Source of the DNA: Candidatus Bathyarchaeota archaeon
GTDB taxonomy: Archaea > Thermoproteota > Bathyarchaeia > Bathyarchaeales > Bathycorpusculaceae
DNA: 64,000 nucleotides
Reading direction: 5' to 3'
Assembly (NCBI GenBank): GCA_963768425.1
Contig: CAVYHV010000014.1
Location: 256,001-320,000, forward strand
Part shown: piece by piece, positions 1 to 64,000 of the stretch
Layout: the number at the start of each line of letters is the position of its first letter
Position numbering within the stretch: position 1 is the stretch's first letter
Program-made: the position numbers and the translations under genes
Notes under the pieces: generated by a model
Databases searched by the model: none
What the model was told of the DNA's origin: nothing
Seen by the model: the letters and a program-made list of their open reading frames with translations, nothing else

Positions 1-856
<856 letters not shown>

Positions 857-1148
857 GTGACACTCCGTTTTGATTTCTGCGGATCTTGTTGTTTTTTGTG
901 TGGTACGAATATTTCGCATTCTTGTGCCTAACTGGATTTGGAGGGAAAAACATTCCACTCAATACGTCAAAGCCCAATTCAGACCTAACTGAGCAATTAG
1001 TCAGGTCTACATTCATGTCCCCGCAACTGGAGGCCAACACCATCATTCCTGCAAGGCAAACGCCGTTTCGGTACGGGTTGAGCCGCCGCCATGTGAAAAT
1101 TGCGGGGCTAGCAATTATAGCTGAATTCTATCAGAAGCGCCTCTATCC

Positions 1149-1166
1149 GATATAAACATTTCTTTA
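1149..1166 (-). promoter_or_regulatory. Putative rRNA promoter (BRE + TATA)
   Basis: Minus strand reads AAAGAAATGTTTATAT, ~300 nt upstream of the 16S 5' end. Confidence 0.5.
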
Positions 1167-1411
1167 ACATTGAGGTAAACATTATTCCTTTAAGGGTAAG
1201 CCGTTTTGCCGTAGCGCTTTCAATGGTTTCCGTTAATTCTTTCCGCGGCTCAAGCAGCATTAGAAAAAAAGAATATGATAAAACCGTTTGAATAAGTGAA
1301 GAACATCGGTGATTGTCTTACTTTTTGCAATCCAGAAAGTTCATGTTGAAAAGTAGGGTTTCAAGTTTCGATTTTGAACCATGAAACTTAGATCCCTCTG
1401 ATCATTGCGCT

Positions 1412-1528
1412 TTAGTTTCGACCTGTTTCATGGCTCCATTTACCTTTGCAAAAGATACTGAAGTCGCAGGCGACACACGGGCCCTTTACACCAAGGTCAC
1501 AACAATCATCGTCTTTAATTTCTATCAT
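1412..1528 (-). CDS. Small Cys-rich hypothetical protein (38 aa, not in ORF track)
   Basis: Manual translation MIEIKDDDCCDLGVKGPCVACDFSIFCKGKWSHETGRN; purine-rich leader and TTATA ~40 nt upstream. Confidence 0.35.
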   Translation of the reverse strand: MIEIKDDDCCDLGVKGPCVACDFSIFCKGKWSHETGRN

Positions 1529-1870
1529 CGGTTAGCCTTCTTCTCAACTATCCAAGTCATGAGTAGTAATATAAGCGGAGTTTCGAAACGAGAAATATGT
1601 CAAAACACGTAACACAATTTTTAGTGGTTTAGGTCGCAATCTTTTGCTTCGCCGTTTTAACGTTAAATGGATGTTTCTTGAAAGGAGACACCTTCACCCC
1701 ATTGTTGCAAACCCTTTTTTTCAATTACAGGTTCAACAGGTCAAAGTACATTTTCGTCAGCCGAATGGTTATGCGATGATATTTTTTTCTGACTTCTAGC
1801 CACTTACGGTCGGTTTAAGACGAGAACTTTACTCATTAGTCAGCCAAAAAACAGGGGTGACCGCGAAAAG

Positions 1871-2503
1871 CTATGCCCGGACACACTGCCCTGTAAGCAC
1901 GCGGAAACCGCTGCCCCGAGCAAGAACCTGAACGTTTCCGAAAGTCGCCTCGAAAACAGCAGGCAAAACCTTCAAGCCGATTTTGGAGCGAATAACCATC
2001 TGGAAAGACCCCCCATCAGCCAACACAGCAGGCGAGCCTGTCACAATAGCTTTAACCGTGTCCATTCCAGCGCTGACCGGGGGATTAGACAAGATACAGT
2101 TAAACACTTGACCTTTCACGGGCTCGTAAAATTCCCCGTAACGAACCTCAGCGTTCCAAGATCTGTTCGATTCAATGTTCTTTTTCGCCAACCGCACAGC
2201 CCTAACATTCACATCCGTCATTACAACATGCAGTTTAGGGTTAAGTGCTGCAGCAACGATTCCGACTGCACCATAGCCACAGCCAATGTCAAGAACGCAG
2301 CCAGCCTTAGGCAACACCATCGATTCAACAAGAAGTCTTGTTCCCAAATCAATACGGCGTTTCGAAAAAACGCTCGAAGCGGTCAAAAACTCGAAGTTTC
2401 TTCCGCAGAGGCAGGTTCGAATTAACCCGAAACGTTCTTCAGACTTAGGTGCGCTGCTAAAATAATGATCAGCGGTATCGGTGCTACGGTTCTTTGGCTT
2501 CAT
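1871..2503 (-). CDS. Class I SAM-dependent methyltransferase, RsmC/MJ0882-like
   Basis: VFSKRRIDLGTRLL, LDIGCGYG and SNPP motifs. Confidence 0.9.
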   Translation of the reverse strand: MKPKNRSTDTADHYFSSAPKSEERFGLIRTCLCGRNFEFLTASSVFSKRRIDLGTRLLVESMVLPKAGCVLDIGCGYGAVGIVAAALNPKLHVVMTDVNVRAVRLAKKNIESNRSWNAEVRYGEFYEPVKGQVFNCILSNPPVSAGMDTVKAIVTGSPAVLADGGSFQMVIRSKIGLKVLPAVFEATFGNVQVLARGSGFRVLTGQCVRA

Positions 2504-3509
2504 GCTTCGACCCTGTCTTCCAAACCTTTGGGTAAGTGCCTCGCTCCATCAGCACACGTTCCAACCCAACAACCGCGCCATGCTTCAAATCCATCATCTC
2601 TTCCGCCGAGACCAAAGCCTTGCCTAACGCCACTGCTTCGCCCTTCAAAGTGAAAACCGCCATAATCGAACCCTTCTTTACTCCCGCCTCAACCTGCAAT
2701 AACCCGGGAGCTGTTAAGTTGGCTCCGTGGCATAAGGCGTCCACGGCAGAGTCCCGCACAACAGCTTTCGGCAGAAGAGAAAGCGCCTCTTCCATTGGAA
2801 CGATGAATTTGTGCAGAATAGCTTCGTCTTTCTTGCTTTCCCATTCCCCAAACCAGTAGGCAACGTCGTGTAAAGTCACTTTAGAAGTGCTGTTCTCTGT
2901 GAATGGCCCAGAGCGTGTTCTACGCAGCTCTTGCATGTGGGCACCAACGCCGAGTATTTCGCCTATATCGAAGCACAATTTGCGGATGTAGGTTCCTGCT
3001 TCGCAACCAACGAGAAAGAGCACATTTCGTCCGTCGGTTTCAAAGTAGTCGATATAATAGATGCGTCTAGTTCGAAGTTGCCGTTTAACCGAAGACCGCA
3101 ACGGCGGACGCTGATAAATCTCATCTTCAAACTCGCCTAGAACCTGCTTGATATTCGCTTCCTCCGCATTGCCGTGGAGCTTCATTACGCAAACGTATTC
3201 TTTGCCGCTGTAGAGAAAAGCCTGGACAACCTTCGTGGCGTCCTCCAACGTAATAGGTAAGACACCTGTTACTTTGGGGTCAAGTGTGCCTCCGTGCCCG
3301 ATGTTGTTCAGCTTCATGATTTTCTTCACCCAGGCTGCAACTTCGTGGCTTGTTGGTCCAGCTGGTTTGTCAAGGTTAATCGTGCCGTACTTGATGTATT
3401 CGTCGGCTGGTCGTTGAGAAGGCTGATGCCCGAATTTTGGGTTCGTGCTGTCCTGGGCCTTCGTTAACAGTTCCCGTTTAATTTCCCAAGGCGGCGTAGT
3501 TCTAGGCAT
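2484..3509 (-). CDS. cbf5: H/ACA pseudouridine synthase Cbf5
   Basis: LDKPAGPTSHEV, GHGGTLDP catalytic motif, C-terminal PUA domain. Confidence 0.97.
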   Translation of the reverse strand: MPRTTPPWEIKRELLTKAQDSTNPKFGHQPSQRPADEYIKYGTINLDKPAGPTSHEVAAWVKKIMKLNNIGHGGTLDPKVTGVLPITLEDATKVVQAFLYSGKEYVCVMKLHGNAEEANIKQVLGEFEDEIYQRPPLRSSVKRQLRTRRIYYIDYFETDGRNVLFLVGCEAGTYIRKLCFDIGEILGVGAHMQELRRTRSGPFTENSTSKVTLHDVAYWFGEWESKKDEAILHKFIVPMEEALSLLPKAVVRDSAVDALCHGANLTAPGLLQVEAGVKKGSIMAVFTLKGEAVALGKALVSAEEMMDLKHGAVVGLERVLMERGTYPKVWKTGSKHEAKEP

Positions 3510-3567
3510 AAAGTTTTCAATCCTAAGTGATGATAAGAAAAAGAAACATGAGATATTAAAGCTTAAA

Positions 3568-3846
3568 CTATGCGGCTTTTATGGTCTGCGTCATTTCCTG
3601 CAGTTTGCCTGCAGCCTCTAAAACCTGGGCTACCTCGTCGTCTGACGCGCCACGTTTAACCTCGATCTTTTCTTGCAGAGGCATAACGTGGTTGATGTTT
3701 ACGCGTCGCCGCTTAACGCCAGTAACCTTTTTGGGTCCAGTAACAAGAACGAAACTTTTGTCCATTACATCGATAACGACACATTTTTTGCCGTTCTCTC
3801 GTCCAGCTTGCTTGACGCATATTCTTCCAACTTCTATAGCGGGCAT
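3568..3846 (-). CDS. rpl14e: 50S ribosomal protein L14e
   Basis: [22 protein letters not shown]...GVKRRRVN; usual neighbour of cbf5. Confidence 0.95.
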
Positions 3847-4233
3847 CCTTAAGTCATCTCCATAAGAGACAAAGATACAACAGTCGGCACATATAAGCGT
3901 AACATAAATTCAGGAGAAAAAGACGAAAAATGCGCATAATGCAATTAGACGCGCGTCTGAAAGAAAGAGTTAGGTGCCAGTTAAGTTAAAACCCCACTTT
4001 GCATCATTCGCTTCCACTTTCAATCGCTTTGACGTTATCTCAGCAACAATTGAACTTTTTGCAGGAGCGAATTGATGTTTAGTGAAGCGTGTTCCTCAAC
4101 TGGCAATTAAACTTTCTTAACCATAGAATATAATGTTATGTTGGCACCTTAAAGCTACAAAAAAGAAACGGCGACCGCTCAAACGGCATGCAAAAAACTT
4201 AAACAAGACAATGTTGACTGTATCGATGCTGGT

Positions 4234-4356
4234 GCCGGGGTATCCGAGCCAGGTCTAAATAGGCGGCCAGAAAAAATTGTTTGCCTAAGATATGGAGGAG
4301 GACTTAAGATCCTCTGGCTAAGGCCTTCGTGGGTTCAAGTCCCACCCCCGGCACCA
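4234..4356 (+). tRNA. tRNA-Leu(TAA) with 35-nt intron (4259-4293) at about position 22/23; encoded CCA
   Basis: Acceptor stem GCCGGGG/CCCCGGC, anticodon arm GAGGA-CTTAAGA-TCCTC, long variable arm, GTTCAAGTCC T-loop; BHB-type helix GTCT/AGAT with AAA bulge. Confidence 0.93.
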
Positions 4357-4423
4357 CATATAAATAAAAGCACTGGGGGTTTGCGCTGGCGATGTTGAAG
4401 GCCTGTTTTAGTTGTTTTTTCAT

Positions 4424-5734
4424 TTATTTTCTCTTCCTGAATAATTTATGTCCTTCAAAGTCGCAGACAAATTCGAATCCTGCCTCGATTAGTTCGCAGG
4501 CTTCTTTCTCTGTTTTTGCGACCTTTGACACAAAGTCTATTTGGTCGGCGAATAGGGCTTCTTCGAGTTGGATGTAAATCAATGTGTTTTCAATTCTTTT
4601 GTGGCCTAAGAGCTGCTTCACGTATAAGACATCTTTTGTCCTGTGGTACTCCATGGTTGCTTTCCAAGTTCGCATAGTCTTGAACATTATTTTGCTTAGG
4701 CGGGGGTTTTGGACTTTTTCTGCTGTGCGGTCTCTTTGTTCCGCGTAGTTGTCTCTGAAAGTATCGATCTCCATATTTGGTTTGGAGAAGATGCGTTTTC
4801 CATAGTTTCTCGGAAGTTTTTGTAGCCTGCGTATGAGTTTGTCGCTTAAATGAAAGATTCTCGGTTTGCTATTCTTCTCAGGTGTTATGTTTATTGTGTT
4901 GGTTTCCAAGTCAAGGTCGTCCCATTTAAGTTGCCAGGCTTCGCCACATCTTATACCTGTTTCTTTGAGCAGTTGGAGGAAAGTCCCTGTTCGGTGACTG
5001 CAATCTGCGACTAGCTGGTCAATTTCTGTTTCTTTGGGGACAAAAGGCAGCTTGGCTATAGCGGTGTACTTCGGAGCAGCCCAGGTTCCACCGACCATCT
5101 TTAGGAAGGATGAGTAAGCGTCGACTGCGTTGCCTTTTCTACCTTCGCACCATGGCTGTTTAGCTATTGCTCTTTTGACTGATTCTGGGTCATATAGGTC
5201 TGCTTCGCGTCTGGTAAGAATGCGCAGTAGTTTGGATCTGCCTAGGATTGTTGCGTCTCTGTAGCCTTCTTTTTTCATCCACCAAGCAAATTCTACTAGT
5301 TTTCCTTTGACTTCATTTGTTTCTTTTCTCCGCAGAACTTCACTTGTTTGTTGTTCTGCGACCAAGTTTTTCGTCTCCGTGACGCATATTTGGCGAGAAG
5401 TAACTATGCCATCTTTGCTTTTTAATGACTCCGTTTCAATCATTTCAACTGTTTCTATGGCTTCTTTTGCTTTCCCGACATCATCGGGGTCTGAAAATCT
5501 TAATCCGCATTCGCGGCAAAGCCATCGTTGGATTGGGTTGCCAAACATTGGAGAACGCAGGCCGTCACGCCAGAGCTTTTTGGATCCGCATTGTGGGCAT
5601 GGGTGTAGGGGGCTGGCGTTTGCAGAACCTGGGGGAGGTTCCGACTTACGACTACAGGGACTTGAAACATCGCCAAATAAGCTGTCCGGAGACGGTGCCT
5701 CTGTAGTAAGTCCAACCATTCCCTTCCACCTCAC
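4424..5734 (-). CDS. Tyrosine recombinase/integrase with N-terminal Zn ribbon
   Basis: ETGIRCGEA (R), KTMR (at HxxR), LLGH, LIY (Y); CPQC...CREC at N-terminus. Confidence 0.93.
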   Translation of the reverse strand: MRWKGMVGLTTEAPSPDSLFGDVSSPCSRKSEPPPGSANASPLHPCPQCGSKKLWRDGLRSPMFGNPIQRWLCRECGLRFSDPDDVGKAKEAIETVEMIETESLKSKDGIVTSRQICVTETKNLVAEQQTSEVLRRKETNEVKGKLVEFAWWMKKEGYRDATILGRSKLLRILTRREADLYDPESVKRAIAKQPWCEGRKGNAVDAYSSFLKMVGGTWAAPKYTAIAKLPFVPKETEIDQLVADCSHRTGTFLQLLKETGIRCGEAWQLKWDDLDLETNTINITPEKNSKPRIFHLSDKLIRRLQKLPRNYGKRIFSKPNMEIDTFRDNYAEQRDRTAEKVQNPRLSKIMFKTMRTWKATMEYHRTKDVLYVKQLLGHKRIENTLIYIQLEEALFADQIDFVSKVAKTEKEACELIEAGFEFVCDFEGHKLFRKRK

Positions 5735-5741
5735 ATTGCGT

Positions 5742-6119
5742 TTACTTCTTGCTCGCCGCGCTTTTTGGCGGTTGCAAAAACAAGATTATTTTGCCTTCTA
5801 CAGATCGTTTGAAAAGTCTAGGATGCTCCTTCTTGAATAGATCCAAGGCGTCTTGGTTTTCAAAAACCGGCGAAGAATAGGCCTCATGGCTGTCTAAGTG
5901 TGGCTGGCAGAATGGCATCCAGGTTTTGCTAGTGCCGTCAGCTAAGAAGAGATAGCTTGTTAAACCCGCAGACGGTTGGCCACAGACAATGCAGGGCTTT
6001 CTGCGTTTCTTGCTTGGTCCATTTACTACCGGAGGCTCTGTTGTGGGTTCCTGGAGAGTGCAGCTCATGGTTTTGCCTCGCTTTATTTGAAGAATTCTTC
6101 GTCTCGGAGTTTGCGGCAA
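5742..6119 (-). CDS. Hypothetical Zn-finger protein (start probably ~6068)
   Basis: CIVC...CQPH; packed between 6083-6325 and the integrase. Confidence 0.6.
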   Translation of the reverse strand: MPQTPRRRILQIKRGKTMSCTLQEPTTEPPVVNGPSKKRRKPCIVCGQPSAGLTSYLFLADGTSKTWMPFCQPHLDSHEAYSSPVFENQDALDLFKKEHPRLFKRSVEGKIILFLQPPKSAASKK

Positions 6120-6325
6120 ACTCTGATGTAATAATGTCTTCTGCAGAAGTCCAGGATCTTGTTTAGCTCCGGATCATCGCCTGATGAATACTCTTTTTTG
6201 AATCCCACCCTTCCAGTTTGAACGCGGATTTCAAACATCCCATCATTTGCTAGGAGCTGATAGAAACCAAGTTTCTCCCCAGCATACTCCTCAAGGACAT
6301 CCCAATCCTCAATAATATTGACCAA
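6083..6325 (-). CDS. Small hypothetical protein of the integrase operon
   Basis: AGGTGA RBS; protein-like composition. Confidence 0.65.
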   Translation of the reverse strand: MVNIIEDWDVLEEYAGEKLGFYQLLANDGMFEIRVQTGRVGFKKEYSSGDDPELNKILDFCRRHYYIRVCRKLRDEEFFK

Positions 6326-6380
6326 GTCATGTCACCTAAAATCATGTTACTGCAAAAAGTTAAAGGAATTCTGGCATGTC

Positions 6381-6455
6381 CAAAGCACAGTGTGCTCTAT
6401 AGGACTTTACAAAGCATAGTATGCTCTGGGGTACTTAGCAAAACACAGTGTCAAG
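6381..6455. repeat. Three 29-bp-period direct repeats with palindromic cores
   Basis: Units start at 6381, 6410 and 6439: CAAAGCACAGTGTGCTCT / CAAAGCATAGTATGCTCT / CAAAACACAGTGTC. Confidence 0.8.
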
Positions 6456-6591
6456 AAACGGACATATCCACATGGCACTCGCCCGTGCTTCTTCTGAATT
6501 TTTTCATTTTTCTTCCTATCATCAAAAGAACTAATTCAAGTAATCCAAGCATCACAAAACTAAAAAAGAAAATGACCTCAAATACATTATT

Positions 6592-7368
6592 ATGACATTA
6601 AGATATCTGACCTCAGAGCAAGTTCGAAAAGAAATTGAGAAAATTCCAGACAAAGATATGCGGGTGTTCTCAGAATGCGTATATGTTTTTGCTGCCAGAC
6701 CAGTTGAATTAGCGGGAATCGCTTGTGAAGGAGAAAAAGCTTTAGGTCCAAAAGGAACAGATGCAGAAATTTTCAGATATCAACCTAATACTATTGAAAT
6801 CGTTAAGTTGGCTAGAATCGTACAGAACCTTCAGAAACAACTTTTGAGCACAATCGACTTACGCAAAGAATTTCTTTCTCAAATGCAACAAGTAATCTCA
6901 CCGGTCAAGATTGCCGTCTTTACTATTGCTATCGCTAAAACAAGATTACCACCTGAAGAACCCATTGCCTGTCGACACGTTGCGTTACCTTTGGATAAAG
7001 AATATGAAGATTGGACTCAGGAGATATATGATTATTTCCATGATGCCGATGAGAACCTTGTTTTTAACTATAATCGAAAACATTATTTGGATTATTTAAG
7101 GCAACATGGCGTCTTTAAGAACTTAGGTTATCGAATAGAAAGCTACATCGAACCAGACAGTGGAAGAATAATACCCACTCATTACCGTAAAATCACGCTC
7201 GAAGGATTACGGCGTGTCCGAGAAGCAGAACTGAAAAACTTCTATGGATTATCGCCTTCAGAGTTTTATATTTTTGCTGGACGGAAACTAAAACTAATAA
7301 CAACAAGTAACTTTACGCTGGAACAGTATGTTTCTTATCTTCCCAAACTCCTTAAAGAACGAGAGTAG
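6592..7368 (+). CDS. Divergent tyrosine-recombinase-like protein (catalytic domain only, degenerate motifs)
   Basis: AARPVEL, KTR..RHVALPL, TLEGLRRVR, late Tyr (YVSY) in the order expected for a tyrosine recombinase. Confidence 0.55.
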   Translation: MTLRYLTSEQVRKEIEKIPDKDMRVFSECVYVFAARPVELAGIACEGEKALGPKGTDAEIFRYQPNTIEIVKLARIVQNLQKQLLSTIDLRKEFLSQMQQVISPVKIAVFTIAIAKTRLPPEEPIACRHVALPLDKEYEDWTQEIYDYFHDADENLVFNYNRKHYLDYLRQHGVFKNLGYRIESYIEPDSGRIIPTHYRKITLEGLRRVREAELKNFYGLSPSEFYIFAGRKLKLITTSNFTLEQYVSYLPKLLKERE

Positions 7369-7466
7369 ATTACACGTCATGATTACCACCAAACTCTTTT
7401 TCAACTCGATTAAAACGTTGTTGTCAGCAATTTTCTTAATTAGAGGCAATAAATGGGTAATTCTCC

Positions 7467-8354
7467 TTAATGTTTTTCTTCGTCTTTGATGCTTTTTTTC
7501 TTCGCAACCCTTTTGATGCTAGGAGGTTCTGGAACGGTCTTAGGATACTCTATCAACTTCAATTCCGGAACGGATTCTAAGAAAAGAGGAGAACTGTTCC
7601 TGTTAGCATTACTAACGGATTCTAAGAAAAAGCCAGAACTACTCCTTGTAGCATCACCAGACAAAAATACGGGTGATCCAACTGGACGAATATTCTGTTC
7701 AATCTTGGAGAGCCTATTTCCGATGTCGCCAATCATTGATGAAAGATTTGATAAGACACTTCCAAGTGGATGTTCAACTTGTTTCAGGCTGTCTAGAGTT
7801 ATCGCTTGAGAAATTGGTGAATCTACAAGGTTGGGATTTTTTATTACTTCCTCAATTTGTTTTTTGAGGTCATCTTTAGCCCTCTGAACACTATCCAAGT
7901 CTTTATAGTCTAATTTTATGGTTCGATTTGCTGAGATGTCAAAAGGGAGTATTTGGTCCTCCGCTATAAGCTGGACTACAGGCTTTTTCAATACGTGCCT
8001 CAGTGCCAACTCATACATCACATTGGGGTTGTGGTCAGTAAGGTCCGCAATAACAAGAGGGTCATTAATTATATGATCAATAATTTGAGTTGTTATTATG
8101 CCTGGCTTGGTTATCTTGTCTGCTCGGATGGCAACGAAACCGATTTCTGATGTCACTGGCTCTATTATGTACTTGAGTATTTGGTCAGATCGCTTACGGG
8201 TATTTGAATCTGGTTCTCCTATTGGAGCGATAACAAAAGCAATCTTATCATCTGTTGTCCGTGTCTTAGAAGTTCCTTCCGTGGACATAGTTCTCTCCAA
8301 TATAACTATCATAGTTTTTTCGTATTTCAAGTTGTTGGAAGAGGAGAAATGCAC
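7467..8354 (-). CDS. Nucleoside 2-deoxyribosyltransferase/TIR-like protein with coiled coil (start probably ~8288)
   Basis: FVIAPIG, RAD..PG.IT.QII, VIADLTDHNPNVMYEL, LPFDI. Confidence 0.8.
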   Translation of the reverse strand: MHFSSSNNLKYEKTMIVILERTMSTEGTSKTRTTDDKIAFVIAPIGEPDSNTRKRSDQILKYIIEPVTSEIGFVAIRADKITKPGIITTQIIDHIINDPLVIADLTDHNPNVMYELALRHVLKKPVVQLIAEDQILPFDISANRTIKLDYKDLDSVQRAKDDLKKQIEEVIKNPNLVDSPISQAITLDSLKQVEHPLGSVLSNLSSMIGDIGNRLSKIEQNIRPVGSPVFLSGDATRSSSGFFLESVSNANRNSSPLFLESVPELKLIEYPKTVPEPPSIKRVAKKKSIKDEEKH

Positions 8355-8466
8355 GGTTGGGAGAAGAGATGGAACGGTGAGAAAACATTAGATTATGATC
8401 AAAACTGGAATTTGATTCTGTGTTGGCTGTTGGCAACTGGGAAGAGGTAGCTTGGGGGGTTGCAGC

Positions 8467-8730
8467 CTATCCGATCAATCCGGCAATCGCAGCCAAAATT
8501 TCCATTGCCGAGTCATCGTCTATCAGGTTAAGAAGACTATATAGGCTAGTTGAGCCGAGCACAAGCCCCAGATAAGCTTTGCCTGCTAGTTCATACACAA
8601 TTGCTTCAAAGCCTGCCTTTGTATTCTGAATTCTTGCTACTTTCAAATATCCTGTTTGCACAAGCGCTCGCACTCGCCTGTTCACGTTTCCGTAATGAAT
8701 GTGGTTGAAGCCCCTAAGGCACTTGCAGCT
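8467..8730 (-). pseudogene. Winged-HTH protein, apparently N-terminally truncated
   Basis: HYGNVNRRVRALVQTGYL...YEL wing; no convincing start further upstream. Confidence 0.5.
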
Positions 8731-8760
8731 AAGAGAATTGCAAGAGTAGTAAACTTTAGC

Positions 8761-9114
8761 TTACGCATTCCTTAACGCCTCTGTTTCCTTAAGATACCTT
8801 TGCCTATCACATTCCTCATTAAGCTGCTGCAGTTTCGTCATCATCTGCTTAACTTTAAGATAGAAGTCCAAGCCGTTAGCATTCAAAACAAAAAACTCGT
8901 TATAATGATACGACTTTTTTTCCGGGCTAAGCGGATGAATAACTTTCCCGCAACGGGAAGGCTCGACGTAACCACGAACCTGCAGCACATGGAGAATATT
9001 TTTCAGCAAAAGACAGTTCAAATTAGTCTTATACATCAAATGAGTAAGCTTCAGCTTCTCCACAGCTAAGGCTTCAAGAACCGCGTAAACTTGCTCGCTC
9101 TCATTTCTTCTCAT
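8761..9114 (-). CDS. Winged-HTH protein (ArnR1/HTH_45-like)
   Basis: LTHLMYKTNLN...L..RGYV...NG. Confidence 0.7.
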   Translation of the reverse strand: MRRNESEQVYAVLEALAVEKLKLTHLMYKTNLNCLLLKNILHVLQVRGYVEPSRCGKVIHPLSPEKKSYHYNEFFVLNANGLDFYLKVKQMMTKLQQLNEECDRQRYLKETEALRNA

Positions 9115-9118
9115 AATT

Positions 9119-9436
9119 TCACCCGATTAAGCCGGACATGAGATGGATGCTGCCCCCGAAGAAATAATACATAATAGCTGCCGTAGTAAGCGAGGTAATA
9201 GTAACAGTCGCTATGGGTTTTAGGGCGTTTATCCAGCTTGTGTTTATTCTATTTTTTATTTTGGCTTGAGTTAATTCGAAGATGACGCCCTCCTTCATCC
9301 CGGTCCCGTCTTCGCCCAGAAGCGCCCGGTGAATTTGATCAATACTTTTCTTAATTTCAGGACAAGTAGGGCAATTTGCATACTGATTAGAGTCCTCTGA
9401 CAATTTATTGCAGAGCTCCTTGGCAACGAGTATCAC
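9119..9436 (-). CDS. Small protein with C-terminal TM helix, virus-like
   Basis: CPTC, ALLGEDGTG, hydrophobic C-terminal segment. Confidence 0.6.
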   Translation of the reverse strand: MILVAKELCNKLSEDSNQYANCPTCPEIKKSIDQIHRALLGEDGTGMKEGVIFELTQAKIKNRINTSWINALKPIATVTITSLTTAAIMYYFFGGSIHLMSGLIG

Positions 9437-9653
9437 ATAATACAGTGCCTTTTTCGAGAAGAGGAATATCAGACAAGGTAACTGGTTCTTCGGGGCCTAC
9501 ACTTTTGGAGACGTGACCAACAACTTGTTCACAGCTGACCACATTAATTGATTCGCTTCGCTGCCGATCCCAAAATGCCTCCTGAAGCATGAAGGATCTA
9601 GCCATGCTGGTTTGACTTCTTTTATGAACCATACTAAAGCACTCTTCCTGCAT
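9405..9653 (-). CDS. Hypothetical protein
   Basis: Co-oriented with and overlapping the next backbone gene; no motif recognised. Confidence 0.35.
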   Translation of the reverse strand: MQEECFSMVHKRSQTSMARSFMLQEAFWDRQRSESINVVSCEQVVGHVSKSVGPEEPVTLSDIPLLEKGTVLCDTRCQGALQ

Positions 9654-9825
9654 CCCCCTTGCAGGTGGCGCAAAGCGAAAACAGCTAACTATCTACTCTT
9701 CCTTAATACTCATTCAATAAGACAGCTATTTAGGCACTTGACATGAGGAATCTTAAGTATTGTTTGCCTTTGTTATTTGGGTTCAGTAAGACTTCATGTC
9801 TTAGGATTTTTTATTAAGTTATTGA

Positions 9826-9938
9826 GGTTTGCTGAGGCTCTGGAAACTAAGGAAGGAATTTCTTTAGGAGAAAAAAGAAAAATGCAACTCTCAATTGCAG
9901 CTTTATTGAATGTAACCAAAGCCTTCTCAGCCGCCATT
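9826..9938. repeat. Conserved ~115-bp non-coding element, copy 1
   Basis: Highly similar to 13913-14033; first 17 bp GGTTTGCTGAGGCTCTG recur exactly at 19838-19854. Confidence 0.85.
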
Positions 9939-10017
9939 TTTTTCAACTCTCCTAATAGTTTTTTTAAAAGGACTAAAAAAAGGGAAAAAGGGGATTTGTG
10001 TTGATTGTTTTGTCAGT

Positions 10018-12685
10018 TTATGGGTGTTTTCTTGTGACTAGGACTGCGACTATGGCGATGCCTACGATGAAGACAATGATCATTGCGACGACTGCGTACA
10101 TGACTGTTGTGTTTGAGGCTAAGCCGCTAAGAGGCGTTGCTGTTGGTGCTGCTGTTGCTGCTGGTGAGCTAGGCATAGAATCCTGTGGAGGAAGTGGATC
10201 CAAAGTACGATTGTGTGCCTGCGAACACTGCGTAGATGGTGTAGTTGCCGGCTATGTCTGGTTTCCATGTGAATGAGTAGTCGCCCAAGCCATTTGTTGT
10301 TGTTGAGCCGATTGTTCGGTAGTTGCCGTTGGAATCTATGACCGCGAAAGTCACTGGAACACCAGTTACGTTGTGTGGCTCCGGCTGCTGCATGTAAACA
10401 GACTCCATAAACTGAGACATGCTTGCGTCAGAAACGCATGGTAAACCGTTGGGGAAGTTTGCTACAACTGCTTCTTGCTGAGAGCCTGCAGAAACATCCA
10501 TGACTGTGCCAGTTATCGTTATCGGTGTGGCTGTTGTCACGCCAATGTCAGGTGCCGAAATGGTAGTTTTACTTGGTCCCATGCCGTAGGCATATATCTG
10601 ATTGTCATAAGCGTTTAGTGTTGTCATGATGCCGTCTGAAATGGCAGGAGCGGTGGTAACGTCAAAAGCGTCTATGCTCCATACAATTTGTCCGTTGGTT
10701 ATGTTCAAAGCCAGTTGTTGCGCACCATGGAATAGCGGCGGACTGTACATGTGACCTTCAGGAACGAATAGCTTACCATCAGCGACTGTACCAACATTGA
10801 AGGTCCACAGAGGTTCTACACCGTATGGTGATTCATACCCACCACTCGGAGTATGATAATGCCAGTTGACAGCTCCGGTTGCAAGGTTAATGGAATAAAC
10901 GTCTCCGCCGTATAGCCATATGTAAATTGTGCCGTTAGCGATAACATCGTTAGCTCCGAGAGAATCGAAAGGATTAGCACTTGGAAGCGTTACAGGCCCC
11001 CAAAGCTCCTTCCCCGTAGTGACACTGTACCCGCTAGCTGATAAGGTAGCCAAAGCCATTTCCACTTCAACGCCGTCTCCTGTCCAGGTGCTGGTGCCTA
11101 TGATTGAACCTATAATTGAGAACGCTGGTTCAGTTCGATTAGTTATCCATAACTGTGCTCCTGTGGCTGCGCTGTAACCTGCTTCAATCTGCCATCCAGG
11201 CTGATAGAACAATGCTGTGACCGATTCCGCTGTGGCTTCAGTCATCAATACCACGCCACTTGCAATTGCGTAGATGCCAAGTCCATATAGACCGTTTGCG
11301 TAGTCAATGAGCGGCGAACCCGAAAGCGTTGCTGCTAATGGGGCTGACCATTGTATGCCTAAGCTGAAGTCAATGACTGCATCCTGTGGGGGTCGCCACA
11401 TCCAGTTATCTGCTACTGGTGGACCGCCATAGGAGTTGGGAACTGCAAGGTTGATGCATCTAGTAGAGTTCCACATATCCAGCGTATTGTCGGTGCCGTT
11501 GACGTAGTAACCTATCAGATCTCCTCGCTCATCAGTCGTAAGTGGTATGCCATACCCGCTAGATGTTGAAGGAGTGTTGGAAATGGTCAGAATATAGTTG
11601 CCTGTCATGGCGTCCCACATCTCTAAAGAATTGCCCAGACTGGCTCCTAGATTTTCATACTCGACTGGTGAGCCAAGAGGTTGGCTCCAAAGGTATGCGA
11701 GGGCTCCGTACTGGTTTGGCACGACCATGTTGAGTATTTGACCGCATCTTAATACTTCGGTGGTGTTTTTGGTCCATAATGTTTGTCCGGTGCTTAAGTC
11801 AACAGCAGCCCAACCCGCCGGATTAGCTGCGCTACCTGGATATATCGTGTAATATAGGATGCCGTTCATGATTATTGGTGCAAATTTGGGTTCATATTGC
11901 GAGGTTGCGTAGAAGTTGGCGCTTTCGCCGCCCCCGAATTCTCCGCCGATTGTGCCTCCGAAAGCCTCAGGTTTTGTCCACAAGATATGTGCAGTGTTAG
12001 GCGCGGTGGTATAAGGGTTGTAGTTGCCGGTAGTGTTGTACATTCCAGTGTTGGCGAATGCTGATTGTCCAGTTCCTAGCCAGTTTCCGGCGATAGAGTA
12101 CCAATTGCTGTTCATAGCGTAAATTGGGCGCGTCCAGTAGGTTGCCGGAAGAGGAGTTACGGGCGCACCGCCTATCGGTTGCTGTTGAACTGTGACTGTA
12201 AATTTGTTGCTGGAGCTTGGCTGATAGTAGTCGCCTATGAAAACGTTCGCGAAAGGTCCCGAAGATGGAGTCCCTGGAGGGAGATTGTTGCCAGCGAGTG
12301 TTTCGCCACCAAAGGACATCTGGAAAGTGTAGTTACCGGTTGTCGATGGTACAAAGGTTGTTACTGTTCCGCCAGTCGCATCGGACGTAAAAGACCCTAA
12401 TGTTGAAGTTGTTCCATCAGGCTTTGTGACTGTAACTGTTAGGTTTTGCCATCTGTCACCGTACTGACCACTCGCAGTAGGTGGTGGTTGATTGACCCAG
12501 AAGTTAACATTAACTTTTTGTCCGACACCGATTGGATTTGGTGAAACGCTTATGAAAGAATAGGTTACGATATTCCAAGCAGGCGTATGTGCATTGGCGC
12601 TCGGCAAAAGTAGGGTTGATGCCCCCATCGAAATCATCAGTAATATAGCAATCGAAATAGCTCTTGCTTTATGTAAAAACTTCAT
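10018..12685 (-). CDS. Large secreted, C-terminally anchored PQQ-type beta-propeller protein, copy A (frameshift at ~10172)
   Basis: Signal peptide, Ig-like N and C domains, repeated A.D..TG..LW blades, EGHMYSPP motif; Thr/Pro linker and TM tail continue in ORF 10018-10203. Confidence 0.85.
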
Positions 12686-12817
12686 TTTATTCATCATCCT
12701 TTTATTGCTTTTGTTAGCGAATAAAATATGATGTTTCACCTTATAAGTGAATTACAGAAAACGAAATACATCATAAAAAATTTAGTTCTAATGTTAAAAA
12801 AACAAGTAATCGCCCAT

Positions 12818-13306
12818 CTACCGATCACATGTTAGAGTGAAGTAAGGGTTTTCTTCTGCGTCGAAATTAAACTCTGATGGAATCGACCACTCTCTGTTCG
12901 TAAACAATAATACATCTATGTTTAGGATTCCGCGAAGGTTTTGGAGATAATGAATAATTTCGTGGAATTCTTCATAACTCTCAAGATAAGCCTCGATGTA
13001 AAATTCATAATCTCCCCACATTTCTCCAATAAGAAAAGCATACGGAGCATCTACAAGCTGACTCTTAAGGACTGCACAGGTTGACTCATTATTAATCTTG
13101 ATAAGCAGACCACAAAGCTCTTGAAAACCACAAGCTCGAAAATCTAAGACTACGGTTGAGTGCAAGATAACGCCATCATCTTGCAGTTTCTTAAACCTTC
13201 GGAAAACAGAATCAACCCCGATACCCAACTTTTTGGCAATTTTCACAAAAGGCATCCGAGCATCCTTTGAGAGAATACTAAGTATTTCAAAGTCTATATT
13301 ATCCAA
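12818..13306 (-). CDS. Lrp/AsnC family regulator
   Basis: DxIDFEILSILSKDARMPFVKIAKKLG HTH; GDYE RAM domain. Confidence 0.9.
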   Translation of the reverse strand: MDNIDFEILSILSKDARMPFVKIAKKLGIGVDSVFRRFKKLQDDGVILHSTVVLDFRACGFQELCGLLIKINNESTCAVLKSQLVDAPYAFLIGEMWGDYEFYIEAYLESYEEFHEIIHYLQNLRGILNIDVLLFTNREWSIPSEFNFDAEENPYFTLTCDR

Positions 13307-13769
13307 AAGGTTTATCCTCCTTAAGTAGATGAGCGTTGAGCGACTTATAGTTATAATAAAACGTCCTCTTTACACTAATCCTGACGTCAAGCACAGCAGG
13401 ATGTTGCTTTATCAATTCCTTGAATTTGTGTACATCAATCAAGTTTTTGGCATCCATGATTGCAAGCATATTGTATTGACCAACGGTCCTGTAGCTTACA
13501 ATCAAAGTGTCTTTGATTCTTAACCCATTGACGTATGTCGCAACTTCCTCAAGTCTCGAATCAACAACTCTTATTTCAAATCCAGCTGAATGAGGAAAAC
13601 CTATTTTTGAATAATCTAGCACAAGCGTAGAACCCTTGATTATTCCCTTTCTCACCATTTTAGTATAACGTGCTTGAACAACCCCCGGCTTTGCATTTAT
13701 TATTTTAGCAATGTCCGAAAAAGTCATTCTTGCATCTTTTTGCAACTCAAATATTATTTTGCAATCCAA
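13299..13769 (-). CDS. Lrp/AsnC family regulator
   Basis: LQKDARMTFSDIAK; VGQYN. Confidence 0.9.
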   Translation of the reverse strand: MDCKIIFELQKDARMTFSDIAKIINAKPGVVQARYTKMVRKGIIKGSTLVLDYSKIGFPHSAGFEIRVVDSRLEEVATYVNGLRIKDTLIVSYRTVGQYNMLAIMDAKNLIDVHKFKELIKQHPAVLDVRISVKRTFYYNYKSLNAHLLKEDKPFG

Positions 13770-13912
13770 AGAGTCAAGGCGAGACAGGCAAACAACCCCT
13801 ATTCACTTAATTGTGAGACAGAGTGATGCGCTTACCAATTAATATTCTTGCTGAACCTTAAATTATTAATTTAGCCAAAGCTTGCAAAAATAGGTCACTC
13901 TTTTGTTTCTGT

Positions 13913-14033
13913 GGTTTTGCTGAGGCTCCGGAAACTAAGGAAGAAAAGTTTTTTCTTTAGGAGAAAAAAGAAAAATGCAAACTCTTCAATTGCAGCTATT
14001 TCGAATGTAACCAGAGCCTTCTCAGCCACCATT
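13913..14033. repeat. Conserved ~120-bp non-coding element, copy 2
   Basis: Similar to 9826-9938; sits at the junction between the two modules. Confidence 0.85.
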
Positions 14034-14092
14034 TTAGGCATCTTCAAATTTAGACTAAAAAAGGGAGGGAAAATAGTTCCCATTGTTTCACT

Positions 14093-16765
14093 TTAAGGGT
14101 GTTTTCTGGTGACGAGCATTGCAATTAGGGCGATGCCTACGATGAAGACAATGATCATTGCGACGACTGAGTACATGACTGTGGTGTTTGACGCTAAGCC
14201 GCTGAGTGGTGTTGCTGTCGGTGCTGCTGTTGCTGAAGGCGCATTAGCGAGGAAAGCTGTTTGGGCGGATGAGCCGTAATATGACGATGTGCCTGCGAAT
14301 GTGGCGGTGACAGTGTAGTTGCCGGCTATGTCAGGCTTCCAATTGAGGCTGAAGAAGCCGCTTGCGTCTGTTTTGGTTGTGCCGATTGCTCTGTAGTTGT
14401 TGTTGCTGTCTAAGACGTAGAGTGTGACTGGAACTCCGGTTATGTTGGTAGGCATTGGTTGTTGCTCGTAAACGGCTTCCATGAACTGCGTCATACTTGC
14501 GTCGGATACGCATGGTAGGCCGTTGGGGAAGTTTGCTGCAACTGCTTCTTGGCTTGCGCCTGCTGAGATGTCAGTAATTGTGCCGTCAAGAACTATTGGT
14601 GCTCCAACCGTGGTAACAGGGGTCGGTGCCGTGACCGTGGTTTTGCTTGGCCCCATTCCCCATGCGTATACCTGGTTGTCGTAAGCGTTTAGAGTAGTCA
14701 TGATGCCGTCTGAAATAGCAGGTGCACTAGTAACGTCGAAAGCGTCAATGCTCCATACAACTTGCCCGTTGGTTATGTTCAAAGCCAGTTGTTGCGCACC
14801 ATGGAATAGCGGCGGACTGTACATGTGACCTTCAGGAACGAATAGCTTACCATCAGCGACTGTACCAACGTTAAATGTCCAAATAGGTTCTACGCCATAG
14901 GGCGATTCATAACCGCCACTTGGAGTGTGATAATGCCAGTTTACAGTTCCAGTTGCAATATTGATGGAATAGACGTCTCCGCCATATAGCCATATGTAAA
15001 TTGTGCCGTTAGCAATGACATCGTTAGCTCCGAGAGAGTCAAAAGGATTAGCACTTGGAAGCGTTACAGGCCCCCAAAGCTCCTTCCCCGTAGTGACACT
15101 GTACCCGCTAGCTGATAAGGTAGCCAAAGCCATTTCCACTTCAACGCCATCTCCCATCCAGTTGCTTGTGCCTACGATTGAGCCTATAATTGACCACGCT
15201 GGCTCTGTTCGATTAGTTATCCATAACTGTGCTCCTGTGGCTGCGCTGTAACCTGCCTCAATCATCCATCCCGGCTGATAGAGTGTGCTGTACCATTCCA
15301 CTGTAATTTCAGTCATCAGTATCACACCGCTTGCAATTGCGTAGATGCCAAGTCCATATAGACCGTTTGCGTAGTCAATGAGCGGCGAACCCGAAAGGGT
15401 GGTTGCAAGTGGGGCTGACCATTGTATGCCTAAGCTGAAGTCGATGACTGCGTCCTGTGGGGGTCGCCACATCCAGTTATCTGCTACCGGTGGACCGCCA
15501 GCAGAGTTGGGAGTTGCAAGGTTGATGCATCTAGTAGAGTTCCACATATTCAGCGTGTTATCGGTGGAGTTGACGTAGTAGCCGATCAAATTACCGTGAT
15601 CATCTTCCGTAAGCGCCGAACCACCAAGAGCCGAACCAAGTCCTGATGGAATGTCATTAATCGTAAGGATATAGTTGCCTGTCATGGCGTCCCACATCTC
15701 TAAAGAATTGACTGAACTCACTCCTAGAGGTCCCCATTCTACTGAGTTGCCAAGAGGTTGGCTCCACAGGTATGCGAGGGCTCCGTACTGATTAGGTATG
15801 ACTATGTCTAAGTATTTGACCACATCGTAGTACCTCAGTAGTGTTTTTAGTCCATAGTGTCTGTCCGGTGCTTAAGTCAACAGCAGCCCAACCCGCCGGA
15901 TTAGCTGCGCTTCCCGGATATATTGTATAATAAAGTATGCCGTTCATGATTATTGGTGCAAATTTGGGTTCATATTGCGAGGTTGCATAGAAGTTGGCGC
16001 TTTCGCTGCCCCCGAATTCCCCTCCGATTGTACCGCCGAAAGCCTCAGGTTTTGTCCACAAGATATGTGCAGAGTTGGGCGCAGTGGTATACGGGTTATA
16101 ATTACCAGTATCATTGTACATTCCAGTATTGGCGAACGACGATTGTCCAGTACCCAGCCAATTTCCTGCGATGGAGTACCAATTGCTGTTTTCAGCGCAT
16201 ATTGGTCGTGTCCAGTAGGTTGTCGGAAGAGGAGTTACGGGTGCACCGCCTATTGGTTGTTGTTGAACTGTAAGTGTAAATTTGTTGCCTAGAGCTTGGC
16301 TCATAGTAGTCACCGATGAAAACATTAGCGCCCAGGTCCAGATGTGGGAGTTCCAGGAGGCAAATTGTTGCCCGCAACGGTTTGTCCGCCAAAGAACATT
16401 TGAAAAGTGTAATTGCCTGCGGTTGAAGGTGTGAAGGTGGTTACTGTCCCGCCGGTTGCGTCGGATGTGAAGGATCCTAATGTTGAAGTTGTTCCGTCAG
16501 GTTTTGTGACTGCGACTGTTAGGTTTTGCCATCGGTCACCGTACTGAGCACTAGCTGTGGGTGGTGGTTGATTGACCCAGAAGTTAACATCAACTTTTTG
16601 TCCGACACCGATTGGATTGGGTGAAACGCTGATGAAAGAATAGGTCTGAATGTTCAATGCAGGTGTATGTGCATTAGCGCTCGGTAACAGCAGTGTTGGT
16701 GTTCCCATCGAAATTATTAACAAGACCGCAATCGAAATAGCTATTGTCTTATGTAAAATCTTCAT
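14093..16765 (-). CDS. Large secreted PQQ-type beta-propeller protein, copy B (three single-base insertions at ~16330, ~16290, ~15820)
   Basis: ORFs 16325-16885, 16192-16392, 15792-16325 and 14093-15823 join into a paralogue collinear with copy A. Confidence 0.85.
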
Positions 16766-16900
16766 TTTTTTCACAATCCTTTTTTGACAAGTAAGGTAAA
16801 CTATGACGTTTACCCTTATAAGCCTCCAAAAAAATGCGGAATATGACATAATAATGGCTATTGGAGTGTCAAAAATAAGGCGCAAAAGACCTCTGCAAAA

Positions 16901-17386
16901 TTATTCGTGAGTTTGGGTAAAGTAGGGAGCATCTTTCACATAAAAACAAGGGTCTGATGGAATTGGCAATTCTCTGCTAGTAAACAGCATTGTATCTATA
17001 TTCAAGACTCCTGTGATGTTTTGAAGATAACGAATGAGTTCGAGGAGTTCTGGATAACTCTTAAAATAGGATTCGATATAGAATTCATAGTCTCCCCACA
17101 TTTCCGCAATGAGAAAAGCGTTAGGGGCAGTCCGGAGCTTACTCTTGAGGACTTCTAAGTCGCATTCGTTACTGGTTTTTATGAGAAGACCACAGAGCCC
17201 TTCAAAACCGCAAGCTTGAAAATCTAAGACCACGGTTGAAAACAAGATAACACCGTCATCTTGCAGTTTCTTAAACCTTCGGCAAACGGAATCCTCTCCA
17301 ATCCCCAGCTTCTTCGCAATTTTTACGAATGGCGTCCTGGCGTCTTTTGAAAGAATGCTAAGCATTTCAAGGTCTGTTTTGTCCAA
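16901..17386 (-). CDS. Lrp/AsnC family regulator (paralogue of 12818-13306)
   Basis: SILSKDARTPFVKIAKKLGIG; MWGDYEF. Confidence 0.9.
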   Translation of the reverse strand: MDKTDLEMLSILSKDARTPFVKIAKKLGIGEDSVCRRFKKLQDDGVILFSTVVLDFQACGFEGLCGLLIKTSNECDLEVLKSKLRTAPNAFLIAEMWGDYEFYIESYFKSYPELLELIRYLQNITGVLNIDTMLFTSRELPIPSDPCFYVKDAPYFTQTHE

Positions 17387-17849
17387 TAGGTTTGTTCTCC
17401 TTAAGTAGTTGAAGATTGAGCGAATCATAGTTATAATAAAACGCTCTCATCACACTGATTCTGACTTCAAGAACCGCAGGATGTTGTTTTATCATTTCCT
17501 TGAATTTATGCACATCAATCAAGTTCCTCGCATCCATGACGGCGAGCATATTAAATCGACCCAAAGTCTTGAATTTGACGATTAGAGTATCCTCGATCTT
17601 TAAGCCACCTATGTATCTGTCAAATTCTTCAATTTTGGAGTCAACAACTTTTATTTCCAGCCCAGCGGAATAGGGAAAGCCTATTTTAGAATAATCTAAG
17701 GCAAGCGTGGACCCTTTGATTATGCCTCTTTTTACCATCTTGTTATACCGCATCTGCACAACCCCACGCTTTGCGTTCACTGCTATAGCAATATCAGAAA
17801 ATGTCATCCGCGCATCTTTTTGTAGCTCAAGTATTATTTTGCAATCCAA
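17367..17849 (-). CDS. Lrp/AsnC family regulator (paralogue of 13299-13769)
   Basis: LQKDARMTFSDIA; IKQHPAV. Confidence 0.9.
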   Translation of the reverse strand: MDCKIILELQKDARMTFSDIAIAVNAKRGVVQMRYNKMVKRGIIKGSTLALDYSKIGFPYSAGLEIKVVDSKIEEFDRYIGGLKIEDTLIVKFKTLGRFNMLAVMDARNLIDVHKFKEMIKQHPAVLEVRISVMRAFYYNYDSLNLQLLKENKPIGQNRP

Positions 17850-18190
17850 AGAGTCTAGTTGAGGCAGACAAACAGCCCCTATCCGTTATTTAAGAAGCAA
17901 TCTAATGCATTCACCTGTTAATATTCTTGCTGAACTTCTGATCGTGCGCCGACCACAGTTTCCAGCAGATGATAAGGCTTAACGCTTTTGAACATCGTAT
18001 ACATTTATCTTATGTCATTTTTCGCCTTTTGGAGTCGGGATTGGCGAAAAACTTAAGTTGTGAGCTAAAAAGATAAGCCAGACATCAGGGGGAACATTGC
18101 AGACGATAGATAAAGACTGCAGTTGTTGGAGATAAAGTTAGAACAAGAAGGGCTAGAAGGCTCTTTTTGATTTAGTTCAAAGAAGAACAA

Positions 18191-19393
18191 GTGGGACATC
18201 TGGGGATTGCGAAACAAGTGACAAAACAGTCAGAATTCCGTAAACTTGCCGCAAATATTACTGGACTTGACAGAGATGTCAAACTCATTGTTGCTTCGTA
18301 TCTTGTGTTCTATTTTGGAGACTGCCTTCTACATTTTCACTTTACCAGTTTATCTCAGACAATTGAGTGCAACCTCCTTGGAAGTTGGCGTATTCTATGC
18401 CTTGGATTGGCTAAGCAGCGGCGTTTCAATTCTTCTAGGCGGATACTTAATCACGAGAGTGGGAATCAAGAAAATCTTGATCATGAGCTCCTTGGTTTGG
18501 TTGCCCATGCCGCTTGCACTAGCATTTGCCTCTAACTGGACGCAAGTAGTTCTGCCGACGATCCTATACGGGACCTATCTGGGTTTCTCAGCAGTCTGTT
18601 TCTATCTCATAAAGGGTACAGTGAAGGGTGGGCGCATGTTAGCCTTCGGGCTATGGTCTTCATCGCAATCCCTCAGTTATATTATTTCTCCGTTAATCGG
18701 TGGAATTATAGCCTCAACGATTAGTAAACAAACTGTATTTCTGTTAGCTTTTGTCTTCTATTCACTATCCATCCTTCCACTCTTCTTAGTCAAGGGTTTG
18801 CATCAAAAAGGAGAGGAGGACTTACCTGCTGAGAAGGCACAGATGTTCCCAAAAATGGCACAAAAGTTTTTTTGCTGTCGATAGTCGTCTGCCTGGCTAT
18901 GTTTTTTCTCTGGACGATTTACCCCCTAATTCCTCAATTTGAAAACGAAGTATATCACCTAAACATATTCAATCTCGGAATTCTGGGAACGATGACATTT
19001 GCAGGGTGGTTTTTCTTTTCATTCCTGTTGGGGAGAATTGGAGATACAATCTCCCAGATGAAAGCTCTGACAATTGCATTATTTTTGAGTGGTCTATCTT
19101 TCGTTGCTATATTAGCCTTTCACAGCCTTACTTTGCTCGTTTTGGCATCTTTCTTTTCTGGAGCTTCGTATACCGTGCTATATTTGGCACCTGGAATCAT
19201 CGCGACAGCCGCAACCACGCAGTCAATGACAAAGTGGGTTTCCATTAGCCAATCAAGCGTTTGCTTCGCATCTTGCATCGGGGCACTAATTAGCGGAAGA
19301 ATTTATGAAGTCTGGATCTATCTACCATTCTTAATTGCCATCGCTGCCTTGACCACTCTGGCAATCATCACGATGAAAATCAGCGCGTGCTAA
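18191..19393 (+). CDS. MFS transporter (frameshifts at ~18325 and ~18870)
   Basis: About 12 hydrophobic helices over three ORFs; motif A-like GYLITRVGIK and GRIGDTIS. Confidence 0.8.
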
Positions 19394-19511
19394 CAAGTAA
19401 TAAAGAGGTCGCAATAGTCTCAAGCATATTCGTCGTTAGCGGGCGCCGGTGTTTGAATGGCCCAAGGTTCAAATCTGCTCCTCATGTCATTAGTTGGAAA
19501 ATCTGCAACTA

Positions 19512-19718
19512 TTAAGCCGTATAAAACGTTTGCGTCGAAGAGTCCTGTATTTCAAAAGGCATAGATTTGGTGACGCGAAGAATACATGCAGAAGGACCAG
19601 TCGTAACGTAAACAATTTCGACATCTGGTAATTCGGTCTTTATTAATTCCCTGATTTTATCGAAGTCTTTTTGGTTCGCTTTAAATATGATTGCTCCCGG
19701 CCTGATTTTTTTGTACAA
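19512..19718 (-). CDS. Hypothetical protein
   Basis: Protein-like 68-aa ORF co-oriented with the backbone. Confidence 0.5.
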   Translation of the reverse strand: MYKKIRPGAIIFKANQKDFDKIRELIKTELPDVEIVYVTTGPSACILRVTKSMPFEIQDSSTQTFYTA

Positions 19719-20000
19719 ACAGCTTTTGAAGTTGAAGGGGCATTTGGCTTTACAGCTTCCATATGATTGAAGCTTTTCTCATTCTCAATCAACATCTTTC
19801 TTCCCAACCTGTCGCATTCTTTTCTATTTCATTGCAGGGTTTGCTGAGGCTCTGTACACATGCTGTAACGTGGAAAAGGATTTGCTCCTTCTCTTTGTTA
19901 CAAGCACACACAGTGTGCGCTTGTTGTATGTGTGTAGGTGCATAGGTATGTCTGGTTGTGTTTGGTTTTAGTGGTAGTTAGTTGTGTTGGGTTGGTTGGA

Positions 20001-20156
20001 TTAAAATTTAGTCCTTTGACGGCTAGCTTCAGTTTCCTCTTGTTGAAGGACATAGCGACCGAAGCAAACACGGCAGTAACCTGACTTGTTTTCTCTTGAA
20101 AGCTTTGTGCCGCAGCCTCCTTTGCAAAATCTTTTGCTTAGAATTTTCTGAGCCAT
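20001..20156 (-). CDS. Small Zn-finger protein (51 aa, not in ORF track)
   Basis: MAQKILSKRFCKGGCGTKLSRENKSGYCRVCFGR...; TAATG overlap with the GNAT stop. Confidence 0.65.
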   Translation of the reverse strand: MAQKILSKRFCKGGCGTKLSRENKSGYCRVCFGRYVLQQEETEASRQRTKF

Positions 20157-20691
20157 TAGGCTATCCTCTTTGGAGTATATTGTAGGGTTACTGTTAGGCG
20201 TCTTTTGGCGTTAGAGTTGACGAGTTCACGGTTTATTCGGCTGTCATTTCTTCCGCTGCTGCCATGACCAAACCGCTTAACGCTCCAGCCCTGCATCTTG
20301 CCGTGAATCAACTGTGGGTTTGAAGTCAAGATGTAGAAGGGAAGATCAATTTGGCTGGTGTAGAAGTCAGCCATGAAATTAAGTAGACGTCGACCGACGC
20401 CGATGCCTTGATAATCCGGAAGGACCACGAGGCGACTGACACGATAATAATTTGACCGCATATGCACATGCGCAATAGCTATGAAAGCAATTGGTTTATC
20501 ATCATATTTCGCCGTGTAACAGCGGACTCCGGCGCCAAGCTGCTCCGTGTTTAGATAATGATGTTCCCTAAAGACCTGCCATAAGGATAAATTGCATTTA
20601 TGCACCGATAGATTGAGGGCAGGGTGGGATCGTTTTTTTTTACATCCAAATAATTGAAGAATTCAGAAGAGTCCACGTTATAGACCCAGTC
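20156..20691 (-). CDS. C-terminal part of ABC-ATPase/GNAT gene: linker plus GNAT acetyltransferase
   Basis: WQVFREHHYL, RVSRLVVLPDYQGIGVG (acetyl-CoA motif), TSNP; joined to the upstream frame through an A9 run at 20633-20641. Confidence 0.8.
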
Positions 20692-22328
20692 GAGAGTGTG
20701 TGAAAAGTCTCTTTCTTTGCGGCTATTTACCGTTAACCTTAAATCTAGACTGGCTTTAGAGCAACAGAAAGAGCTGAAAAGCCATGAGCGAACACGTGAC
20801 AGGCCATTACAGAAAGCAATCAGTTCTCTTCCCAAACATTCTCGACGATTACGTCGACAAAGAGAACCCAGTACGATTCATTGACGCTTTTATAGATAGC
20901 CTCAACTTAGCGAAGCTCGGATTCAAACACTCAGTACTCGCAGACACAGGCAGACCATCGTATGATCCCTTAGACCTTCTCAAGCTCTACGTTTATGGAT
21001 ACCTCAACCAGGTGAGATCAAGCCGAAAATTGGAAAAAGAATGCCACCGCAACGTCGAAGTCATGTGGCTCATGAAAAAGCTTGCTCCCGACTTCAAAAC
21101 CATCGCCGACTTCAGAAAAAACAACGTCGACTGCATCAAAGGCGTATTCAAAGAATTCGTTTACCTCTGCAGAAGATTGGATCTTTACGGTGCTCAACTG
21201 GTAGCTATTGATGGAACCAAATTCAAAGCGGTCAATTCCAAGAGCAATAACCTCAACGAAAAAACGGTCGCTTTGAAGCTCAAACAAACAGAAGAAAAGA
21301 TAGCGGAGTACCTCAAAGAAATGGACCAAAACGATACAGCCGATTCATCTGAAGATGAAAGCGTCAATGCCGAAGAGCTCAAGGAGAAAATATGCAAGCT
21401 TGAAGAAGAAAAGCAACGATACGAGCAGATTCAAGATCAAATGGAAGCAACAGGCCAGAAGGAGGTTTCACTTGTGGATCCAGATAGCCGTTTGATGCGG
21501 GTAGATAGTCAAAGGCTGGATGTCTGCTACAACATTCAGACGTCTGTGGATGCGAAGCAGCATTTAATCGTGGATTACGATGTTATCAACAATTCGACTG
21601 ATCATCACCAGCTAGCGACTGATGCTAAGGCTGCGAAACAGGTGCTTGGCGTTGATCAGCTGGAAGTTTTGAGTGACAAAGGATTCTACGTCGCAAATGA
21701 CCTCGTTGAATGTGAGGAAGCTGGGATAACGGTGTTTATGCCGATTCCAGCTTTTAATCCTACTAAGAATGTCGGAGTGCCTGAGCGAGATTTTTGCTCT
21801 GGCAAGTTTGTCTATAATGTTAAGCGAGATGCGTATGTTTGTCCTGGCGGGGCTGAGTTGGAGCTTTTGAGGCGTAGTTATCGAGGAAAAGAGCAATGTT
21901 GGGGTGGTCTTTATGGGACGAAATTCTGTCTCTCTTGTTCTATGAGGAGTAGATGCACCAGAAACAAGCGTGGCAGACGCATGTTCAGGCCGGAATATCA
22001 AGACACTGTGGATAGGTTGAAGGCGAGAATTAGCAGTTCTGTTGGAAGAGCGAAGCTTCGTTTGAGGCGGGAAATAGTGGAGCATCCGTTTGGAACTATT
22101 AAGCGAGCGTTCAATCAAGGTTATTTGCTTTTGAAAGGGTTACGGAAGGTTAGGGGAGAAGTGGGATTTACTATGCTGGCTTATAATCTTAGAAGGGTGA
22201 TTAATATTTTTGGAGTTGGGACGCTAATGGATTTGATTAAGCCGTAAAAAAGTTGTTAAGAACAAACGTATCAAAGAGCTTGGGTAGGCAAATAATGAGG
22301 TTTTGGCTGTAAGTTTTGACACACTCTG
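20692..22328 (+). mobile_element. IS1182-family insertion sequence (1637 bp)
   Basis: Imperfect TIRs GAGAGTGTGTGAAAAGT / CAGAGTGTGTCAAAACT; 4-bp TSD AGTC at 20688-20691 and 22329-22332. Confidence 0.92.
20784..22247 (+). CDS. IS1182-family DDE transposase
   Basis: GRPSYDP, SSRKLE, PDFKTIADFR, AIDGTK, DKGF, VEHPFGTIK. Confidence 0.95.
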   Translation: MSEHVTGHYRKQSVLFPNILDDYVDKENPVRFIDAFIDSLNLAKLGFKHSVLADTGRPSYDPLDLLKLYVYGYLNQVRSSRKLEKECHRNVEVMWLMKKLAPDFKTIADFRKNNVDCIKGVFKEFVYLCRRLDLYGAQLVAIDGTKFKAVNSKSNNLNEKTVALKLKQTEEKIAEYLKEMDQNDTADSSEDESVNAEELKEKICKLEEEKQRYEQIQDQMEATGQKEVSLVDPDSRLMRVDSQRLDVCYNIQTSVDAKQHLIVDYDVINNSTDHHQLATDAKAAKQVLGVDQLEVLSDKGFYVANDLVECEEAGITVFMPIPAFNPTKNVGVPERDFCSGKFVYNVKRDAYVCPGGAELELLRRSYRGKEQCWGGLYGTKFCLSCSMRSRCTRNKRGRRMFRPEYQDTVDRLKARISSSVGRAKLRLRREIVEHPFGTIKRAFNQGYLLLKGLRKVRGEVGFTMLAYNLRRVINIFGVGTLMDLIKP

Positions 22329-22926
22329 AGTCAGGTTCAAGCCAATCTAAAATGTCACTGTGACAGCTGACAGCTATGAATTGCTTACCCGAATGTTTCC
22401 TTACAGCTTTGCTCACAGCTAGAGATCCTATTTGAGCAACGGTTCGGTCAACTGTTGAAGTGAATTCGTCGAAAACGATAAGGTTCTGAGGCAGGCAAAG
22501 CGCCATGGCTATGTCTACACGCATTTTTTGCCCCTGGCTCAAAACTGAGTAACTCTTCAACCAGGAAGGCGGTTCACTAAAGCCGCTGCTGCAAAGAGCA
22601 GAATCAATCTCTGTGGCGCTTAAGTTTTCGGGAAAATCATCCAAAAAAGAAGCCGATTTGTAACGGTCCTTTAAGTCAGCGTAATAAGCCCCTGGCCAAC
22701 AGTGCTTAGCTATACTTGTTTTGCCGCTGCCGCTTGAACCCACTATCGCGCCTATTTGCCACTGTAGGCCTTCAATCGGTATGTTTCCCCGGATGTGTTT
22801 TTCCAGCTTCACCTCTTTCAGATCATAAGTTCCTATGACACTCTGCACCCGGAAGGTTTCAGGAGCAAACCAAGTATGCGTAAAATCAAAGGACGGCACT
22901 ATAGATTCAGCACCTTCACTTTCCAA
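22329..22926 (-). CDS. N-terminal ABC-type ATPase of the IS-interrupted ABC/GNAT gene
   Basis: GSSGSGKT, LSQGQ signature, FDEF, SCH; WLEPD continues as WVY once the IS is removed. Confidence 0.85.
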
Positions 22927-23471
22927 CCCTTAGCAGATAACTCATCAAACCGCTGCTTCTGTTCAGACTCATCCTTGCAGTCAATAATGAGCTCCCAGGT
23001 CTCGGGAACAATCATACTGCCGCCCCCTTCATGCAATTCTCCAGGCAACTTCTCACCGATCGCAGCCAACAAAGACTCAAGATCGTCCTTGGCGCCCATA
23101 TCGATAATCTTGAAGTCCTCAGATTCATCCATTTTCCGGTTATGCTTACCCTTCAACTTGTTAGTGATCTGGCGAAGCATACGCCTATCAACATCAGACA
23201 GCTTAAGACGTAGCACCGGAGCAAAATATTCTCCGTGATTCTTGCAGACATCAACACGTTGCTCGCCATCCGCGAAAACGCCGTCTCTATCGGCAACTAC
23301 AGGATAAACCCAGCCGAATTTCTGAAGGCTGCGCCAAATTTGCTCCTGCTGCTTCAATGTCATCTTATTCGGATTCTGCTCATCAGATTTCAATAGACGA
23401 ATGTCTGCAATCAGAGGCAAATACGCCTCCGGAACTTCAATTGTTGTCTTCTCTTTAGTGCCCTGAGCCAT
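22899..23471 (-). CDS. ParB/Srx-like N-terminal domain protein
   Basis: NPNKM...SLQKFGWVYPVV...DGEQR; C-terminal C..E.EQ motif of phage ParB-like proteins. Confidence 0.75.
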   Translation of the reverse strand: MAQGTKEKTTIEVPEAYLPLIADIRLLKSDEQNPNKMTLKQQEQIWRSLQKFGWVYPVVADRDGVFADGEQRVDVCKNHGEYFAPVLRLKLSDVDRRMLRQITNKLKGKHNRKMDESEDFKIIDMGAKDDLESLLAAIGEKLPGELHEGGGSMIVPETWELIIDCKDESEQKQRFDELSAKGWKVKVLNL

Positions 23472-23681
23472 GCTTTTAGTAACGACCCTTAAGGTTGGTC
23501 AACCTAAGGGAAAAAACAGCAAGACCGCAACCTGGGCAGATAGAGCCTTACCGCTTTCCCCAGGTTGCTAAATACACGAAGGGATATCAATAAATTACTT
23601 ATAAGATTTGCTGAAAAGCAAAATAACTTTAAAAACAAATTTTTTTTAAAAAAAAAGGAAATTTTGGAGCTTTCGACTCGG

Positions 23682-24386
23682 CTATGGTCGGAGAGCCTCT
23701 TCCAAATTCGCGATTAAACGCAGCACATCTGCAGTTTCCGCTTCTGCCTCAATTTTGTAAATCTTTTTATAGAATTCACTTGGTTCGTCAACTGAAATCT
23801 GAAATGCGGCACCCTCCATTTGTCTTAACAAACGTGCAATGTCTGAAGTGGAGTAATCTTTGCCAAGTTTGTTGAAGTCGGGTTTCAGCACGAAAACGGT
23901 CCTTAGCAGTACTGGGTGTATTTCAGCTTGAAAATCTTTCTTTTCGAAGATTTCAGTACTTTTCTCCAAAAAATGAACATATTTTTCATTGAGAAAACTT
24001 TTTTGATCTATATTCAGCTTTGCTTTTAAGGTTGTACTGTAATACCAGCTCTCAATATTATTACCAATTCTCTCAAACAAGCTTTCTTTGTCAATTTCAT
24101 CTATTATTTCCTCTACTAACTTTTTCGCTATTTCGGTCTTTCCTATGATATCAGCTTGAATACCTCTCTCGCCTATTTCGAGCTGGACAATGGTTCCCGT
24201 CTCGCTTTTGAAGTTAAATTTGCCACCACAAAGCGTTATTGTATAATCTATGTTTTCTGGTACATTCATTTCTGAGAAGCTGTACTTCTCTTTGATCCGA
24301 TCTAGTACGCCAGATTTTGACACGTATTCTTTGTTTATTAGGTCTGTTGTTGTTCTGACTATTACTCTGCCTAGAAATACTTCCAA
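23682..24386 (-). CDS. Hypothetical protein
   Basis: 234-aa AT-rich ORF directly downstream of the ArsR-like gene. Confidence 0.65.
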   Translation of the reverse strand: MEVFLGRVIVRTTTDLINKEYVSKSGVLDRIKEKYSFSEMNVPENIDYTITLCGGKFNFKSETGTIVQLEIGERGIQADIIGKTEIAKKLVEEIIDEIDKESLFERIGNNIESWYYSTTLKAKLNIDQKSFLNEKYVHFLEKSTEIFEKKDFQAEIHPVLLRTVFVLKPDFNKLGKDYSTSDIARLLRQMEGAAFQISVDEPSEFYKKIYKIEAEAETADVLRLIANLEEALRP

Positions 24387-24397
24387 TTATTTCCATT

Positions 24398-25235
24398 TTA
24401 TTTCTCACCTTTCTTCTGAGTGATCACTAGACAACTGGTAGAAACAGGCTTAGCCATAAGAGGGTATTTAAAATATTTAGCCTTTAGAGAGTCTGAGAAA
24501 TGCCTGGATCTCAAAGGCAGAGTTGAACATTTGGATCTACGTCCGGTTAAACTGCCGATTCGTATCCTCTCATTTTGGTAACGTTGTAGCTGATCCAAAA
24601 CAATATTTAAGTGAGCTTTTTCGTCTTCGATTCTTGGTTTATAACCAAGATTCATCAATTCTCGCATGACTGCTTCTTTGAAATAGGTTTTGCCCACACC
24701 CATAGCGTCGCTGATAAGAAATACATTTTCACTTAAATCAATTGCAGCATCGGCTCCATGGCTCTTGCTCTTACCCTTAGCCTGGACGTAAACTATATTT
24801 TCACCCCAACCAACAGCGTCCTTTTCTTCAATTTCCGGCTCACTTGAAATAAATTCTGCAAATGCTTTAGGGTAACTAGGATTCATTGCCAAGCTAATTG
24901 CGTCCTCGATCTTTGGAGTGATGTCAAGGCTATGAAAAATATTTCTTATCAACGAGATTCCAAAGCCAGTAACGGCGTAAAATGAGTATTCCTCAGATTC
25001 TTTCTTTTTTGTGTAATAATTTTCAATTATGCCAGTTTCACTTAATATACGTAAATGATGTGAAAGCGTACTTGATTTTTCGCCTGTGCCTAGGCAAAGT
25101 TGCGAAAAAGAAAGCTCTCCTTTTTGCATCAAACCAGCTACTGAGCTAAGCGGGTGTCATCTCCTAGGCCTTAATAGCGGCTCTTAGTTCTTTGGGGATC
25201 TCGTTAACGTATTCGTAAAACTCTTTATACCCCAC
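24398..25235 (-). CDS. ArsR-like winged-HTH protein (N-terminus frameshifted at ~25140-25170)
   Basis: ELSFSQL...TLSHHLRILSETGII...Y.VT.FG; upstream frame IPKELRAAIK. Confidence 0.7.
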
Positions 25236-25267
25236 TTTTTCCAACTCGCATCCCTCTTTTTTTTATA

Positions 25268-25296
25268 GACTTAAGTCAATTTTTTTCGACTTAAGT
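25268..25296. promoter_or_regulatory. Tandem palindromic operator-like sites GACTTAAGT(C)
   Basis: Copies at 25268 and 25288 (20-bp spacing), next to the minus-strand TTTATAT of the ArsR-like gene. Confidence 0.55.
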
Positions 25297-25356
25297 AGAT
25301 ATAAAATTACATATAAGCTTTATGCCAAACGCGGGTATATACTTGTTGGTGAACCG

Positions 25357-25890
25357 TTGAGTAGATGGACCAGTTTTGTTGGCAGTTGGATCCAAGGCTT
25401 TCATACCTACAAACCAATAATGGAAATAACAATATATGGTTCATATTTTCCTCAAAAGGAAAAAGATTTCTTAATTCGATTGAAAGAAGCCCTTATTTCT
25501 GAGGGTTACACTTCAACTCGCATTGTAGAAGACCGCCCAAGCAATGGCCTTGATGAATTCCAAGCCAGCAAGGCAAGTCTCGAATTTTCGGACATTAACT
25601 TCTTGGTGTTTACTTTTGGTGGAAAGCGACTAGGAGTAGTAAGAGAACTGGCGCATTGCACCAGCTCGATCACGATGACTGACCGACGCTGGAGATGCGT
25701 TCTCTGCTACGAGGTCAAAGGCAATCGTTCAGCGCTGCCGCCTCTGAGCACAAAAGAAGTTGAAAAACTTCACATGTCAAAAATTAGACAGATTCAATTT
25801 AGCGACGAAACGCAATTACAAAAAGCTATGATAGGTATTTCCTGGAAATACCTCAACGATTTGGCGGAGGAACTTCGCTCCAGAAGATGA
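25357..25890 (+). CDS. TIR/NDT-like Rossmannoid protein (start probably ~25420)
   Basis: IYGSY...LKEALISEGY...SDINFLVF...GVVREL (conserved Glu position). Confidence 0.55.
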   Translation: MSRWTSFVGSWIQGFHTYKPIMEITIYGSYFPQKEKDFLIRLKEALISEGYTSTRIVEDRPSNGLDEFQASKASLEFSDINFLVFTFGGKRLGVVRELAHCTSSITMTDRRWRCVLCYEVKGNRSALPPLSTKEVEKLHMSKIRQIQFSDETQLQKAMIGISWKYLNDLAEELRSRR

Positions 25891-25930
25891 TGCAAATAAC
25901 AAAAAAAGAAGGAATAAAATGTCCCTTGGA

Positions 25931-27124
25931 TTAGCTGTTACGTTCATCACCTTCAATATCCCCATGCGTGCGCGTTTTTGCAGCGTATTTAATTTCATCA
26001 ATGTAGCTGTCTAACGAGACATTATCAGCTGATGACACTTTTGTTAAATGCCTTTCTTTCATTAGTTTTAGAATTTTCTCAATTAATAAAAGCAATGAAT
26101 CCCTTGCTTGACGAGTTTCAGGTGGTTTGCATTGTGGCATATTTCCATGTGCTATTGCGGATCTATCATCGTATAAGGTTTTAAATGTTTTAACCGTCTC
26201 TAACCTTCCAGCGAGGTCATCGCTTAAAAGAAACGCGGCTTTTTCAGAAAATTTCCATCTCAGCACATTCTTTTCTCCTTCGCCAATAAGTAAATTCTCG
26301 ATGGCCGCCACATAATAAAAGAGCTCTTGGTCTTCTGATGAAAAATTTCTCCCAATTCTGTAGAAATGAAGAGCATTAAGTATTCTTTTCTCTAAATCAC
26401 AGGAAGGATTGACCACAAGTTTACTCAGCCTATCGATTAGTTCTTGCTCGACTTTATCAAAATGATATATGTCAAGCTCAACTCCTAACGGAGTAAACGA
26501 TACCGTACGTTCACTGGATATTTTCGAGATAACGTATTGAGGTAACGTAAGCTTAATGTGGGGACGCAGAATTCGCAGTATATCTACCGAGGCTTCGGCT
26601 TTTTGGAGTGCTTTTTGCTGAATAATAAAATTACCCATCCCTGACTCGCTAACTTTGAGCCAGTAGCCAACGTTTGGATCTTTTGGCACGACCATCTCTT
26701 GGAGGAAGGAGGTTTGGATTCTCTCTCGGTCAGTTTTTACTTTTCCAACTCTTCCGTTGGCCAATCCCACGGCAAAGTTTTTCACAAGTATTGGAAGGGC
26801 TTCAAAATTCTGTAATTTACCGTGACCTATCTTGTAATTATTGGGAAATCCAAGTAATTGCGGCAACTGAAAATAAAAATAAGTTTCTTTGTTTTTCAAA
26901 ATCTTATCAATTGATGTTTGAAAGTCTAACTCAGATTGTATGTCGTACTGCAAGTGAAATAACAGGAAAGATAACTCCATTGGATCAATAATATGATCCA
27001 ATTTGAGAGCAGTTACTTGTTGCTCTATTTTGTATAGAGCTTCATTGTACATAGATGGGTTATCTTTAAACTGATAAACAGAATAGCACTCTTTCTTTAG
27101 CTCATCAATCTTTTTTGATGACAT
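25931..27124 (-). CDS. ApeA-like HEPN domain protein
   Basis: AAIENLL and LYDDRSAIAHG (RxxxxH). Confidence 0.8.
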   Translation of the reverse strand: MSSKKIDELKKECYSVYQFKDNPSMYNEALYKIEQQVTALKLDHIIDPMELSFLLFHLQYDIQSELDFQTSIDKILKNKETYFYFQLPQLLGFPNNYKIGHGKLQNFEALPILVKNFAVGLANGRVGKVKTDRERIQTSFLQEMVVPKDPNVGYWLKVSESGMGNFIIQQKALQKAEASVDILRILRPHIKLTLPQYVISKISSERTVSFTPLGVELDIYHFDKVEQELIDRLSKLVVNPSCDLEKRILNALHFYRIGRNFSSEDQELFYYVAAIENLLIGEGEKNVLRWKFSEKAAFLLSDDLAGRLETVKTFKTLYDDRSAIAHGNMPQCKPPETRQARDSLLLLIEKILKLMKERHLTKVSSADNVSLDSYIDEIKYAAKTRTHGDIEGDERNS

Positions 27125-27272
27125 AAAAGAATCTTATCGACACTGAAACTCTTTTAATTTACGCTATAATTTGACTACGAGAAACAATTGGACCCCCTTA
27201 GATTCGGCTTGGAAACATCGAATGGTCTACATTGTGAGTTTCGAAAAAGTGCCTACATCTAAGCAACTAACA

Positions 27273-27803
27273 CTAACCTAAATCTTCCTTTCTCGCACTA
27301 TATGACTCCACTGCGAAACCTGTGAGTGCCCAATGCCACCCTCTCTGCTCCGCAATGTGCTCTCCAAATTCCTTATCGAGCCGCTTATTCATTCTCAAGA
27401 TCCGTCGACTAATTTGGTATCGTGTAACCTTGAATCGGGCGAGCTTCGCAGCTAAGTCTTTTGGTAACAAACCTGGAGAGCCTGCTTCAAAAAGAAGTCG
27501 CAGAATTTCTTGGTCAGCCTCATCTTTACAAGCCACACGTTCAATTAGTGACTGCTCAAAATTGAAAGAATCTTTTAGGCCAGCAAAGATAGTGCGTAGC
27601 ATAAGCTTAACCTCTTCAACTTCTGCCAAGGTTTGCTTGAGAAGTTGCTGATTATACTTCAAACGGCCAATCTTATCGCTTTGACTGCGCTTCTTTTTGG
27701 CACTTTGAACAGGTTTTTCGGCACTTTCCACATCAGAATGCACACTCCAAGAATTCTTGTCCATCAACTGATGGCAAAACTGACAATGGGTAGTCAGGAC
27801 CAA
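27273..27803 (-). CDS. Hypothetical winged-helix DNA-binding protein
   Basis: ILRLL...LPKDLA...RYQISRRI..MN...GWHWALT. Confidence 0.6.
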   Translation of the reverse strand: MVLTTHCQFCHQLMDKNSWSVHSDVESAEKPVQSAKKKRSQSDKIGRLKYNQQLLKQTLAEVEEVKLMLRTIFAGLKDSFNFEQSLIERVACKDEADQEILRLLFEAGSPGLLPKDLAAKLARFKVTRYQISRRILRMNKRLDKEFGEHIAEQRGWHWALTGFAVESYSARKEDLG

Positions 27804-27921
27804 CTAATTGCAGAAAAGACACTTCCGAAAAGCATGGACTTTTCCCATGCATTAAGCTATGTACGAAAATTGCTTTTGAACATGTTTTAACAGCTATTAA
27901 TGCGATACCGCTTGCAAAAGG

Positions 27922-28886
27922 TCATGCGTCTATGAGACATACCTTTTGCCTCCCTCTGCCGAAGTCTTCAGCTGGTTCTTTGTTATTTTCAAAATCCACA
28001 AGCTTACCCAAAGCATCCGCAACCTTTGCTATACTCAAACCCATCTTCTCAAGCTTCTCGAGGCTGCAAGAAATCTTTGCTAAATCAGTTAGGACATTGT
28101 CCACTTGGCCCTCCAGCTTTTTCACGCGCTCAGGCATAAGCAAATACTCAACTGCTGCATCCCGACCCACATGATCAAGCTCGCCCTCATCTTCCCCAGG
28201 ACTGTCATCAATAACTCGTTTTGGAGTGCTCACCGTAAAATAACGATTCAGTAGATTTGCCACCGGATCATCAACACCTAGCTCGTGACGCTTGTTAATC
28301 TGGCCGTCACCCAACACGCAACCGTATTTGCTCATCAAACCCTTAGCGACCCGATCAGCCAAATTCTTAGCCAAAGTCACCAACTCCCCAGGACTACGAC
28401 CATAAAGCGTTTCGACATGAACAATCCAAGAAGTAGTCGTATGACGCACTTTCACACCCTGCTCCAAGCCCTAAAAGTGCAGTCCAATTCACCATCTCAA
28501 TTCTCCGAAAATCTCCAGCAGGATAAACCCCCTCACGCAAAACGGGAAACTTGAAGAAGCAACGATGCAAGCCGAAACACTCCGCTGCTGAACAGCACGC
28601 CCTCACATGATATGAGAAAGTTTTGACCTTGCTCTGTTAACTCATAGTCTACAAAGTTGCTGCGCTTTAACCTGTGAATTAAGCCCGCCTTCTCAAGCTT
28701 CTTTACGTAGTAGGCAACGTGCTGTTTCTTCCATCCACGTACACGCCCGATCTTGGCAGGATACATCTTAACCTCAATTCCTTTCAGAATGGGTAGGACG
28801 CGGGTGCGAACGGTAGAGAAGTCAAATTTGACTTTTGACTTTGAAGGCGAAATATTTTGACTTCTATCGTCCAGTTTGCTCTTCAA
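27922..28886 (-). CDS. wHTH + unknown domain protein (two frameshifts, ~28555 and ~28465); candidate replication protein
   Basis: MarR-like HTH, then LHRCFFKFPVL, then HELGVDDP...IDDSPG..GELD and a coiled coil across three ORFs. Confidence 0.6.
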
Positions 28887-28899
28887 AAAAACGGCTCCT

Positions 28900-29202
28900 C
28901 TAAGGTTGCTTCCTTGACTTTTGAAGCTCTCTTAATCTTTCATCCCTGGATGGGCAAGACGCATATGCTTTAGGATCCGCGAAAAGAAAACAGCAGCTGC
29001 CTAGACTGCAAAGCCTGCCTGTTGAGCCTTCCCAAATCAAAGCACCAACAAACTCACAGCTACCGACGGGCGCAGGAGCATCTGAAACAATATGAGCTTT
29101 GATCTCAGGTTGAGAGTCTTTAGGCTTCCAAAAAGGCTGCCATCTATTCACAGTCTCAGATGGATAATCAGACAAACTGTAATCTTCAGCCAAGGTAACC
29201 AC
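28900..29202 (-). CDS. Hypothetical Cys-containing protein
   Basis: Tightly packed in the backbone operon. Confidence 0.5.
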   Translation of the reverse strand: MVTLAEDYSLSDYPSETVNRWQPFWKPKDSQPEIKAHIVSDAPAPVGSCEFVGALIWEGSTGRLCSLGSCCFLFADPKAYASCPSRDERLRELQKSRKQP

Positions 29203-29343
29203 CCGCTCTTAGCCAGAAGGCAGCAAAGTTCCTGGCTTCAAACTGATTTCTCCAACACTGCAAACTATGATCAGGGCGGCAAAGCAGATCAACCCGCAAG
29301 CAATTGTTGGGCAGCCAACGCAAGGGTTAACCTTTAAGCCCTT

Positions 29344-29490
29344 CATGAGGAAGCCTCCGTTTCAATTTCATGAAAAGCACGCTTCGTGACTTCCTCAAGC
29401 TCATGAAAATTAGCATCAAAATTAAGAGCTAAACCGCCAAGGAAAATCCGCATCATAACTGTAGCAGCCTCAATCTGTTTCCGATTCAAC
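29344..29490 (-). CDS. Small hypothetical protein (48 aa)
   Basis: TTG start after GGAGGGT; MNRKQIEAATVMMRIFLGG... Confidence 0.45.
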
Positions 29491-29586
29491 TAAGAACCCT
29501 CCTAGCTGCTACAACAAAAAAGAAAAAAGGGAAGGAAGCTACGGAGAAACGAGACGAAGATGGCGATACATCGCCAAGAGATGGGA

Positions 29587-29609
29587 GTTCAAGTCCCACC
29601 CCGGCACCA
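29587..29609 (+). repeat. attR-like copy of the tRNA-Leu 3' end
   Basis: GTTCAAGTCCCACCCCGGCACCA. Confidence 0.9.
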
Positions 29610-29652
29610 CTATGGTAAAACATACGGAGGGTTTACGAAGGGTGATTCTGTA

Positions 29653-29724
29653 TCAGAATTTTCGTTTTCTGAATAGTTTGTGTCAGTCGAAATCGCAGAC
29701 AAAGTCAAAACCTGCGTCTACTAT
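29653..29724 (-). pseudogene. Integrase C-terminal relic 1
   Basis: IVDAGFDFVCDFD*HKLFRKRKF versus the intact IEAGFEFVCDFEGHKLFRKRK. Confidence 0.85.
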
Positions 29725-29922
29725 CTCAAACTCTAAGCCGATAATTTCGTATCCTGCAACATAGACCTTCCAAGATGTTGCTGTCATATATTATCAGGCA
29801 TCGAAAAACCGCTAACTTGAGGGGTACCGCCCTATAGGTACCTGTGTACCTAAGGTTTGGTCCAGAAAGTTTGACTAATCCAGTCAAGAAAGTTTTACGA
29901 ACAGCCTTTTATAGTATGGAGT

Positions 29923-30432
29923 TTGCTTAAAGTTGCTATGAATAGAAGAAACAAGCATTTAGCCTTGATTGGTTTAGTGTTTGCAATGGCAGCAGTTATC
30001 ATGGTTATTATTTTCGTTCCACCCTTACTTGAAGCTTCAGCATCCAACAATTTTGAATCTAAAATTCTGCCATATTTATCGGGAATAGACGGTTGGGATG
30101 GAGACAACATATATTTCACTTACTACAATAGCACTCATTACCCGACGACTTCACCTTACAACGAAGTGAATAATTATACTCCCACTCATTATTTGACATC
30201 CTCTGAAATCGCCATTCTAAATAATTATACTCAGGTTTCTCCATCATCATTTCTGAATTATCTCAAAAATGCCACTAACACTATAGGAGGAGCTACAGAC
30301 TATGGAAGAGATAGGTTCCTTCTCAACATGACAAGAGTTGAAAACAGTTTCTATATGCAATATGTTAATTATGATTATGGAGGATTTGGAGGCTTTCCTT
30401 CTATCAATGTTCGATGCGTCATACATTATTAA
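29923..30432 (+). CDS. Membrane-anchored or secreted hypothetical protein
   Basis: N-terminal TM helix; Asn/Tyr/Thr-rich. Confidence 0.65.
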   Translation: MLKVAMNRRNKHLALIGLVFAMAAVIMVIIFVPPLLEASASNNFESKILPYLSGIDGWDGDNIYFTYYNSTHYPTTSPYNEVNNYTPTHYLTSSEIAILNNYTQVSPSSFLNYLKNATNTIGGATDYGRDRFLLNMTRVENSFYMQYVNYDYGGFGGFPSINVRCVIHY

Positions 30433-30697
30433 GCATCGAAAAACCATAGCTTAGCCAAACGCAAGTTTTGAAGTTTAGTTTGAACTCACATAAGAATCCA
30501 TTAACTAATGCCAGTTCTTGTCGTTTAGCATGGAAAGACAGCTATTAACAGTTTAAGTCCCTTCTAAAATAATATTTGGATTTACAAGATAGCAAAGATT
30601 CCTTCAGGCTAATGAATAGTTTTTCTTTGAAAGATTGGATTTAGAGCTCACTTAAACTCTCTTGCCGCTCTTCTGCTCGTTTTACCATTAAAATAAG

Positions 30698-30964
30698 TTA
30701 GGGTTTTCTTATGTCTGGATAGGGTTTATACACAATACAATAGCCGTCTTTGCACATGAGCGCTAAATTATGTTGTTTAGCAACATTTTCCACGCATGAT
30801 GTTAAGAATTCGTCAGAGTTTACTTGAATATGTATTTGGTAAGTATTTGATAGAGCATCGTTTCCTTTAGGCGGCAAGAGTTTTAGGGATTTGCCTTCGA
30901 TGAATTGGCACTGTTCAAGAATTTGTTTGATGACATTGACGGCTTGTTCTCTATTCATATCCAA
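30698..30964 (-). CDS. Small hypothetical protein
   Basis: MNREQAVNVIKQI...YQIHI...IVYKP; resembles the divergent neighbour. Confidence 0.65.
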   Translation of the reverse strand: MDMNREQAVNVIKQILEQCQFIEGKSLKLLPPKGNDALSNTYQIHIQVNSDEFLTSCVENVAKQHNLALMCKDGYCIVYKPYPDIRKP

Positions 30965-31160
30965 GTTCGGTACTTTACGTTCTTAAAACTATTTGTGGGC
31001 AACCAAAAGATACAACAAACAGCCATATTCTTGCTTTTTTGCTCTCTTGGCTCCAGCCAGTTCATGAAAATAGCTTACTTCTTTAACCGTTATGTTTTCG
31101 CATGTAGTTGGTATAAACTTATTAGTATGTACATCCCCAAAGGGATTGGGGAACGTACAC

Positions 31161-31373
31161 TTGGAACGCAAAGAAGCGGTTGCCCTATTGAAAGAATTAG
31201 GCGATGAGCGATTACTTCAACCGTTTATGGTTATTATCCAACAAAGACCACCTAATGGATGCCAATTGCAAATTAAAGGATTATATGACCAAAAAGAAAT
31301 CGAAAGTTTCCTAAAGAATAGAGGTTTCTCATACGAAGAGCATCTGGATTATCTCCTAATTTTTAAACCCTGA
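31161..31373 (+). CDS. Small hypothetical protein, probable paralogue of 30698-30964
   Basis: LERKEAVALLKEL...CQLQI...LLIFKP. Confidence 0.55.
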   Translation: MERKEAVALLKELGDERLLQPFMVIIQQRPPNGCQLQIKGLYDQKEIESFLKNRGFSYEEHLDYLLIFKP

Positions 31374-31702
31374 AAAAGGGAAAAGGAGAATAGTTAGCTT
31401 TTGTCAGTCGGTTCAGCTTTAACTTTTTCGCAAGTGAAAGTTGACTGCTATTTAACACTATTTCTCTTTTGATAAGCTGGAGATTTTGGTGATAGGTTTG
31501 TCCGAATGATTGAAGAATTTGCAGTAGCTGAAATGATTGCAAAAAAAGCCGTTGCAAAGGGCTCTTTCTTCTTCCATTATTACACGTGTAATAAATTTGG
31601 ACTTTTCTTCCATGAATTCATCTATAAACTTGTTACAAAAAAAGAATTTGATGAAAGTTGGGATATGCTTGCTTATTTTTTGGTTTGGCTAAGAGACAAT
31701 TT

Positions 31703-31876
31703 TTAGAGTTTTTCTGGGGCGCAGAGATTTGCTGCTTTGGCAGCAGTTCGCATGCATCCTTTGCAGATGTATTTCGCATCTTTCACAAGTGGCTTTATCT
31801 TTTCTATGGGTACTTTATCCTCTACCATTTTGCAGAGATGGGTTTCATGACCCGGATGAGGTTGTGCCTTTGACAA
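31703..31876 (-). CDS. Small metal-binding protein (57 aa, not in ORF track)
   Basis: HPGHETHLC...YICKGCMRTA....NLCAP; AGGTG RBS. Confidence 0.7.
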   Translation of the reverse strand: MSKAQPHPGHETHLCKMVEDKVPIEKIKPLVKDAKYICKGCMRTAAKAANLCAPEKL

Positions 31877-32370
31877 TATTTACACCTGACCCACTGATTG
31901 GAATGATGTTAAATATAGTATTGTGATTGTGTCTAAACAGCAACATAATATTTCAGGCGAGTTAGAGCTTTTCACCAAGTTGATGTGAAATAAGATTTAA
32001 AAATCCAAACATTTGATATGGTCCTCGCTGGAACAAAAAATGGACGATGAAGTGGTAATAATCGAGGTTAAACGAAGACTTATGCTGAATACTTGAGTGC
32101 TCCTTTTCAAAGACTCAGTTTTAGAGCTTACTATAACACGGAAATGTACGTGCCAAGATGTGCTTCATGTTCTTGCTCAAGTAATGTTTCGATACCTCAG
32201 GAAAACTGTTATAAAACTCCCCAAGTTCTTCTTCTGAAAATACTATATTCTTTTTCTTAGACATTTGATTACCTCAAGAAAAGGTATGTAAAAGTTCAAC
32301 TTTAGAGTTGGTTTGTACCAAGTCTGTTAGACCTAAAAAAGAGGCTTTTTAAAATTAGCCGAGAAAAAAA

Positions 32371-32409
32371 GGGAATGCAAGTGAAGTCTCCACTGGAAGG
32401 AGCGTTCAA
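32371..32409 (+). repeat. ~30-bp att-arm site, copy 1
   Basis: GGGAATGCAAGTGAAGTCTCCACTGGAAGGAGCGTTCAA. Confidence 0.85.
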
Positions 32410-32566
32410 TTTGATTCTCCACCCAAAACACCCGGGGATTGGATTTCAACCCTTAGCAGGAAGTTCTATTGCGAATTTTGTTCCCTTTCCTTGAACTTTC
32501 AAGGCTTGCTTTCCTGATGATTCTGACGCAGATGGTCTTCTATTATTCGATGACCCGCGCGCGCTA

Positions 32567-33421
32567 TCAGTAAGATGGCGTTAAAATCAGCGTATCTTTA
32601 ATATTCAGAATCTGCTTTATTTTCACTATCTCTTCGTCATTAAGACCTAAGTTTTTTACTGACGTTAACTCTCCGAAAATTTTTGAGTGAGAAAATCTCT
32701 CAATTTTAAACCCTTCTTCCTCAAAAAATCTTTTTATTTCAGCCTCATCGGCGAAAACATTGTTTCCGCATAAAATATTGTACTGATCCTGTTTCATACG
32801 ATTTTTAGCAAAATTATCTGCTGATTGACTCATTTTTTTTAGTGTGTCCTTGCTATAAACCTCGTTAGTAATCCAACAGCCAGAATATTCGCTGAATATT
32901 TTATGGATGTTTTTAGCTAAGGTATGTTTTTCTTCCATTGAAAAATACGGTAAAAGTCCTTCGGTGATAACGGCAAGAGATTTGTCTTTTTTGAAAAAAG
33001 CAACAGCCTTCGATAAACTCTCCATGTCAAGAGCATTTGCTGCTTGAAAGTGGAGATTCGGATGTGATTCATTTGACTGAGCAAGAATTGACTGAGCAAT
33101 TTCCTTTTCTTCTTCCAGAATTTGAGGCAAATCAGTTGCTACATATACGACATCGGAATTTCTTGTCATCGATAAACCACGAGGAGACAGTCCAGCGGCA
33201 ATCTCTAAAACTTGAGTTATGCCATGTTCTTTGATGATTTTGTCAGTGACTTTATACCGTGCTTCCCAGATAGGAGATCCCCGAATATCCCCAGTCTGTT
33301 CTTCGAAGGATTGTTTAGCGTTACTTTTAATTGCAATCTCTTTTGCAAAGGGAATGTCAGTAAACGTTCTTGAATAAGCTACAAGTTTAGCAGTTGGGCT
33401 AATTTTCTCAAATTCTTTCAT
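32567..33421 (-). CDS. SAM-dependent methyltransferase (LCM/O-methyltransferase-like)
   Basis: SPTAKLVAY.R, LEIAAGLSPRG, DLP, ITEGLLPY. Confidence 0.85.
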   Translation of the reverse strand: MKEFEKISPTAKLVAYSRTFTDIPFAKEIAIKSNAKQSFEEQTGDIRGSPIWEARYKVTDKIIKEHGITQVLEIAAGLSPRGLSMTRNSDVVYVATDLPQILEEEKEIAQSILAQSNESHPNLHFQAANALDMESLSKAVAFFKKDKSLAVITEGLLPYFSMEEKHTLAKNIHKIFSEYSGCWITNEVYSKDTLKKMSQSADNFAKNRMKQDQYNILCGNNVFADEAEIKRFFEEEGFKIERFSHSKIFGELTSVKNLGLNDEEIVKIKQILNIKDTLILTPSY

Positions 33422-33536
33422 TTTATATCTTCCGAACTTTTTGTCTTTAACTAAATGGCGGCATGTCTTATTAATTTTATAGCGAGCTTATTCGCTGTTG
33501 CGATAATTATTTATTTAACAGAATGATGTAAAACGT

Positions 33537-34265
33537 ATGCGCAGGTTAGTTATAGAGTGGTCAATTAACGAAGCAATTAAAAGAATTAAGGATAGAGAAA
33601 TCGAGAAACTCAAAGAGTACGGAGAGCAGGTCGATTCAGGACTAGTCAAAAAAGCTGAATCGACTGAATTGAACAGGCTTGAGACAATTAAAAAAATCAA
33701 ATCATTTGAGGTGCTTCACATTTTAAGATTTAATTCCTCTGAAACGGCTGCAATATTCAGATTAGAGTCCAAAGATAACTCTTTGGAAGTTGAAGAACTC
33801 TTAAAAGTACTCCTTCAAAATCTCAACGTCGAATATCAGCTTTTAGAACAGGATAGAGACGCTTGCATCTATCTTATCAAGGGAAAAACGGTTCAGTCAA
33901 ACTCAGGAACACTTATCAGAAGAGGGATGTACCCTATGTTGCCTTTTGCGGTTAGGGATGGAAAAGTCAGAGTTACTCTTGTTGGAGATAATGACCAGGT
34001 TAAAGAGTTCCTTGAAAATAGGCGGGTTAACTACAAGGTGCTATCGCTTACGGATGCCAAATTTTCACCCAATTCACCGATCAGTCGCTTGACTGAAAAG
34101 CAGCAGGAAGCGATCTCTTTGGCTTTTAGGTTTGGCTACTTTGATACACCCAGAAAAGTAAGCGCAGATGAGTTGGCAGCAAAGCTTGGTCTTTCGAGTT
34201 CTACGTTAGCGGTTCATTTGAGAAGAGCGGAACGGCGACTACTCGCTGAAATGTTAAACGAGTAA
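33537..34265 (+). CDS. Regulator with C-terminal HTH_10 (Bat-type) domain
   Basis: LTEKQQEAISLAFRFGYFDTPRK...HLRRAE. Confidence 0.9.
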   Translation: MRRLVIEWSINEAIKRIKDREIEKLKEYGEQVDSGLVKKAESTELNRLETIKKIKSFEVLHILRFNSSETAAIFRLESKDNSLEVEELLKVLLQNLNVEYQLLEQDRDACIYLIKGKTVQSNSGTLIRRGMYPMLPFAVRDGKVRVTLVGDNDQVKEFLENRRVNYKVLSLTDAKFSPNSPISRLTEKQQEAISLAFRFGYFDTPRKVSADELAAKLGLSSSTLAVHLRRAERRLLAEMLNE

Positions 34266-34375
34266 GAACAGCCGTCACTACGTTTGATAGCTATAAGTAA
34301 AGAATAGGAGCAGTTACCTGCCAATTATGATTTTCTTAAGGAGATTTGAGAAGTAGGAGAATACTGATTGACAAA

Positions 34376-34834
34376 TTATATGGATTGCATCAACATCAAA
34401 GCAAACTCTTCAGCATGTTTGAGGTCGTCTGAGTTTGGTCTATCTTTCTTAGTGCCACCCACCAGTTTTAATGGACCCCACGTGTTGAATCCAGCACAAT
34501 TAAATTCGTCAGCAATTGTATAGCCTTTTGATTGGAGTTTTTCCCTAAGAAGTGAGTGGAATTTGGGTGCGTTTTCGGTATTTGCAGATGTGGAGAAGAT
34601 GAATGCTTTCTTGTTGATTTGCTGTGGGAGCTTTTCTGCTAGGTCTAACAAGTCTTTGTGATGTTTCCAAAAGTAAATCCCTGAACCAAAGCCGACAAGG
34701 TCATACTGATTAAGTTCTTCTAAGTTAATTTGTTGCGGAGTCTTTATTTCTGCATTAATCACTTTCGCTATAACTTCAGCTATTTTCTGGGTGTTGTTGT
34801 GATGATATGAAACCAAGATTATCAAAGACCTCAT
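34376..34834 (-). CDS. Flavodoxin family protein
   Basis: SYHHNNTQKIA, GFGSGIY, FSTS. Confidence 0.9.
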   Translation of the reverse strand: MRSLIILVSYHHNNTQKIAEVIAKVINAEIKTPQQINLEELNQYDLVGFGSGIYFWKHHKDLLDLAEKLPQQINKKAFIFSTSANTENAPKFHSLLREKLQSKGYTIADEFNCAGFNTWGPLKLVGGTKKDRPNSDDLKHAEEFALMLMQSI

Positions 34835-35036
34835 GAAGTACTCAACCTGCCAACTTCACTGTTGGCGTTACCATTAACTTCTTTTTTTAACTAATAATGT
34901 ATTGCGTTGACTTTATCAGTAGAAAGGAGAAGCCAAAACAAACAGAATTATTGCGACATAAGCGATTAAAGAGCTATTAAAATAGTATATTCAAAGGGTT
35001 AGGAACTTCGCTATTTAATCAACCACCCAGGAAAAT

Positions 35037-35092
35037 GGGAATGCGGGTGATGTCTCCACTGGATGGAGCGTTCAAGTCCCACCCCTGCACCA
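35037..35092 (+). repeat. att-arm site copy 2 fused to a tRNA-Leu 3'-end copy
   Basis: GGGAATGCGGGTGATGTCTCCACTGGATGGAGC-GTTCAAGTCCCACCCCTGCACCA. Confidence 0.9.
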
Positions 35093-35155
35093 CTATGTTG
35101 AAAACCACTGGAAGTTTGTCCCGGCAATGAATTTTGTTTGTTTTGGATTTTTCAT

Positions 35156-35350
35156 TTATTTTCTCTTCCTAAATAGTTTATGAACGTCGAAATCGCAGAC
35201 AAAATCAAATCCTGCATCTATTGGAAGGCTTCTTCAGCTTTGGTCTTTAGTTACTTTTGAAACAAAGTCTGTCTGGTCGACAAATAGGGATTCTTTGAGT
35301 TGCATGTAAAGGACCTATTTTTGATGTTTTGTGATCTAACTCCTGCATGA
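35156..35350 (-). pseudogene. Integrase C-terminal relic 2
   Basis: YMQLKESLFVDQTDFVSKV...IDAGFDFVCDFDVHKLFRKRK with indels. Confidence 0.85.
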
Positions 35351-35365
35351 CTTAAAGGATATCCC

Positions 35366-36604
35366 TCAAAAAATTTGAGGAGCTGAGTTAATCGTGAAAG
35401 ACACTTTTGACAAATACACCATAAAGCAAAGGCTAAGAGTGAAAGGTCGCTTTTGGGTATTTTTATTCTTGGTTTTCGAGGGCTCTTTGAAGGCCTGCAA
35501 TTTGTTGCCTAGCAGGGTTATGGCAAGCAAGATTGCTCCGATAGCGGTTAATGCTACGCCTGCAATGTAGGCAAAGTTGTTACTATATGTCCAGCTGTAA
35601 GTGACTATGTAGCTGACGTTTTTGCTATATGAGTCGATGTTTGAGAGAATTAAGTACACGGTGGTTGGGGGGCCACTGTTAACAAAGTCTACGCCAGTTT
35701 GTCCAGATGAAGCGTTAATCTTAGGTATGCTCCAGCTTCGAATATCCGTAATAGTGCCATTGCCCCATTGCATGAAGGTTGAGTTTTCTCCGTTCCCGAA
35801 TGCTTGTATGGTGCCTTTGTCAGAGCTAATTTGGATGCGGTAGATGCCAGCCGAGCCTTCAACATAGGCTATGGAATTGTAATTTTTAGCTGGCACGTTA
35901 ACTGAGCCATGGGAAAGCGTAACTTGCGCATTAACAGGGCTTGAATAAGTATTTGCCAAGTAAACGCCAAAGACAAGCATTATCACGCAAACAACCAGCA
36001 CAATCGCCTTTTTGCGCGTCATCTTAAAGTTTTTCAAGGAAGCCCTATGTTTCACCGCGAAAAAAGCTGCAACTGCCAGAATTACAACTAAACTTGCCGC
36101 GGTAATCATCGTTGCCAAGTTTAAACCCGATTGATCCATCACCAACGTTTCCTCGTAAACTGCTACGTTAACTTGCTGGCTAATGTTTCTCGAGTTCCAA
36201 AACACTATATTTGCAATTTGAGTGTTTGAACTGCTGCTTACGTCATAAGGGTATGCTTGGCATGGAACAGGCAAGTTATAAAAATCGCCGTTTCCTGAAG
36301 CTCCATCCCAGGACACCGCAAATTGACCTTTCAGCCATTTTTGCAAGTTCGCGTCCGTGAGAGCACTGGAAAATACCGTGTTTGATGCATCGTTAGCGTA
36401 TACCACAATGTAGTAGGAGCCTGATTCGTTGAGAGAGAAGCTTTTGTAAGTTGTTGAGTTTTCAGGCAAAGAAAATGTTTCAGAAGATATGCATGTTAAC
36501 CGATGCTGCGGAACCGAATATGTGTTCTCCATGGATAATCCTACAAAAAGCGCCGCTACAGCAATAACCGCAACTAAGACGCCTAATACTCTACCGTGAC
36601 GCAT
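35366..36604 (-). CDS. Membrane protein with two extracellular beta-rich domains
   Basis: Four TM segments flanking two similar Ser/Asn/Tyr-rich domains. Confidence 0.75.
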   Translation of the reverse strand: MRHGRVLGVLVAVIAVAALFVGLSMENTYSVPQHRLTCISSETFSLPENSTTYKSFSLNESGSYYIVVYANDASNTVFSSALTDANLQKWLKGQFAVSWDGASGNGDFYNLPVPCQAYPYDVSSSSNTQIANIVFWNSRNISQQVNVAVYEETLVMDQSGLNLATMITAASLVVILAVAAFFAVKHRASLKNFKMTRKKAIVLVVCVIMLVFGVYLANTYSSPVNAQVTLSHGSVNVPAKNYNSIAYVEGSAGIYRIQISSDKGTIQAFGNGENSTFMQWGNGTITDIRSWSIPKINASSGQTGVDFVNSGPPTTVYLILSNIDSYSKNVSYIVTYSWTYSNNFAYIAGVALTAIGAILLAITLLGNKLQAFKEPSKTKNKNTQKRPFTLSLCFMVYLSKVSFTINSAPQIF

Positions 36605-36720
36605 TTACGTTCTAAATGAGCACTTGACAAATTAAGGTAAAACCCTTTGTGCGTCCAAAAAGTTAAGTCAACACCTTAAAACCTTCTCCAACGAGATTTT
36701 TATTGAAAAGGCAAAACGAT

Positions 36721-37365
36721 ATGAGCCAAGCCGAAAATGTCGCAGAAGGTTTTGTAGCAGTAGCAAGCGCAATATGGCTGCTCTTATGCGCCTGGGTTTC
36801 ATCAACAATCAATCTGTGGCTGGGATTAGGCGCCTTTCTTTTTTTAGCTATCCCTTTCGCAGGACGCGTCATACTGCTTCTAAAAAACCTCAAAGTAAAA
36901 ACAACTATCCAAACTCGCGTTAAACAAGCCAAAAACGGTCTGATGAGTTTGCAAGGGTTTGCCTTTGCATGTTGGTTTTTCGATGTTATCTCAACAGTTT
37001 TTGTTTTGAACATTCAGCGGTCAGGAGATGAGCTAAACATTTTAGGCTGGCCCTACAGCGCGTTAGGAGCCTTGGCATTTTATGTTCCTGTTACTGTTGC
37101 AGCTTACTACCTGCTGTTCAAGGTTAAATCAAAAGAGTCATTTTACGCAACAGCGGCACTAACCGCCGTATCCATATTCATCGGCTTGATGAACCTGAAC
37201 GCTGGCCTGTCAAATCTTACGCAGCTCTACACTTTCAATCTATCAATGGAAGATTTCGCCATTTTTGGAATTTGGCTTGCCATCATGGCTTCATTAAGCG
37301 CTTTTAACGTTTTAGCAATAACTAAAAGAGCAAAGCCCTTTGCAAAAGCAGAAGTTAACTGGTAG
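36721..37365 (+). CDS. Integral membrane hypothetical protein
   Basis: About 6 TM helices; D..ST...E.N motif. Confidence 0.7.
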   Translation: MSQAENVAEGFVAVASAIWLLLCAWVSSTINLWLGLGAFLFLAIPFAGRVILLLKNLKVKTTIQTRVKQAKNGLMSLQGFAFACWFFDVISTVFVLNIQRSGDELNILGWPYSALGALAFYVPVTVAAYYLLFKVKSKESFYATAALTAVSIFIGLMNLNAGLSNLTQLYTFNLSMEDFAIFGIWLAIMASLSAFNVLAITKRAKPFAKAEVNW

Positions 37366-37439
37366 GTCGGCTAGTTCGCAAACAATAGCCCATATGCCGC
37401 ATACTATGTGGATTAAGTATAACATTTTTAAGTTGCATT

Positions 37440-37976
37440 TTGGGAAATGGAGAAAAGTCTATGAGCTTCAATCGCAAATTAAAAACAAGAGATGATCCGT
37501 GTTTGATATGGAAAATTCTTGTGGGCGTAGATGGTTCTGAATCTTCGGAAAAGGCTTTGGATTACGCTCTTGAAATTGCTGATAAGTTTTCCGCCTCGAT
37601 TCTGATACTTAACGTTTTTCAGTCGCCTCCGGAAATTGGAAATCAACTTAGCATGATACAGCAGTCTTCATCGCCTGGATATTCCCAAGAGTCAATAGAT
37701 TACCAGCCAATTATCAGGGAATTCAGAAAGGTGCATGAGGCAGTTTTGTCCAGAGCCACTGAAAAAGCAAAAAAATCAAAGCCCATGCTTAAAATCACCG
37801 CCGAACTCAAGGAAGGAGACCCATCATCACAGATAGTTGAGACTGCTGCAAACGGCGAGTTTGACTTAATAGTTATTGGTCACAGGGGGGACAGTCAGAT
37901 CAGAGAACTCTTCCTAGGCAGCACAAGCGAAAGAGTCGCCCACCGAGCAACATGCGCCGTACTAATTGCCAAATGA
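37440..37976 (+). CDS. Universal stress protein
   Basis: ILVGVDGSESS, IGHRG...LGSTSERV. Confidence 0.93.
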   Translation: MGNGEKSMSFNRKLKTRDDPCLIWKILVGVDGSESSEKALDYALEIADKFSASILILNVFQSPPEIGNQLSMIQQSSSPGYSQESIDYQPIIREFRKVHEAVLSRATEKAKKSKPMLKITAELKEGDPSSQIVETAANGEFDLIVIGHRGDSQIRELFLGSTSERVAHRATCAVLIAK

Positions 37977-38140
37977 AGCTATCAACTCGCCAAATCACGC
38001 GCCGCTCATTATTTTTATTGGACGTCTGAATAAATTTAAACAAAATCAGAATTATTCCCTTTTCAAGCCATTATCATAGCGAATAGCTTGGAAAGACTTT
38101 ACAAAAAGCTAATAATAAGTTTGTAGGGTAATCAGAACTC

Positions 38141-39028
38141 ATGAATGTTCAGATTAGAAATTTCGTAGAATCCGATTTACCATTTCTCTTGGAACTGCTG
38201 AAAGACCCAGATTCCGAACAGAGACTTCTCTACACGCATTATGGAAACGGCAATTTTTCCTCTTGGCTCAGAGAACGTAGGATTAAGGTTTTGATAGCTG
38301 AAAACAACTGCGGAATAATTGGTTCCGTTGCTTATAATGATGGGTTTTGGGGAGAAGAAATTGAGTGGCTTGTTACCTGCGGAAACCCGGATCGAAAACT
38401 TGTGGGGGATATGTTGATTAGAGGAGCTGAAAAGTATGTAAAAAAAGATACGGTTTTTACTTCGGTCATCGCTGGAAGCTCCAGAGTTGAAGAATGGGTT
38501 CAACGAGGCTATTGCCCAAATGGAGGACTGTATTATATGATTACAAAACTTTCAGGCTTGAAATCCACCCCTAAAATCCCCGAAGGCGCCCTGTTACGAA
38601 GCCTAAAGCCAAAAGAAGAAAACAAATTCGTTCAACTTGTAAACGCTGGATTTGGGTGGGAAAGGGTCAAGTTGGGTGATATTGAAAAGTGGAAAACTGA
38701 AAGTCCGCCTTTCGATGAAGAATGGATTTATGTTGCTGAGAGTGACGGAAAACTTGTTTCTGTTGTTGTCGCAAAACCTGACACAGGCTATAATCGGTTT
38801 TTCAATGCAAACAGAGGATATTTGGGCCCAGCAGCAACACTTCCTGAGTATCGGGGCAAGAATCTTGCATCTGCACTTACGGTGCATGCAATGAATTCTC
38901 TGTTTAAACGAGGAATAGATTCTGTGTGTTTATTCACTAATGAAACAAATGCTTCGTCAATAAAATTATTGCAAAAGATTGGTTTTCAAATTGGTTTTCA
39001 TTGGAAGTTTATGCTGAAGCATTTCTGA
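38141..39028 (+). CDS. Tandem GNAT acetyltransferase
   Basis: TLPEYRGKNLA, N.SSIKLLQKIGF. Confidence 0.88.
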   Translation: MNVQIRNFVESDLPFLLELLKDPDSEQRLLYTHYGNGNFSSWLRERRIKVLIAENNCGIIGSVAYNDGFWGEEIEWLVTCGNPDRKLVGDMLIRGAEKYVKKDTVFTSVIAGSSRVEEWVQRGYCPNGGLYYMITKLSGLKSTPKIPEGALLRSLKPKEENKFVQLVNAGFGWERVKLGDIEKWKTESPPFDEEWIYVAESDGKLVSVVVAKPDTGYNRFFNANRGYLGPAATLPEYRGKNLASALTVHAMNSLFKRGIDSVCLFTNETNASSIKLLQKIGFQIGFHWKFMLKHF

Positions 39029-39124
39029 CAACCTTGTGCTTGCTACATGGTAAGAGCTTCGGGCAGCTCCGAATCCTTTTATGTAAAAGCATTCTAACGT
39101 AGACAGATCTAAAGGGGAGTTTAC

Positions 39125-39457
39125 TTGGAATCAATGTATGTACGTGTTGCTGATAAGTCAGAGATAGAAATGGGCAAGATGAAAAAGGTCGCATTAGATG
39201 ACAAAGAGATTCTTATTGCCAATGTAAATGGGAAATATTATGCTGTCGATAACACGTGCACACACTTCGGAGGCAACCTTTCAGAAGGCGTCTTAGAAGG
39301 CAACGTTGTAACGTGCCCGAATCATCGAGCTAAATTTGATGTAACTACGGGAAAAGTGGTTTCCGCCCCTGCTGAAACCCTCGGACGCCCAGACATAGAG
39401 GATTTGCAGACGCATTCGGCGAAGGTTGAAGACCAATACATAATGGTCAAAGTTTAG
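39125..39457 (+). CDS. Rieske-type ferredoxin
   Basis: CTH...CPNH motif. Confidence 0.92.
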   Translation: MESMYVRVADKSEIEMGKMKKVALDDKEILIANVNGKYYAVDNTCTHFGGNLSEGVLEGNVVTCPNHRAKFDVTTGKVVSAPAETLGRPDIEDLQTHSAKVEDQYIMVKV

Positions 39458-39465
39458 CAAAAGAA

Positions 39466-39503
39466 GAATTACAGGTGATGTTTCCACTGGAGGGAGCGTT
39501 CAA
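39466..39503 (+). repeat. att-arm site, copy 3
   Basis: GAATTACAGGTGATGTTTCCACTGGAGGGAGCGTTCAA. Confidence 0.85.
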
Positions 39504-39576
39504 TGCATTCCCCTACTGGATTTGCCAGAGGATTACTTAGTTATTCTTAAAACATAGAAAATGGAGATTTGTCAAG

Positions 39577-39747
39577 TCATTTAGCTTTTAGAAGTTCATC
39601 CATTAAGGTAAGTAAGAAGTATCCTTGTTGTTTATCTAACTTTGTGCATGATAGGCTATGAAGTAATTGATAGACTTCGACACCATATTTCTCTTTGAGT
39701 TGTTTCCCATTATGTTCTATAATCTCAGTGCTTGTATTTTTACTCAT
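39577..39747 (-). CDS. Small hypothetical protein (56 aa)
   Basis: GTGAGGGT RBS; MSKNTSTEIIEHNGKQLKEKYG... Confidence 0.45.
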   Translation of the reverse strand: MSKNTSTEIIEHNGKQLKEKYGVEVYQLLHSLSCTKLDKQQGYFLLTLMDELLKAK

Positions 39748-40199
39748 TAAAGACCCTCACTTCTTCCATTCTTCGATTCAGATTTAAGACTTTTCTTTAT
39801 GAAAGCTTTCCCCCACACATAAGACATTCAAGTGGGAACTTATAGCGCGTTTGTAAAAAAACATTTGAGAGCTCCGTTGGATTGAGGCTTCAAAAAACCT
39901 GCGTAACATGCATCCGTATATGGGTTATGTGATTTAGCACATTGACTAAGCTCCGCCTTTGCCAGACCCTAAGGCGTATATTCTTCAATTCAGGATTCAA
40001 GATTTTGCTAACCGCTATGGACTTTGTTGATACAGAATTTCGGCTAAGATTTCTTTGCGTCTCTCTTTGCGGTTCTTCTTTTGGTTCTTCATGCCTAATA
40101 GAGGAATAATTTAGCATTAAAATAAAAACTTTATTCATTCTGGCTAATGAACAACGCTGAGAACCAAGCTTTAACCATGATAAAGAAAGGTGTTTTGTT

Positions 40200-40229
40200 G
40201 ATGATGTCTCCAATGGAGCGAACGTTCAA
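40200..40229 (+). repeat. att-arm site, copy 4 (more diverged)
   Basis: GATGATGTCTCCAATGGAGCGAACGTTCAA. Confidence 0.7.
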
Positions 40230-40338
40230 AGCAACCTCTATTCTAAAAGGACCGGGAGTTTGGCTGGCACCCTTCATGAGCTACATCATTGCTTTGTCTT
40301 TTACATTTGGCTGCTTCTTTCCTTTTTTAAAAATTTAA

Positions 40339-41849
40339 TCATGTTTCCATTCCGACACACTTGTTACTTATACATTGTATAATGGGGGAAATCGCCTCTT
40401 TGTTTGTCCAATCAGTTTCTTCATGCAATAGTATCAATTGTTCTTGAGATTTCTTGTCAATTCTAAACCAAGAATTAAATCTAAGTTTACTCATTGGACC
40501 TAAGTTCATAAGCCACTTGTCGTTGCAGTCGAGCTTGTTGTAATCATATGCGCCGGGCAGAGGAAAGCAGATGATATTTTTCCTCAAGTTCGCCGGCAGG
40601 CTTGTCTCTATAACTTGGTACTGTTCCAGCGTTACCAAAGATGCTCCAGTCGAAACGAACATAACCACTTTTTTCGTGCTTAAAACACCCCAGTTATTTT
40701 TTAGGAAGTCGATCCCTTTGATTTTCCCAATGTGAACGGACGATCCGTAGATCACTGTAGAATAACGTTTCAATGAGGCAGTATCAAATTCAGAAATGTC
40801 CAGAGCCTTTGTCTTAAGTTCTTCTGCTATCCATTCAGCGTAACGCTTGGTTGCTCCATACTTCGACTTGTAAATGACGACTACATTATCTGATCCGGGT
40901 TTTTTGGCTTTGTCGCATTCTTCTTTTCTATCCAGACTTTCGTTCTTGTGACTCTGGCTTTGGCTGTGGAGTTTATCCTTTATTAAATAGAAGAGACCGC
41001 CGTAAGCTAATAGTCCCAAAACGGGAAAAACAATTATTCCTGCTGAGCCAGATCCTGTCGTTACTGCTGGATCCTTATTGATTACTTCTATGATTGCACT
41101 TGCGTTAACAGCAGTGCCCAACGTGATAAAGAATCCATAGAAAAGCAGCACTAATGGGTAAGCCTTTTTCGGTTTAGACAATAGAAGCAAGAGAGCTAAG
41201 AAACCCATCGGAATCGTGATTCCAAGATCCAGAAACTTTACCATCCACCATGAAGTAGGTGTTGCAAGATAGTCGCCTGCTGAAGTGTTGCCGGTTGAAA
41301 TGACCTGAGCAAGCTGCGAAACCCACATGAAACCGAACATTAACAGAAAAATCGCCATCGTAGCAACGTAGATTCGTAGTCCTTTCACTTTGAAATTGGG
41401 GGCGTCTTTACTTGTGAATCGTGTGAAGCTTCCAACTAGTAAAATTAAACCGCCTATTGTCAATGTTAAGAACAAGCCGCAAAATGCCTCGGAGTTGCCC
41501 GTATAAGCCGGGTTTCCCCATTCTTGTCCTATGCCGTATTCTAATCCAGAGTACATCAGCATAACTGGCGTCAGTACCAAAAAGTACTTGGAGCTGTCCT
41601 TTTTTAGGAGGACCAAAATTCCACCAACGATTAAAACTGGCGCCAAAACAATCAGATTAGTTATGTCAAAGGCTTGTGTTTGCCAATTCCCAGAAAGCGA
41701 CGTTCTATAGTGAATAATGTTAAACACCGCTGGTCCTGAAGCGCTATCAATATGAGATCAGCTGCACAAGCAAGAGCGCTAATGCCAACTACAATAGGCG
41801 GAATTAACTGTTCATTATCCGATTCAGTTACGTCTGCCATTAAACTCAC
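40339..41849 (-). CDS. Multi-pass membrane protein fused to a HemG-like flavodoxin (frameshift at ~41735)
   Basis: About 8 TM helices followed by IYKSKYGATKRYAEWIAEEL. Confidence 0.75.
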
Positions 41850-42109
41850 ACCTGCCTCGTATTGCGAATTCCTTTTTTGCAGAGTTTATTTAGCTCATTT
41901 TCAGCGATGTCAATCCTCAAAATGCCCTTTTCCCCGACAATTTCAAGGATTACACCTTCAACAAACTCTGAGTGATGTAACTCTCCAATAGTACCTTCGA
42001 CTTGGACGCTTTCATTGAAGTTGCTCGATAAGGTGACATTCTTGAGGTCGGCTTTGGATTTGAGTTGAATGGAGAAGGACCGCTCCTTCGCAGTCTTACC
42101 GTGTTTCAT
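41846..42109 (-). CDS. Small hypothetical protein
   Basis: GGAGG RBS; VEGTIG...GILRID; overlaps the next gene. Confidence 0.65.
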   Translation of the reverse strand: MKHGKTAKERSFSIQLKSKADLKNVTLSSNFNESVQVEGTIGELHHSEFVEGVILEIVGEKGILRIDIAENELNKLCKKGIRNTRQV

Positions 42110-42186
42110 TCCGTTTTTTCCTCCGAGTGACTAAGAGGCGGAAAAAGAGATTAGTCTTATTTGACAATCATGTGTAAGAATAAACA

Positions 42187-42969
42187 TTGATGTTTAGGTA
42201 CAGGAGAGAACAAAGCTTGGAAAATGGCCAAGGCGTTCAAAACTTATTTTTTAATCTCACTAGTGAAAGCAGACTTCAAATATTGTACAAACTAAAAAAC
42301 CAACATCTGAAAATGAATGATATAGCGCGGGAATTGGATTTGACTGCTACCGAAACTACTAGGCAACTGCAACGCCTAAAAGAGGCACGACTGGTTGAGA
42401 GGCAACCTGAAGGCACATATGCCCTTACAGAATATTGCATGCTCGTATTGCAGCTTTCTCCCGCCTTTGAGTTTGCTTACAAACACAAAAACTATTTTCT
42501 AACCCGGGATATTTGGCGAATTCCGTACGAATTTCTAAATCGAATAAGCGAGCTATCATCAGCCAGTTTATCCATCAACGTAGCAGATTCTATTAACCGT
42601 GGCGAGAAAATGGTTAAAGAAGCTGAAGAATACGTATGGACCCTTCGAGACAAATCCTTAGACACGATGGGATCATTAATGCTTGAACAATATGGAAAAA
42701 ACGTTAAGTCATTTAGATTTATGTTCGCCGAAAATTTGCGTTCTCCTTATAGGCCATCCCATGGGCGACCAGAAGTTGAGGAGAGAACACTTGCAAAAAT
42801 CCCTGCAATTATAGTTTGCACGGAAAAGGAAGCGGCAGTATGTCTGCTTTCAACTGATGGTCGAGCGGACTATTCGGGCTTCTTTGGCACAGACCCCTAT
42901 TTCAAGAAATGGGTAAAGGACCTCTTTCTTTATTTCTGGAACATTGGAAAAAGGGTTTTCCCAACCTAA
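42187..42969 (+). CDS. ArsR-HTH / DUF1724 (FilR1-like) regulator
   Basis: SESRLQIL...RQLQRL..ARLV; C-terminal TEKEA...DG..D...W..DLF.YFW. Confidence 0.8.
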   Translation: MMFRYRREQSLENGQGVQNLFFNLTSESRLQILYKLKNQHLKMNDIARELDLTATETTRQLQRLKEARLVERQPEGTYALTEYCMLVLQLSPAFEFAYKHKNYFLTRDIWRIPYEFLNRISELSSASLSINVADSINRGEKMVKEAEEYVWTLRDKSLDTMGSLMLEQYGKNVKSFRFMFAENLRSPYRPSHGRPEVEERTLAKIPAIIVCTEKEAAVCLLSTDGRADYSGFFGTDPYFKKWVKDLFLYFWNIGKRVFPT

Positions 42970-43198
42970 TATTGATCAACCTGTTGATGGTAATCATGAA
43001 GTGCTCGCTGCCTCCCAATTTTTCTTGGAAAAGAAAAAAGCGAAGATTGGCCGCGAAGAAACTTACAGTAACACTGCTTCTTTCTGTGGTGTTCAAAGCG
43101 TTTCCCAGCCTGAACTGCCATATGATTTGAGTTCAACCCTAAATTTCAAGATGCTTGGAAAGAAAAAGAAGGGAAGAAACAAAAGCGAAGTTGGTTGT

Positions 43199-43483
43199 CT
43201 ATTGTTTTTTGTGCTCTTTGAGAACGGTCATCGGTGACGTGCTAGTGTCGGCGATACCCGGCATGGCTCGTAAGACCTCGCCGATGAAGTGAAGGCTATT
43301 TTCGTTGCTGTCAGCTTTGAAGAAAATGACGAAATCCCAGTATCCATATAAGCTCCATGAAGACTCAATCATCACTCCTTTCATTGGTTCGGTAGGCATA
43401 TTTTTGAACGCTTCCCAGAACTCGCCGCCTTTTCCTGAAATCGTTTTGATTAAAACTTGATATTTCATCATGCTTTTTTCCAA
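43199..43483 (-). CDS. Stand-alone Lrp/AsnC ligand-binding (RAM) domain protein
   Basis: LYGYWDFVI...LRAMPGI..TST. Confidence 0.7.
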   Translation of the reverse strand: MEKSMMKYQVLIKTISGKGGEFWEAFKNMPTEPMKGVMIESSWSLYGYWDFVIFFKADSNENSLHFIGEVLRAMPGIADTSTSPMTVLKEHKKQ

Positions 43484-44100
43484 TTAAAACACCATGCTTA
43501 TTTTTGTAAAGACTTGCCTTTAAGACTCTGTGACTGCATAACCGCAACAACAACCGCCCAAGGCCCACGCCAACTTCCCCTTCGACACCAAAGAACTTTT
43601 GCAAAACTCCAGAGTCCCCTTCTGCAAACTACTTCGGTAAAGTTTCATGCTATCCCCTTGGTTTAAGCAAGGCTGACAATGTCCAGTTGGCTGATGGTTT
43701 TATGTTTTTCAGCGTAGATCCAACTGTCGGCCAAGCACTTGTTGCATCAGACTGAGACAACATTGTCTTAAATCATTTTGCACAATGATTAGTTAGCAAG
43801 GGAAAGTGGAACTACTAAGAGCCAACGTGTTGAGCGGGTCTGGCAGCTAACATAAAACAAGGCGCCCCCAAACTTTTGCGCCTGCCAATGTTAGCACGCG
43901 GCTAAATCCGCCCAACCAACATTTTTGCCCCTAACTCAAAATCCCTTTTTAAACAACCTGATTGAACCCTTAAATCAACAGCCAACCCCAAACATTCTAC
44001 GTCAACACAACCAAACCAGCTATCTCCTTTTCGGAGAACCCGCAAAAGGCCACTTTTCGAGTCGACGACAAGTCAATCATTCCCAAATCCGCAAAGCCAA

Positions 44101-44180
44101 AGGGAGTCAAATAGAGTCGAATTGGGTCAAAATGGGTCATTAGGAGTCATAACAAGTCAAATAGAGTCAAATGGAGTCGC
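44101..44180. repeat. Eight degenerate 10-bp tandem repeats
   Basis: GTC at positions 6-8 of every 10-mer; consensus ATNGAGTCAA. Confidence 0.85.
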
Positions 44181-44266
44181 AACCTGCAAATGATTCAAGC
44201 TCCTCCACAAGGAAGCAGCCCAAAACACAAACAAAAAATTTTGCATTAAGAAAATGCTTTTTGGGT

Positions 44267-44749
44267 TTAAGCTAGGTAGACGGTTACGTTTCCATCTTTG
44301 TCTTTTGCTGCTCGAACCTTGATTTTTCTCGGAGGTTTCTCGATGCCTCTGTTCCAGATTCTCTGGTTAAGCTCCTGGCTTATTATGAGTCTAGGTAACT
44401 CTTCTTCTTCCTCTTCTTCGGTAACCTTCATCTCTAGTTTCATGTGCTTGGTGATGAAAATCTTGATCAATTGCATCGCTCGGGAAGCACGCTTATTCGG
44501 CGGCCTAACCAACGCTCTCCCCAATGGGATCGTGTAGGTTCGCTCTTCAACGATTTCTTCTTCTTCCTTCTTCTTGCGTTTAGGTTTAGCTTCCTCTTCT
44601 TCAGCAACAGCTTCCTCAGGCTTCGCTTCAGCCGTCGGCTCCCCAACTACTTCGGGAACTTGTTCCTCAACGGTTTCTTCTTCAGCAAGCGGCGGCAACT
44701 CTTCTTGTTCGGTGACTGTCTGCGTTTCTTTTTTGTCTTCACTAATCAT
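44267..44749 (-). CDS. rpl31e: 50S ribosomal protein L31e with acidic N-terminal extension
   Basis: ERTYTIPL, KRASRA, IWNRGIEKPPRKIKV. Confidence 0.93.
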   Translation of the reverse strand: MISEDKKETQTVTEQEELPPLAEEETVEEQVPEVVGEPTAEAKPEEAVAEEEEAKPKRKKKEEEEIVEERTYTIPLGRALVRPPNKRASRAMQLIKIFITKHMKLEMKVTEEEEEEELPRLIISQELNQRIWNRGIEKPPRKIKVRAAKDKDGNVTVYLA

Positions 44750-44764
44750 CTACATCTACGTCTC

Positions 44765-44923
44765 CTATGCCTTTATCTTCCTTGTTCGCCAATTGCGCCT
44801 TTGCTTAGGGTTATTCCTAACTTTACCGTCAGTTCGGGCAATTACCCATGTGGGAACAGACGTTGCGATCTTGCCAGCTTTGGCTAATCGAAGCTTCTTG
44901 GCTGTTGGTTTAACTCGCGCCAT
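44765..44923 (-). CDS. rpl39e: 50S ribosomal protein L39e (not in ORF track)
   Basis: [16 protein letters not shown]...VPTWV..RT...RRNWRT. Confidence 0.93.
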
Positions 44924-44927
44924 ACTT

Positions 44928-45257
44928 TCATATCCTTCTAATTGTTGGTTCTCGCTTCCGTGATTGAAGCTGAATTAATATCTGTTTAAGCTGAGCATCC
45001 GACAACGGAATAGGCAACTTCCCTGTCTGCGCCATTTGAATCAGCTGCATCTCAATCTGCTCCGCAAAGTCCTGCTTAACCATCTTTAGGTTGTTTAGCC
45101 TCTGCTGAGCCTCAGGCGCCAATATCTTTCTTAACAGCGCCTGTTTCTGAGCATCTATCTGCGCTTCTTCTTGGCTTTGTCTTTGCTCGTCACTTACGCG
45201 ACGCTGCATTGACGATAACTTTCGTCTACGGATTTGGTCAAGCTCGTCATCCGACAT
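44928..45257 (-). CDS. PDCD5-like DNA-binding protein
   Basis: [11 protein letters not shown]...[15 protein letters not shown]; conserved position beside rps19e. Confidence 0.9.
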
Positions 45258-45262
45258 TGCGT

Positions 45263-45727
45263 CTATTCGCCTTGATACTTCTTCAGCGCAGGGATAGTCT
45301 TAACTACTTCTTTATGCAAGTCTCCAGCGACCTCTTGAAGCAACTTACGACCCTTAGGAGTCATCCGTCTACCCTGAGGCTTAGTGGTTTGAACCAAACC
45401 TGCAGTTTCAAGCTGCTGAAGAATCTTGCGAATGTTACTTCCACCGGCTTTAGTGGCATGCGATTTTTTAACGCCGTTATTTTTTCTTCCACCATAATCA
45501 GCCCGCAGCTTCTCAAGCCCGATTGGACCATGAACATAGACTTTCCGGAGAACAGACGCGCTTCTGGTGTACCACCAATTTGGGTTTTGCGGCTGTTTTT
45601 CAACGTGGGTACCTGTCTTAGCGAAGGCTGCCCAAGGAAGAGGCTGGACTTCATCAACGTTTTCCCTAAGATACTTTGCTAAACGATCGATGAACTTTGA
45701 AGATGGAACATCATGAGGAGTAGTCAA
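45263..45727 (-). CDS. rps19e: 30S ribosomal protein S19e
   Basis: KTG.H.E..P..WWYTR.AS, YGGRK, RKILQQLE.AG. Confidence 0.96.
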   Translation of the reverse strand: MTTPHDVPSSKFIDRLAKYLRENVDEVQPLPWAAFAKTGTHVEKQPQNPNWWYTRSASVLRKVYVHGPIGLEKLRADYGGRKNNGVKKSHATKAGGSNIRKILQQLETAGLVQTTKPQGRRMTPKGRKLLQEVAGDLHKEVVKTIPALKKYQGE

Positions 45728-45863
45728 GATTACTCTAATCCTTTGTTTTTCCTTGCAGTAAAACAATGAAGCCAAATATAAATATTCTCTGGGCAGGAAT
45801 TAAGGCTCACGCAAGACAACACGCCTCAAGTCAACTCAAGCAAGCTGAGTTTTCAGCGGCCTC

Positions 45864-46133
45864 CTAACGCACAGATGCATTCGCTTTCAACACGAAAACC
45901 CGCAGATCAATTCTTGACGGGCAAACATAAGTGCAGTTTCCACATCCCTCACAGAGGTCAACTCGAAGCTTCCGCAGCGTTTCCTTTTTGTTTTTCTCGA
46001 AAGCCTCTTTGATTAAGACTGGGCTCAGGTTGTGCGGGCAGGAACGCATACAGACGCCACATCGGATGCAAGCCACTGTTTTCTCCTGCTTACGAGGATT
46101 CTCAAGAGTTTGAGAGGCACCCATACGTTTCAC
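45864..46133 (-). CDS. 2x[4Fe-4S] ferredoxin-like protein (RnfC C-terminus-like)
   Basis: CIRCGVCMRSCP and CEGCGNCTYVCPS. Confidence 0.85.
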   Translation of the reverse strand: MKRMGASQTLENPRKQEKTVACIRCGVCMRSCPHNLSPVLIKEAFEKNKKETLRKLRVDLCEGCGNCTYVCPSRIDLRVFVLKANASVR

Positions 46134-46332
46134 TTTGAAAGCTGAAACATGAACGATAATTATATAGGTTTTTGCTACAGCAGAATTTTGTCACCTTTCA
46201 AACACTGAAGCAGGAAAGAGGCTTTTTGTTTCCCAAAACTATACAGACATTAAAACACCATGTGGTCGACTCTTTAGAAATGCTTATTACTTATCGCCGT
46301 TGATGTCTATTTGTAGATTCTGAAGGTTTTTT

Positions 46333-47363
46333 ATGTCTTCTGAGAAAAATCGGGCCTTATATTCTAGCGATTTCCAGTCCTACTGCAGCAACGCAAAAAA
46401 ACTTGTTGATTTTGAACTCCAAACGCTTCTGCCGGCCATCGCCAAGTTTAAGCTGCGAAAACAAATAGAGTACGCCCTACTGACCAAAGGGAAACGGCTT
46501 CGCCCCACTTTAGTTCTGTTGAGCGGGGAAAGCGCAGGCGGCAACCGAACGCAGCTTCGCAGGTTGGCGTTGGCTTTTGAGCTATTGCATTTAGCAACGC
46601 TTGTCCATGATGACATTTTGGATGAGGACACGTTCAGGCGAAATGCCCTGTCGGTTTATGCAAAATGGAGCGTTAAAGATGCTATTCTTGTGGGTGACGT
46701 TTTGGCTTCGTTTTCGCTGTCTTTGTGCAAGGGATACAGAAGGGAAATCCTCAACGTGATTATCGACACTTGCATGCAGCTTTCAGATGGCGAATACAGC
46801 GACGTAGAATTAGCCGGTGAAGAATTAAACGAAAAAGAGTACTTTGGAAAGATACAAAAGAAATGCGCAGCACTTTTCAGGGCAGCCTGCGAATGCGGAG
46901 CTCTTGCAGCCGACGGCTCATCCAGCGTGACTAGGCGTTGAGGCTTTTCGGCGAGAACTACGGTGTTGCTTACCAGATAAAAGACGACATACTGGACGCG
47001 CAGGAATGGGGGAACGATCTGCAACCCGACGTCAACAAGTTCCGAGCCACACTTCCAATAATACACGCGTACGAAACGGCTGGCAAAGAGAAGCAGGTGC
47101 GTTTCAGAAGGCTTCTTTCCGCAAAAACAACCCGGAACCTTAGTATTTTCCTAAGAGAAGTGCAGCCGTATTTTGAGAAAGGCTCCTTAAATTACTGCAC
47201 AAACCGATTAAACATGTACGTTGACAGGGCAGTTGCAAGTTTAGCGCCGTTGAAAGAAACCCGATTTAAAAGTTACCTCGTTGAGATGGCTGAGTTATTG
47301 AAGATGGAAGAACAAGAAGTCGGCATCCAAAAGATCGCTGCAGAAACCAGAAAGTTAACGTAG
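46333..47363 (+). CDS. Polyprenyl diphosphate synthase (frameshift at ~46935)
   Basis: GKRLRP, HDDILD..RR, YQIKDDILD. Confidence 0.88.
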
Positions 47364-47406
47364 AGACACTTTCTTTTTTTGTCATTTATACTGAGGATGA
47401 AAAATT

Positions 47407-48899
47407 TTGACTGGGAAGCTGCAGTTAGCTGGTGAAATTTATTCGGATGAGGCATCTTTGAAAGCCTACTCCACGGATATGAGCCACTACTCAGTTAAGC
47501 CTCAGATGGTTGCTGTCCCAGCAAACGAGCAAGACATCGCTAGGATAATCGCTTACGCAAAGCAAGAATCGATCCCTATCACCCCGCGTGGAGCAGGCTC
47601 TAACCAATCAGGCTCCGCCGTCGGACCAGGCATTATTGTTCTCTTCTCCAAAATGAACGCTATTGTTAAAAGGAATGGGCGTAGGGTTCGGGTTCAATCT
47701 GGCGTAATCCACAAGTTCTTGACCAGCAACTTGCCGCGGACGGGCTAAGGATCCCTTATGACCCCACGTCCCGTGGGTTTTGCACCATAGGCGGAAACGT
47801 CGCAACCAAGGCAAGCGGGGTCAGAAGCCTCAAATATGGGACGGTTGACTCGGCGCTAAGAAGCCTACGTTTCTTTGACGTCGCCCACGGGTTAATTGAT
47901 ACTCAAGGTCGCCTGCCCGAAACCGTTGAAGAAGCCATCGCTGACCTTAAGAAACGTCTTATTAGCGATAAAGAAGCGATGAGCGTCCTAAACGCTCGAG
48001 GCAACCTCAAATCCAGCAGCGGCTACAACCTGCGAAGCCTCATCCAATACCAAGAGCCAAACGAAATCGTGACCCATCTAATGGCTGGCTCGGTTGGTAC
48101 GCTGGGGGTTTTCAGCGAAGTAGAGTTGGAAGCAGTTCCCTTTCCCGAAAGCCGCATACTCTACATCGCCTTTTTCCGTTCCTTGACGGAAGCAGCCGAA
48201 GATGTGAAAAAGCTCATGGCAATCAAACCCTCAGCTGTCGAGCTCATGGATTCTTACGGAGTTGATTTGCTAAGAAAAACCAATGAAGTCAACGTTCCCC
48301 TTGATTGCAAGGCTGTTCTGTTTGTGGAATTAGATTCTGACTTAGAACAAACGAGTATTGCTATGATGAGTTATTTGAAGGAGAAACCACTGGAATTCTC
48401 GGTTGAAACTGATCCGAAAAAGCAAGCTGCGCTTTGGATGGTGAGGGAGTCGATGCTTCTTTGGATTATGAACTCGCTGGAAACGGCGCAAAAAAGGTTT
48501 CCGCCCTTTGCAGACGATATAGCTATACCAGTGCAGCAACTACCGAACTTCATAGCCGCCGTTCAACAGATATTGGATAGTTTTGGGACTATTGCAGTGA
48601 TTTACGGGCACGCAGGCGAAGGAAACCTACACATAAGGCCAATGATTAGCATTGAGAATTGGGAAGAAAACCTAAAAAAATTATCCAGCCTCATCTTCGA
48701 CGCAGCCCTAAAGGCAGGTGGAACCATAACGGCTGAGCATGGACTAGGAAGAAACAGGTCATTGTATCTTCGCAATGAGTGGGGAGACAAAATCTACCGC
48801 TATTTCTCAGAAGTAAAGAGGATTTTTGACCCCACAGGACTCTTAAATCCGGACGTGGTTTTCACGTCGGATGATCTAACAAAAAACCTCAAGTTGTAG
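47407..48899 (+). CDS. FAD-linked oxidase, GlcD/D-lactate dehydrogenase-like (frameshift at ~47715)
   Basis: PRGAGS, TIGGNVAT.ASG, GHAGEGNLH, AEHGLG. Confidence 0.88.
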
Positions 48900-49087
48900 C
48901 CTTCCGCAAACGACACGGGTGTAGTGTGGCAACTACAACAAACCCTTTTATCGCTTGCTAAGCTCCTTTTTGAATGGTGTTTCCATGCGTTCTTATGAAG
49001 AAGTAGGCTACTGTAAGAGTTCCCTGAAGTCACACACCCTTTCAGACCCACAAACTCACCAATCTAAGCGACCAGGGGCTGAATAAA

Positions 49088-50311
49088 ATGGCAACCCAAG
49101 CACAAAAAACCGCGCCATCAACCACTAAAGACACTGGACTACGCGGAGTCCTCATCGCCGACACGGCAATCTCGCTTATCGACGGAGTAAAAGGCGAGCT
49201 TTCCTATCGAGGATTCGACATACATGATTTAGCTGCTTACTCAACCAGTGAAGAAGTCGCTTATCTGCTATTAAACGGCAACTTGCCAACAACGGCGCAG
49301 ATTGAAGAATTCTCAAAGACCCTTGTAACGGAAAGAAAACTGCCACCAAGCTTAGTTGAAGTTCTCAAAAAACTTCCCAGCTCAGCAGCACCTATGGATG
49401 TTCTGCAGGGAACAGTGGCTTTGCTTGCTGATTTTGACCCCGAAAAGCATGATGACTCAAAAGAGGCTAACCTGAAGCGTGCATCTCGACTAATAGCTGT
49501 GTTACCCACAGTGGTTGCGTTTTGGGATAGAATCAGAAAAAACCAGCCCCCTATCGAGCCGAACTCGAAGCTGAATAGGGCTGCGAATTTCCTGTACATG
49601 CTCTCAGGCAATGAGCCAGAGGAGGAGACAGCTAAGGATTTTGACACCTCGTTGGTCTTGCATGCTGAACACTCGTTTAATGCCTCTACTTTTGCCGCAA
49701 GGGTTGTGGCTTCAACGCGGGCTCACATGTACGCCGCAGTCAGCGCTGCCGTCGGGTCGCTTTCAGGCGAATTGCACGGCGGAGCGAACATGCAGGTTAT
49801 GAGGAACCTCGTTGAAATCGACGATCCAGCCAAAGTTGAAGCTTGGGTTAAAGCGAAATTTGACAACCATGAACGCATCATGGGCATGGGTCACGCAGTG
49901 TACAAAGCCTTAGACCCCAGAGCTGATTTGCTTCGGCACATCTCCGAGAAACTTGCGCGGCGAACAGGCGAACCGAAATGGTACCTAATGACTAAAGAAA
50001 TCGAATTTAACACTCAACGCGAGTACCGAGTGCGCAAAGGCGGCGAAATCTACCCTAACGTAGACCTATACAGCGCCTCCGTCTACCATATGCTCGGCAT
50101 CCCTGATGACTTGTTCACACCCATCTTTGCTGTAGCAAGAGTCCCAGGATGGGCAGCACACATTATCGAAGAAAAGTTTCCTGCGCCGCCGATTAAGCCT
50201 GAACTTTACCGCCCCAGCGCACAATACGAAGGCAACTACTGTGGAGCTGTAGGCTGCAAATACGAACCCATGGCTAAACGGGCAACAGAAAGCCAACAAC
50301 AAACAAAGTGA
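49088..50311 (+). CDS. Citrate / 2-methylcitrate synthase
   Basis: HAEHSFNAST, LHGGAN, GMGHAVY, YPNVD. Confidence 0.95.
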   Translation: MATQAQKTAPSTTKDTGLRGVLIADTAISLIDGVKGELSYRGFDIHDLAAYSTSEEVAYLLLNGNLPTTAQIEEFSKTLVTERKLPPSLVEVLKKLPSSAAPMDVLQGTVALLADFDPEKHDDSKEANLKRASRLIAVLPTVVAFWDRIRKNQPPIEPNSKLNRAANFLYMLSGNEPEEETAKDFDTSLVLHAEHSFNASTFAARVVASTRAHMYAAVSAAVGSLSGELHGGANMQVMRNLVEIDDPAKVEAWVKAKFDNHERIMGMGHAVYKALDPRADLLRHISEKLARRTGEPKWYLMTKEIEFNTQREYRVRKGGEIYPNVDLYSASVYHMLGIPDDLFTPIFAVARVPGWAAHIIEEKFPAPPIKPELYRPSAQYEGNYCGAVGCKYEPMAKRATESQQQTK

Positions 50312-50341
50312 CCAAAAAGTTTTCGCGCAGAGAGAAAGATG

Positions 50342-51076
50342 CTATCCAGAGGCACTGTTTTTTGGCCGCAGCTCATCCATGATTCTTTTTCTAATTTCCA
50401 TGATATGCTTTGTAACCTGAATAGATTTAGGGCAAACCACCGTGCATCGATAGTAAGATTTGCAGCTCCATGCACCATGCGGCTTATCCATAATTTGCAG
50501 GCGTTCAAGCATGTCTTTGATGCGGCTGTCAAAAATGTATCTGTGCGCCCTAACGATGGCGGCTGGCCCTACATAGCTGGGATCTTCTTTCTGGCTGACA
50601 GGGCAAGCAGAGACGCAACAGGCGCACATAATGCATTTGATGTCATCGTCAAACTGCGATCGCTCCTCAACCGTCTGCCGATGCTCTTTGCCTTCTTCTG
50701 CTGCCGTCAAGCTTATCCCCTGGGACGAGTGAACAGATTTTTCCTTCGCAAAAAACTCGTCCAAGTCCACCACTAAATCTTTCACGACGGGAAACACGCT
50801 AAGAGGCTCAATCAGGATTTCTTTGTCAACTGGATAGTCTTTCACAAGTTTTTGGCATGCCAAAGCTGAAACCCCATTGATCGTCATGCCGTCGGAACCG
50901 CAGATACCATGGGCGCAACTCATTCGGTAAGCTAAGCTTCCATCTTGTTCCCATCGAACCTTATTGAGGCAGTCAAGAAGCCTATCTGTTGATTTGGCGT
51001 CAACAACGAATAAGTCGTAACGTGGTTCTTTGTCAGCTTTAGGGTCGAACCGGAAGATTTTCAACTTGACGTTCAT
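50342..51076 (-). CDS. sdhB: Succinate dehydrogenase/fumarate reductase Fe-S subunit
   Basis: SCAHGICGSD, CIMCACCVSACP, C...YRCTVVCP. Confidence 0.93.
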   Translation of the reverse strand: MNVKLKIFRFDPKADKEPRYDLFVVDAKSTDRLLDCLNKVRWEQDGSLAYRMSCAHGICGSDGMTINGVSALACQKLVKDYPVDKEILIEPLSVFPVVKDLVVDLDEFFAKEKSVHSSQGISLTAAEEGKEHRQTVEERSQFDDDIKCIMCACCVSACPVSQKEDPSYVGPAAIVRAHRYIFDSRIKDMLERLQIMDKPHGAWSCKSYYRCTVVCPKSIQVTKHIMEIRKRIMDELRPKNSASG

Positions 51077-51077
51077 G

Positions 51078-52803
51078 CTAGTACTTCCTCGCTTTAGGTT
51101 CAAAACGAGTAATACTCACGGGTTTATACCGAGCTTCGAGTCCGTTGGCAGTGTGGAATATGAGTGAGTGCTTAAGCCAGACTTCGTCGTTGCGGCTGGG
51201 AAAGTCGTTGCGGAAGTGAGCTCCTCGGCTTTCTTCACGTTTCAGTGCAGAATAAACGATTACTTTTGAAAGCTTCAGCATATTATCGAGCTCAAGCGCT
51301 CCCTCAAGCTCATAGTTGAAAGATTTGCCACGGTAGCTGAGACCAAGATTAGCCGCTCTACCTTGAAGTCCCTGGATCCTGCTTAGAGCCTGCTCTAACC
51401 CCACTTTGTCGCGGAAAACGCTGCATAAGTGAGTCATCACTTTCTCCATTTCCACGCGTATCTCGGCAACACGTTCCTTTCCAGTAGAAGCCAGAAGGGA
51501 ATCTATTCTTGAAAAAACCATTTGCTCAGCATCTGCGTCAAGAGGGGTTTGAGAGGTTTCGCCGACATAATTCGCAATGTGCAGTCCGGCCCGTTTTCCG
51601 AAAACAACCAGATCAACCAACGAATTTGTTCCAAGCCTGTTGGCTCCATGAACACTTACGCATGCACATTCACCCGCCGCATACAACCCAGGAATGACAG
51701 CGGATTTTTCATCTGCAAGGACGCGTGCTTGAGCGTCAGTGGGGATGCCGCCCATCATGTAGTGACAGGTTGGCGCAACAGGAATCGGCGATTCGCTAGC
51801 GTCTATACCTAAGTAGGTCTTGACGAACGATGTGACCTCCGAGAGTTTCTGCTGCAACTGATCTTTGCCAAGATGCGTTAAATCCAAGTAAACGTAGTCT
51901 GAGCCTTCGATACCTCTGCCTTCGGCGACTTCGGTTAAAATGGCTCTGGAAATGATGTCTCTTGGCGCCAGGTCCTTCAGCGACGGCGCGTAACGTTCCA
52001 TAAACCGCTCGCCCTTGCCGTTACGCAACACGCCGCCTTCAGCTCGAGCCGCTTCGCTGACCAAGATGCCTAAACCGTGAATCCCAGTTGGATGGAATTG
52101 AACGAACTCCATATCTTCAAGCGGAACCCCCGCTTCAAAAGCCAAAGCGAAGCCATCTCCCGTAGCGGCAAAAGACATAGAAGTCGTTTGAAAGATTCTG
52201 CCGCAGCCCCCCGTAGCTAACAAAACTGCTTTCGCATGAAAAACCACCGATTCGCCCGTCGCCAACTCGTATCCCGAAACGCCGCAGCATCGTCCTTAAG
52301 GCATCAGAAGCGAGGTAACAAAGACTTCGTTGAATATTTTTACGCCTCGAACCATGCAGTGGTCGTAGAGCGTGTCCATAATAACGCGCCCCGTCCTGTC
52401 AGATGCATAGCAAGCCCTCTTCACAGGCGCCTCCCCGAAGTTTCTGGTGTGCCCTCCAAATCGTCGCTGCTCAATTGTTCCTTTCTCGTTGCGGCTGAAG
52501 GGTACGCCAAGATGCTCCAGCTCAATCACTCTCTCAGGGGCTTCCCGAGCCAGAATTTCAGCCATATCCTGGTCTGCCAAGTAGTCGCTTCCTTTCACTG
52601 TGTCAAACATGTGCCATTCCCAGTGGTCTTCCTCCTCATTTCCAAGAGCCGCCGCAATACCGCCTTGAGCCGCTCCACTGTGACTTCGAGAAGCATACAC
52701 CTTGCTGATGACAGCTACGTTGCAGGTTTCTGACGCCGTCAAGGGCAGCAGTCATGCCAGCAATGCCTGCGCCAACGATCACCACATCAAATTCATGAAT
52801 CAT
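51078..52803 (-). CDS. sdhA: Succinate dehydrogenase flavoprotein (frameshift at ~52743, in-frame TAA at 52296-52298)
   Basis: GAGIAG, RSHSGAAQGG, QFHPTG, HYMMGG, VHGANRLG, ESRGAH. Confidence 0.9.
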
Positions 52804-53923
52804 GCCTTTTTCCGTCCTGTTCACTGAAGAATAGGATATCCCGGTTGACTTCTGAGAGCGAGTCGCAACTTGTCATAACCATAGCCATCCGCAAATCACT
52901 CTTCACATAGTTGATGTACATTGCCACAGCTTCGGGTCCGCCTGCAAGGCTCATCCACGCAAGTGGTCTTCCAATCAACGCCACATCCGCTCCCAACGCC
53001 AGAAGCTTAAGAACATCGAAACCTGTTCTTACCGCGCCATCAGCCATTATAGTGATTTTGCCTTTGAACTTGTCAACGATTTCCGGCAGGACCTCCGCTA
53101 CGCCTTTTCCGCAATCCATTACTCTGCCGCCGTGGTTACTGACATCAAGCGCTTTTGCTCCGGAATCAGCCACTTTGCCCGCGTCCTCCACATTCATGAT
53201 GCCCTTGAAGATGACGGGTTTTTCTGTGGCGTCGACTAGTTCTTTGAGATCACTTTCGCTTTTACGGTAAAGTGGCTTGCCTCTCAGCGCCCAGTTAGTT
53301 GAGCCGTAGCCATCTAAGTCAACGCCGATAGCTAATACGTCGGCATCTTCACAACGCTTAAACAGATTTAGAAGACGCTCTTGCGACTGCGGTTTGAAAA
53401 CAGGGATGCCCCAGCCGCCGATCCCGCCAATAACATCTATCCCAGGATGGTCAGGTGCATCAACGGTGTTTCCGCTTAACCCGATGGTGCCTGCCTGCTT
53501 AGCGCCTTCCACCATGCCACGCTGGAATTCCTCTTCACTCAACGCGTTATTCATGCTTATCAGTGTCCCGCTTATGCTTGTCGCCAACACGGGTAAAGAA
53601 ATGCGGTTACCCAGAAAAGTTGTTTCTAATTTTGGTTCGCGATGCTCTTTGATGACTTGCATCTTGAGCGTGTATCGTGAAAGAGCTTGAAAGTTTGCGC
53701 TCCAAGTTTTGCCCTGACCTGCGCCTCCGAAACCGATGGGTTTCCCGTACTTCATTCCTTGGCAAAGCCTATCAGGGTCTCCATCGCACACTTTGTTTAC
53801 AGCGCAGACCTTCGAGAGTTGTTTTCTGGCGATGTCCCGATAGTAGGATATGTCTTTTAGAGGTTTTTCATTTGTCGATGGATAGTGTTCTTTCGTATTT
53901 TTCCCTTGCAGATATGAATTCAT
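52793..53923 (-). CDS. FMN-dependent alpha-hydroxy-acid dehydrogenase family protein
   Basis: KGIM, VSNHGGR, DGAVRTG.DV, GRP; N-terminal Cys cluster. Confidence 0.9.
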   Translation of the reverse strand: MNSYLQGKNTKEHYPSTNEKPLKDISYYRDIARKQLSKVCAVNKVCDGDPDRLCQGMKYGKPIGFGGAGQGKTWSANFQALSRYTLKMQVIKEHREPKLETTFLGNRISLPVLATSISGTLISMNNALSEEEFQRGMVEGAKQAGTIGLSGNTVDAPDHPGIDVIGGIGGWGIPVFKPQSQERLLNLFKRCEDADVLAIGVDLDGYGSTNWALRGKPLYRKSESDLKELVDATEKPVIFKGIMNVEDAGKVADSGAKALDVSNHGGRVMDCGKGVAEVLPEIVDKFKGKITIMADGAVRTGFDVLKLLALGADVALIGRPLAWMSLAGGPEAVAMYINYVKSDLRMAMVMTSCDSLSEVNRDILFFSEQDGKRHDS

Positions 53924-54090
53924 TGTTCATTTATTTCTTTCAGGTTGCCTTTCCAGTGCCCGCAGACCGGGCATCGCCAAGTTTGAGGAATTCCCTCCAA
54001 TTTCATGCTTGGCGGCAGCTCTGCTACTAAGTCGCCTTTTTCATCATCAAACGTAAAGCTCCTGCAGAACTCACACATAAACTTCAACAA
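53920..54090 (-). CDS. Rubredoxin
   Basis: CEFC...D...GD......P..W.CPVCG. Confidence 0.8.
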   Translation of the reverse strand: MLKFMCEFCRSFTFDDEKGDLVAELPPSMKLEGIPQTWRCPVCGHWKGNLKEINEQ

Positions 54091-54266
54091 TAACACCGAG
54101 CAAAACTGATTTTGGGTCACTGTGCCCTGATTAATTCCAAGTTTATCGTTTCTAAAAAACTTTTGCAACTCAGCGGTAAGAGCACTATCCTTTGGAAACC
54201 CTTAAATCGTTGCCTCAAACCCATTGTTAATGATGATGTTTTTCATCTTTTTCTTAAAAAGAAGGC

Positions 54267-55124
54267 TTGTTTATGAATGGAAAGGATTTTGCTTTTGATT
54301 TTGTAAAAATTGATATGCCACCTGAGAGACCGAGAAACTCTGGTATAATAGAGTTTAGAGGACCGTACTATAACTCGGTCAGTTACGGCTTCTTGAAAGA
54401 TTTGCTTGATGATTGGTCGTTTTACGTTGACGGGTTCAAGTTTGCCGGCGGCTCGATGAGGCTACTTCCTAGGGCAAGAGTACGCCAAATTATTGGGGCA
54501 TGCCATGAGCATGGGCTTTATGTTTCCACCGGGGGATTTGTTGAGCGGGTAATTGTTCAAGGAAGCGAAACAGTTGACAACTATCTTGATGAATGTAGGC
54601 AGTTGGGGTTTGACGTTGTCGAAGTTTCAAGCGGTCTTGCACCGATTTCTCTGGAAGACAAACTGAAGATTATGAGCCAGGTTCAAAAGTTAGGCATGAA
54701 GCCTAAACCCGAGGTTACAATGATGATTGGGGCAGGTGCGGGCACACACATCGCTGGGTACGAGGCAGGCATGAAGCTGCGAAGCTTTGACGAGTTCTCA
54801 GAAGAAGTATCGACCCACCTCAAAGCAGGCGCAGAAATGATAATGATAGAATCCGAAGGTTTAACCGAAGATTTGCCGCCTGAACAATGGAAAACTGATG
54901 TCATCAAGAAAATCGTAGACAAGTTCGGAACCAAAAATCTGATGTTTGAAGCTGCGGATCCTCCGGTGTTCAAGTGGTACCTCAAAAACTTCGGCAAAGA
55001 CGTGAATTTGTTTATCGATTACTCGCAGATAGTCGAGTTCACCGCTTGGAAAACTAAGCTTTGGGGAGACCCTGAAATCTGGTTGGGAAAACCCGTTAAA
55101 TATAATAAGAACAAAAATCGATAA
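54267..55124 (+). CDS. Phosphosulfolactate synthase (ComA)/HSA32-like protein
   Basis: PR..G..EFRGPYY, KFAGGS, VSTGG..E, MIESEG, MFEA. Confidence 0.88.
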   Translation: MFMNGKDFAFDFVKIDMPPERPRNSGIIEFRGPYYNSVSYGFLKDLLDDWSFYVDGFKFAGGSMRLLPRARVRQIIGACHEHGLYVSTGGFVERVIVQGSETVDNYLDECRQLGFDVVEVSSGLAPISLEDKLKIMSQVQKLGMKPKPEVTMMIGAGAGTHIAGYEAGMKLRSFDEFSEEVSTHLKAGAEMIMIESEGLTEDLPPEQWKTDVIKKIVDKFGTKNLMFEAADPPVFKWYLKNFGKDVNLFIDYSQIVEFTAWKTKLWGDPEIWLGKPVKYNKNKNR

Positions 55125-55195
55125 GGAAAAACAAAAAAGTGAGGCGGTTTCCACCGCAACGAACTCTGTCTCCAGATTTTTGAGTCAATGAAGTG

Positions 55196-56560
55196 CTAAG
55201 TGAAGACCAAATTCTCCGTCAACTTTCGAGCATCAATATTCTCCAGATGTGCCACCGCGTCCATAATTTCCTTTTTTCTCGCCTCTTCAACGAACATAGA
55301 GACAAGGGATGAAAACTTCTCAGTTGCATCGGCCCAGCTCATCGGCCGCGTTAAGAACCCTTCATAATCGTCAACCGCTTTGGTTAGGGTTTTCCCGTTT
55401 TTTAGGCGGATTGTTATTTCACAGGGCATGGCGTTTGGAAATCTCTTGCTTAACTCAGATGAAGGGACAATCTGGACCTTCTTTAAGAGAGCCTGCACAT
55501 CGCTCCTCATTACTCTTTGGGGCAAATATTGCTCCGGGGTAACCTTGCCATCGATTAAGGCAGCTGAGAGAATATATGGGAGACTATGATCTGCTTCCTC
55601 TTTCGTTCGGACCAGCTTTTTTTCGCCCTCTTCGCCGCCCCCAATAATCTTGTAAGCAACATCGAAAATGCGCACGTCAATTGAATCTGCATCTTGAACT
55701 CTGAGACCCTGCTTTCTTAACGATAGAATGCAATCTATAGCGGATTGGGAATGTATTTCAGCATTGTATTTCTTCAGAATGGTGCGGTTCACTGCCTCAA
55801 GGTTCTCTTTTTTCCAGTCAATCTCGAAGCGCCCGGCAATAGAATCCATGAAGCCTTTGTTGCCTTCAAAAACTTCCAGCGGACCAGTGATTCCCTCGCT
55901 GGCCAGAAAAGTGGCGTGTAAAGCACAGGAAGCCATGAATGGGTATGCGATGCCTTTCCAGTTGGAGAGTTTCCCGGTTCTTGTGACACGAAGTGCGTTC
56001 AAGGATGTACCGCTGATGGCGATGGAGTTAGCGGTTTTGGCGGTGTCAAGCCTCAACGCTTTGGATACGCCCGCAGCTACAGCGTAGGCTCCCTGAGTCA
56101 CATGGTCAAAGCCTTTGTCTCTTACAGGTGCAACCTCGCTTAAACGGCATTGAACCTGATAAGCCACAGCCAAAGCAACCAAAAATTCTTTCCCCGATGC
56201 ACCAGCATACTCTGAAGCAGCCAGAACTGAAGCGAGATTGTCGCTTGGGTGACATGTTTCTCCTTTTGAGAGGAAACTGTCGTTAAAATCTAGGTACCTA
56301 ACTAGCGTGCTATTTATCAGGGTAGCGCGATCCGGAGCGGTTTTGGCTCCACCTATCAAAGTGCACAGAGGCAGTCCCCCGAACTCGCTTTCGACCTTAC
56401 GTATGGACTTTACAGGTTGGCTTTGCAATGCTCCTATGGCGCAACCAAACGAATCAAGAACCCTGATTTTTAGCTGCTCAACGGCTTTGCTTGACAGGTC
56501 CTCAAACCTGGACGCATGCACAAATTCAGCAAGTCCTTCAACACATGTCAATTGTAACAA
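55196..56560 (-). CDS. MmgE/PrpD family protein
   Basis: RYLDFND, CHPSDN, DH, WKG, ADHSLPY. Confidence 0.92.
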   Translation of the reverse strand: MLQLTCVEGLAEFVHASRFEDLSSKAVEQLKIRVLDSFGCAIGALQSQPVKSIRKVESEFGGLPLCTLIGGAKTAPDRATLINSTLVRYLDFNDSFLSKGETCHPSDNLASVLAASEYAGASGKEFLVALAVAYQVQCRLSEVAPVRDKGFDHVTQGAYAVAAGVSKALRLDTAKTANSIAISGTSLNALRVTRTGKLSNWKGIAYPFMASCALHATFLASEGITGPLEVFEGNKGFMDSIAGRFEIDWKKENLEAVNRTILKKYNAEIHSQSAIDCILSLRKQGLRVQDADSIDVRIFDVAYKIIGGGEEGEKKLVRTKEEADHSLPYILSAALIDGKVTPEQYLPQRVMRSDVQALLKKVQIVPSSELSKRFPNAMPCEITIRLKNGKTLTKAVDDYEGFLTRPMSWADATEKFSSLVSMFVEEARKKEIMDAVAHLENIDARKLTENLVFT

Positions 56561-56674
56561 GTCTCCTTACAACAGTCCAATTTAGTTAAACTTGATTGAC
56601 GCAATAAACTTAGCCCTCCAAAGCACACTTCGTTAGCCTAAAAAAATTCTTATTCAACGAAAACAAGTTAGCTA

Positions 56675-57838
56675 GTGATTATTTTGAATTTAACAGAGTA
56701 CGAAGCAAAACAAGTTTTCTTCAATTATGGTATTCCGATTCCGAAAGGAACTTTAATTTCTGAATCCAAGCAAACCAAAGATAACATGAACAGTTTAAAG
56801 CCGCCATACATGGTTAAAGCGCAAGTTCCAGCAGGTGGAAGGGGAAAAGCTGGAGGAATTATATCTGTTTCATCAGTACACGAGGCAGAACAAGCCGCTG
56901 CCAAACTTCTTGGAACACAAATCAAGAACCTTCTTGTAAAGCAAGTCCTAATCGAGGAAAAGCTCCCGGTAAAAAAGGAGTTGTATCTGGGAATCACAGT
57001 TGACCGCTTTAACCGTTGTTATGTTGCCTTGGCTTCTGCGGTGGGTGGCGTGGAAATCGAGGAAGTCGCCGAGAAAACTCCCGAAGCAATCTTCAGAGAC
57101 AGGGTGGATTCTCAGCTGGGCATGCCTTCTTTTCAGGCATTAGCGATCGCGAAACAATTAGGTTATAGCGGCAGCCAGCTCTTAGAATTAGTAACTGTTA
57201 TTCAGAAACTTTTTCGAGCGTGTGTTGAAAGCGACGCTGAAACGACGGAGATTAATCCTTTGGTGGAAACGGTAGCGGGAGGTTTTGTGGCTGCTGACGC
57301 TCGCATGGTTATTGATGATAATGCCCTGTTTAGGCATCCAGAGTATGAGGCAAAGCAAGTTCAATCGCTCTCGCCTGACGATACTTTAGCTTTGAAACAC
57401 AGTTTAGCTTACGTTAAACTTGACGGCGACATAGGCGTTGTCGGCAACGGCGCTGGGTTGGTTATGGCAACGCTTGATTTGTTGATTTTTTTCGGTGGCA
57501 AACCAGCAAATTTCTTAGATGTAGGCGGCGGAGCAAGCACGGAAGCAATCACTGCGGCTTTAGTAATAGTTCTTGGTGACTCAGCTACAAAAGCCGTTTT
57601 AGTCAACGTTCTGGGTGGAATAACGCGTTGTGACGATGTAGCAAGAGGCATAGTTGAAGCTATCAAAGAAACTAATTCAAAGAAGCCAGTGGTTGTTAGG
57701 CTTGTTGGCACGAACCAGCTGGAAGGACAAAAAATTCTCATCGACACTGGAATATCCGTTTTGGGCAGCATGGAGGAAGCAGCAAAGCTGGCAGTTGCGT
57801 ATGCGGCGGAGGGAAGCGGTAATGGGGATTTTGGTTGA
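56675..57838 (+). CDS. sucC: Succinyl-CoA synthetase beta subunit
   Basis: KAQV..GGRGKAGG, EINPL, GNGAGL.MATLD, NFLDVGGG. Confidence 0.95.
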   Translation: MIILNLTEYEAKQVFFNYGIPIPKGTLISESKQTKDNMNSLKPPYMVKAQVPAGGRGKAGGIISVSSVHEAEQAAAKLLGTQIKNLLVKQVLIEEKLPVKKELYLGITVDRFNRCYVALASAVGGVEIEEVAEKTPEAIFRDRVDSQLGMPSFQALAIAKQLGYSGSQLLELVTVIQKLFRACVESDAETTEINPLVETVAGGFVAADARMVIDDNALFRHPEYEAKQVQSLSPDDTLALKHSLAYVKLDGDIGVVGNGAGLVMATLDLLIFFGGKPANFLDVGGGASTEAITAALVIVLGDSATKAVLVNVLGGITRCDDVARGIVEAIKETNSKKPVVVRLVGTNQLEGQKILIDTGISVLGSMEEAAKLAVAYAAEGSGNGDFG

Positions 57839-58718
57839 TTCTGGAACGAGAGCGATTGTTCAAGGCGCAACGGGCAAACAGGGCAGCTACCAAACTAGGC
57901 TAATGCTTGACTATGGCACGAAAATTGTGGCAGGAGTTGTGCCTGGCAAAGGCGGAACATTGGTAAACGGATTGCCCGTTTTTGATACAGTAAGTGAAAC
58001 AGTCGATGCCTATTCTCCCAATGCCTCAATAATTTTTGTGCCAGCGCCATTTGCGAAAGACGCTGTTTTGGAAGCAGCCGCCAGCAAAATCGAAACAGTC
58101 GTAGTAATCACTGAACATCTGCCAATAAGAGACACTATTAGCAGCTTAGGATACGCGGCTCATTCGAATGTCACGGTTGTTGGTCCGAACACGCCGGGAA
58201 TCATTACGCCCGGTGAATGCAAACTTGGAATAATGCCAGCAGACGTTTTTGCACCGGGAAGTATTGGTCTTGTTTCGAGAAGCGGAACTTTAACCTACGA
58301 AATAGCAGCCAGTCTCACAGCCAATGGTTTGGGTCAGTCGACCTGCCTTGGCGTCGGTGGCGACCCCGTCGTGGGCTTAAACTTCATTGACGCATTAGAA
58401 CTATTCAAAGCTGACCCGAAAACGAAAGCGGTGGTTTTAATCGGTGAAATCGGCGGGAACATGGAAGAGCTGACAGCAGAATATATCGCCCAGACGCGTT
58501 ACCCTAAGCCGGTTGTGGCTTACGTGGCCGGTCGCTTTGCGCCTGAAGGCAAGAGGATGGGTCACGCGGGAGCTATAATTACTGGAAAACAGGGAACGGC
58601 TCAAAGCAAGATTGACGCCTTTTTAAGTTCGGGTGTTAAGGTTGCTGAGAAGCCAAGCGACGTTGCAGCCATTTTGGCAACAGAAGTTGAGACACAAAAA
58701 CAAGTTGCCGATAGCTGA
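57822..58718 (+). CDS. sucD: Succinyl-CoA synthetase alpha subunit
   Basis: QGATGK, GPNTPG, SRSGTLTYE, RMGHAGA. Confidence 0.95.
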   Translation: MGILVDSGTRAIVQGATGKQGSYQTRLMLDYGTKIVAGVVPGKGGTLVNGLPVFDTVSETVDAYSPNASIIFVPAPFAKDAVLEAAASKIETVVVITEHLPIRDTISSLGYAAHSNVTVVGPNTPGIITPGECKLGIMPADVFAPGSIGLVSRSGTLTYEIAASLTANGLGQSTCLGVGGDPVVGLNFIDALELFKADPKTKAVVLIGEIGGNMEELTAEYIAQTRYPKPVVAYVAGRFAPEGKRMGHAGAIITGKQGTAQSKIDAFLSSGVKVAEKPSDVAAILATEVETQKQVADS

Positions 58719-58829
58719 ACTGTCGAGTACAAGTGCTCGGTCGGGTTCCAAAAGATTTATCTTTAAACCTAAACAGAACTATTATATGATTGCCAAGTTG
58801 TTGGCAGTTTTTTGCAGCGAGCTGTCTTT

Positions 58830-59786
58830 ATGAGCCAGAATAACCCGAAAAAATTTAGTGCTGAAGACCTTAAGCAATTCGATGGGTCAAATGGAAAACC
58901 ATTGTATGTTGTTTTCAAGGGAAAAGTTTACGACCTTACAACCAGCCCGCTTTGGCTTCAGGGTACGCACATGGGCATGCATAACAAAAATGACGACTTA
59001 ACTGAAGCAATAAAAACTGCCCCACATACTGAGGATAACGTTTTCAGATTCCCGTATGTTGGAGAAATAGCCGAGCCCGTTTTGAAGGCGCCACCGCCTC
59101 TTCCACTTGAAGAGCAAAAGCCTGTCCAACTACAGGTGCAGTCCCCACCGAACGCTGCGGGAGTCATGGAGAGGCGTACTTTCCTGAAACTTGCAGCTGC
59201 GACTGGGGGAGCAATCACTATAGCCGCGTTGCTTTCAACTTTGAAGGCAGGAACATTTGTGCCCCCTCCAACCACAACGACAGCGTGGCCAATAGTCACT
59301 GTTACAAACCTAAGCAAACTGACAAACCTCGTGCCGGTTGTGTTTTATTACCCATTAACCAGCACTCCGAACTACCTTGTAAAACTGGGCGTGGCCGCCA
59401 CAGGCGGCATCGGACCAGAAAATGACATCGTGGCTTTCAGCGCGATTTGTCAACATTTAGGATGCGAATATGGCTTTGTTGCTCCAGGTGGCTCACCTCC
59501 CTGCAACTCAGGGTACAAGGCAGTTATGCCCATGGGCTACTGCTGTTGTCACGGTTCACAGTACGATTTCGTTCACGGCGCGAAAGTAATTGGCGGTCCA
59601 GCTCCACGACCTGTTCCTATGGTTCAACTGCAACTGGATACAACTACAGGAGACATAAGCGCGGTTGGGATGCAGCCGCCGACGATTTTTGGGCACGGTC
59701 CGCCGGGAACTACGAATCCAGCGTCGGTGATGCAATATGATTTACAAGGTGGAGATTTAGTGACGCAATCCACAGTTTTGGGATGA
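58830..59786 (+). CDS. Cytochrome b5-like domain fused to a Tat-type Rieske [2Fe-2S] protein
   Basis: FDG..GKP.YV...GKVYD.T...W..G.H...H; RRTFLK + TM; CQHLGC and CCCHGSQY. Confidence 0.88.
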   Translation: MSQNNPKKFSAEDLKQFDGSNGKPLYVVFKGKVYDLTTSPLWLQGTHMGMHNKNDDLTEAIKTAPHTEDNVFRFPYVGEIAEPVLKAPPPLPLEEQKPVQLQVQSPPNAAGVMERRTFLKLAAATGGAITIAALLSTLKAGTFVPPPTTTTAWPIVTVTNLSKLTNLVPVVFYYPLTSTPNYLVKLGVAATGGIGPENDIVAFSAICQHLGCEYGFVAPGGSPPCNSGYKAVMPMGYCCCHGSQYDFVHGAKVIGGPAPRPVPMVQLQLDTTTGDISAVGMQPPTIFGHGPPGTTNPASVMQYDLQGGDLVTQSTVLG

Positions 59787-61325
59787 ATGAGCATGACTGA
59801 ACAAACTGAGCCCGCCAAAAAGACCGCTTACGACAAGCTTGTCGACTGGTTTGACGTGAAGTTCGGCTTCGCCAAAGCGCCGCTAAAGCCGATTCCAGAC
59901 TTCACTATGAACCCGATTTACTGGCTCGGCTTGCTATTAGCTGTGACTTTCGGCTTACAGGCGCTAACAGGAATCTTCATGCTTCTCTACTATGTGCCTA
60001 CACCTGCCCAAGCCTACTCGTCGACGGCATCTATAATCAGTTCCGTGCCTCTTGGTTCGCTTGTTGAAACCTTTCACCTGTACACAGCCTACGCCATGAT
60101 TATCTTGACATTTCTCCACCTCACCCGCAACTTTTTCGGCAGCGCTCACAAAGGGAACAGGGATTTAATGTGGCTTGTCGGAGTCATTTTGGCTGTAGTA
60201 GTCGTTAGCTTCGGGGTGACAGGGTATCTTTTACCGTGGACAGTGATTTCAAAGTCGGCAAGCGACGTCGCCATTGGATTTCTCAACTTCTTCCCCGTTG
60301 GCTTAGCAAACCTTGGAAAATTCGTTGCGGTAGGCTCAGGCAGCGACGCATCAGAGTTGACAACGTTCCTTCACATTCACACCGTTTTCCTTCCGCTAGC
60401 GCTCATTGGACTTTTGGGGTTGAAGATTTACATGTATGAAGTGCATGGCCCAATCTACGTGTCAGCTTACGGAAAACCGGGAAAAGGCAAGTACTACAAC
60501 TGGTTCCCGAAGATCTTCCTCTACTTCGTCATGCTCGCAAGCGCCTACGTAGCGATACTGCTGGCTGCATCTTCCCTTTTCCCTCTGGTTTTGCCACCAG
60601 CATATTCCGCAGCAACCGCCGGCGCATATGTCGTCCAGCCTGACTGGTATCTGCTATGGGTTTACCAACTCTTGAAAATCCAGATTTTTGAAGGACCAGC
60701 CGCGGCTTACGTGATAGCCGCTCTAATTGCTTTTGGAGTACTTCTTTTCCTCATGCCTTTCTACGACAGAAGCAAACGCAGAAACATAAGTCAAAGACCA
60801 GTCTATACCACTATCGGCGCCGTGCTGATAATTGAGCTCATAACTCTAACCATATGGGGCTATCTGACTCCTGGGCGAATAATTCCGGATTACCAAGCCC
60901 TGCTTGTTTTAGGCGGAGTAGCTGTGGCAACTATCGCTGCGCTTTGGGCGGTTTATCGACTACGACGAAAAACAAACACAGCAACTGTCCTGCCGACACA
61001 ATCTACAGCAAACCCACTCTTGACCAGCCCGCTCATGACGACACCATCCATCGCAAACCATTCCCCAAAGAGGGCTGCCCAGTCGAAAAAACAACTTGTA
61101 AAGCGTGCAGGCCAAAACTTGTTTAATTCGTTCACCGCTGTTTTCGCCGTTTTCCTGGCTGTTGCATCAGTTTCACTGGCGTCAGCCGTAAACATGTTAC
61201 CTAACGTTTTACCAAATGCGCCCTTCTTCGTGTTAGCTTTGTCTGCTTTTGTCGTTTCGGCGTTTTTCATGAGTCGGATGCTACGAAAGTTTGTGTTAGC
61301 GTATAACGGAGCAGTGACTAAATGA
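59787..61325 (+). CDS. Cytochrome b (b6 + subunit IV fused) of a Rieske/cytb complex
   Basis: LQALTG..., H..H in helix B, TGYLLPW, QPDWY (PEWY-like). Confidence 0.92.
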   Translation: MSMTEQTEPAKKTAYDKLVDWFDVKFGFAKAPLKPIPDFTMNPIYWLGLLLAVTFGLQALTGIFMLLYYVPTPAQAYSSTASIISSVPLGSLVETFHLYTAYAMIILTFLHLTRNFFGSAHKGNRDLMWLVGVILAVVVVSFGVTGYLLPWTVISKSASDVAIGFLNFFPVGLANLGKFVAVGSGSDASELTTFLHIHTVFLPLALIGLLGLKIYMYEVHGPIYVSAYGKPGKGKYYNWFPKIFLYFVMLASAYVAILLAASSLFPLVLPPAYSAATAGAYVVQPDWYLLWVYQLLKIQIFEGPAAAYVIAALIAFGVLLFLMPFYDRSKRRNISQRPVYTTIGAVLIIELITLTIWGYLTPGRIIPDYQALLVLGGVAVATIAALWAVYRLRRKTNTATVLPTQSTANPLLTSPLMTTPSIANHSPKRAAQSKKQLVKRAGQNLFNSFTAVFAVFLAVASVSLASAVNMLPNVLPNAPFFVLALSAFVVSAFFMSRMLRKFVLAYNGAVTK

Positions 61326-61978
61326 TGAAGGACAACTTTGACTCTTTGCGCGTCACCGCCTATTTCCTATTGGCTTTCCTGGCAATTGTCGGAGTTGCAG
61401 TTTGGCTTCTAAACCTGATAACTCAATGGAGAGTCTTCGGTTTCTTGATGAGCGCAGAATTCACCGCATTCGCAATGCTCGTCTACCTTTTCTATATGGA
61501 AGACCCGGTTGCAGCCAAGAAAATATTAACCTCCGGGTTCGTTGCCCTAGGAATCCTAATTATTTTGGCAGGCGCCGTTTTAGCTGGTGCTGGGACACCG
61601 GTGACGCTGCCTAAGCCCAATGTTTCAGTCACTCTTTACGCTGGCGAGGTTTCCTCCAACTTGTTCGGATTCGGAAACAGCGCAACTTCCATAACTTCGC
61701 CTGGTCCAACCTTAACGTTCACGGTGGGCGACGTCGTAAACATGACTGTTTTCAACGCGGGAACAATGCCTCATAACTGGGCGCTAGTCGCCTCAAACGA
61801 TACTTCAGGCAAAGTTCTTTTCGGCGCACAAATCGACAGCGGCCAAGTTCCCATACCCGTCAACGAATCAGCATCGGTTGTTTTCAGAGTCACAAAAGCT
61901 GGGAATTACTACTACATTTGTCAGGTTGCGGGTCACGTACAGTTAGGTATGTGGGGCAGTGTGATAGCGAATCCGTGA
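61322..61978 (+). CDS. Membrane-anchored cupredoxin (type-1 Cu)
   Basis: Three TM helices; HNW and YICQVAGHVQLGM. Confidence 0.88.
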   Translation: MMKDNFDSLRVTAYFLLAFLAIVGVAVWLLNLITQWRVFGFLMSAEFTAFAMLVYLFYMEDPVAAKKILTSGFVALGILIILAGAVLAGAGTPVTLPKPNVSVTLYAGEVSSNLFGFGNSATSITSPGPTLTFTVGDVVNMTVFNAGTMPHNWALVASNDTSGKVLFGAQIDSGQVPIPVNESASVVFRVTKAGNYYYICQVAGHVQLGMWGSVIANP

Positions 61979-62778
61979 CACAAAAAACCGCTGAAAAACT
62001 TTATGCTTCATGCCTCTTTTTCCTCGCAAGTTTACTTACGGGCCTGGTAAGCTTGGTCGCGTTAGGTTTTGTGTTTGCAAAGCAAAAAACCGAAAAGACA
62101 CATGAACCTAAAAAAGCAAAGGGTTTCCTTGCAGATGAGCATAAAGCACTGAATTTTTACAGAGTATTCTCTGTTGCCTACGACACTTTGAACCCGTACT
62201 TGTACACCGACGCCATGCGCAGCGAGATGGTAAATCAAATCCCAAACGGCGCAAACCTGCGGGTGCTCGACGTTGGATGCGGAACAGGCTACACCACATC
62301 AGGAGTTTTGAAGCGAGGAGACGTTTCAGAAATGGTTGCGTTGGACATGAACCCTGTGCAGCTCAAAAGAGCCGTCAAAAATCTGCGCCCGGAAAAGGTC
62401 AGGACTTTTATTTCAAGAGGCGACGCGGACAACTTGCCGTTTGCAGACTACTCTTTTGATGCGGTGATTTCTGTTGGAGCTATCGAGTATTTTCCTGATC
62501 CTGAGAAAACAATTATGGAGTTTGCAAGAGTCATAAAATCCAGCGGAACCGTTATTGTTGGCGGACCTGAATTGGGTTGGTTCAGCAAGCTGGCTTTAAA
62601 CAGGGTTTTTTACACGCCTTCCGTCCGAGAAATGGAGACTTTTTTTCGCAAAGCAGATCTTGTCAGGGTGAAATCCAGCCTTACAGGTATGAAAACTTTT
62701 TTCGGAACAAGCAAGTATGTTGTTTTTGCCGTTGGAAAGAAGCCGAGTCGACTGAGGATTAACGGGAAGACTAGGTAG
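61918..62778 (+). CDS. UbiE/MenG-like methyltransferase (start uncertain)
   Basis: YD.LN, LDVGCGTG, GDA..LPF.D.SFD; next to menA-like gene. Confidence 0.8.
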   Translation: MSGCGSRTVRYVGQCDSESVTQKTAEKLYASCLFFLASLLTGLVSLVALGFVFAKQKTEKTHEPKKAKGFLADEHKALNFYRVFSVAYDTLNPYLYTDAMRSEMVNQIPNGANLRVLDVGCGTGYTTSGVLKRGDVSEMVALDMNPVQLKRAVKNLRPEKVRTFISRGDADNLPFADYSFDAVISVGAIEYFPDPEKTIMEFARVIKSSGTVIVGGPELGWFSKLALNRVFYTPSVREMETFFRKADLVRVKSSLTGMKTFFGTSKYVVFAVGKKPSRLRINGKTR

Positions 62779-62781
62779 GGT

Positions 62782-63813
62782 TTAAGGTTTTTTTCTTGAA
62801 CTAAGCAAAGCCCAAGCCACAGGAGCATATGCAATGGCCAGCATTGCCAAGATGAAGACGAGTTGAAACGGGTTAGCTTTGTTCAATGTGCCCGCGACTG
62901 AGTAACCCGCGATTAAACCGAAGGCGGTCACGCTGTGAGCCACTATCATGTCAAGGTTGGCTGGTGCCATCAATCTCGGATTGTCATTATGTATCCTAAC
63001 GACCCTAATGGAGTGGATTACGAGAGGCAGGGAAAGCAAAGCGACTAGAGTGTAGAGCGGTATGAAGCCGAGCAAGGCAGAAGCGACGATTATCGAGTAT
63101 GTGCATATCCAGCTTGCTATGTACAGTTTGATCCCTGCCTGTTTGCCGTACCTTGCGACAAGCGTGAGTTTCCCAGCAGCTGTGTCCTCCTTTATGTCAG
63201 GAATCTCATTAATCACAATCATTGAAAACAGCATAACTCCTAAAGGCAACGTCGCCAAAAAAGCCTGCAACGTTATGGTTTGCGCTTGAACATAAAAGGC
63301 GCCTAAACCGATGATTGAGCCGAAATTCACCAGCATTGCAAGCTCGCCTAGCCCGTGGTGGCCAAAGCTTATCGGCGGAGCGGTATAGAAAACAGCACAA
63401 AACACACCGAATATTCCAAATGCCAAGATAGGCAAGCCTCGTGTTAAGGTGAGGTAGAAGCCGACAATCAAAGTGACGAGGTAGCACAGGGTGAATGCCT
63501 TAAACATGCTCCTAGGCGTCAAGAGTCCGCTGCTAAGAGTAGCGCTGCCGCCTGAATACGGGTTCTTCTCACCTGGTGCAAGCTTGTCCACACTGTGTTT
63601 ATAGTCGAAATAATCGTCGGTCATGTTTAAACCGATGTGATTAATAATTATGGCGACGAGAACAAGAAGGAAATACAGTGGAGTAAAACCGCTGTTAGTA
63701 GCCCAACTGACTAAGCCGCCCAAAACGGCGGGGAAGATACTGGGAGGCACAAAGTGGTAACGGAACGCTCGCCACCACACTTTCGCTTTACTGATTTGAT
63801 CTGTGCTTGACAT
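62782..63813 (-). CDS. MenA/UbiA-family prenyltransferase
   Basis: NMTDDYFD, YTAPP, GLGE, NEIPD..ED...GK.TL. Confidence 0.88.
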   Translation of the reverse strand: MSSTDQISKAKVWWRAFRYHFVPPSIFPAVLGGLVSWATNSGFTPLYFLLVLVAIIINHIGLNMTDDYFDYKHSVDKLAPGEKNPYSGGSATLSSGLLTPRSMFKAFTLCYLVTLIVGFYLTLTRGLPILAFGIFGVFCAVFYTAPPISFGHHGLGELAMLVNFGSIIGLGAFYVQAQTITLQAFLATLPLGVMLFSMIVINEIPDIKEDTAAGKLTLVARYGKQAGIKLYIASWICTYSIIVASALLGFIPLYTLVALLSLPLVIHSIRVVRIHNDNPRLMAPANLDMIVAHSVTAFGLIAGYSVAGTLNKANPFQLVFILAMLAIAYAPVAWALLSSRKKP

Positions 63814-64000
63814 CCTTGTACAATCCTAAAGAAATATTTACATTAAGTAAATAGATAAACCTAAATTCAAGGGCTTAGCAGAAGCAGGCGCCAAAACGTC
63901 TGCATCCCGACATCTAAATAATCAAATTCGGCAAATTAAAACCTACCTAAACTGAAGGCGACATGGTTTAATGAATTTTCTTCGCCCTTCAGCCATTTAG

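Follow-up and report, generated by a model that had tools for sequence, protein, structure and literature searches.

The window, a 64,000-nt stretch from a Candidatus Bathyarchaeota archaeon, contains a dead copy of a viral gene that, as judged by sequence statistics, is built for two products, one a short ABC ATPase ending in a conserved hydrophobic tail and the other a long fusion of ATPase and GNAT. We propose, with a probability of roughly 0.63 for the explanation as a whole, that the window holds an IS-inactivated copy of a widespread viral three-part module in which a two-product recoded ATPase-GNAT acylates DNA. The recoding itself appears highly likely from the comparison of homologues, and the substrate of the GNAT is probably DNA. 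A conserved recoding site is the main feature of the gene and is absent from its reading as a simple fusion; the main interest of the locus is this two-product design, exposed by the dead copy.

Organization of the locus and of the IS element

The following features were located (window coordinates):
20001..20156, minus strand: 51-aa four-cysteine (Zn-finger-like) ORF, overlapping the GNAT stop
20156..20641, minus strand: GNAT domain in the -1 frame (Pfam Acetyltransf_1, E 4e-10)
20551..20691, minus strand: ATPase-frame linker and short-product tail, with its stop under the GNAT HHY-L codons
20633..20641, minus strand: A9 recoding site, GTA AAA AAA AAC in the ATPase frame
20688..20691, plus strand: target-site duplication AGTC, left copy
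20692..22328, plus strand: IS1182-type element, 1637 bp, with terminal inverted repeats and a 4-bp duplication
20784-22247: intact transposase ORF, 487 aa (Pfam DUF772 and DDE_Tnp_1_6)
22329..22332, plus strand: target-site duplication AGTC, right copy
22333..22899, minus strand: 5' part of the ABC-type ATPase, 189 codons (Pfam ABC_tran, E 4e-9)
22899..23471, minus strand: ParB-like partner gene, 190 aa (PHROG ParB matches)
27273..28886, minus strand: proviral early genes common to other copies
27922-28886, minus strand: wHTH gene split over three frames

The ParB-like gene, the ATPase, the GNAT, and the Zn-finger ORF form a chain linked by overlaps of 1 nt. As the initial annotation had described, a ParB-like gene overlaps the ATPase upstream: its stop shares 1 nt with the GTG start of the ATPase, and its product gave PHROG ParB matches down to E 1e-13 and no match in the Pfam search. 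This protein consists of a ParB N-domain followed by a C-terminal domain of ~45 aa ending in G..phi..phi.phi-COOH. The description of an ABC ATPase with no permease nearby was also borne out, with the invariant Walker A, signature, Walker B, and H-loop motifs present, no permease gene in the operon, and the MFS genes at 18246-19393 on the opposite strand. Both motifs reported for the GNAT, W..F..HHYL and SRLVVLPDYQGIG, were found. A single family profile, phrog_11143, covers the two halves, its positions 13-180 being matched by the ATPase part (E 2.6e-44) and 200-349 by the GNAT part (E 1.2e-29). The closest named homologues of the window sequence are from Bathyarchaeia.

The ATPase gene is interrupted by the IS element, whose name we take from its Pfam pair, DUF772 and DDE_Tnp_1_6. 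IS1182 elements are defined by a transposase with these two domains, terminal inverted repeats, and a 4-bp duplication, all of which are present at 20692-22328; five related near-complete copies occur elsewhere in the genome. Removing the element in silico restored WLEPD-WVYNVD, as had been noted, but did not join the ATPase to the GNAT as claimed. The ATPase frame stops at 20551-20553 and the GNAT lies in the -1 frame, which rules out an in-frame fusion after IS removal. A -1 shift at the A9 run (20633..20641) leads into the GNAT frame; over its first ~30 codons the GNAT overlaps the short-product tail, the DNA there being read in two frames. Without the IS, the short product would have 235 aa and the long one 367 aa.

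The Zn-finger gene assigned to the operon does overlap the GNAT stop; its place in the core of the operon was not upheld. Pfam and PHROG searches gave no match for this ORF, and its homologues, at 7 further loci of the Bathyarchaeia type (one of them represented twice), include one in the genome copy C28. In most of the 35 Bathyarchaeia-type loci, the gene after the GNAT encodes a terminase-small-subunit-like HTH or a winged HTH protein. With no family match and presence in a minority of loci, a Com-like or core role was ruled out, and the ORF is accessory.

Five more copies of the cassette were found in the genome (C14b, C28, C9, C6, and C16). In C14b and C16 it lies just upstream of terminase, portal, protease, and capsid genes, as labeled from their sequences. 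Since the head-module proteins of C14b had no match in the window and the wHTH gene shared with other copies is split, the window copy is a decayed proviral remnant. The cassette copy in the window is dead, inactivated by the IS; together with the phrog_11143 matches, this agrees with the assignment to the ABC-ATPase-GNAT family, the proviral origin, and the inactivation originally put forward. The frame break is kept in three genome copies with intact junctions (C14b, C28, and C9), in C16, and in relatives. In this assembly, the other cassette copies contain many frameshifts and indels.

Survey of homologues and the conserved -1 break

The search for intact homologues, suggested in the initial annotation, gave 321 usable loci. 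The survey comprised 385 sequences (379 loci, duplicates included, the 5 genome copies, and the IS-less window), and the ATPase anchor was present in 359. Thirty-eight of these, C6, C9, and C16 included, were set aside because they were truncated, contained an internal shift, or had no W..F..HHYL pattern, which left 235 loci in frame, 85 with a -1 break, and 1 with a +1 break. Clustering at 80% ATPase identity produced 110 clusters, which are kin rather than independent and come from sampling seeded by five queries: 72 in frame, 37 in -1, 1 in +1, and none mixed. The break thus occurs at one joint and in one direction (37 clusters against 1). A family search of 251 class genomes was positive in 251/251, but this tally was not used because 13 of 14 controls also matched through generic ABC hits.

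At the joint, a phased X_XXY_YYZ heptamer allowing perfect re-pairing was present in 33 of the 37 -1 clusters, compared with 2.4 expected from ATPase-body windows. Its form varied and included A_AAA_AAC, T_TTT_TTT, A_AAT_TTT, C_CCA_AAA, and G_GGA_AAG. In a quick tree, the -1 state required 9 changes, at least 3 of them forced by starred branches. Bathyarchaeia also have a paralogous family of ATPase-GNAT proteins of ~490 aa, in which 8/8 members viewed are plain fusions, so recoding is dispensable in parts of the wider family.

Reverse signal and selection on both products

In-frame clusters carry a signal of the opposite sense. An SD-like pentamer, GG[AG]GG, is followed after 3 nt by CTT or GTT in frame and then by a pyrimidine, and this SD + 3 nt + [CG]TT[CT] arrangement was found at the joint in 40/72 in-frame clusters (0.44 expected from synonymous resampling) and in 0/37 -1 clusters. 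An A10 run was present in 15 further in-frame clusters (8.9 expected, weak evidence alone); 11 had the SD part only, and 6/72 had none of the scored signals. A +1 exit from the in-frame fusions would enter the default frame of the -1 genes.

The stop of the short product, under the GNAT HHY-L motif, is kept in all 110 clusters: 72/72 in-frame clusters (35.9 expected) and 37/37 -1 clusters (20.4 expected) have it in the tail frame. That frame was open for the 22 codons before the stop in 110/110, and the 22 codons after it behaved as chance. Among in-frame clusters, synonymous choices that build the tail were made in 71/72, 62/72, and 68/72 (35.8, 37.5, and 33.6 expected), favoring the ending G..L..I[TI]I-COOH; the bias persisted in 18 representatives less than 60% identical, and four other conserved His/Phe/Tyr sites were at chance in synonymous choice. 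From the exit signal, the conserved stop, the open tail frame, and the codon bias we therefore conclude, from sequence, that both products are probably under selection in the -1 and in-frame architectures alike. Because seemingly unbroken relatives carry the reverse slip signal, both the short and the long protein seem to be needed.

The ParB-like partner and the short-product tail

A partner domain of ~45 aa is encoded upstream of the ATPase in 101/110 clusters. It is fused to a ParB N-domain in 73 clusters; in 28 the N-domain was undetected, a few of these being truncated. The ending G..phi..phi.phi-COOH occurred at the C-terminus of the partner in 62/101 and at the short-product tail in 89/110, against 0/103 long-product ends and 9/2252 genome ORFs, the pattern having been drawn from the same data on which these counts rest. 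The match is partly not free, since the invariant Trp codon dictates the Gly at tail position -9, and profile comparison of the partner domain with the short form showed no homology. The apparent C-terminal likeness is a lead, not proof.

Identity of the GNAT and its substrate

The structure of the fusion, predicted with confidence (pLDDT 91.7, pTM 0.87), contained a GNAT fold, the GNAT part being ~155 aa long (143-164 aa across members). Among the matches listed in the fold search, the nearest relatives were small-molecule and protein acetyltransferases, none outstanding (top match: Z 14.7, rmsd 2.9, 139 aligned); neither the Mom structure 8BV8 nor any clearly closer solved structure was among them. 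An ESM Atlas search returned viral GNAT clusters only. The GNAT is of the generic acyl-CoA type.

A relationship to Mom had been proposed, with a profile comparison to Mu Mom as its check. That comparison gave a probability of 0.3% and no significant match, with HY the sole W/HY/R residues aligned. The Pfam Mom profile, PF25680, matched 3/32 members weakly (best E 0.008) and did not match the GNAT of the window in the Pfam search. The QGxGxG acyl-CoA loop, lacking in the Mom sequence, is kept, and no counterpart of the HTH-like insertion (Mom ~175-209) was seen in the GNAT alignment or model. Matched by eye, the invariant W, H-Y, and beta4 Arg recall Mom W48, H58/Y59, and R111 (PMC13219725, in part), and no clear counterparts of S124, D149, and R151 were found in the same way. 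Mom uses Gly-tRNA as donor and its HTH-like insert is essential (PMC13219725, in part). Given the kept loop, the absent insert, and the weak profile matches, the GNAT is, on these alignments, not a Mom-family member, and the kept loop would argue against a Gly-tRNA donor and a 6-NcmdA product. The available text of PMC7824862 likewise treats the ABC-coupled GNAT as a family separate from Mom, predicts that it acylates a base, and credits the predicted ABC-ATPase/GNAT system to Iyer et al. 2013; the example phage cited there, pT24, carries a homologue.

The genomic context of the homologues points to DNA. Terminase genes come next after the cassette homologues. The com gene is directly upstream of the cassette in 22/110 clusters (5 confirmed by Pfam), and Mu carries com-mom at the place held by com-cassette in homologous phages. 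A formyltransferase gene is downstream in 18 of the 22 com-associated clusters and in 29/110 overall, and one phage has an aspartate decarboxylase gene next to the cassette. DNA modification thereby gains contextual support. We infer DNA acylation from context only.

A GNAT that belongs to a truly recoded gene might instead acylate tRNA, a small molecule, or a protein, the last being, for instance, terminase or a protein of the head or the host. We consider this unlikely, although it is the best placed of the alternatives. It would suit the generic acyl-CoA fold, the RimI/Naa-type and small-molecule enzymes at the top of the structural matches listed, the weak sequence matches to RNA cytidine acetyltransferases (E 0.004-0.012), and the packaging genes that the cassette adjoins. 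It sits poorly with the occupation of the place of mom in Mu, the presence of a ParB-like partner, the Mom-like residue pattern, and the base acylation predicted in print (PMC7824862, in part).

Alternative origins of the frame break

Three other readings concern the frame break. The A run might act in the DNA as a phase-variation switch, with the GNAT on in some virus clones and off in others. This would be allowed by one well-supported clade (a starred 27-row clade of the quick tree containing 9 Bathyarchaeia-type rows) whose A-run joints occupy all three registers. The reading is improbable: the runs hardly vary in length (the 28 distinct -1 junctions have A9, and each of the 51 in-frame A-run junctions has A10), no cluster is mixed at 80%, many joint sites are not homopolymers, and the tail appears to be under selection even in in-frame genes.

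Still less probable is a pair of separately started genes, with the internal SD as a ribosome-binding site. Several records do annotate ATPase and GNAT apart, and the window has a GTG 8 codons upstream of the Trp, but that GTG is not conserved and the annotated second ORFs start downstream of the invariant W..F..HHY. The scan for start codons ruled out an independent GNAT start: none was present in 26/37 -1 clusters, one with an SD was present in 2/37, and 0/51 SD sites were followed by a start codon in either the GNAT or the tail frame. That the break reflects decay of a dead provirus, or a sequencing error in the homopolymer, is hardly credible. The window copy is indeed a remnant, and additional frameshifts occur in other genome copies, but the same site and direction recur in 85/321 loci from many assemblies and in the cultured phage P335, with +1 seen once, so that the conserved break and the heptamer statistics refute it unless the assemblies share one error.

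Proposed mechanism and significance

In the recoded, DNA-acylating module that we favor, a ParB-like or small partner protein would act with the products of one recoded ATPase-GNAT gene. The short form would be the default in this lineage, with a -1 slip at A9 giving the fusion; many bacterial phages would make the fusion by default and the short form through the prfB-like +1 signal or the A10 run. RNA-polymerase slippage has a somewhat better than even chance of being the event at A9. Pointing to it are the run length of 9-10 in all registers and the failure to find a strong RNA fold 3' of the A9 sites (z -1.0 to 1.8); slippage is efficient on 9 A/T (PMC5009743, in part). Ribosomal -1 shifting comes a little short of even odds. 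It is favored by A7 variants (4/35 loci), in which the heptamer is phased and a stem begins 7 nt further on (z -1.2 to -2.2), and has a precedent in fucA1, at an archaeal A-rich heptamer (PMC8211752, in part).

Short and long forms may pair as an asymmetric ABC dimer, whose turnover of ATP would drive DNA handling or base flipping. Before late viral DNA is packaged, the GNAT would transfer an acyl group from acyl-CoA to one of its bases, and the acylated DNA would be protected from host nucleases. The C-terminal motif shared by partner and short form could dock on a common site. A further-reaching version, tentative and rather doubtful, is that viruses acylate DNA with a machine in which recoding, re-invented several times (-1 heptamers, A9/A10 slippage, and the prfB-like +1 exit), fixes the ratio of the subunits. 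The tail of the short ATPase would then imitate the strand at the C-terminus of the ParB-like partner, and through this motif the two would dock on the enzyme or packaging apparatus. If true, base modification would be linked to packaging in viruses of both bacteria and archaea.

If the main reading is true, it adds a recoding family that is widespread among viruses and rich in archaeal members, and a second product is probably concealed in hundreds of genes now annotated as simple fusions. The DNA-modification system may need short form, long form, and small partner together, and expressing the fusion alone could therefore fail. Cultured laboratory phages cover each architecture (P335, Axumite, Jace, EastWest, and LE4). 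The literature searched contained no report of recoding in the ABC-GNAT family, although Iyer 2013 and 2009 may mention the split. No mention of GNAT was found in the searched text of PMC3711429, 10.1101/2025.10.02.679949, and PMC10848311, and the two 'acetyltransferase' passages in the searched text of PMC5009743 concern polyamines.

Comparison with known systems

With the ABC-coupled GNAT family (phrog_11143), the present gene shares matches to both halves, a viral locus, and a ParB-like neighbor. Recoding, the short product, the conserved tail, and the small partner domain are unmentioned in the available text of PMC7824862, and the present copy comes from an archaeon and is interrupted by an IS. 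Phage Mu Mom (PMC13219725, in part; PDB 8BV8) has in common the GNAT fold, the W/HY/R residues by eye, and the com-adjacent locus in Mu-like phages, whereas Mom has a Gly-tRNA donor, an HTH-like insert, and no ATPase, and the present GNAT keeps the QGxGxG loop.

Like dnaX with its gamma and tau products, the gene would provide short and long ATPase subunits from one coding sequence; in dnaX, too, mechanism and default product vary by lineage, and Thermus slips on a 9-base run (PMC5009743, in part). Unlike in dnaX, the short form here has an apparently selected, dual-coded tail of ~27 codons, and +1 signals are also used.

In the prfB frameshift, the SD lies 3 nt before CUU. The +1 signal described here resembles it (SD + CUU_U; PMC5009743, in part) in the SD-like GG[AG]GG and the in-frame CTT followed by a pyrimidine, but a sense codon follows instead of UGA, the shift exits the long frame, and GTT also occurs. 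For archaea, a review from 2021 names a single demonstrated -1 case, besides a few viral and predicted ones (PMC8211752, in part). The Saccharolobus fucA1 -1 frameshift (A-AAA-AAT) likewise joins two ORFs at an archaeal A-rich heptamer; it is strain-limited (PMC8211752, in part), whereas the ABC-GNAT site is conserved across a viral family in which both products appear to be selected.

Genes around the cassette and in the proviral remnant

Outside and inside the proviral remnant, the window carries the following genes:
10169-17849, large secreted repeat protein in tandem duplication, with an Lrp/AsnC-like regulator pair
18246-19393, MFS transporter, a split gene read as two overlapping ORFs
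23682-27124, four cargo genes inside the proviral remnant, encoding proteins of 234 aa, 244 aa (ArsR-type HTH), 177 aa, and 397 aa

The second copy of the repeat protein (14093-16885) was broken into three ORFs. For the four cargo genes, no family matches were found apart from the HTH gene; they possibly have a defence role. The insertion point of the IS1182-type element adjoined the sequence GGTTCAA, and GGTTC or GGGTC adjoined one end of the element in three of the four other copies viewed. Elsewhere in the source genome (G000), the proviral copies on contigs C28, C6, C9, and C16 contained numerous frameshifts in the head and ATPase genes, reflecting either decay or assembly indels.

Related ATPase-GNAT families and phage cassettes

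A second ATPase-GNAT family of ~490 aa, in which FHYR replaces the HHYL motif, was widespread in Bathyarchaeia (loci L357-L379; G000 C1:41361-42682). All members viewed (8/8) were plain fusions; the G000 copy was fragmented and adjoined a ParB-like gene.

In Mu-like phages, the cassette occupied the mom position at 22 loci (L172, L209, L213, L271, L274, and 17 more), where com, a ~50-aa partner, and the ATPase-GNAT gene were found together. A formyltransferase was also present in 18 of these. The gene set suggests a two-step acyl/formyl modification. In phage Jace, an aspartate decarboxylase gene (L175:3601-4023) lay immediately 3' of the ATPase-GNAT fusion. The decarboxylase might provide a building block in the form of beta-alanine.

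Probable recoding joints of individual homologues

Among the 110 clusters, L122 was the only one requiring a +1 shift; the A9 run at its joint is consistent with slippage of the polymerase. In the methanogen homologues L118, L129, L131, and L137, ATPase and GNAT were in frame, and the tail frame, that of the short product, was open as far as the conserved stop. Their joint read TCC TTT CGG or ACC TTT CGC, similar to a +1 motif of RNA viruses.

Follow-up and report, generated by a model that had tools for sequence, protein, structure and literature searches.

How did foreign gene blocks come to be stacked over 39 kb on the 3' side of a tRNA-Leu gene, and what is the short site that recurs between them? 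The locus lies in a Bathyarchaeia MAG (G000) of a peat-soil archaeon, and the window, by which we mean the whole stretch of DNA analysed, is 64,000 nucleotides long. Bathyarchaeia, archaea that have not been cultured, abound in peat, soil and sediment; the published mobile DNA that we found for them comprises a few viruses, proviruses and islands.

A preliminary description of the locus had proposed a tRNA-anchored array made by site-specific recombination, and this is supported by junctions J6 and J3, by contigs from peat and by the newest insertion, element 1. We hold, with a probability of roughly 0.6, that the window contains an accretion array anchored at tRNA-Leu(UAA) and built by a Bathyarchaeia family of tyrosine-integrase elements, the recurring motif being an element-side arm ("P arm") that abuts the crossover, GTTCAA, in the T-loop.

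A tRNA-Leu gene and its newest insertion

The island extends over ~4339–43096, and the seven junctions in the window, all on the + strand, carry GTTCAA at positions from 4333 to 43096 (Table 1). ARAGORN made no tRNA calls in the window and missed the tRNA-Leu(UAA) gene at 4234–4356, in which an intron-like insertion of ~32 nt lies between the D arm and the anticodon stem; the gene is ~90% conserved across the genus and adjoins integrase homologues in other MAGs as well. On the right, chromosomal homology with relatives returns at ~43150, past J6, and the AsnC-type gene beyond is found 0.4–12 kb past tRNA-Leu in five of the 20 relatives' loci examined.

Table 1 Features of the island and its borders, in window coordinates
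Feature	Position	Strand	Remarks
tRNA-Leu(UAA) gene, attL side	4234–4356	+	Read from sequence; T-loop GTTCAA 4333–4338
Element 1, newest insertion, ~25.2 kb	4339–29592		Absent from sister genome G104
P' arm of element 1	4357–4423	+	Carries box CACTGGGGGTTTGCGCTGGCGATG
Intact tyrosine integrase, 436 aa, N-terminal zinc ribbon	4424–5734	-	Pfam PF00589, E=3e-15
Junction J1	29505–29609	+	Type-1 P arm, then GTTCAA 29587–29592, then tRNA-Leu 3' copy
Integrase C-terminal stub, 23 aa	29659–29727	-	tblastn, 74% identity to the 4424–5734 integrase
Junction J2, type-b	32358–32452	+	P arm 32358–32409 ends in GTTCAA; non-tRNA right arm 32410–32452
Histidine-kinase gene 3'-end stub, degenerate	32453–32520	-	Intact PAS-kinase in same position in G122
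Block B cargo: LCM-type methyltransferase (-), HTH_10 regulator (+), flavodoxin (-)	32567–34834		Pfam
Junction J3, type-a	35024–35158	+	P arm 35024–35075; tRNA-Leu 3' copy 35070–35092; P' arm 35093–35158
Integrase C-terminal stub, 52 aa	35159–35314	-	tblastn, 62% identity to the 4424–5734 integrase
Block C cargo: 412-aa unknown protein, USP, GNAT, Rieske ferredoxin	35366–39457		Pfam
Junction J4, type-b	39452–39540	+	Motif match; present in G104 too
Junction J5, type-b, degenerate	40178–40275	+	Motif and profile match
Block E cargo: 462-aa protein with flavodoxin domain, small ORF, ArsR-type regulator	40339–42969		Pfam
Junction J6, island right edge	43047–43140	+	GTTCAA 43091–43096; fifth, degenerate junction
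AsnC-type gene	43199–43483	-	Ancestral chromosomal neighbour of tRNA

Element 1, whose cargo includes a ParB-like gene, an ATPase, an IS and duplicated PQQ-propeller/AsnC modules, is a clean integration at the tRNA core. In the sister genome (G104), 96–98% identical to the window genome in its core, the tRNA is fused directly to the sequence of 29587–29683, the empty site for element 1. All three features of a tRNA-gene island made by a tyrosine integrase are present: a regenerated tRNA with an adjoining integrase, a displaced 3' copy at 29587–29609 and the empty site. The integrase matches PHROG integrase families and falls under all NCBIfam cut-offs, that for integron integrases included. 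An SSV-type split integrase was rejected, the gene being intact and its stop codon lying 68 nt beyond the tRNA 3' end.

The tRNA-Leu 3' end recurs as GTTCAAGTCCCACCCC(G/T)GCACCA at 29587–29609 and 35070–35092, each copy followed by a C-terminal integrase stub, and CACTGG is present at ~4371 and ~35106, all as had been described. The P' arm of element 1 has similar counterparts directly after the tRNA copies (at 29610 and 35093) and beside integrase homologues in other MAGs. The type-1 P arm of J1 contains GGCGAT-AC-ATCGCC.

The older blocks retain an integrase only as the two stubs, with nothing intact, and Pfam bears out the cargo first listed for them: LCM methyltransferase, HTH_10 regulator, flavodoxin, USP, GNAT and Rieske protein. 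Block C is 93–95% identical to its counterpart in the sister genome, where the slot of block E is taken by a 0.9-kb block with an O-methyltransferase. Copies of block B in five genomes (G089, G021, G122, G103 and G076) are 91–97% identical to it; core identity is 78–82% for the first four, and 71% for a neighbouring core region of G076. Judged from these alignments, at least one block is common to different species at an identity far above that of the core. The genes of block B have further copies in G000 without a nearby site, which counts against our preferred explanation.

The P arm and its partners across the genus

The motif on which the preliminary description was built occurs four times in the window as a 28-nt IUPAC pattern, always on the + strand, ending at 32409, 35075, 39503 and 40229 (0 expected from 100 shuffles). 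A conserved arm of ~50 nt abuts GTTCAA, and the motif makes up its 3' half; the proposed ~30-bp site is real, its extent underestimated. The P arm has the consensus AAAAAAAGGGnAATGCGGGTGAnnTCTCCAyTGGAnGGAGsGTTCAA and, over 44 copies from species ~78% identical in their core, a mean column identity of 73%, with boxes above 90%.

Genome-wide scatter of the motif is absent: in the 2.96-Mb assembly the strict form is confined to the window locus, and allowing up to three mismatches adds one copy, at C6:122505 (five in total), which likewise runs into a tRNA-Leu-like 3' end. A MITE or dispersed regulatory repeat was rejected on this distribution and on the grouping of 14 of the 19 G000 profile matches into three same-strand clusters with tRNA-type 3' ends.

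Beyond GTTCAA, type-a junctions continue into a tRNA 3' end and type-b junctions into a conserved arm that is not tRNA. Three motif copies had been said to diverge right after GTTCAA; their partners are indeed not tRNA, and they are not random either, since the right arms after 32409 and 40229 belong to the type-b arm and that after 39503 has relatives in other genomes. J6 joins an A-rich left arm of doubtful type to a type-b-like right arm that ends in GAGTTCAACCC. Elsewhere in the genus the 3' ends of other tRNAs also occur after P arm–GTTCAA, and single arrays mix the 3' ends of different tRNAs, as exchange within a shared T-loop core predicts.

The clustering of sites that had been anticipated for related genomes was found: a P-arm profile (R1) gave 903 matches in 101 of the 120 genus genomes, usually in same-strand arrays. 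The 19 nhmmer matches in G000 include clusters of four (the window locus), eight (contig C17, all on the + strand within 27 kb) and two (contig C6). Neighbouring same-strand sites, sampled as 28 intervals from 13 fetched loci, lie a median of 1384 bp apart, and 12 of these intervals hold exactly one ORF of at least 70 aa, oriented opposite to the sites in eight cases and on their strand in four. PF00589 was matched by none of the 71 ORFs in the 28 intervals (E≤1e-5), and tblastn with the window integrase found no match inside the 26 intervals that it covered. The cargo between sites is accessory: PAS kinases, methyltransferases, flavin and nitro reductases, GNAT proteins and toxin-antitoxin pairs.

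We wondered whether the integrase at 4424–5734 acts on the motif sites, as had been supposed, and found this unsupported. Element 1 carries a different arm at its own right end, J1, to which the P-arm profile gives no match, so the resident integrase may not serve the motif sites; nor are P-arm sites associated with its family over the 120 genomes (both present in 84, sites only in 17, integrase only in 16, neither in three). Three genomes that are 90–98% complete (G031, G012 and G124) have 11–13 sites each and no integrase at E≤1e-30. One relative, G109, has the order tRNA, integrase, P arm with type-b junction, next block.

Proposed exchange at the core weighed against decay

Partners change exactly at the core in several comparisons. 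At J6 the left arms of the window and the sister genome are unrelated, identity begins at GTTCAA 43091 and the right arm is the same; at J3 the genome G089 is 93% identical up to GTTCAA 35075 and then enters a type-b arm, versus the tRNA core of the window. Contigs from peat show a joint that shares just the six letters at 35070/43091 in 4/4 runs, and a loose end exactly left of 29587, with other letters there, in 2/4 runs. The expectation that strain breakpoints fall at GTTCAA thus holds for J6, J3 and the peat contigs; J5 breaks elsewhere, identity between the window and the sister genome being lost after TCTCCA inside the arm, ~17 nt before GTTCAA, and this is a point against us. Two other differences from the sister genome are ordinary indels: a 1025-bp gap (34398–35422) with 8-bp microhomology, not at a site and also present in 4/4 peat runs, and a divergence at ~29683, away from any site. 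No circular or excised form of a block was seen among the peat contigs, which are contigs rather than reads.

The P arm–GTTCAA sites are probably att-type sites produced by site-specific recombination. The newest element (25 kb, with an intact integrase) entered at the tRNA core; older entries have lost their integrase, with two stubs left over; and the junctions persist as P arm–GTTCAA–X, where X is the tRNA-Leu 3' end, another tRNA 3' end or the type-b arm. In different genomes GTTCAA is the meeting point of unrelated left and right partners. In the mechanism that we propose, since all partners have just ~6 bp in common, the family's integrases could presumably recombine any two such sites. 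Blocks that lack an integrase might then be excised, captured and reshuffled in trans, much like cis-mobilisable elements in accretion arrays and, in function, like integron cassettes, with ordinary deletions eroding the array in parallel. That such blocks are still actively mobilised is a real possibility, to which we give somewhat under even odds.

More tentatively still, the locus may be part of a T-loop cassette platform independent of integrons. Its composite sites of ~110 nt (P arm, GTTCAA and right arm) would be used by integrases acting in trans to capture, stack and swap integrase-less blocks of one or a few genes and to spread them between species; through the common 6-bp core, sites derived from different tRNAs and non-tRNA sites could recombine with one another, and the ~900 sites in the genus would be a working exchange system, not fossils.

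Alternatively, the arrays could be a passive graveyard, in which only complete, integrase-bearing elements integrate, always at a tRNA, integrase-less blocks are deletion remnants, and mosaics come from horizontal transfer and homologous recombination in arms or shared genes. The integrase stubs and the kinase stub, the microhomology deletion that spans J3 in the sister genome and the peat runs, the J5 breakpoint inside a conserved arm and the arrays in 17 genomes without a detectable integrase of the 4424–5734 family all favour such an account, and archaeal elements are reported, in the parts of the literature available to us (PMC8371274, PMC6563490), to integrate in tandem, to lose their integrase and to exchange modules by homologous recombination. 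We nevertheless consider it unlikely as a full explanation. No integrase was found among the 71 inter-site ORFs, and the single-ORF blocks have both sites intact, which speaks against it because random deletion should usually take a site too. Because the partners at J6 and J3 are unrelated on one side, the join at GTTCAA cannot have been guided by homology; an array with the 3' ends of different tRNAs could not have arisen through integration at the local tRNA alone; and the arm has stayed well conserved despite the low core identity of its source species. The simpler alternative offered in the preliminary description, decayed tandem islands, is partly true as well, as the J5 break, the ordinary indels and the stubs indicate: the integrase and histidine-kinase stubs are real decay, and some blocks are deletion remnants, a point against our preferred explanation.

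It is improbable that the unit is primarily a gene-end element (on the minus strand, a 3' UTR with terminator), a small RNA or a MITE-like repeat, with only a secondary link to integration. At six of the seven window junctions a leftward gene or stub has its stop codon 44–110 nt past GTTCAA, a conserved run of A, or of T when read on the opposite strand, opens the arm, and the ORF of a single-ORF block usually opposes its sites, all of which would suit a gene-end element; yet the sites have no consensus RNA structure on either strand and no Rfam family, they lie in same-strand arrays by tRNA genes or tRNA 3' fragments rather than dispersed, the arm is fused directly to tRNA 3' ends as in an attR or hybrid site, and element 1 is a bona fide integration at the same core.

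There is virtually no chance that this is a canonical integron (IntI with attC cassettes), despite the arrays of short blocks with accessory cargo and the 75 archaeal MAGs from nine phyla for which the available text of one study reports integrons (PMC9668308): the integrase scores 50.1 bits for the integron-integrase family TIGR02249 (cut-off 265) and 31.4 for NF011946 (cut-off 435), RNAalifold finds 0 pairs in the sites on the + strand and five weak pairs without compensatory change on the - strand, conservation being in sequence instead, window blocks hold 1–5 genes on both strands, and sites are fused to tRNA 3' ends.

Significance and comparison with known systems

The locus, together with its relatives, suggests that small adaptive modules (sensor kinases, methyltransferases, redox proteins and toxin-antitoxin pairs) are frequently stacked and shared at tRNA genes by a site-specific route. 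Should the blocks prove to be mobilised in trans, the problem that integrons solve would have a second answer, evolved independently; a tRNA-targeting integrase system would have become a cassette system through shrinkage of att identity to the T-loop core. The P arm can further serve as a practical marker in mapping the flexible genome of MAGs from this group of Bathyarchaeia.

The integron-like function suggested in the preliminary description stands in part: integrase-less blocks are the norm in related arrays, whereas every testable feature of integron membership failed, and membership as such is refuted by the features tested. Shared with integrons, including the archaeal ones as far as their description was available (PMC9668308), are an anchored, one-directional stack and short accessory blocks, toxin-antitoxin pairs among them, each bounded by sites; arrays here also occur without a nearby integrase, as in CALINs. 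Unlike integrons, these arrays have no IntI-type integrase and no folded attC-like palindrome; they have a conserved sequence arm and tRNA-derived site parts, genes on both strands, apparently with their own promoters, and a tRNA gene, not attI, as anchor.

A crossover in the T-loop is one of the sublocation classes among tRNA-gene islands. Element 1 fits fully among the genomic islands that tyrosine integrases place in tRNA and tmRNA genes, catalogued in the Islander database (PMC4383910, available in part); the rest of the locus consists of integrase-less blocks and has junctions without a displaced tRNA fragment. The tandem elements described in archaea (PMC6563490, PMC8371274) likewise re-use one site, lose their integrase genes once integrated and exchange modules; the portions of those reports at hand concern a few full-size elements per site and, in contrast to the present arrays, contain no genus-wide arrays of ~1-kb blocks, no shared arm and no non-tRNA junction partner. 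In the literature on Bathyarchaeia, likewise, we found no description of genus-wide ~1-kb block arrays with a shared arm.

In Dehalococcoides, the ssrA-linked arrays likewise bring adaptive cargo to the 3' end of a small RNA gene through repeated site-specific insertion; there, unlike here, each island reportedly encodes an integrase of its own and carries a complete direct repeat of the target.

Cis-mobilisable elements (CIMEs) form tandem accretion arrays beside streptococcal ICEs and IMEs. Like these, the present array has several direct att-type sites at one target (at least three) and att-flanked segments without an integrase, and CIME arrays, too, grow by integration into a resident att site. 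It differs in its archaeal host and in its target, the T-loop of tRNA genes; its blocks are far shorter, with a median of 1.4 kb and often a single gene, many junctions retain no more than the 6-bp common core and have a right arm that is not tRNA, several tRNA targets are served by one conserved arm, and no conjugation genes were seen. Our preferred reading of the array is accretion anchored at a tRNA, with cassette-like blocks that lack an integrase.

The conserved arm and its junctions

The preliminary description reported four same-strand copies of a ~30-bp motif ending at GTTCAA, the T-loop crossover, and all four were recovered on the + strand, with none expected from 100 shuffles. Scanning the whole assembly (33 contigs totalling 2.96 Mb, with the window at C14:256001-320000) added no copy at up to two mismatches and one at three (C6:122505, which also runs into a tRNA-Leu-like 3′ end); the strict motif is not scattered genome-wide. 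The motif is real, but copies from other genomes place it in a longer conserved arm (~50 nt; consensus AAAAAAAAGGGnAATGCGGGTGATGTCTCCACTGGAnGGAGGGTTCAA), of which it forms the 3′ half. Over 44 aligned copies, columns are 73% identical on average, with the boxes GGTGA..TCTCCA and GTTCAA above 90%, and conservation falls immediately 3′ of GTTCAA; the site also has a GGTGAnnTCTCCA box and CCAsTGGrGG repeats.

The sequence 3′ of GTTCAA falls into two classes. In type-a junctions it is a tRNA 3′ end, that of tRNA-Leu(UAA) in the window and of other tRNAs in other genomes; in type-b junctions it is a conserved non-tRNA arm, approximately T(T/G)C(G)ATTCCCC(A)CC and then CC(A/G)GAGG(G)TTTGAGTTCAACCC, with a second GTTCAA ~45 nt downstream of the first. 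The box C.GG.GGTTTG is common to the type-b arm and to the P′ arms, which separate tRNA cores from integrase stop codons. A fifth junction, J6, lies at the right edge of the island, where GTTCAA is followed by AGCGTTTCCCAGCC...GATTTGAGTTCAACCC; J1 and J6 resemble each other weakly in their left arms, through an A/G-rich stretch alone, in an alignment of which two of the four rows were badly chosen.

Features of the locus in window coordinates
Feature	Position	Strand	Remark
tRNA-Leu(UAA) gene	4234-4356
Element 1	4339-29592
Integrase	4424-5734	-
Tandem duplicates	9828-13856; 13916-17935		80% identity
IS with DDE transposase	20784-22247
J1	29505-29609		type-1 P arm
tRNA-Leu 3′ copies	29587-29609; 35070-35092
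Integrase stubs	29659-29727; 35159-35314		23 aa, 74% identity; 52 aa, 62% identity
~120-bp repeat	29796-29912
J2	32358-32452	+	motif ends 32409
Kinase stub	32453-32520	-
Block B cargo	32567-34834
J3	35024-35158	+	motif ends 35075
J4	39452-39540	+	motif ends 39503
J5	40178-40275	+	motif ends 40229
Block E cargo	40339-42969
J6	43047-43140		GTTCAA 43091-43096
AsnC-type gene	43199-43483
~100-bp repeat	44100-44250
Split MFS transporter, polyprenyl synthetase and FAD-linked oxidase genes	18246-19393; 46333-47363; 47407-48899

Other identities for the site were rejected. A derivation of the arm from a decayed tRNA 5′ half, or a tRNA-like fold, conflicts with its GCGGGTG being constant whatever the tRNA target; nor is the arm a coding start (ATG CGG GTG ...), its variable positions not being synonymous. 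A fold of the type-b unit, seen by eye as GGGAATGC/GCATTCCC complementarity and one matching indel (in the genus genome G109), was lost in the consensus; RNAalifold gave no pairs on the + strand (20 type-b units) and five weak pairs with no compensatory changes on the - strand (16 units). Rfam at gathering thresholds matched, in the whole window, only a 16S fragment at 1-855, the window beginning within an archaeal 16S gene, and at E ≤ 10 on 29000-44500 gave three chance-level matches, none at a site. Virus origin was dismissed on finding no exact arm-pattern match in viral_contigs and no virus hallmark gene among 24 ORFs (PHROGs).

The tRNA anchor, the integrase and element 1

The tRNA-Leu(UAA) gene was read from the sequence; ARAGORN called no tRNA in the window, missing this gene even with intron search, and found 34 tRNAs in the whole assembly. 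The gene, including a ~32-nt insertion between the D arm and the anticodon stem, is ~90% conserved across the genus and also flanks integrase homologues in other MAGs. Because the insertion differs in sequence among MAGs while its flanks are constant, it is probably a non-canonical intron.

Both copies of the tRNA-Leu 3′ end that had been claimed are present, as are the two integrase 3′ tips, which tblastn with the complete integrase recovered as short stubs. That integrase, a tyrosine recombinase of generic type, has a zinc ribbon at its N-terminus and lies under every NCBIfam cut-off, scoring 50 bits as an integron integrase against a cut-off of 265. The ribbon (residues 46-82) matches, at scores slightly under their cut-offs, the zinc-binding N-terminal domains found in IS1/IS1595 and IS256 transposases. 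All 25 relatives in genome_contigs come from Bathyarchaeota/Bathyarchaeia MAGs, and homologues adjoin tRNA-Leu(UAA), a GCA-anticodon tRNA and other tRNAs; two paralogues are on C30. Pfam detected no integrase in the window beyond 5734, and saw the block genes listed earlier (methyltransferase, regulator and flavodoxin; membrane proteins, USP, GNAT and Rieske ferredoxin).

Element 1, which carries the integrase, is absent from the sister genome G104 (96-98% identical over 44267-50311). There a stretch 95% identical to window 4357-1154, comprising the tRNA with its upstream flank, directly abuts the sequence of 29587-29683, from which element 1 (~25.2 kb) is read as a clean insertion at the tRNA core. 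Its own right arm is not of the motif type. Within it lie a 4-kb tandem duplication, whose copies each encode two AsnC-type regulators besides a PQQ-propeller/Ig-domain surface protein and which has many paralogues genome-wide, and an IS with copies 73-93% identical on contigs C15, C8, C19 and C6. A four-C versus five-C difference between the two cores was dropped as a crossover marker; it may be an assembly slip, since all four peat runs carry an extra C at 29598. Together with this extra C, three genes split into adjacent ORFs hint at homopolymer errors in the assembly, not real pseudogenes.

The preliminary description had the integrase recombining the sites. Integrases of this family occur in 100 of 120 genus genomes (E ≤ 1e-30), and presence of the two was not associated: 84 genomes have both, 17 sites only, 16 integrase only and 3 neither, counts blurred by MAG incompleteness and thresholds. 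They give no support to dependence of the sites on the integrase. In G109 the tRNA is followed by an integrase, which precedes a type-2 arm (the P arm) and its type-b junction; the next block comes after.

Arrays across the genus and differences at junctions

The P-arm profile R1, a sequence-only model, gave 903 matches in 101 of the 120 genus genomes (E ≤ 0.01), 17 of them in the window's own assembly. With nhmmer at E ≤ 1 that assembly yielded 19 matches: four at this locus, eight on contig C17, two on C6 and five singles. The C17 array (C17:5552-32429) packs eight arm sites into 27 kb, all on the + strand and each running into the 3′ end of another tRNA, ATCCCCCC(C)AGTCCA; no integrase was found on C17, where none of the seven assembly-wide PF00589 matches (five above cut-off) falls. 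The gene of the corresponding tRNA (anticodon loop CTTGTAC) is mid-array at ~18.1 kb, with three sites upstream of it.

Applied to 34 loci, R1 marked 49 sites, two of them duplicates of one locus. The 13 loci with at least two same-strand sites provide 28 intervals of 314-10495 bp (median 1384 bp); 12 contain exactly one ORF of at least 70 aa and three contain none. Of their 71 ORFs none matches PF00589 (cut-off E ≤ 1e-5). Cargo genes encode, among others, PAS histidine kinases, several methyltransferases, flavin and nitro reductases, GNAT, a histone-fold protein, a PQQ propeller, and PIN/MazE, PemK and AbiEii modules. Of the 47 distinct sites about 20 belong to type-b, and the rest carry 3′ ends of several tRNAs, at times mixed in one array. 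Were the integrase-less blocks leftovers of decay, neither single-gene intervals with both sites intact nor the conservation of the arm across species would be easily explained.

Strain breakpoints at GTTCAA, which had been proposed as a check, were seen at J6 (against G104) and J3 (against G089). For the sister genome G104 the differences number two at sites, one inside an arm and two elsewhere. At J6 the left arms of window and G104 are unrelated and identity starts at GTTCAA; the slot of block E holds 2.9 kb in the window versus 0.9 kb in G104. At J3, a 93% match with G089 (core 78%) over 33316-35075 ends with GTTCAA, after which G089 continues into a type-b arm and the window into the tRNA core. 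Contigs of all four peat runs show a type-2 arm joined to the right arm of J6, the six letters being all that the sequences have in common. Two of the four have different letters immediately left of 29587; in another MAG these same letters adjoin an integrase fragment of 94% identity. At J5, window and G104 part after TCTCCA, ~17 nt before GTTCAA. A 1025-bp difference (34398-35422) removes the flavodoxin gene, J3 and a stub from G104 at an 8-bp microhomology, and this shortened form is the common one in all four peat runs; G104 also diverges at ~29683, within a stub. As the peat runs were compared as contigs, the best sharing at most 23% of sequence words, neither the uncovered bins 40371-42755 nor missing circle joints count as evidence.

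Copies of block B, comprising the methyltransferase and HTH_10 genes and in some cases flavodoxin, show 91-97% identity in G089, G021, G122, G103 and G076; core genes of the first four are 78-82% identical to the window's, and a core region beside the tRNA in G076 is 71% identical. The block also lies just past a site in G122, G021 and G103, and two more copies in the window's own assembly have no site nearby. Its first 70 nt, directly 3′ of the type-b arm, hold a degenerate histidine kinase C-terminus where G122 has intact PAS kinases, which indicates that blocks also decay and are rebuilt by ordinary events.

At six of the seven junctions in 4338-43199, a leftward gene or stub ends with its stop codon 44-110 nt past GTTCAA. 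These leftward genes are integrases (three), the kinase stub, a flavodoxin-domain protein and AsnC; cargo genes thus occupy the position, and have the direction, of the integrase in complete elements.

The AsnC-type gene at 43199-43483 lies 0.4-12 kb past tRNA-Leu in 5 of 20 relatives' loci, and in G035, the closest of these five, homology with the window resumes at 43735. On these grounds we take the foreign stretch to run from the tRNA to ~43100. Beyond it, the ~100-bp repeat just upstream of the L31e gene has dozens of copies on many contigs; a further repeat lies near J1. Separating the AsnC-gene flank from L31e, G104 (C25:3926-14968) carries ~11 kb of sequence missing from the window (43932-44267).

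Accretion, proposed exchange and known systems

The simplest account covering all observations is accretion with exchange across sites. A family of integrative elements would target the tRNA T-loop, and repeated integration at or beside the tRNA would stack them, with integrases then lost from stacked elements. As GTTCAA is all that the partners have in common, we infer that sites of different descent can recombine, which would give type-b and mixed-tRNA junctions and let integrase-less blocks be exchanged. The alternative, that these blocks are remnants of decay, explains the stubs and indels; it does not easily explain joins between unrelated partners.

Streptococci are known to carry accretion arrays that contain integrase-less elements. 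In archaea, tandem integration and integrase loss have been described (PMC6563490, PMC8371274), and canonical integrons occur in archaeal MAGs (PMC9668308). Since the arm, the type-b junctions and such arrays in Bathyarchaeia are undescribed in the literature searched, including PMC10848311 and PMC11697101, we place the locus among accretion arrays, possibly working in the integron-like manner of the preliminary description.

Follow-up and report, generated by a model that had tools for sequence, protein, structure and literature searches.

An accessory Rieske, cytochrome b and cupredoxin gene cluster in a Wood-Ljungdahl-bearing Bathyarchaeia genome

The window analysed here is a 64,000-nucleotide stretch of a Bathyarchaeia genome (G000; 2.96-Mb assembly, 91.29% complete), in which the cluster under study spans 17.5 kb (46333-63813). 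Genes were identified from open reading frames and by Pfam and NCBIfam profile searches with family cut-offs (Table 1). All gene types listed by a first-pass annotation of this DNA were recovered. That list omitted the PrpD/MmgE gene, the ComA-family gene, the rubredoxin and the cytochrome b5-like domain of the Rieske protein, and the interruptions in the polyprenyl synthase, the GlcD-like gene and SdhA are absent from it. The gene it called MenG-like does encode a methyltransferase, but the MenG label is weak (TIGR01934 57.9, cut-off 158.35), and we regard the protein as a candidate quinone C-methylase.

Table 1. Genes of the cluster and the adjoining ferredoxin (window coordinates).
Feature	Coordinates	Strand	Evidence
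2x[4Fe-4S] ferredoxin, 89 aa	45864..46133	-	Pfam Fer4 families
Polyprenyl diphosphate synthase	46333..47363	+	PF00348 on both pieces
FAD-linked oxidase/dehydrogenase, GlcD- or D-2-hydroxy-acid-dehydrogenase-like	47407..48899	+	PF01565, PF02913
Citrate synthase / 2-methylcitrate synthase	49088..50311	+	PF00285 424.5 bits; TIGR01800 437.7 (cut-off 421.3)
SdhB, succinate dehydrogenase/fumarate reductase iron-sulfur subunit	50342..51103	-	PF13085, PF13183; NF004616 263.4 (cut-off 228)
SdhA, flavoprotein subunit	51078..52803	-	PF00890, PF02910
FMN-dependent alpha-hydroxy-acid dehydrogenase (LldD-like)	52793..53923	-	PF01070 187.5 bits
Rubredoxin	53920..54168	-	PF00301 40.6 bits
ComA-family (phosphosulfolactate synthase-like) protein	54267..55124	+	PF02679 207.3 bits
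MmgE/PrpD-family dehydratase, 2-methylcitrate dehydratase-like	55196..56560	-	PF03972, PF19305
SucC, succinate-CoA ligase beta subunit	56675..57838	+	NF001913 438.8 (cut-off 370)
SucD, succinate-CoA ligase alpha subunit	57654..58718 (ORF as listed)	+	TIGR01019 403.3 (cut-off 353.2)
Rieske iron-sulfur protein with N-terminal cytochrome b5M-like domain	58830..59786	+	PF00173, PF00355
Cytochrome b, 512 aa, long form	59787..61325	+	PF00033, PF13631, PF00032
Membrane-anchored type-1 cupredoxin	61322..61978	+	PF00127 and PF06525 (SoxE), just over cut-off
Membrane-anchored class I SAM methyltransferase	61918..62778	+	PF08241, weak PF01209; TIGR01934 below cut-off
MenA-like polyprenyltransferase, UbiA family	62782..63813	-	PF01040; TIGR00751 107.9 (cut-off 102.15)

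The citrate synthase is the only copy in the genome, and the polyprenyl diphosphate synthase has a paralogue (54% identical) on contig C10. Below cut-off are glcD, the best NCBIfam match of the FAD-linked oxidase, every PrpD model for the MmgE/PrpD-family protein, and the MenA models other than TIGR00751. The ComA-family protein scores 71.6 with arch_ComA, far under the cut-off of 280. Homology of the SucD frame begins only at residue 57, and the true start probably lies near 57822. The rubredoxin gene shares 4 bases with the beginning of the gene for the FMN dehydrogenase; the latter has no match in the copy of the cluster in genome G377 and is found on contigs of a close relative. The ferredoxin is a borderline member of the variable region: it also adjoins the module in G016 and G004, had no match at the site in G412, and is absent from the empty site of G003.

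We surveyed 79 cytochrome b loci, 22 from the Bathyarchaeia clade and 57 from outside, all of which hold cytochrome b by construction. The Rieske protein has an internal twin-arginine signal/anchor (RRTFLK) and the Rieske boxes CQHLGC and CCCHGS, invariant across 22 homologues, as are the copper ligands of the cupredoxin. SoxF (1JM1) is the nearest solved chain of its C-terminal part (E 5.3e-29), and the archaeal cytochrome b5M chains 6VZ6/6NZX are nearest to its N-terminal part (E 1e-16 to 5e-22), the first 80 residues aligning without gaps (E about 1e-16). Judged by its sequence, the protein carries a conserved haem-binding cytochrome b5M domain at its N-terminus. The axial histidines given for solved b5M in the accessible part of its description, H42 and H61 (10.1101/2021.11.30.470528), match the invariant H47 and H66, given a numbering offset of one. 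The solved b5M proteins comprise nothing but a 78-residue domain; in the cluster's protein such a domain is joined to the Rieske part, ahead of its twin-arginine anchor. Actinobacterial QcrA likewise has an N-terminal part ahead of the Tat-type anchor of its Rieske domain, but that extension consists of transmembrane helices rather than a soluble haem domain, and QcrA chains are weak matches to the cluster's protein.

Cytochrome b has cytochromes b6 and b as its best solved matches, and keeps H97, H111, H198 and the Qo motif PDWY (residues 285-288) in 22/22 clade rows. Its fourth canonical haem ligand is not evident: counting from H198, position +15 is a Lys, and the next His comes at +22. The available part of PMC4122944 links PDWY to menaquinol and to Rieske proteins of low potential. 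The cupredoxin, found in all 22 clade loci, has three hydrophobic N-terminal segments followed by a copper domain with H141, C200, H205 and M210.

The gene order Rieske, cytochrome b, cupredoxin is constant throughout the clade (22/22), the methyltransferase adjoins the cupredoxin gene in 16 loci, and the MenA-like gene lies inside the locus in 16. The b5M-Rieske fusion occurs in 20/22 clade loci and, like MenA, in 0/57 outside, Nitrososphaeria included; cupredoxin was matched in only 3/57 of the outside loci and the methyltransferase weakly (29-36% identity) in 5/57. Nitrososphaeria hold the nearest cytochrome b relatives beyond the Bathyarchaeia (38-52% identity), share with them PDWY/PEWY, K213 and H220, and likewise have a Rieske gene immediately upstream.

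Among 119 congeners (120 genomes of the genus with G000), cytochrome b is present in 14. The cluster is flanked by the core genes S19e and YhbY/Rpr2, which in G003 are about 1 kb apart and represent the empty site, while in G016, G412, G004 and G377 the module occupies the same position. The cluster is thus accessory, an optional feature of the genus. Of the six loci compared, only those of G000 and G377 hold the central-carbon block inside the module. SdhA of the G000 type (at least 77% identical) was found in 12 genomes and the corresponding citrate synthase (at least 81% identical) in 11, mostly cytochrome b-positive in both cases.

The likely reading of these data, in our view, is that the cluster is an optional bioenergetic region of two nested pieces, a quinone and complex III module and a central-carbon block inserted in it. 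The first is a clade-specific module of prenyl-diphosphate synthase, Rieske protein, cytochrome b, cupredoxin, methyltransferase and MenA-like enzyme. The prenyl-diphosphate synthase, the MenA-like prenyltransferase and the membrane methyltransferase may finish a low-potential quinone, probably of naphthoquinone type; MenB exceeds its cut-off in 0/120 genomes of the genus and MqnA/D are found in 0/120, so the genes do not fix the quinone head group. Quinol oxidation would fall to the Rieske/cytochrome b complex, with the membrane-anchored blue-copper protein as electron acceptor in place of cytochrome c. The second piece is an 11-kb block inserted between the prenyl-diphosphate synthase and Rieske genes; it encodes the GlcD-like and FMN hydroxy-acid dehydrogenases, rubredoxin, citrate/methylcitrate synthase, SdhAB, the PrpD-like and ComA-like proteins and SucCD, and its enzymes may feed organic-acid oxidation.

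As the first-pass annotation remarked, the window has no terminal oxidase, and the same holds for the whole 2.96-Mb assembly, where we found no COX1, COX2 or cytochrome bd. Searches of the assembly also returned no ATP synthase A/B, no SdhC/D anchor, no ALAD for haem synthesis and no naphthoquinone-ring pathway. That annotation had held that its reading would fall if haem, quinone or terminal reductase genes were absent, and the assembly indeed lacks ALAD, the ring pathway and the oxidase. Without oxidase, ATP synthase, ALAD and SdhC/D, the assembly by itself cannot support the chain outlined above, whatever activity the cluster may have in G000 itself. In relatives, COX1 of an A-type haem-copper oxidase accompanies cytochrome b in 12/14 positive congeners, vs 34/105 negative ones, and ATP synthase is present in 13/14 of the positives. 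There, oxidase and ATP synthase lie on a second island, which also encodes two more cupredoxins and a haem O synthase-like gene; in G555 the operon reads COX2-COX1-COX3-cupredoxin-UbiA-cupredoxin, and the genes for ATP synthase lie no more than about 15 kb away. The relatives' chain would end at this oxidase. In G555 and G377 the oxidase island adjoins a thermosome gene; the equivalent site of G000, mid-contig, holds unrelated genes, and its assembly is without the island.

Three of the 16 cluster genes are interrupted. The polyprenyl synthase is split into two frames (46333-46941 and 46938-47363) by one base missing near 46932-46935; both pieces are in a single frame in G377, and contigs of three runs insert one base behind 46932. 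The GlcD-like gene lacks one base near 47712-47713. SdhA has one extra base near 52740, left out in contigs of three runs, and its N-terminus MIHEFDVVIVGAGIAG sits in a different frame; it also has an in-frame TAA at 52296-52298, a substitution rather than an indel, where G377 has Glu. Short-read contigs from three DNA runs, representing a close relative with about 96% identity to the window, show the corrected reading at all three indels. In the cluster we counted 3 frameshift-type calls over 15.8 kb, compared with 17 over 64.3 kb elsewhere, and G377 is intact at the break points of G000 and interrupted at others. Because the rate is that of the whole genome and the breaks are absent from the relative's contigs, the single-base indels are probably assembly errors.

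These observations bear on a rather unlikely alternative, in which the oxidase/ATP-synthase island has disappeared from the lineage of G000, leaving the cluster as a stranded, useless relic that is starting to decay. Among the 11 cytochrome b-positive genomes at least 88% complete, only G000 lacks both COX1 and ATP synthase, other genes occupy its syntenic island site, SdhA combines a nonsense substitution with an indel, and ATP synthase is absent from 34/119 congeners, several at 95-98% completeness. However, the cluster breaks no more often than the rest of the genome, 13/16 of its genes are uninterrupted, and loss of one contig of ~35 kb from a 91%-complete bin would explain both absences.

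A still less likely possibility is that the module runs without a haem-copper oxidase, the cupredoxin passing electrons to another acceptor such as a multicopper oxidase or extracellular peat organic matter. A 769-aa protein encoded on contig C30 of G000 has the full set of three multicopper-oxidase domains, and the cupredoxin is membrane-anchored and probably faces the Rieske cluster's side of the membrane. Against this, the multicopper oxidase was not seen linked to the cluster, a proton gradient without ATP synthase could drive transport only, and co-occurrence in relatives favours the haem-copper oxidase.

The first-pass annotation had proposed an acquired module for hydroxy-acid/succinate oxidation via quinone. 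The gene set is consistent with quinol oxidation that delivers electrons to a blue-copper carrier, but an outside origin is not supported. The host is a Bathyarchaeon, as suspected: the nearest named relatives of the genome are Bathyarchaeia MAGs, and among named loci the 20 nearest by cytochrome b carry Bathyarchaeia/Bathyarchaeota titles, with one further locus labelled Limnocylindrales, which may be a binning error. In the cytochrome b tree these 20 rows form a clade with support 100 and a stem length of 0.88, which also holds the Limnocylindrales label. Since cytochrome b falls in this otherwise Bathyarchaeia-only clade, we do not regard the cluster as foreign; identity declines with taxonomic distance, from 72-95% between congeners to 64-73% in the family's other genera and no more than 53% beyond it. 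A recent transfer from a different lineage would account for the patchy distribution, the empty site and a GC of 0.480, at the 98.6th percentile of the genome's 17.5-kb windows, but seems very improbable given this clade, the b5M-Rieske fusion confined to it, a tetranucleotide distance only at the 87th percentile, and borders with no integrase or tRNA, where no repeats of at least 10 bases were found.

We give almost no credence to the Rieske protein being an arsenite oxidase small subunit, a source name borne by many homologues: AioB chains take second place among the solved structures, but SoxF is the best match, TIGR02694 (77.5 bits) stays under its cut-off of 95.65, no molybdopterin oxidoreductase subunit was found anywhere in G000, and the Rieske C-terminal part lies beside cytochrome b in 77/79 loci, all selected for cytochrome b. 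A chimeric or contaminated contig is equally hard to credit, the GC somewhat above the genome mean notwithstanding, with archaeal core genes at both borders, junctions shared by at least four other genomes of the genus, and one 7-kb contig from a separate, independent run that covers 46333-52803.

In the Sulfolobus SoxM supercomplex, the bc1-analogous part consists of SoxF (Rieske), SoxG (cytochrome b) and the sulfocyanin SoxE, blue copper replacing cytochrome c. The Bathyarchaeia cluster has the same combination, including the SoxF match and a cupredoxin just over the SoxE Pfam cut-off. It differs in that the NCBIfam SoxC, SoxL2 and sulfocyanin models all fall far below cut-off, the Rieske protein bears the additional b5M domain, the oxidase of its relatives lies on a separate island, and the complex is accompanied by linked genes for the quinone tail.

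Bathyarchaeia are usually regarded as strict anaerobes. For this genus a purely anaerobic view fails, COX1 being present in 46/119 congeners. The host of the cluster is a peat-type archaeon. Aerobic Bathyarchaeia are already in print: in the accessible text, Houtuousia (PMC10321748) and Ca. Paludivitaceae (PMC11619403) are soil/peat lineages that have an aa3-type cytochrome oxidase, are proposed to live (micro)aerobically and are described without the archaeal Wood-Ljungdahl pathway and, for the genus Houtuousia, also without PFOR. The article text itself mentions neither 'cytochrome b' nor 'menaquinone' in the Hou paper (PMC10321748), and neither 'complex III' nor 'succinate dehydrogenase' in the Amazon paper (PMC11619403). 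Unlike these lineages, G000 has CdhC, as do 104/119 congeners, and is a Wood-Ljungdahl-bearing Bathyarchaeia genome; CdhC, COX1 and the G000-type cytochrome b occur together in eleven genomes.

All the gene types that the first-pass annotation had named in the cluster (polyprenyl synthase, MenA-like and MenG-like genes, two hydroxy-acid dehydrogenases, SdhAB, citrate synthase, SucCD, Rieske protein, cytochrome b and membrane cupredoxin) are borne out by the ORF listing, Pfam and NCBIfam, and to these we add a PrpD/MmgE-family gene, a ComA-family gene, a rubredoxin, and a cytochrome b5-like domain fronting the Rieske protein, which it had missed. Except for the prenyl synthase, every cluster enzyme is single-copy in the source assembly G000 (2,958,400 bases in 33 contigs; completeness 91.29%, contamination 4.75%). 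Archaeal housekeeping genes form both borders: L31e, a PF01984 DNA-binding protein and S19e upstream (Pfam), and YhbY/CRS1, RNase P Rpr2 and RmlD just beyond the window downstream. Both soluble SQR subunits, the flavoprotein SdhA (with two lesions here) and the iron-sulfur SdhB, were identified with Pfam and NCBIfam, and PF01127, the sole family searched for the SdhC/D membrane anchor, has no match anywhere in the assembly. An overlap of 4 bases joins the rubredoxin gene to the start of the gene for the FMN-dependent hydroxy-acid dehydrogenase and suggests that the two form a pair; around the rubredoxin gene, the contigs of a relative have one base fewer at two positions.

Coordinates of the features discussed (window positions unless another contig or locus is named)
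Feature	Position	Strand	Remark
Archaeal 16S rRNA gene, 5' part	1-855	-	truncated by window start
Upstream flank compared for repeats	45776-46332
Cluster	46333-63813
Stretch compared with DNA-run contigs	46333-52803
Prenyl synthase lesion	near 46932-46935		one base short; base added after 46932 in DNA-run contigs
Central-carbon block	47407-58718		11.3 kb
GlcD-like gene lesion	near 47712-47713		one base short; base added after 47713 in DNA-run contigs
In-frame TAA in SdhA	52296-52298		Glu in G377
Base removed in DNA-run contigs	52740
One base fewer in a relative's contigs	53886 and 53922		around rubredoxin
Rubredoxin gene	53920-54168	-
SucC/SucD junction	57800		called as a frameshift
Cytochrome b, residues 213 and 220	60423-60446		Lys at H198 +15, His at +22
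Downstream flank compared for repeats	63814-64113
Downstream locus L001	G000:C14:320001-340000		polysaccharide-synthesis genes
UDP-glucose dehydrogenase split	L001:7137/7139
Radical SAM/SPASM split	L001:14397-14400
Second, partial Rieske N-part in G004	L011:2892-3434		residues 5-163, 54% identical
Multicopper protein, 769 aa	G000:C30:42824-45133 (L046:637-2946)

Comparison of the site across genomes by tblastn shows that the cluster is built from two nested pieces. The S19e/YhbY junction is an empty site in genome G003, where 998 bases separate the two genes, and holds 5.4 kb of other DNA in G030. The order in G412 is S19e-synthase-Rieske-cytochrome b-cupredoxin-methyltransferase-MenA-YhbY; G016 resembles it, minus the synthase and plus a ferredoxin, and G004 has the same module genes, with MenA split from the methyltransferase by 10.5 kb of other genes. 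G377 has the complete order of our genome, the FMN dehydrogenase alone being unmatched, and in G402, from a different genus of the same family, SdhBA adjoins synthase-Rieske-cytochrome b-cupredoxin-methyltransferase. From this synteny, the core is therefore a quinone/Rieske/cytochrome b module. The central-carbon block, common to the closest kin of our genome, reads from gene order as an insertion into that module. SdhA of the type found here (at least 77% identical) is present in 12 genomes and the corresponding citrate synthase (at least 81%) in 11, from the same species set, and in G016, G412, G556 and G517 both lie near the oxidase, not near cytochrome b.

The Rieske protein consists of four parts in order, namely the cytochrome b5-like domain (residues 1-96), a proline-rich linker, an RRTFLK motif with a hydrophobic anchor, and the Rieske domain. 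The [2Fe-2S] boxes of Rieske proteins, CxHxGC and CxCHGS, are present as CQHLGC and CCCHGS, with C207, H209, C212, C238, C240 and H241 invariant in 22 sequences, and the best solved match of this C-terminal part is Sulfolobus SoxF. RRTFLK precedes a hydrophobic segment (residues 123-142), with R115, R116, F118, L119 and K120 invariant, and the twin-arginine profile PF10518 scores 18.7 bits, under its cut-off of 22.7. The N-terminal domain aligns without gaps to solved archaeal cytochrome b5M (E 9e-17 for 6VZ6 and 1e-16 for 6NZX; profile E 5e-22), and its invariant H47 and H66 align, with a deduced numbering offset of one, with the axial haem ligands of b5M structures as given in the accessible part of a preprint (10.1101/2021.11.30.470528). 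Because the domain lies ahead of the Tat anchor, it would be located on the cytoplasmic side. Among the matches listed (at least 120; 57-97% identical), the Rieske homologues cover 85-100% of the query, except for one short fragment at 65%. The b5M domain is present in 20 of the 22 loci of the Bathyarchaeia cytochrome b clade, the two misses being contig-end cuts, and in none of the 57 loci outside the clade, though the Rieske C-terminal part is found in all 57. This haem-domain fusion in the complex III piece has not been described previously. The cluster of G004 also holds, adjoining its ferredoxin gene, a second, partial Rieske N-terminal part, and free-standing b5-like paralogues are found in our genome on contigs C6 and C10.

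Cytochrome b of the bc1/b6f type has four His ligands for two b haems, two each in helix B and helix D, and the usual spacing puts the fourth at position +15 from the third. In our protein H97, H111 and H198 are invariant (22/22 clade rows and 57-58/58 others), the +15 position (residue 213) is Lys in 80 of 80 rows, and an almost invariant next His (H220) lies at +22; the alignment with solved cytochrome b6 stops at residue 207, short of the fourth-ligand region. The Lys213/H220 pattern belongs to the archaeal family as sampled and is not restricted to the cluster. The cupredoxin carries H141, C200, H205 and M210, corresponding to the His, Cys, His and Met ligands of type-1 copper, together with three N-terminal hydrophobic segments, and scores 24.8 on PF00127 (cut-off 21.2). 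When compared to the SoxM-like equivalogs, the cluster falls under the cut-off in all (SoxC 192.3 vs 740, SoxL2 68.3 vs 582.1, sulfocyanin 27.9 vs 168.4).

Concerning the quinone, the MenA-like enzyme scores 107.9 on TIGR00751, against a cut-off of 102.15, and is under the cut-off of all nine other MenA-type models. The methyltransferase is under the MenG/UbiE cut-off (TIGR01934, 57.9 vs 158.35), its conserved position beside MenA being the sole argument that makes it a candidate MenG-type enzyme; across the clade, synthase, methyltransferase and MenA all keep their position beside the complex. With regard to the naphthoquinone ring routes, MenB over cut-off and MqnA/D (PF02621) were each found in 0 of 120 genomes of the genus, ours included, in agreement with a 2024 study of Bathy-6 (PMC11697101), whose accessible part reports neither a quinone pathway nor a terminal electron acceptor. 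The complex III piece brings its own quinone-finishing genes, without a known ring pathway. The Qo motif of cytochrome b is PDWY (residues 285-288), which the available part of one paper (PMC4122944) links to a low-potential, menaquinol-type substrate, and the motif points to such a quinol as the probable substrate here.

The cluster had been proposed to be an acquired island in an anaerobe, and both its patchy distribution and the empty site of G003 agree with this. A first draw gave cytochrome b of this type in 2 of 36 congeners and in none of 24 genomes from elsewhere in the order, and the full search of the genus gave it in 14 of 119 congeners (72-95% identity); in a draw over the class, matches of at least 64% identity are confined to one family (f1, 7/103 genomes), all others being at most 53% identical; another family (f35) is rich in cytochrome b copies (51/74). 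However, the phylogeny is not foreign. In a maximum-likelihood tree of 76 rows (4 of 79 loci were left out for stops or short matches), our cytochrome b falls in a 20-row clade with a support of 100 and a stem of 0.88 changes per site, whose rows are all titled Bathyarchaeia bar one labelled Limnocylindrales, the other side of the tree comprising Nitrososphaeria, Korarchaeia, Thermoprotei and other Bathyarchaeia types. Mobility genes and border repeats are equally lacking, with no integrase among the assigned ORFs at the cluster and its borders and no direct or inverted repeats of at least 10 bases common to the two flanks. In GC content (0.480) the cluster ranks at the 98.6th percentile of windows across the genome, but in tetranucleotide distance only at the 87th. 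The distribution and phylogeny agree with a long stay in the lineage, accompanied by many losses or by exchange within the family, and do not fit a recent import: the cluster is instead a Bathyarchaeia module, old and optional. Among named cytochrome b loci, the closest (61-95% identical) bear the titles Candidatus Bathyarchaeia or Bathyarchaeota, again with one Limnocylindrales. That locus (L081), from a record titled Candidatus Limnocylindrales bacterium with a Chloroflexota bin label, has a Bathyarchaeia-type b5M-Rieske protein, cytochrome b, cupredoxin and a 92%-identical SdhA, and its label is probably a binning error.

The cluster had also been interpreted as a respiratory module feeding a high-potential carrier. 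The gene set makes this a reasonable interpretation, and the relatives agree with it, but our assembly is without the parts needed for it to work. COX2, cytochrome bd and molybdopterin oxidoreductase were likewise not found in it.

Partner genes in the source assembly and in its congeners
Gene	Source assembly	Congeners	Cytochrome b-positive congeners	Remark
COX1 (haem-copper oxidase)	none	46/119	12/14	not in G004 (71% complete) and G561 (68%)
ATP synthase A/B	none	85/119	13/14
ALAD	none	69/119	6/14
CdhC	present	104/119	12/14

A high-scoring kind of COX1 (~380-453 bits) is present in 12 of the 12 oxidase-bearing genomes with this cytochrome b, and a lower kind (~257-272 bits) was seen in cytochrome b-negative genomes only (e.g. 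G014, G001). A stretch of ~15 kb adjoining a thermosome gene in G555 holds both the oxidase operon (COX2-COX1-COX3-cupredoxin-UbiA family-cupredoxin) and an operon for an A/V-type ATP synthase, and G377 and G520 are similar. In these three relatives (loci L057-L062) the genes form a second island of ~35 kb with no counterpart in our genome, which comprises the operon of the haem-copper oxidase and the complete one of the A/V-type ATP synthase, along with two further cupredoxins, a UbiA-family gene resembling haem O synthase, a gluconate-2-dehydrogenase-subunit-3-like gene and an M48 peptidase. Our thermosome gene lies mid-contig and is followed by unrelated genes; the other flank of the island was not found in our assembly, and a clean deletion is not demonstrable. 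The absence of the second island may reflect either true loss or one contig missing from the bin. ATP synthase is also absent from 34 of the 119 congeners, several with a completeness of 95-98%, and ALAD from 50, among them oxidase-bearing ones such as G520 (100% complete), which suggests a dependence on external haem and corrinoids. A protein with all three multicopper-oxidase domains, encoded on contig C30, is the sole oxygen-reducing candidate found in our genome.

Models of Bathyarchaeia mostly treat them as fermenters or acetogens. The distribution of the acetyl-CoA synthase subunit CdhC indicates that the genus therefore retains the archaeal Wood-Ljungdahl carbonyl branch, and 11 genomes have CdhC together with COX1 and cytochrome b of this type. 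In this, the genus differs from the oxidase-bearing Houtuousia (PMC10321748) and Ca. Paludivitaceae (PMC11619403), which are without the Wood-Ljungdahl pathway according to the accessible parts of these studies. Our literature search returned no description of a complex III or a haem-copper oxidase in Bathyarchaeia lineages that carry the Wood-Ljungdahl pathway, though supplements (File S3 of PMC11619403, table S8 of PMC10321748) may list such genes. Within a large genus of peat and soil archaea that keeps acetyl-CoA synthase, a minority of species carries what looks like a complete aerobic chain, divided between two movable pieces, and the oxygen use, quinone chemistry and haem dependence on neighbours of this group are now directly testable.

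Taken jointly, these data could be read as a Rieske/cytochrome b complex of a new type, in which the clade-specific b5M-Rieske fusion would place a third b-type haem on the inside, by the low-potential haem chain, and exchange electrons with soluble carriers such as the neighbouring ferredoxin or rubredoxin, instead of only cycling them at the quinone site. The quinone head group would come from a pathway other than those known or be scavenged, haem would be scavenged in about half of the hosts, and the hosts would keep the oxygen-sensitive Wood-Ljungdahl pathway. As a whole, we hold this reading to be rather improbable.

Four lesions are spread over three genes of the cluster. The prenyl synthase and the GlcD-like gene each lack one base with reference to the same-genus G377, and SdhA has its first 21 codons out of frame with the remainder as well as an in-frame stop. 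G377 is intact at these break points and has its own breaks in SucC, SdhA (codon 203/204), MenA, Rieske and RmlD. Measured against the ORFs of relatives, 15.8 kb of the cluster shows 3 frameshift-type breaks, and 64.3 kb outside it shows 17. The count is restricted to such calls (in-frame stops are too noisy, as the relatives' stop-to-stop ORFs run past natural gene ends); of the 3 in the cluster, one corresponds to the SucC/SucD junction, and the SdhA N-terminal shift escaped the count. Two downstream polysaccharide-synthesis genes, coding for a UDP-glucose dehydrogenase and a radical SAM/SPASM protein, are also split, and the breaks are therefore not peculiar to the cluster. Contigs of three DNA runs, each from a different study, add one base at two positions and remove one at a third; they are ~96% identical to the window, with 276 differences and 9 gaps over the stretch compared, and represent a relative of another strain that cannot prove the content of our genome's own reads, the highest share of sampled words in any sequencing run being 0.23. 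Because G377 is intact, the break rate is similar elsewhere, and the DNA-run contigs correct them, the indel lesions are probably assembly errors and not decay, a reading that does not cover the TAA. The split genes, together with the missing pathways, call for read-level checks of this assembly. Finally, contigs from an RNA library (X18) cover parts of six genes at 90-96% likeness, a weak hint of expression in a relative.
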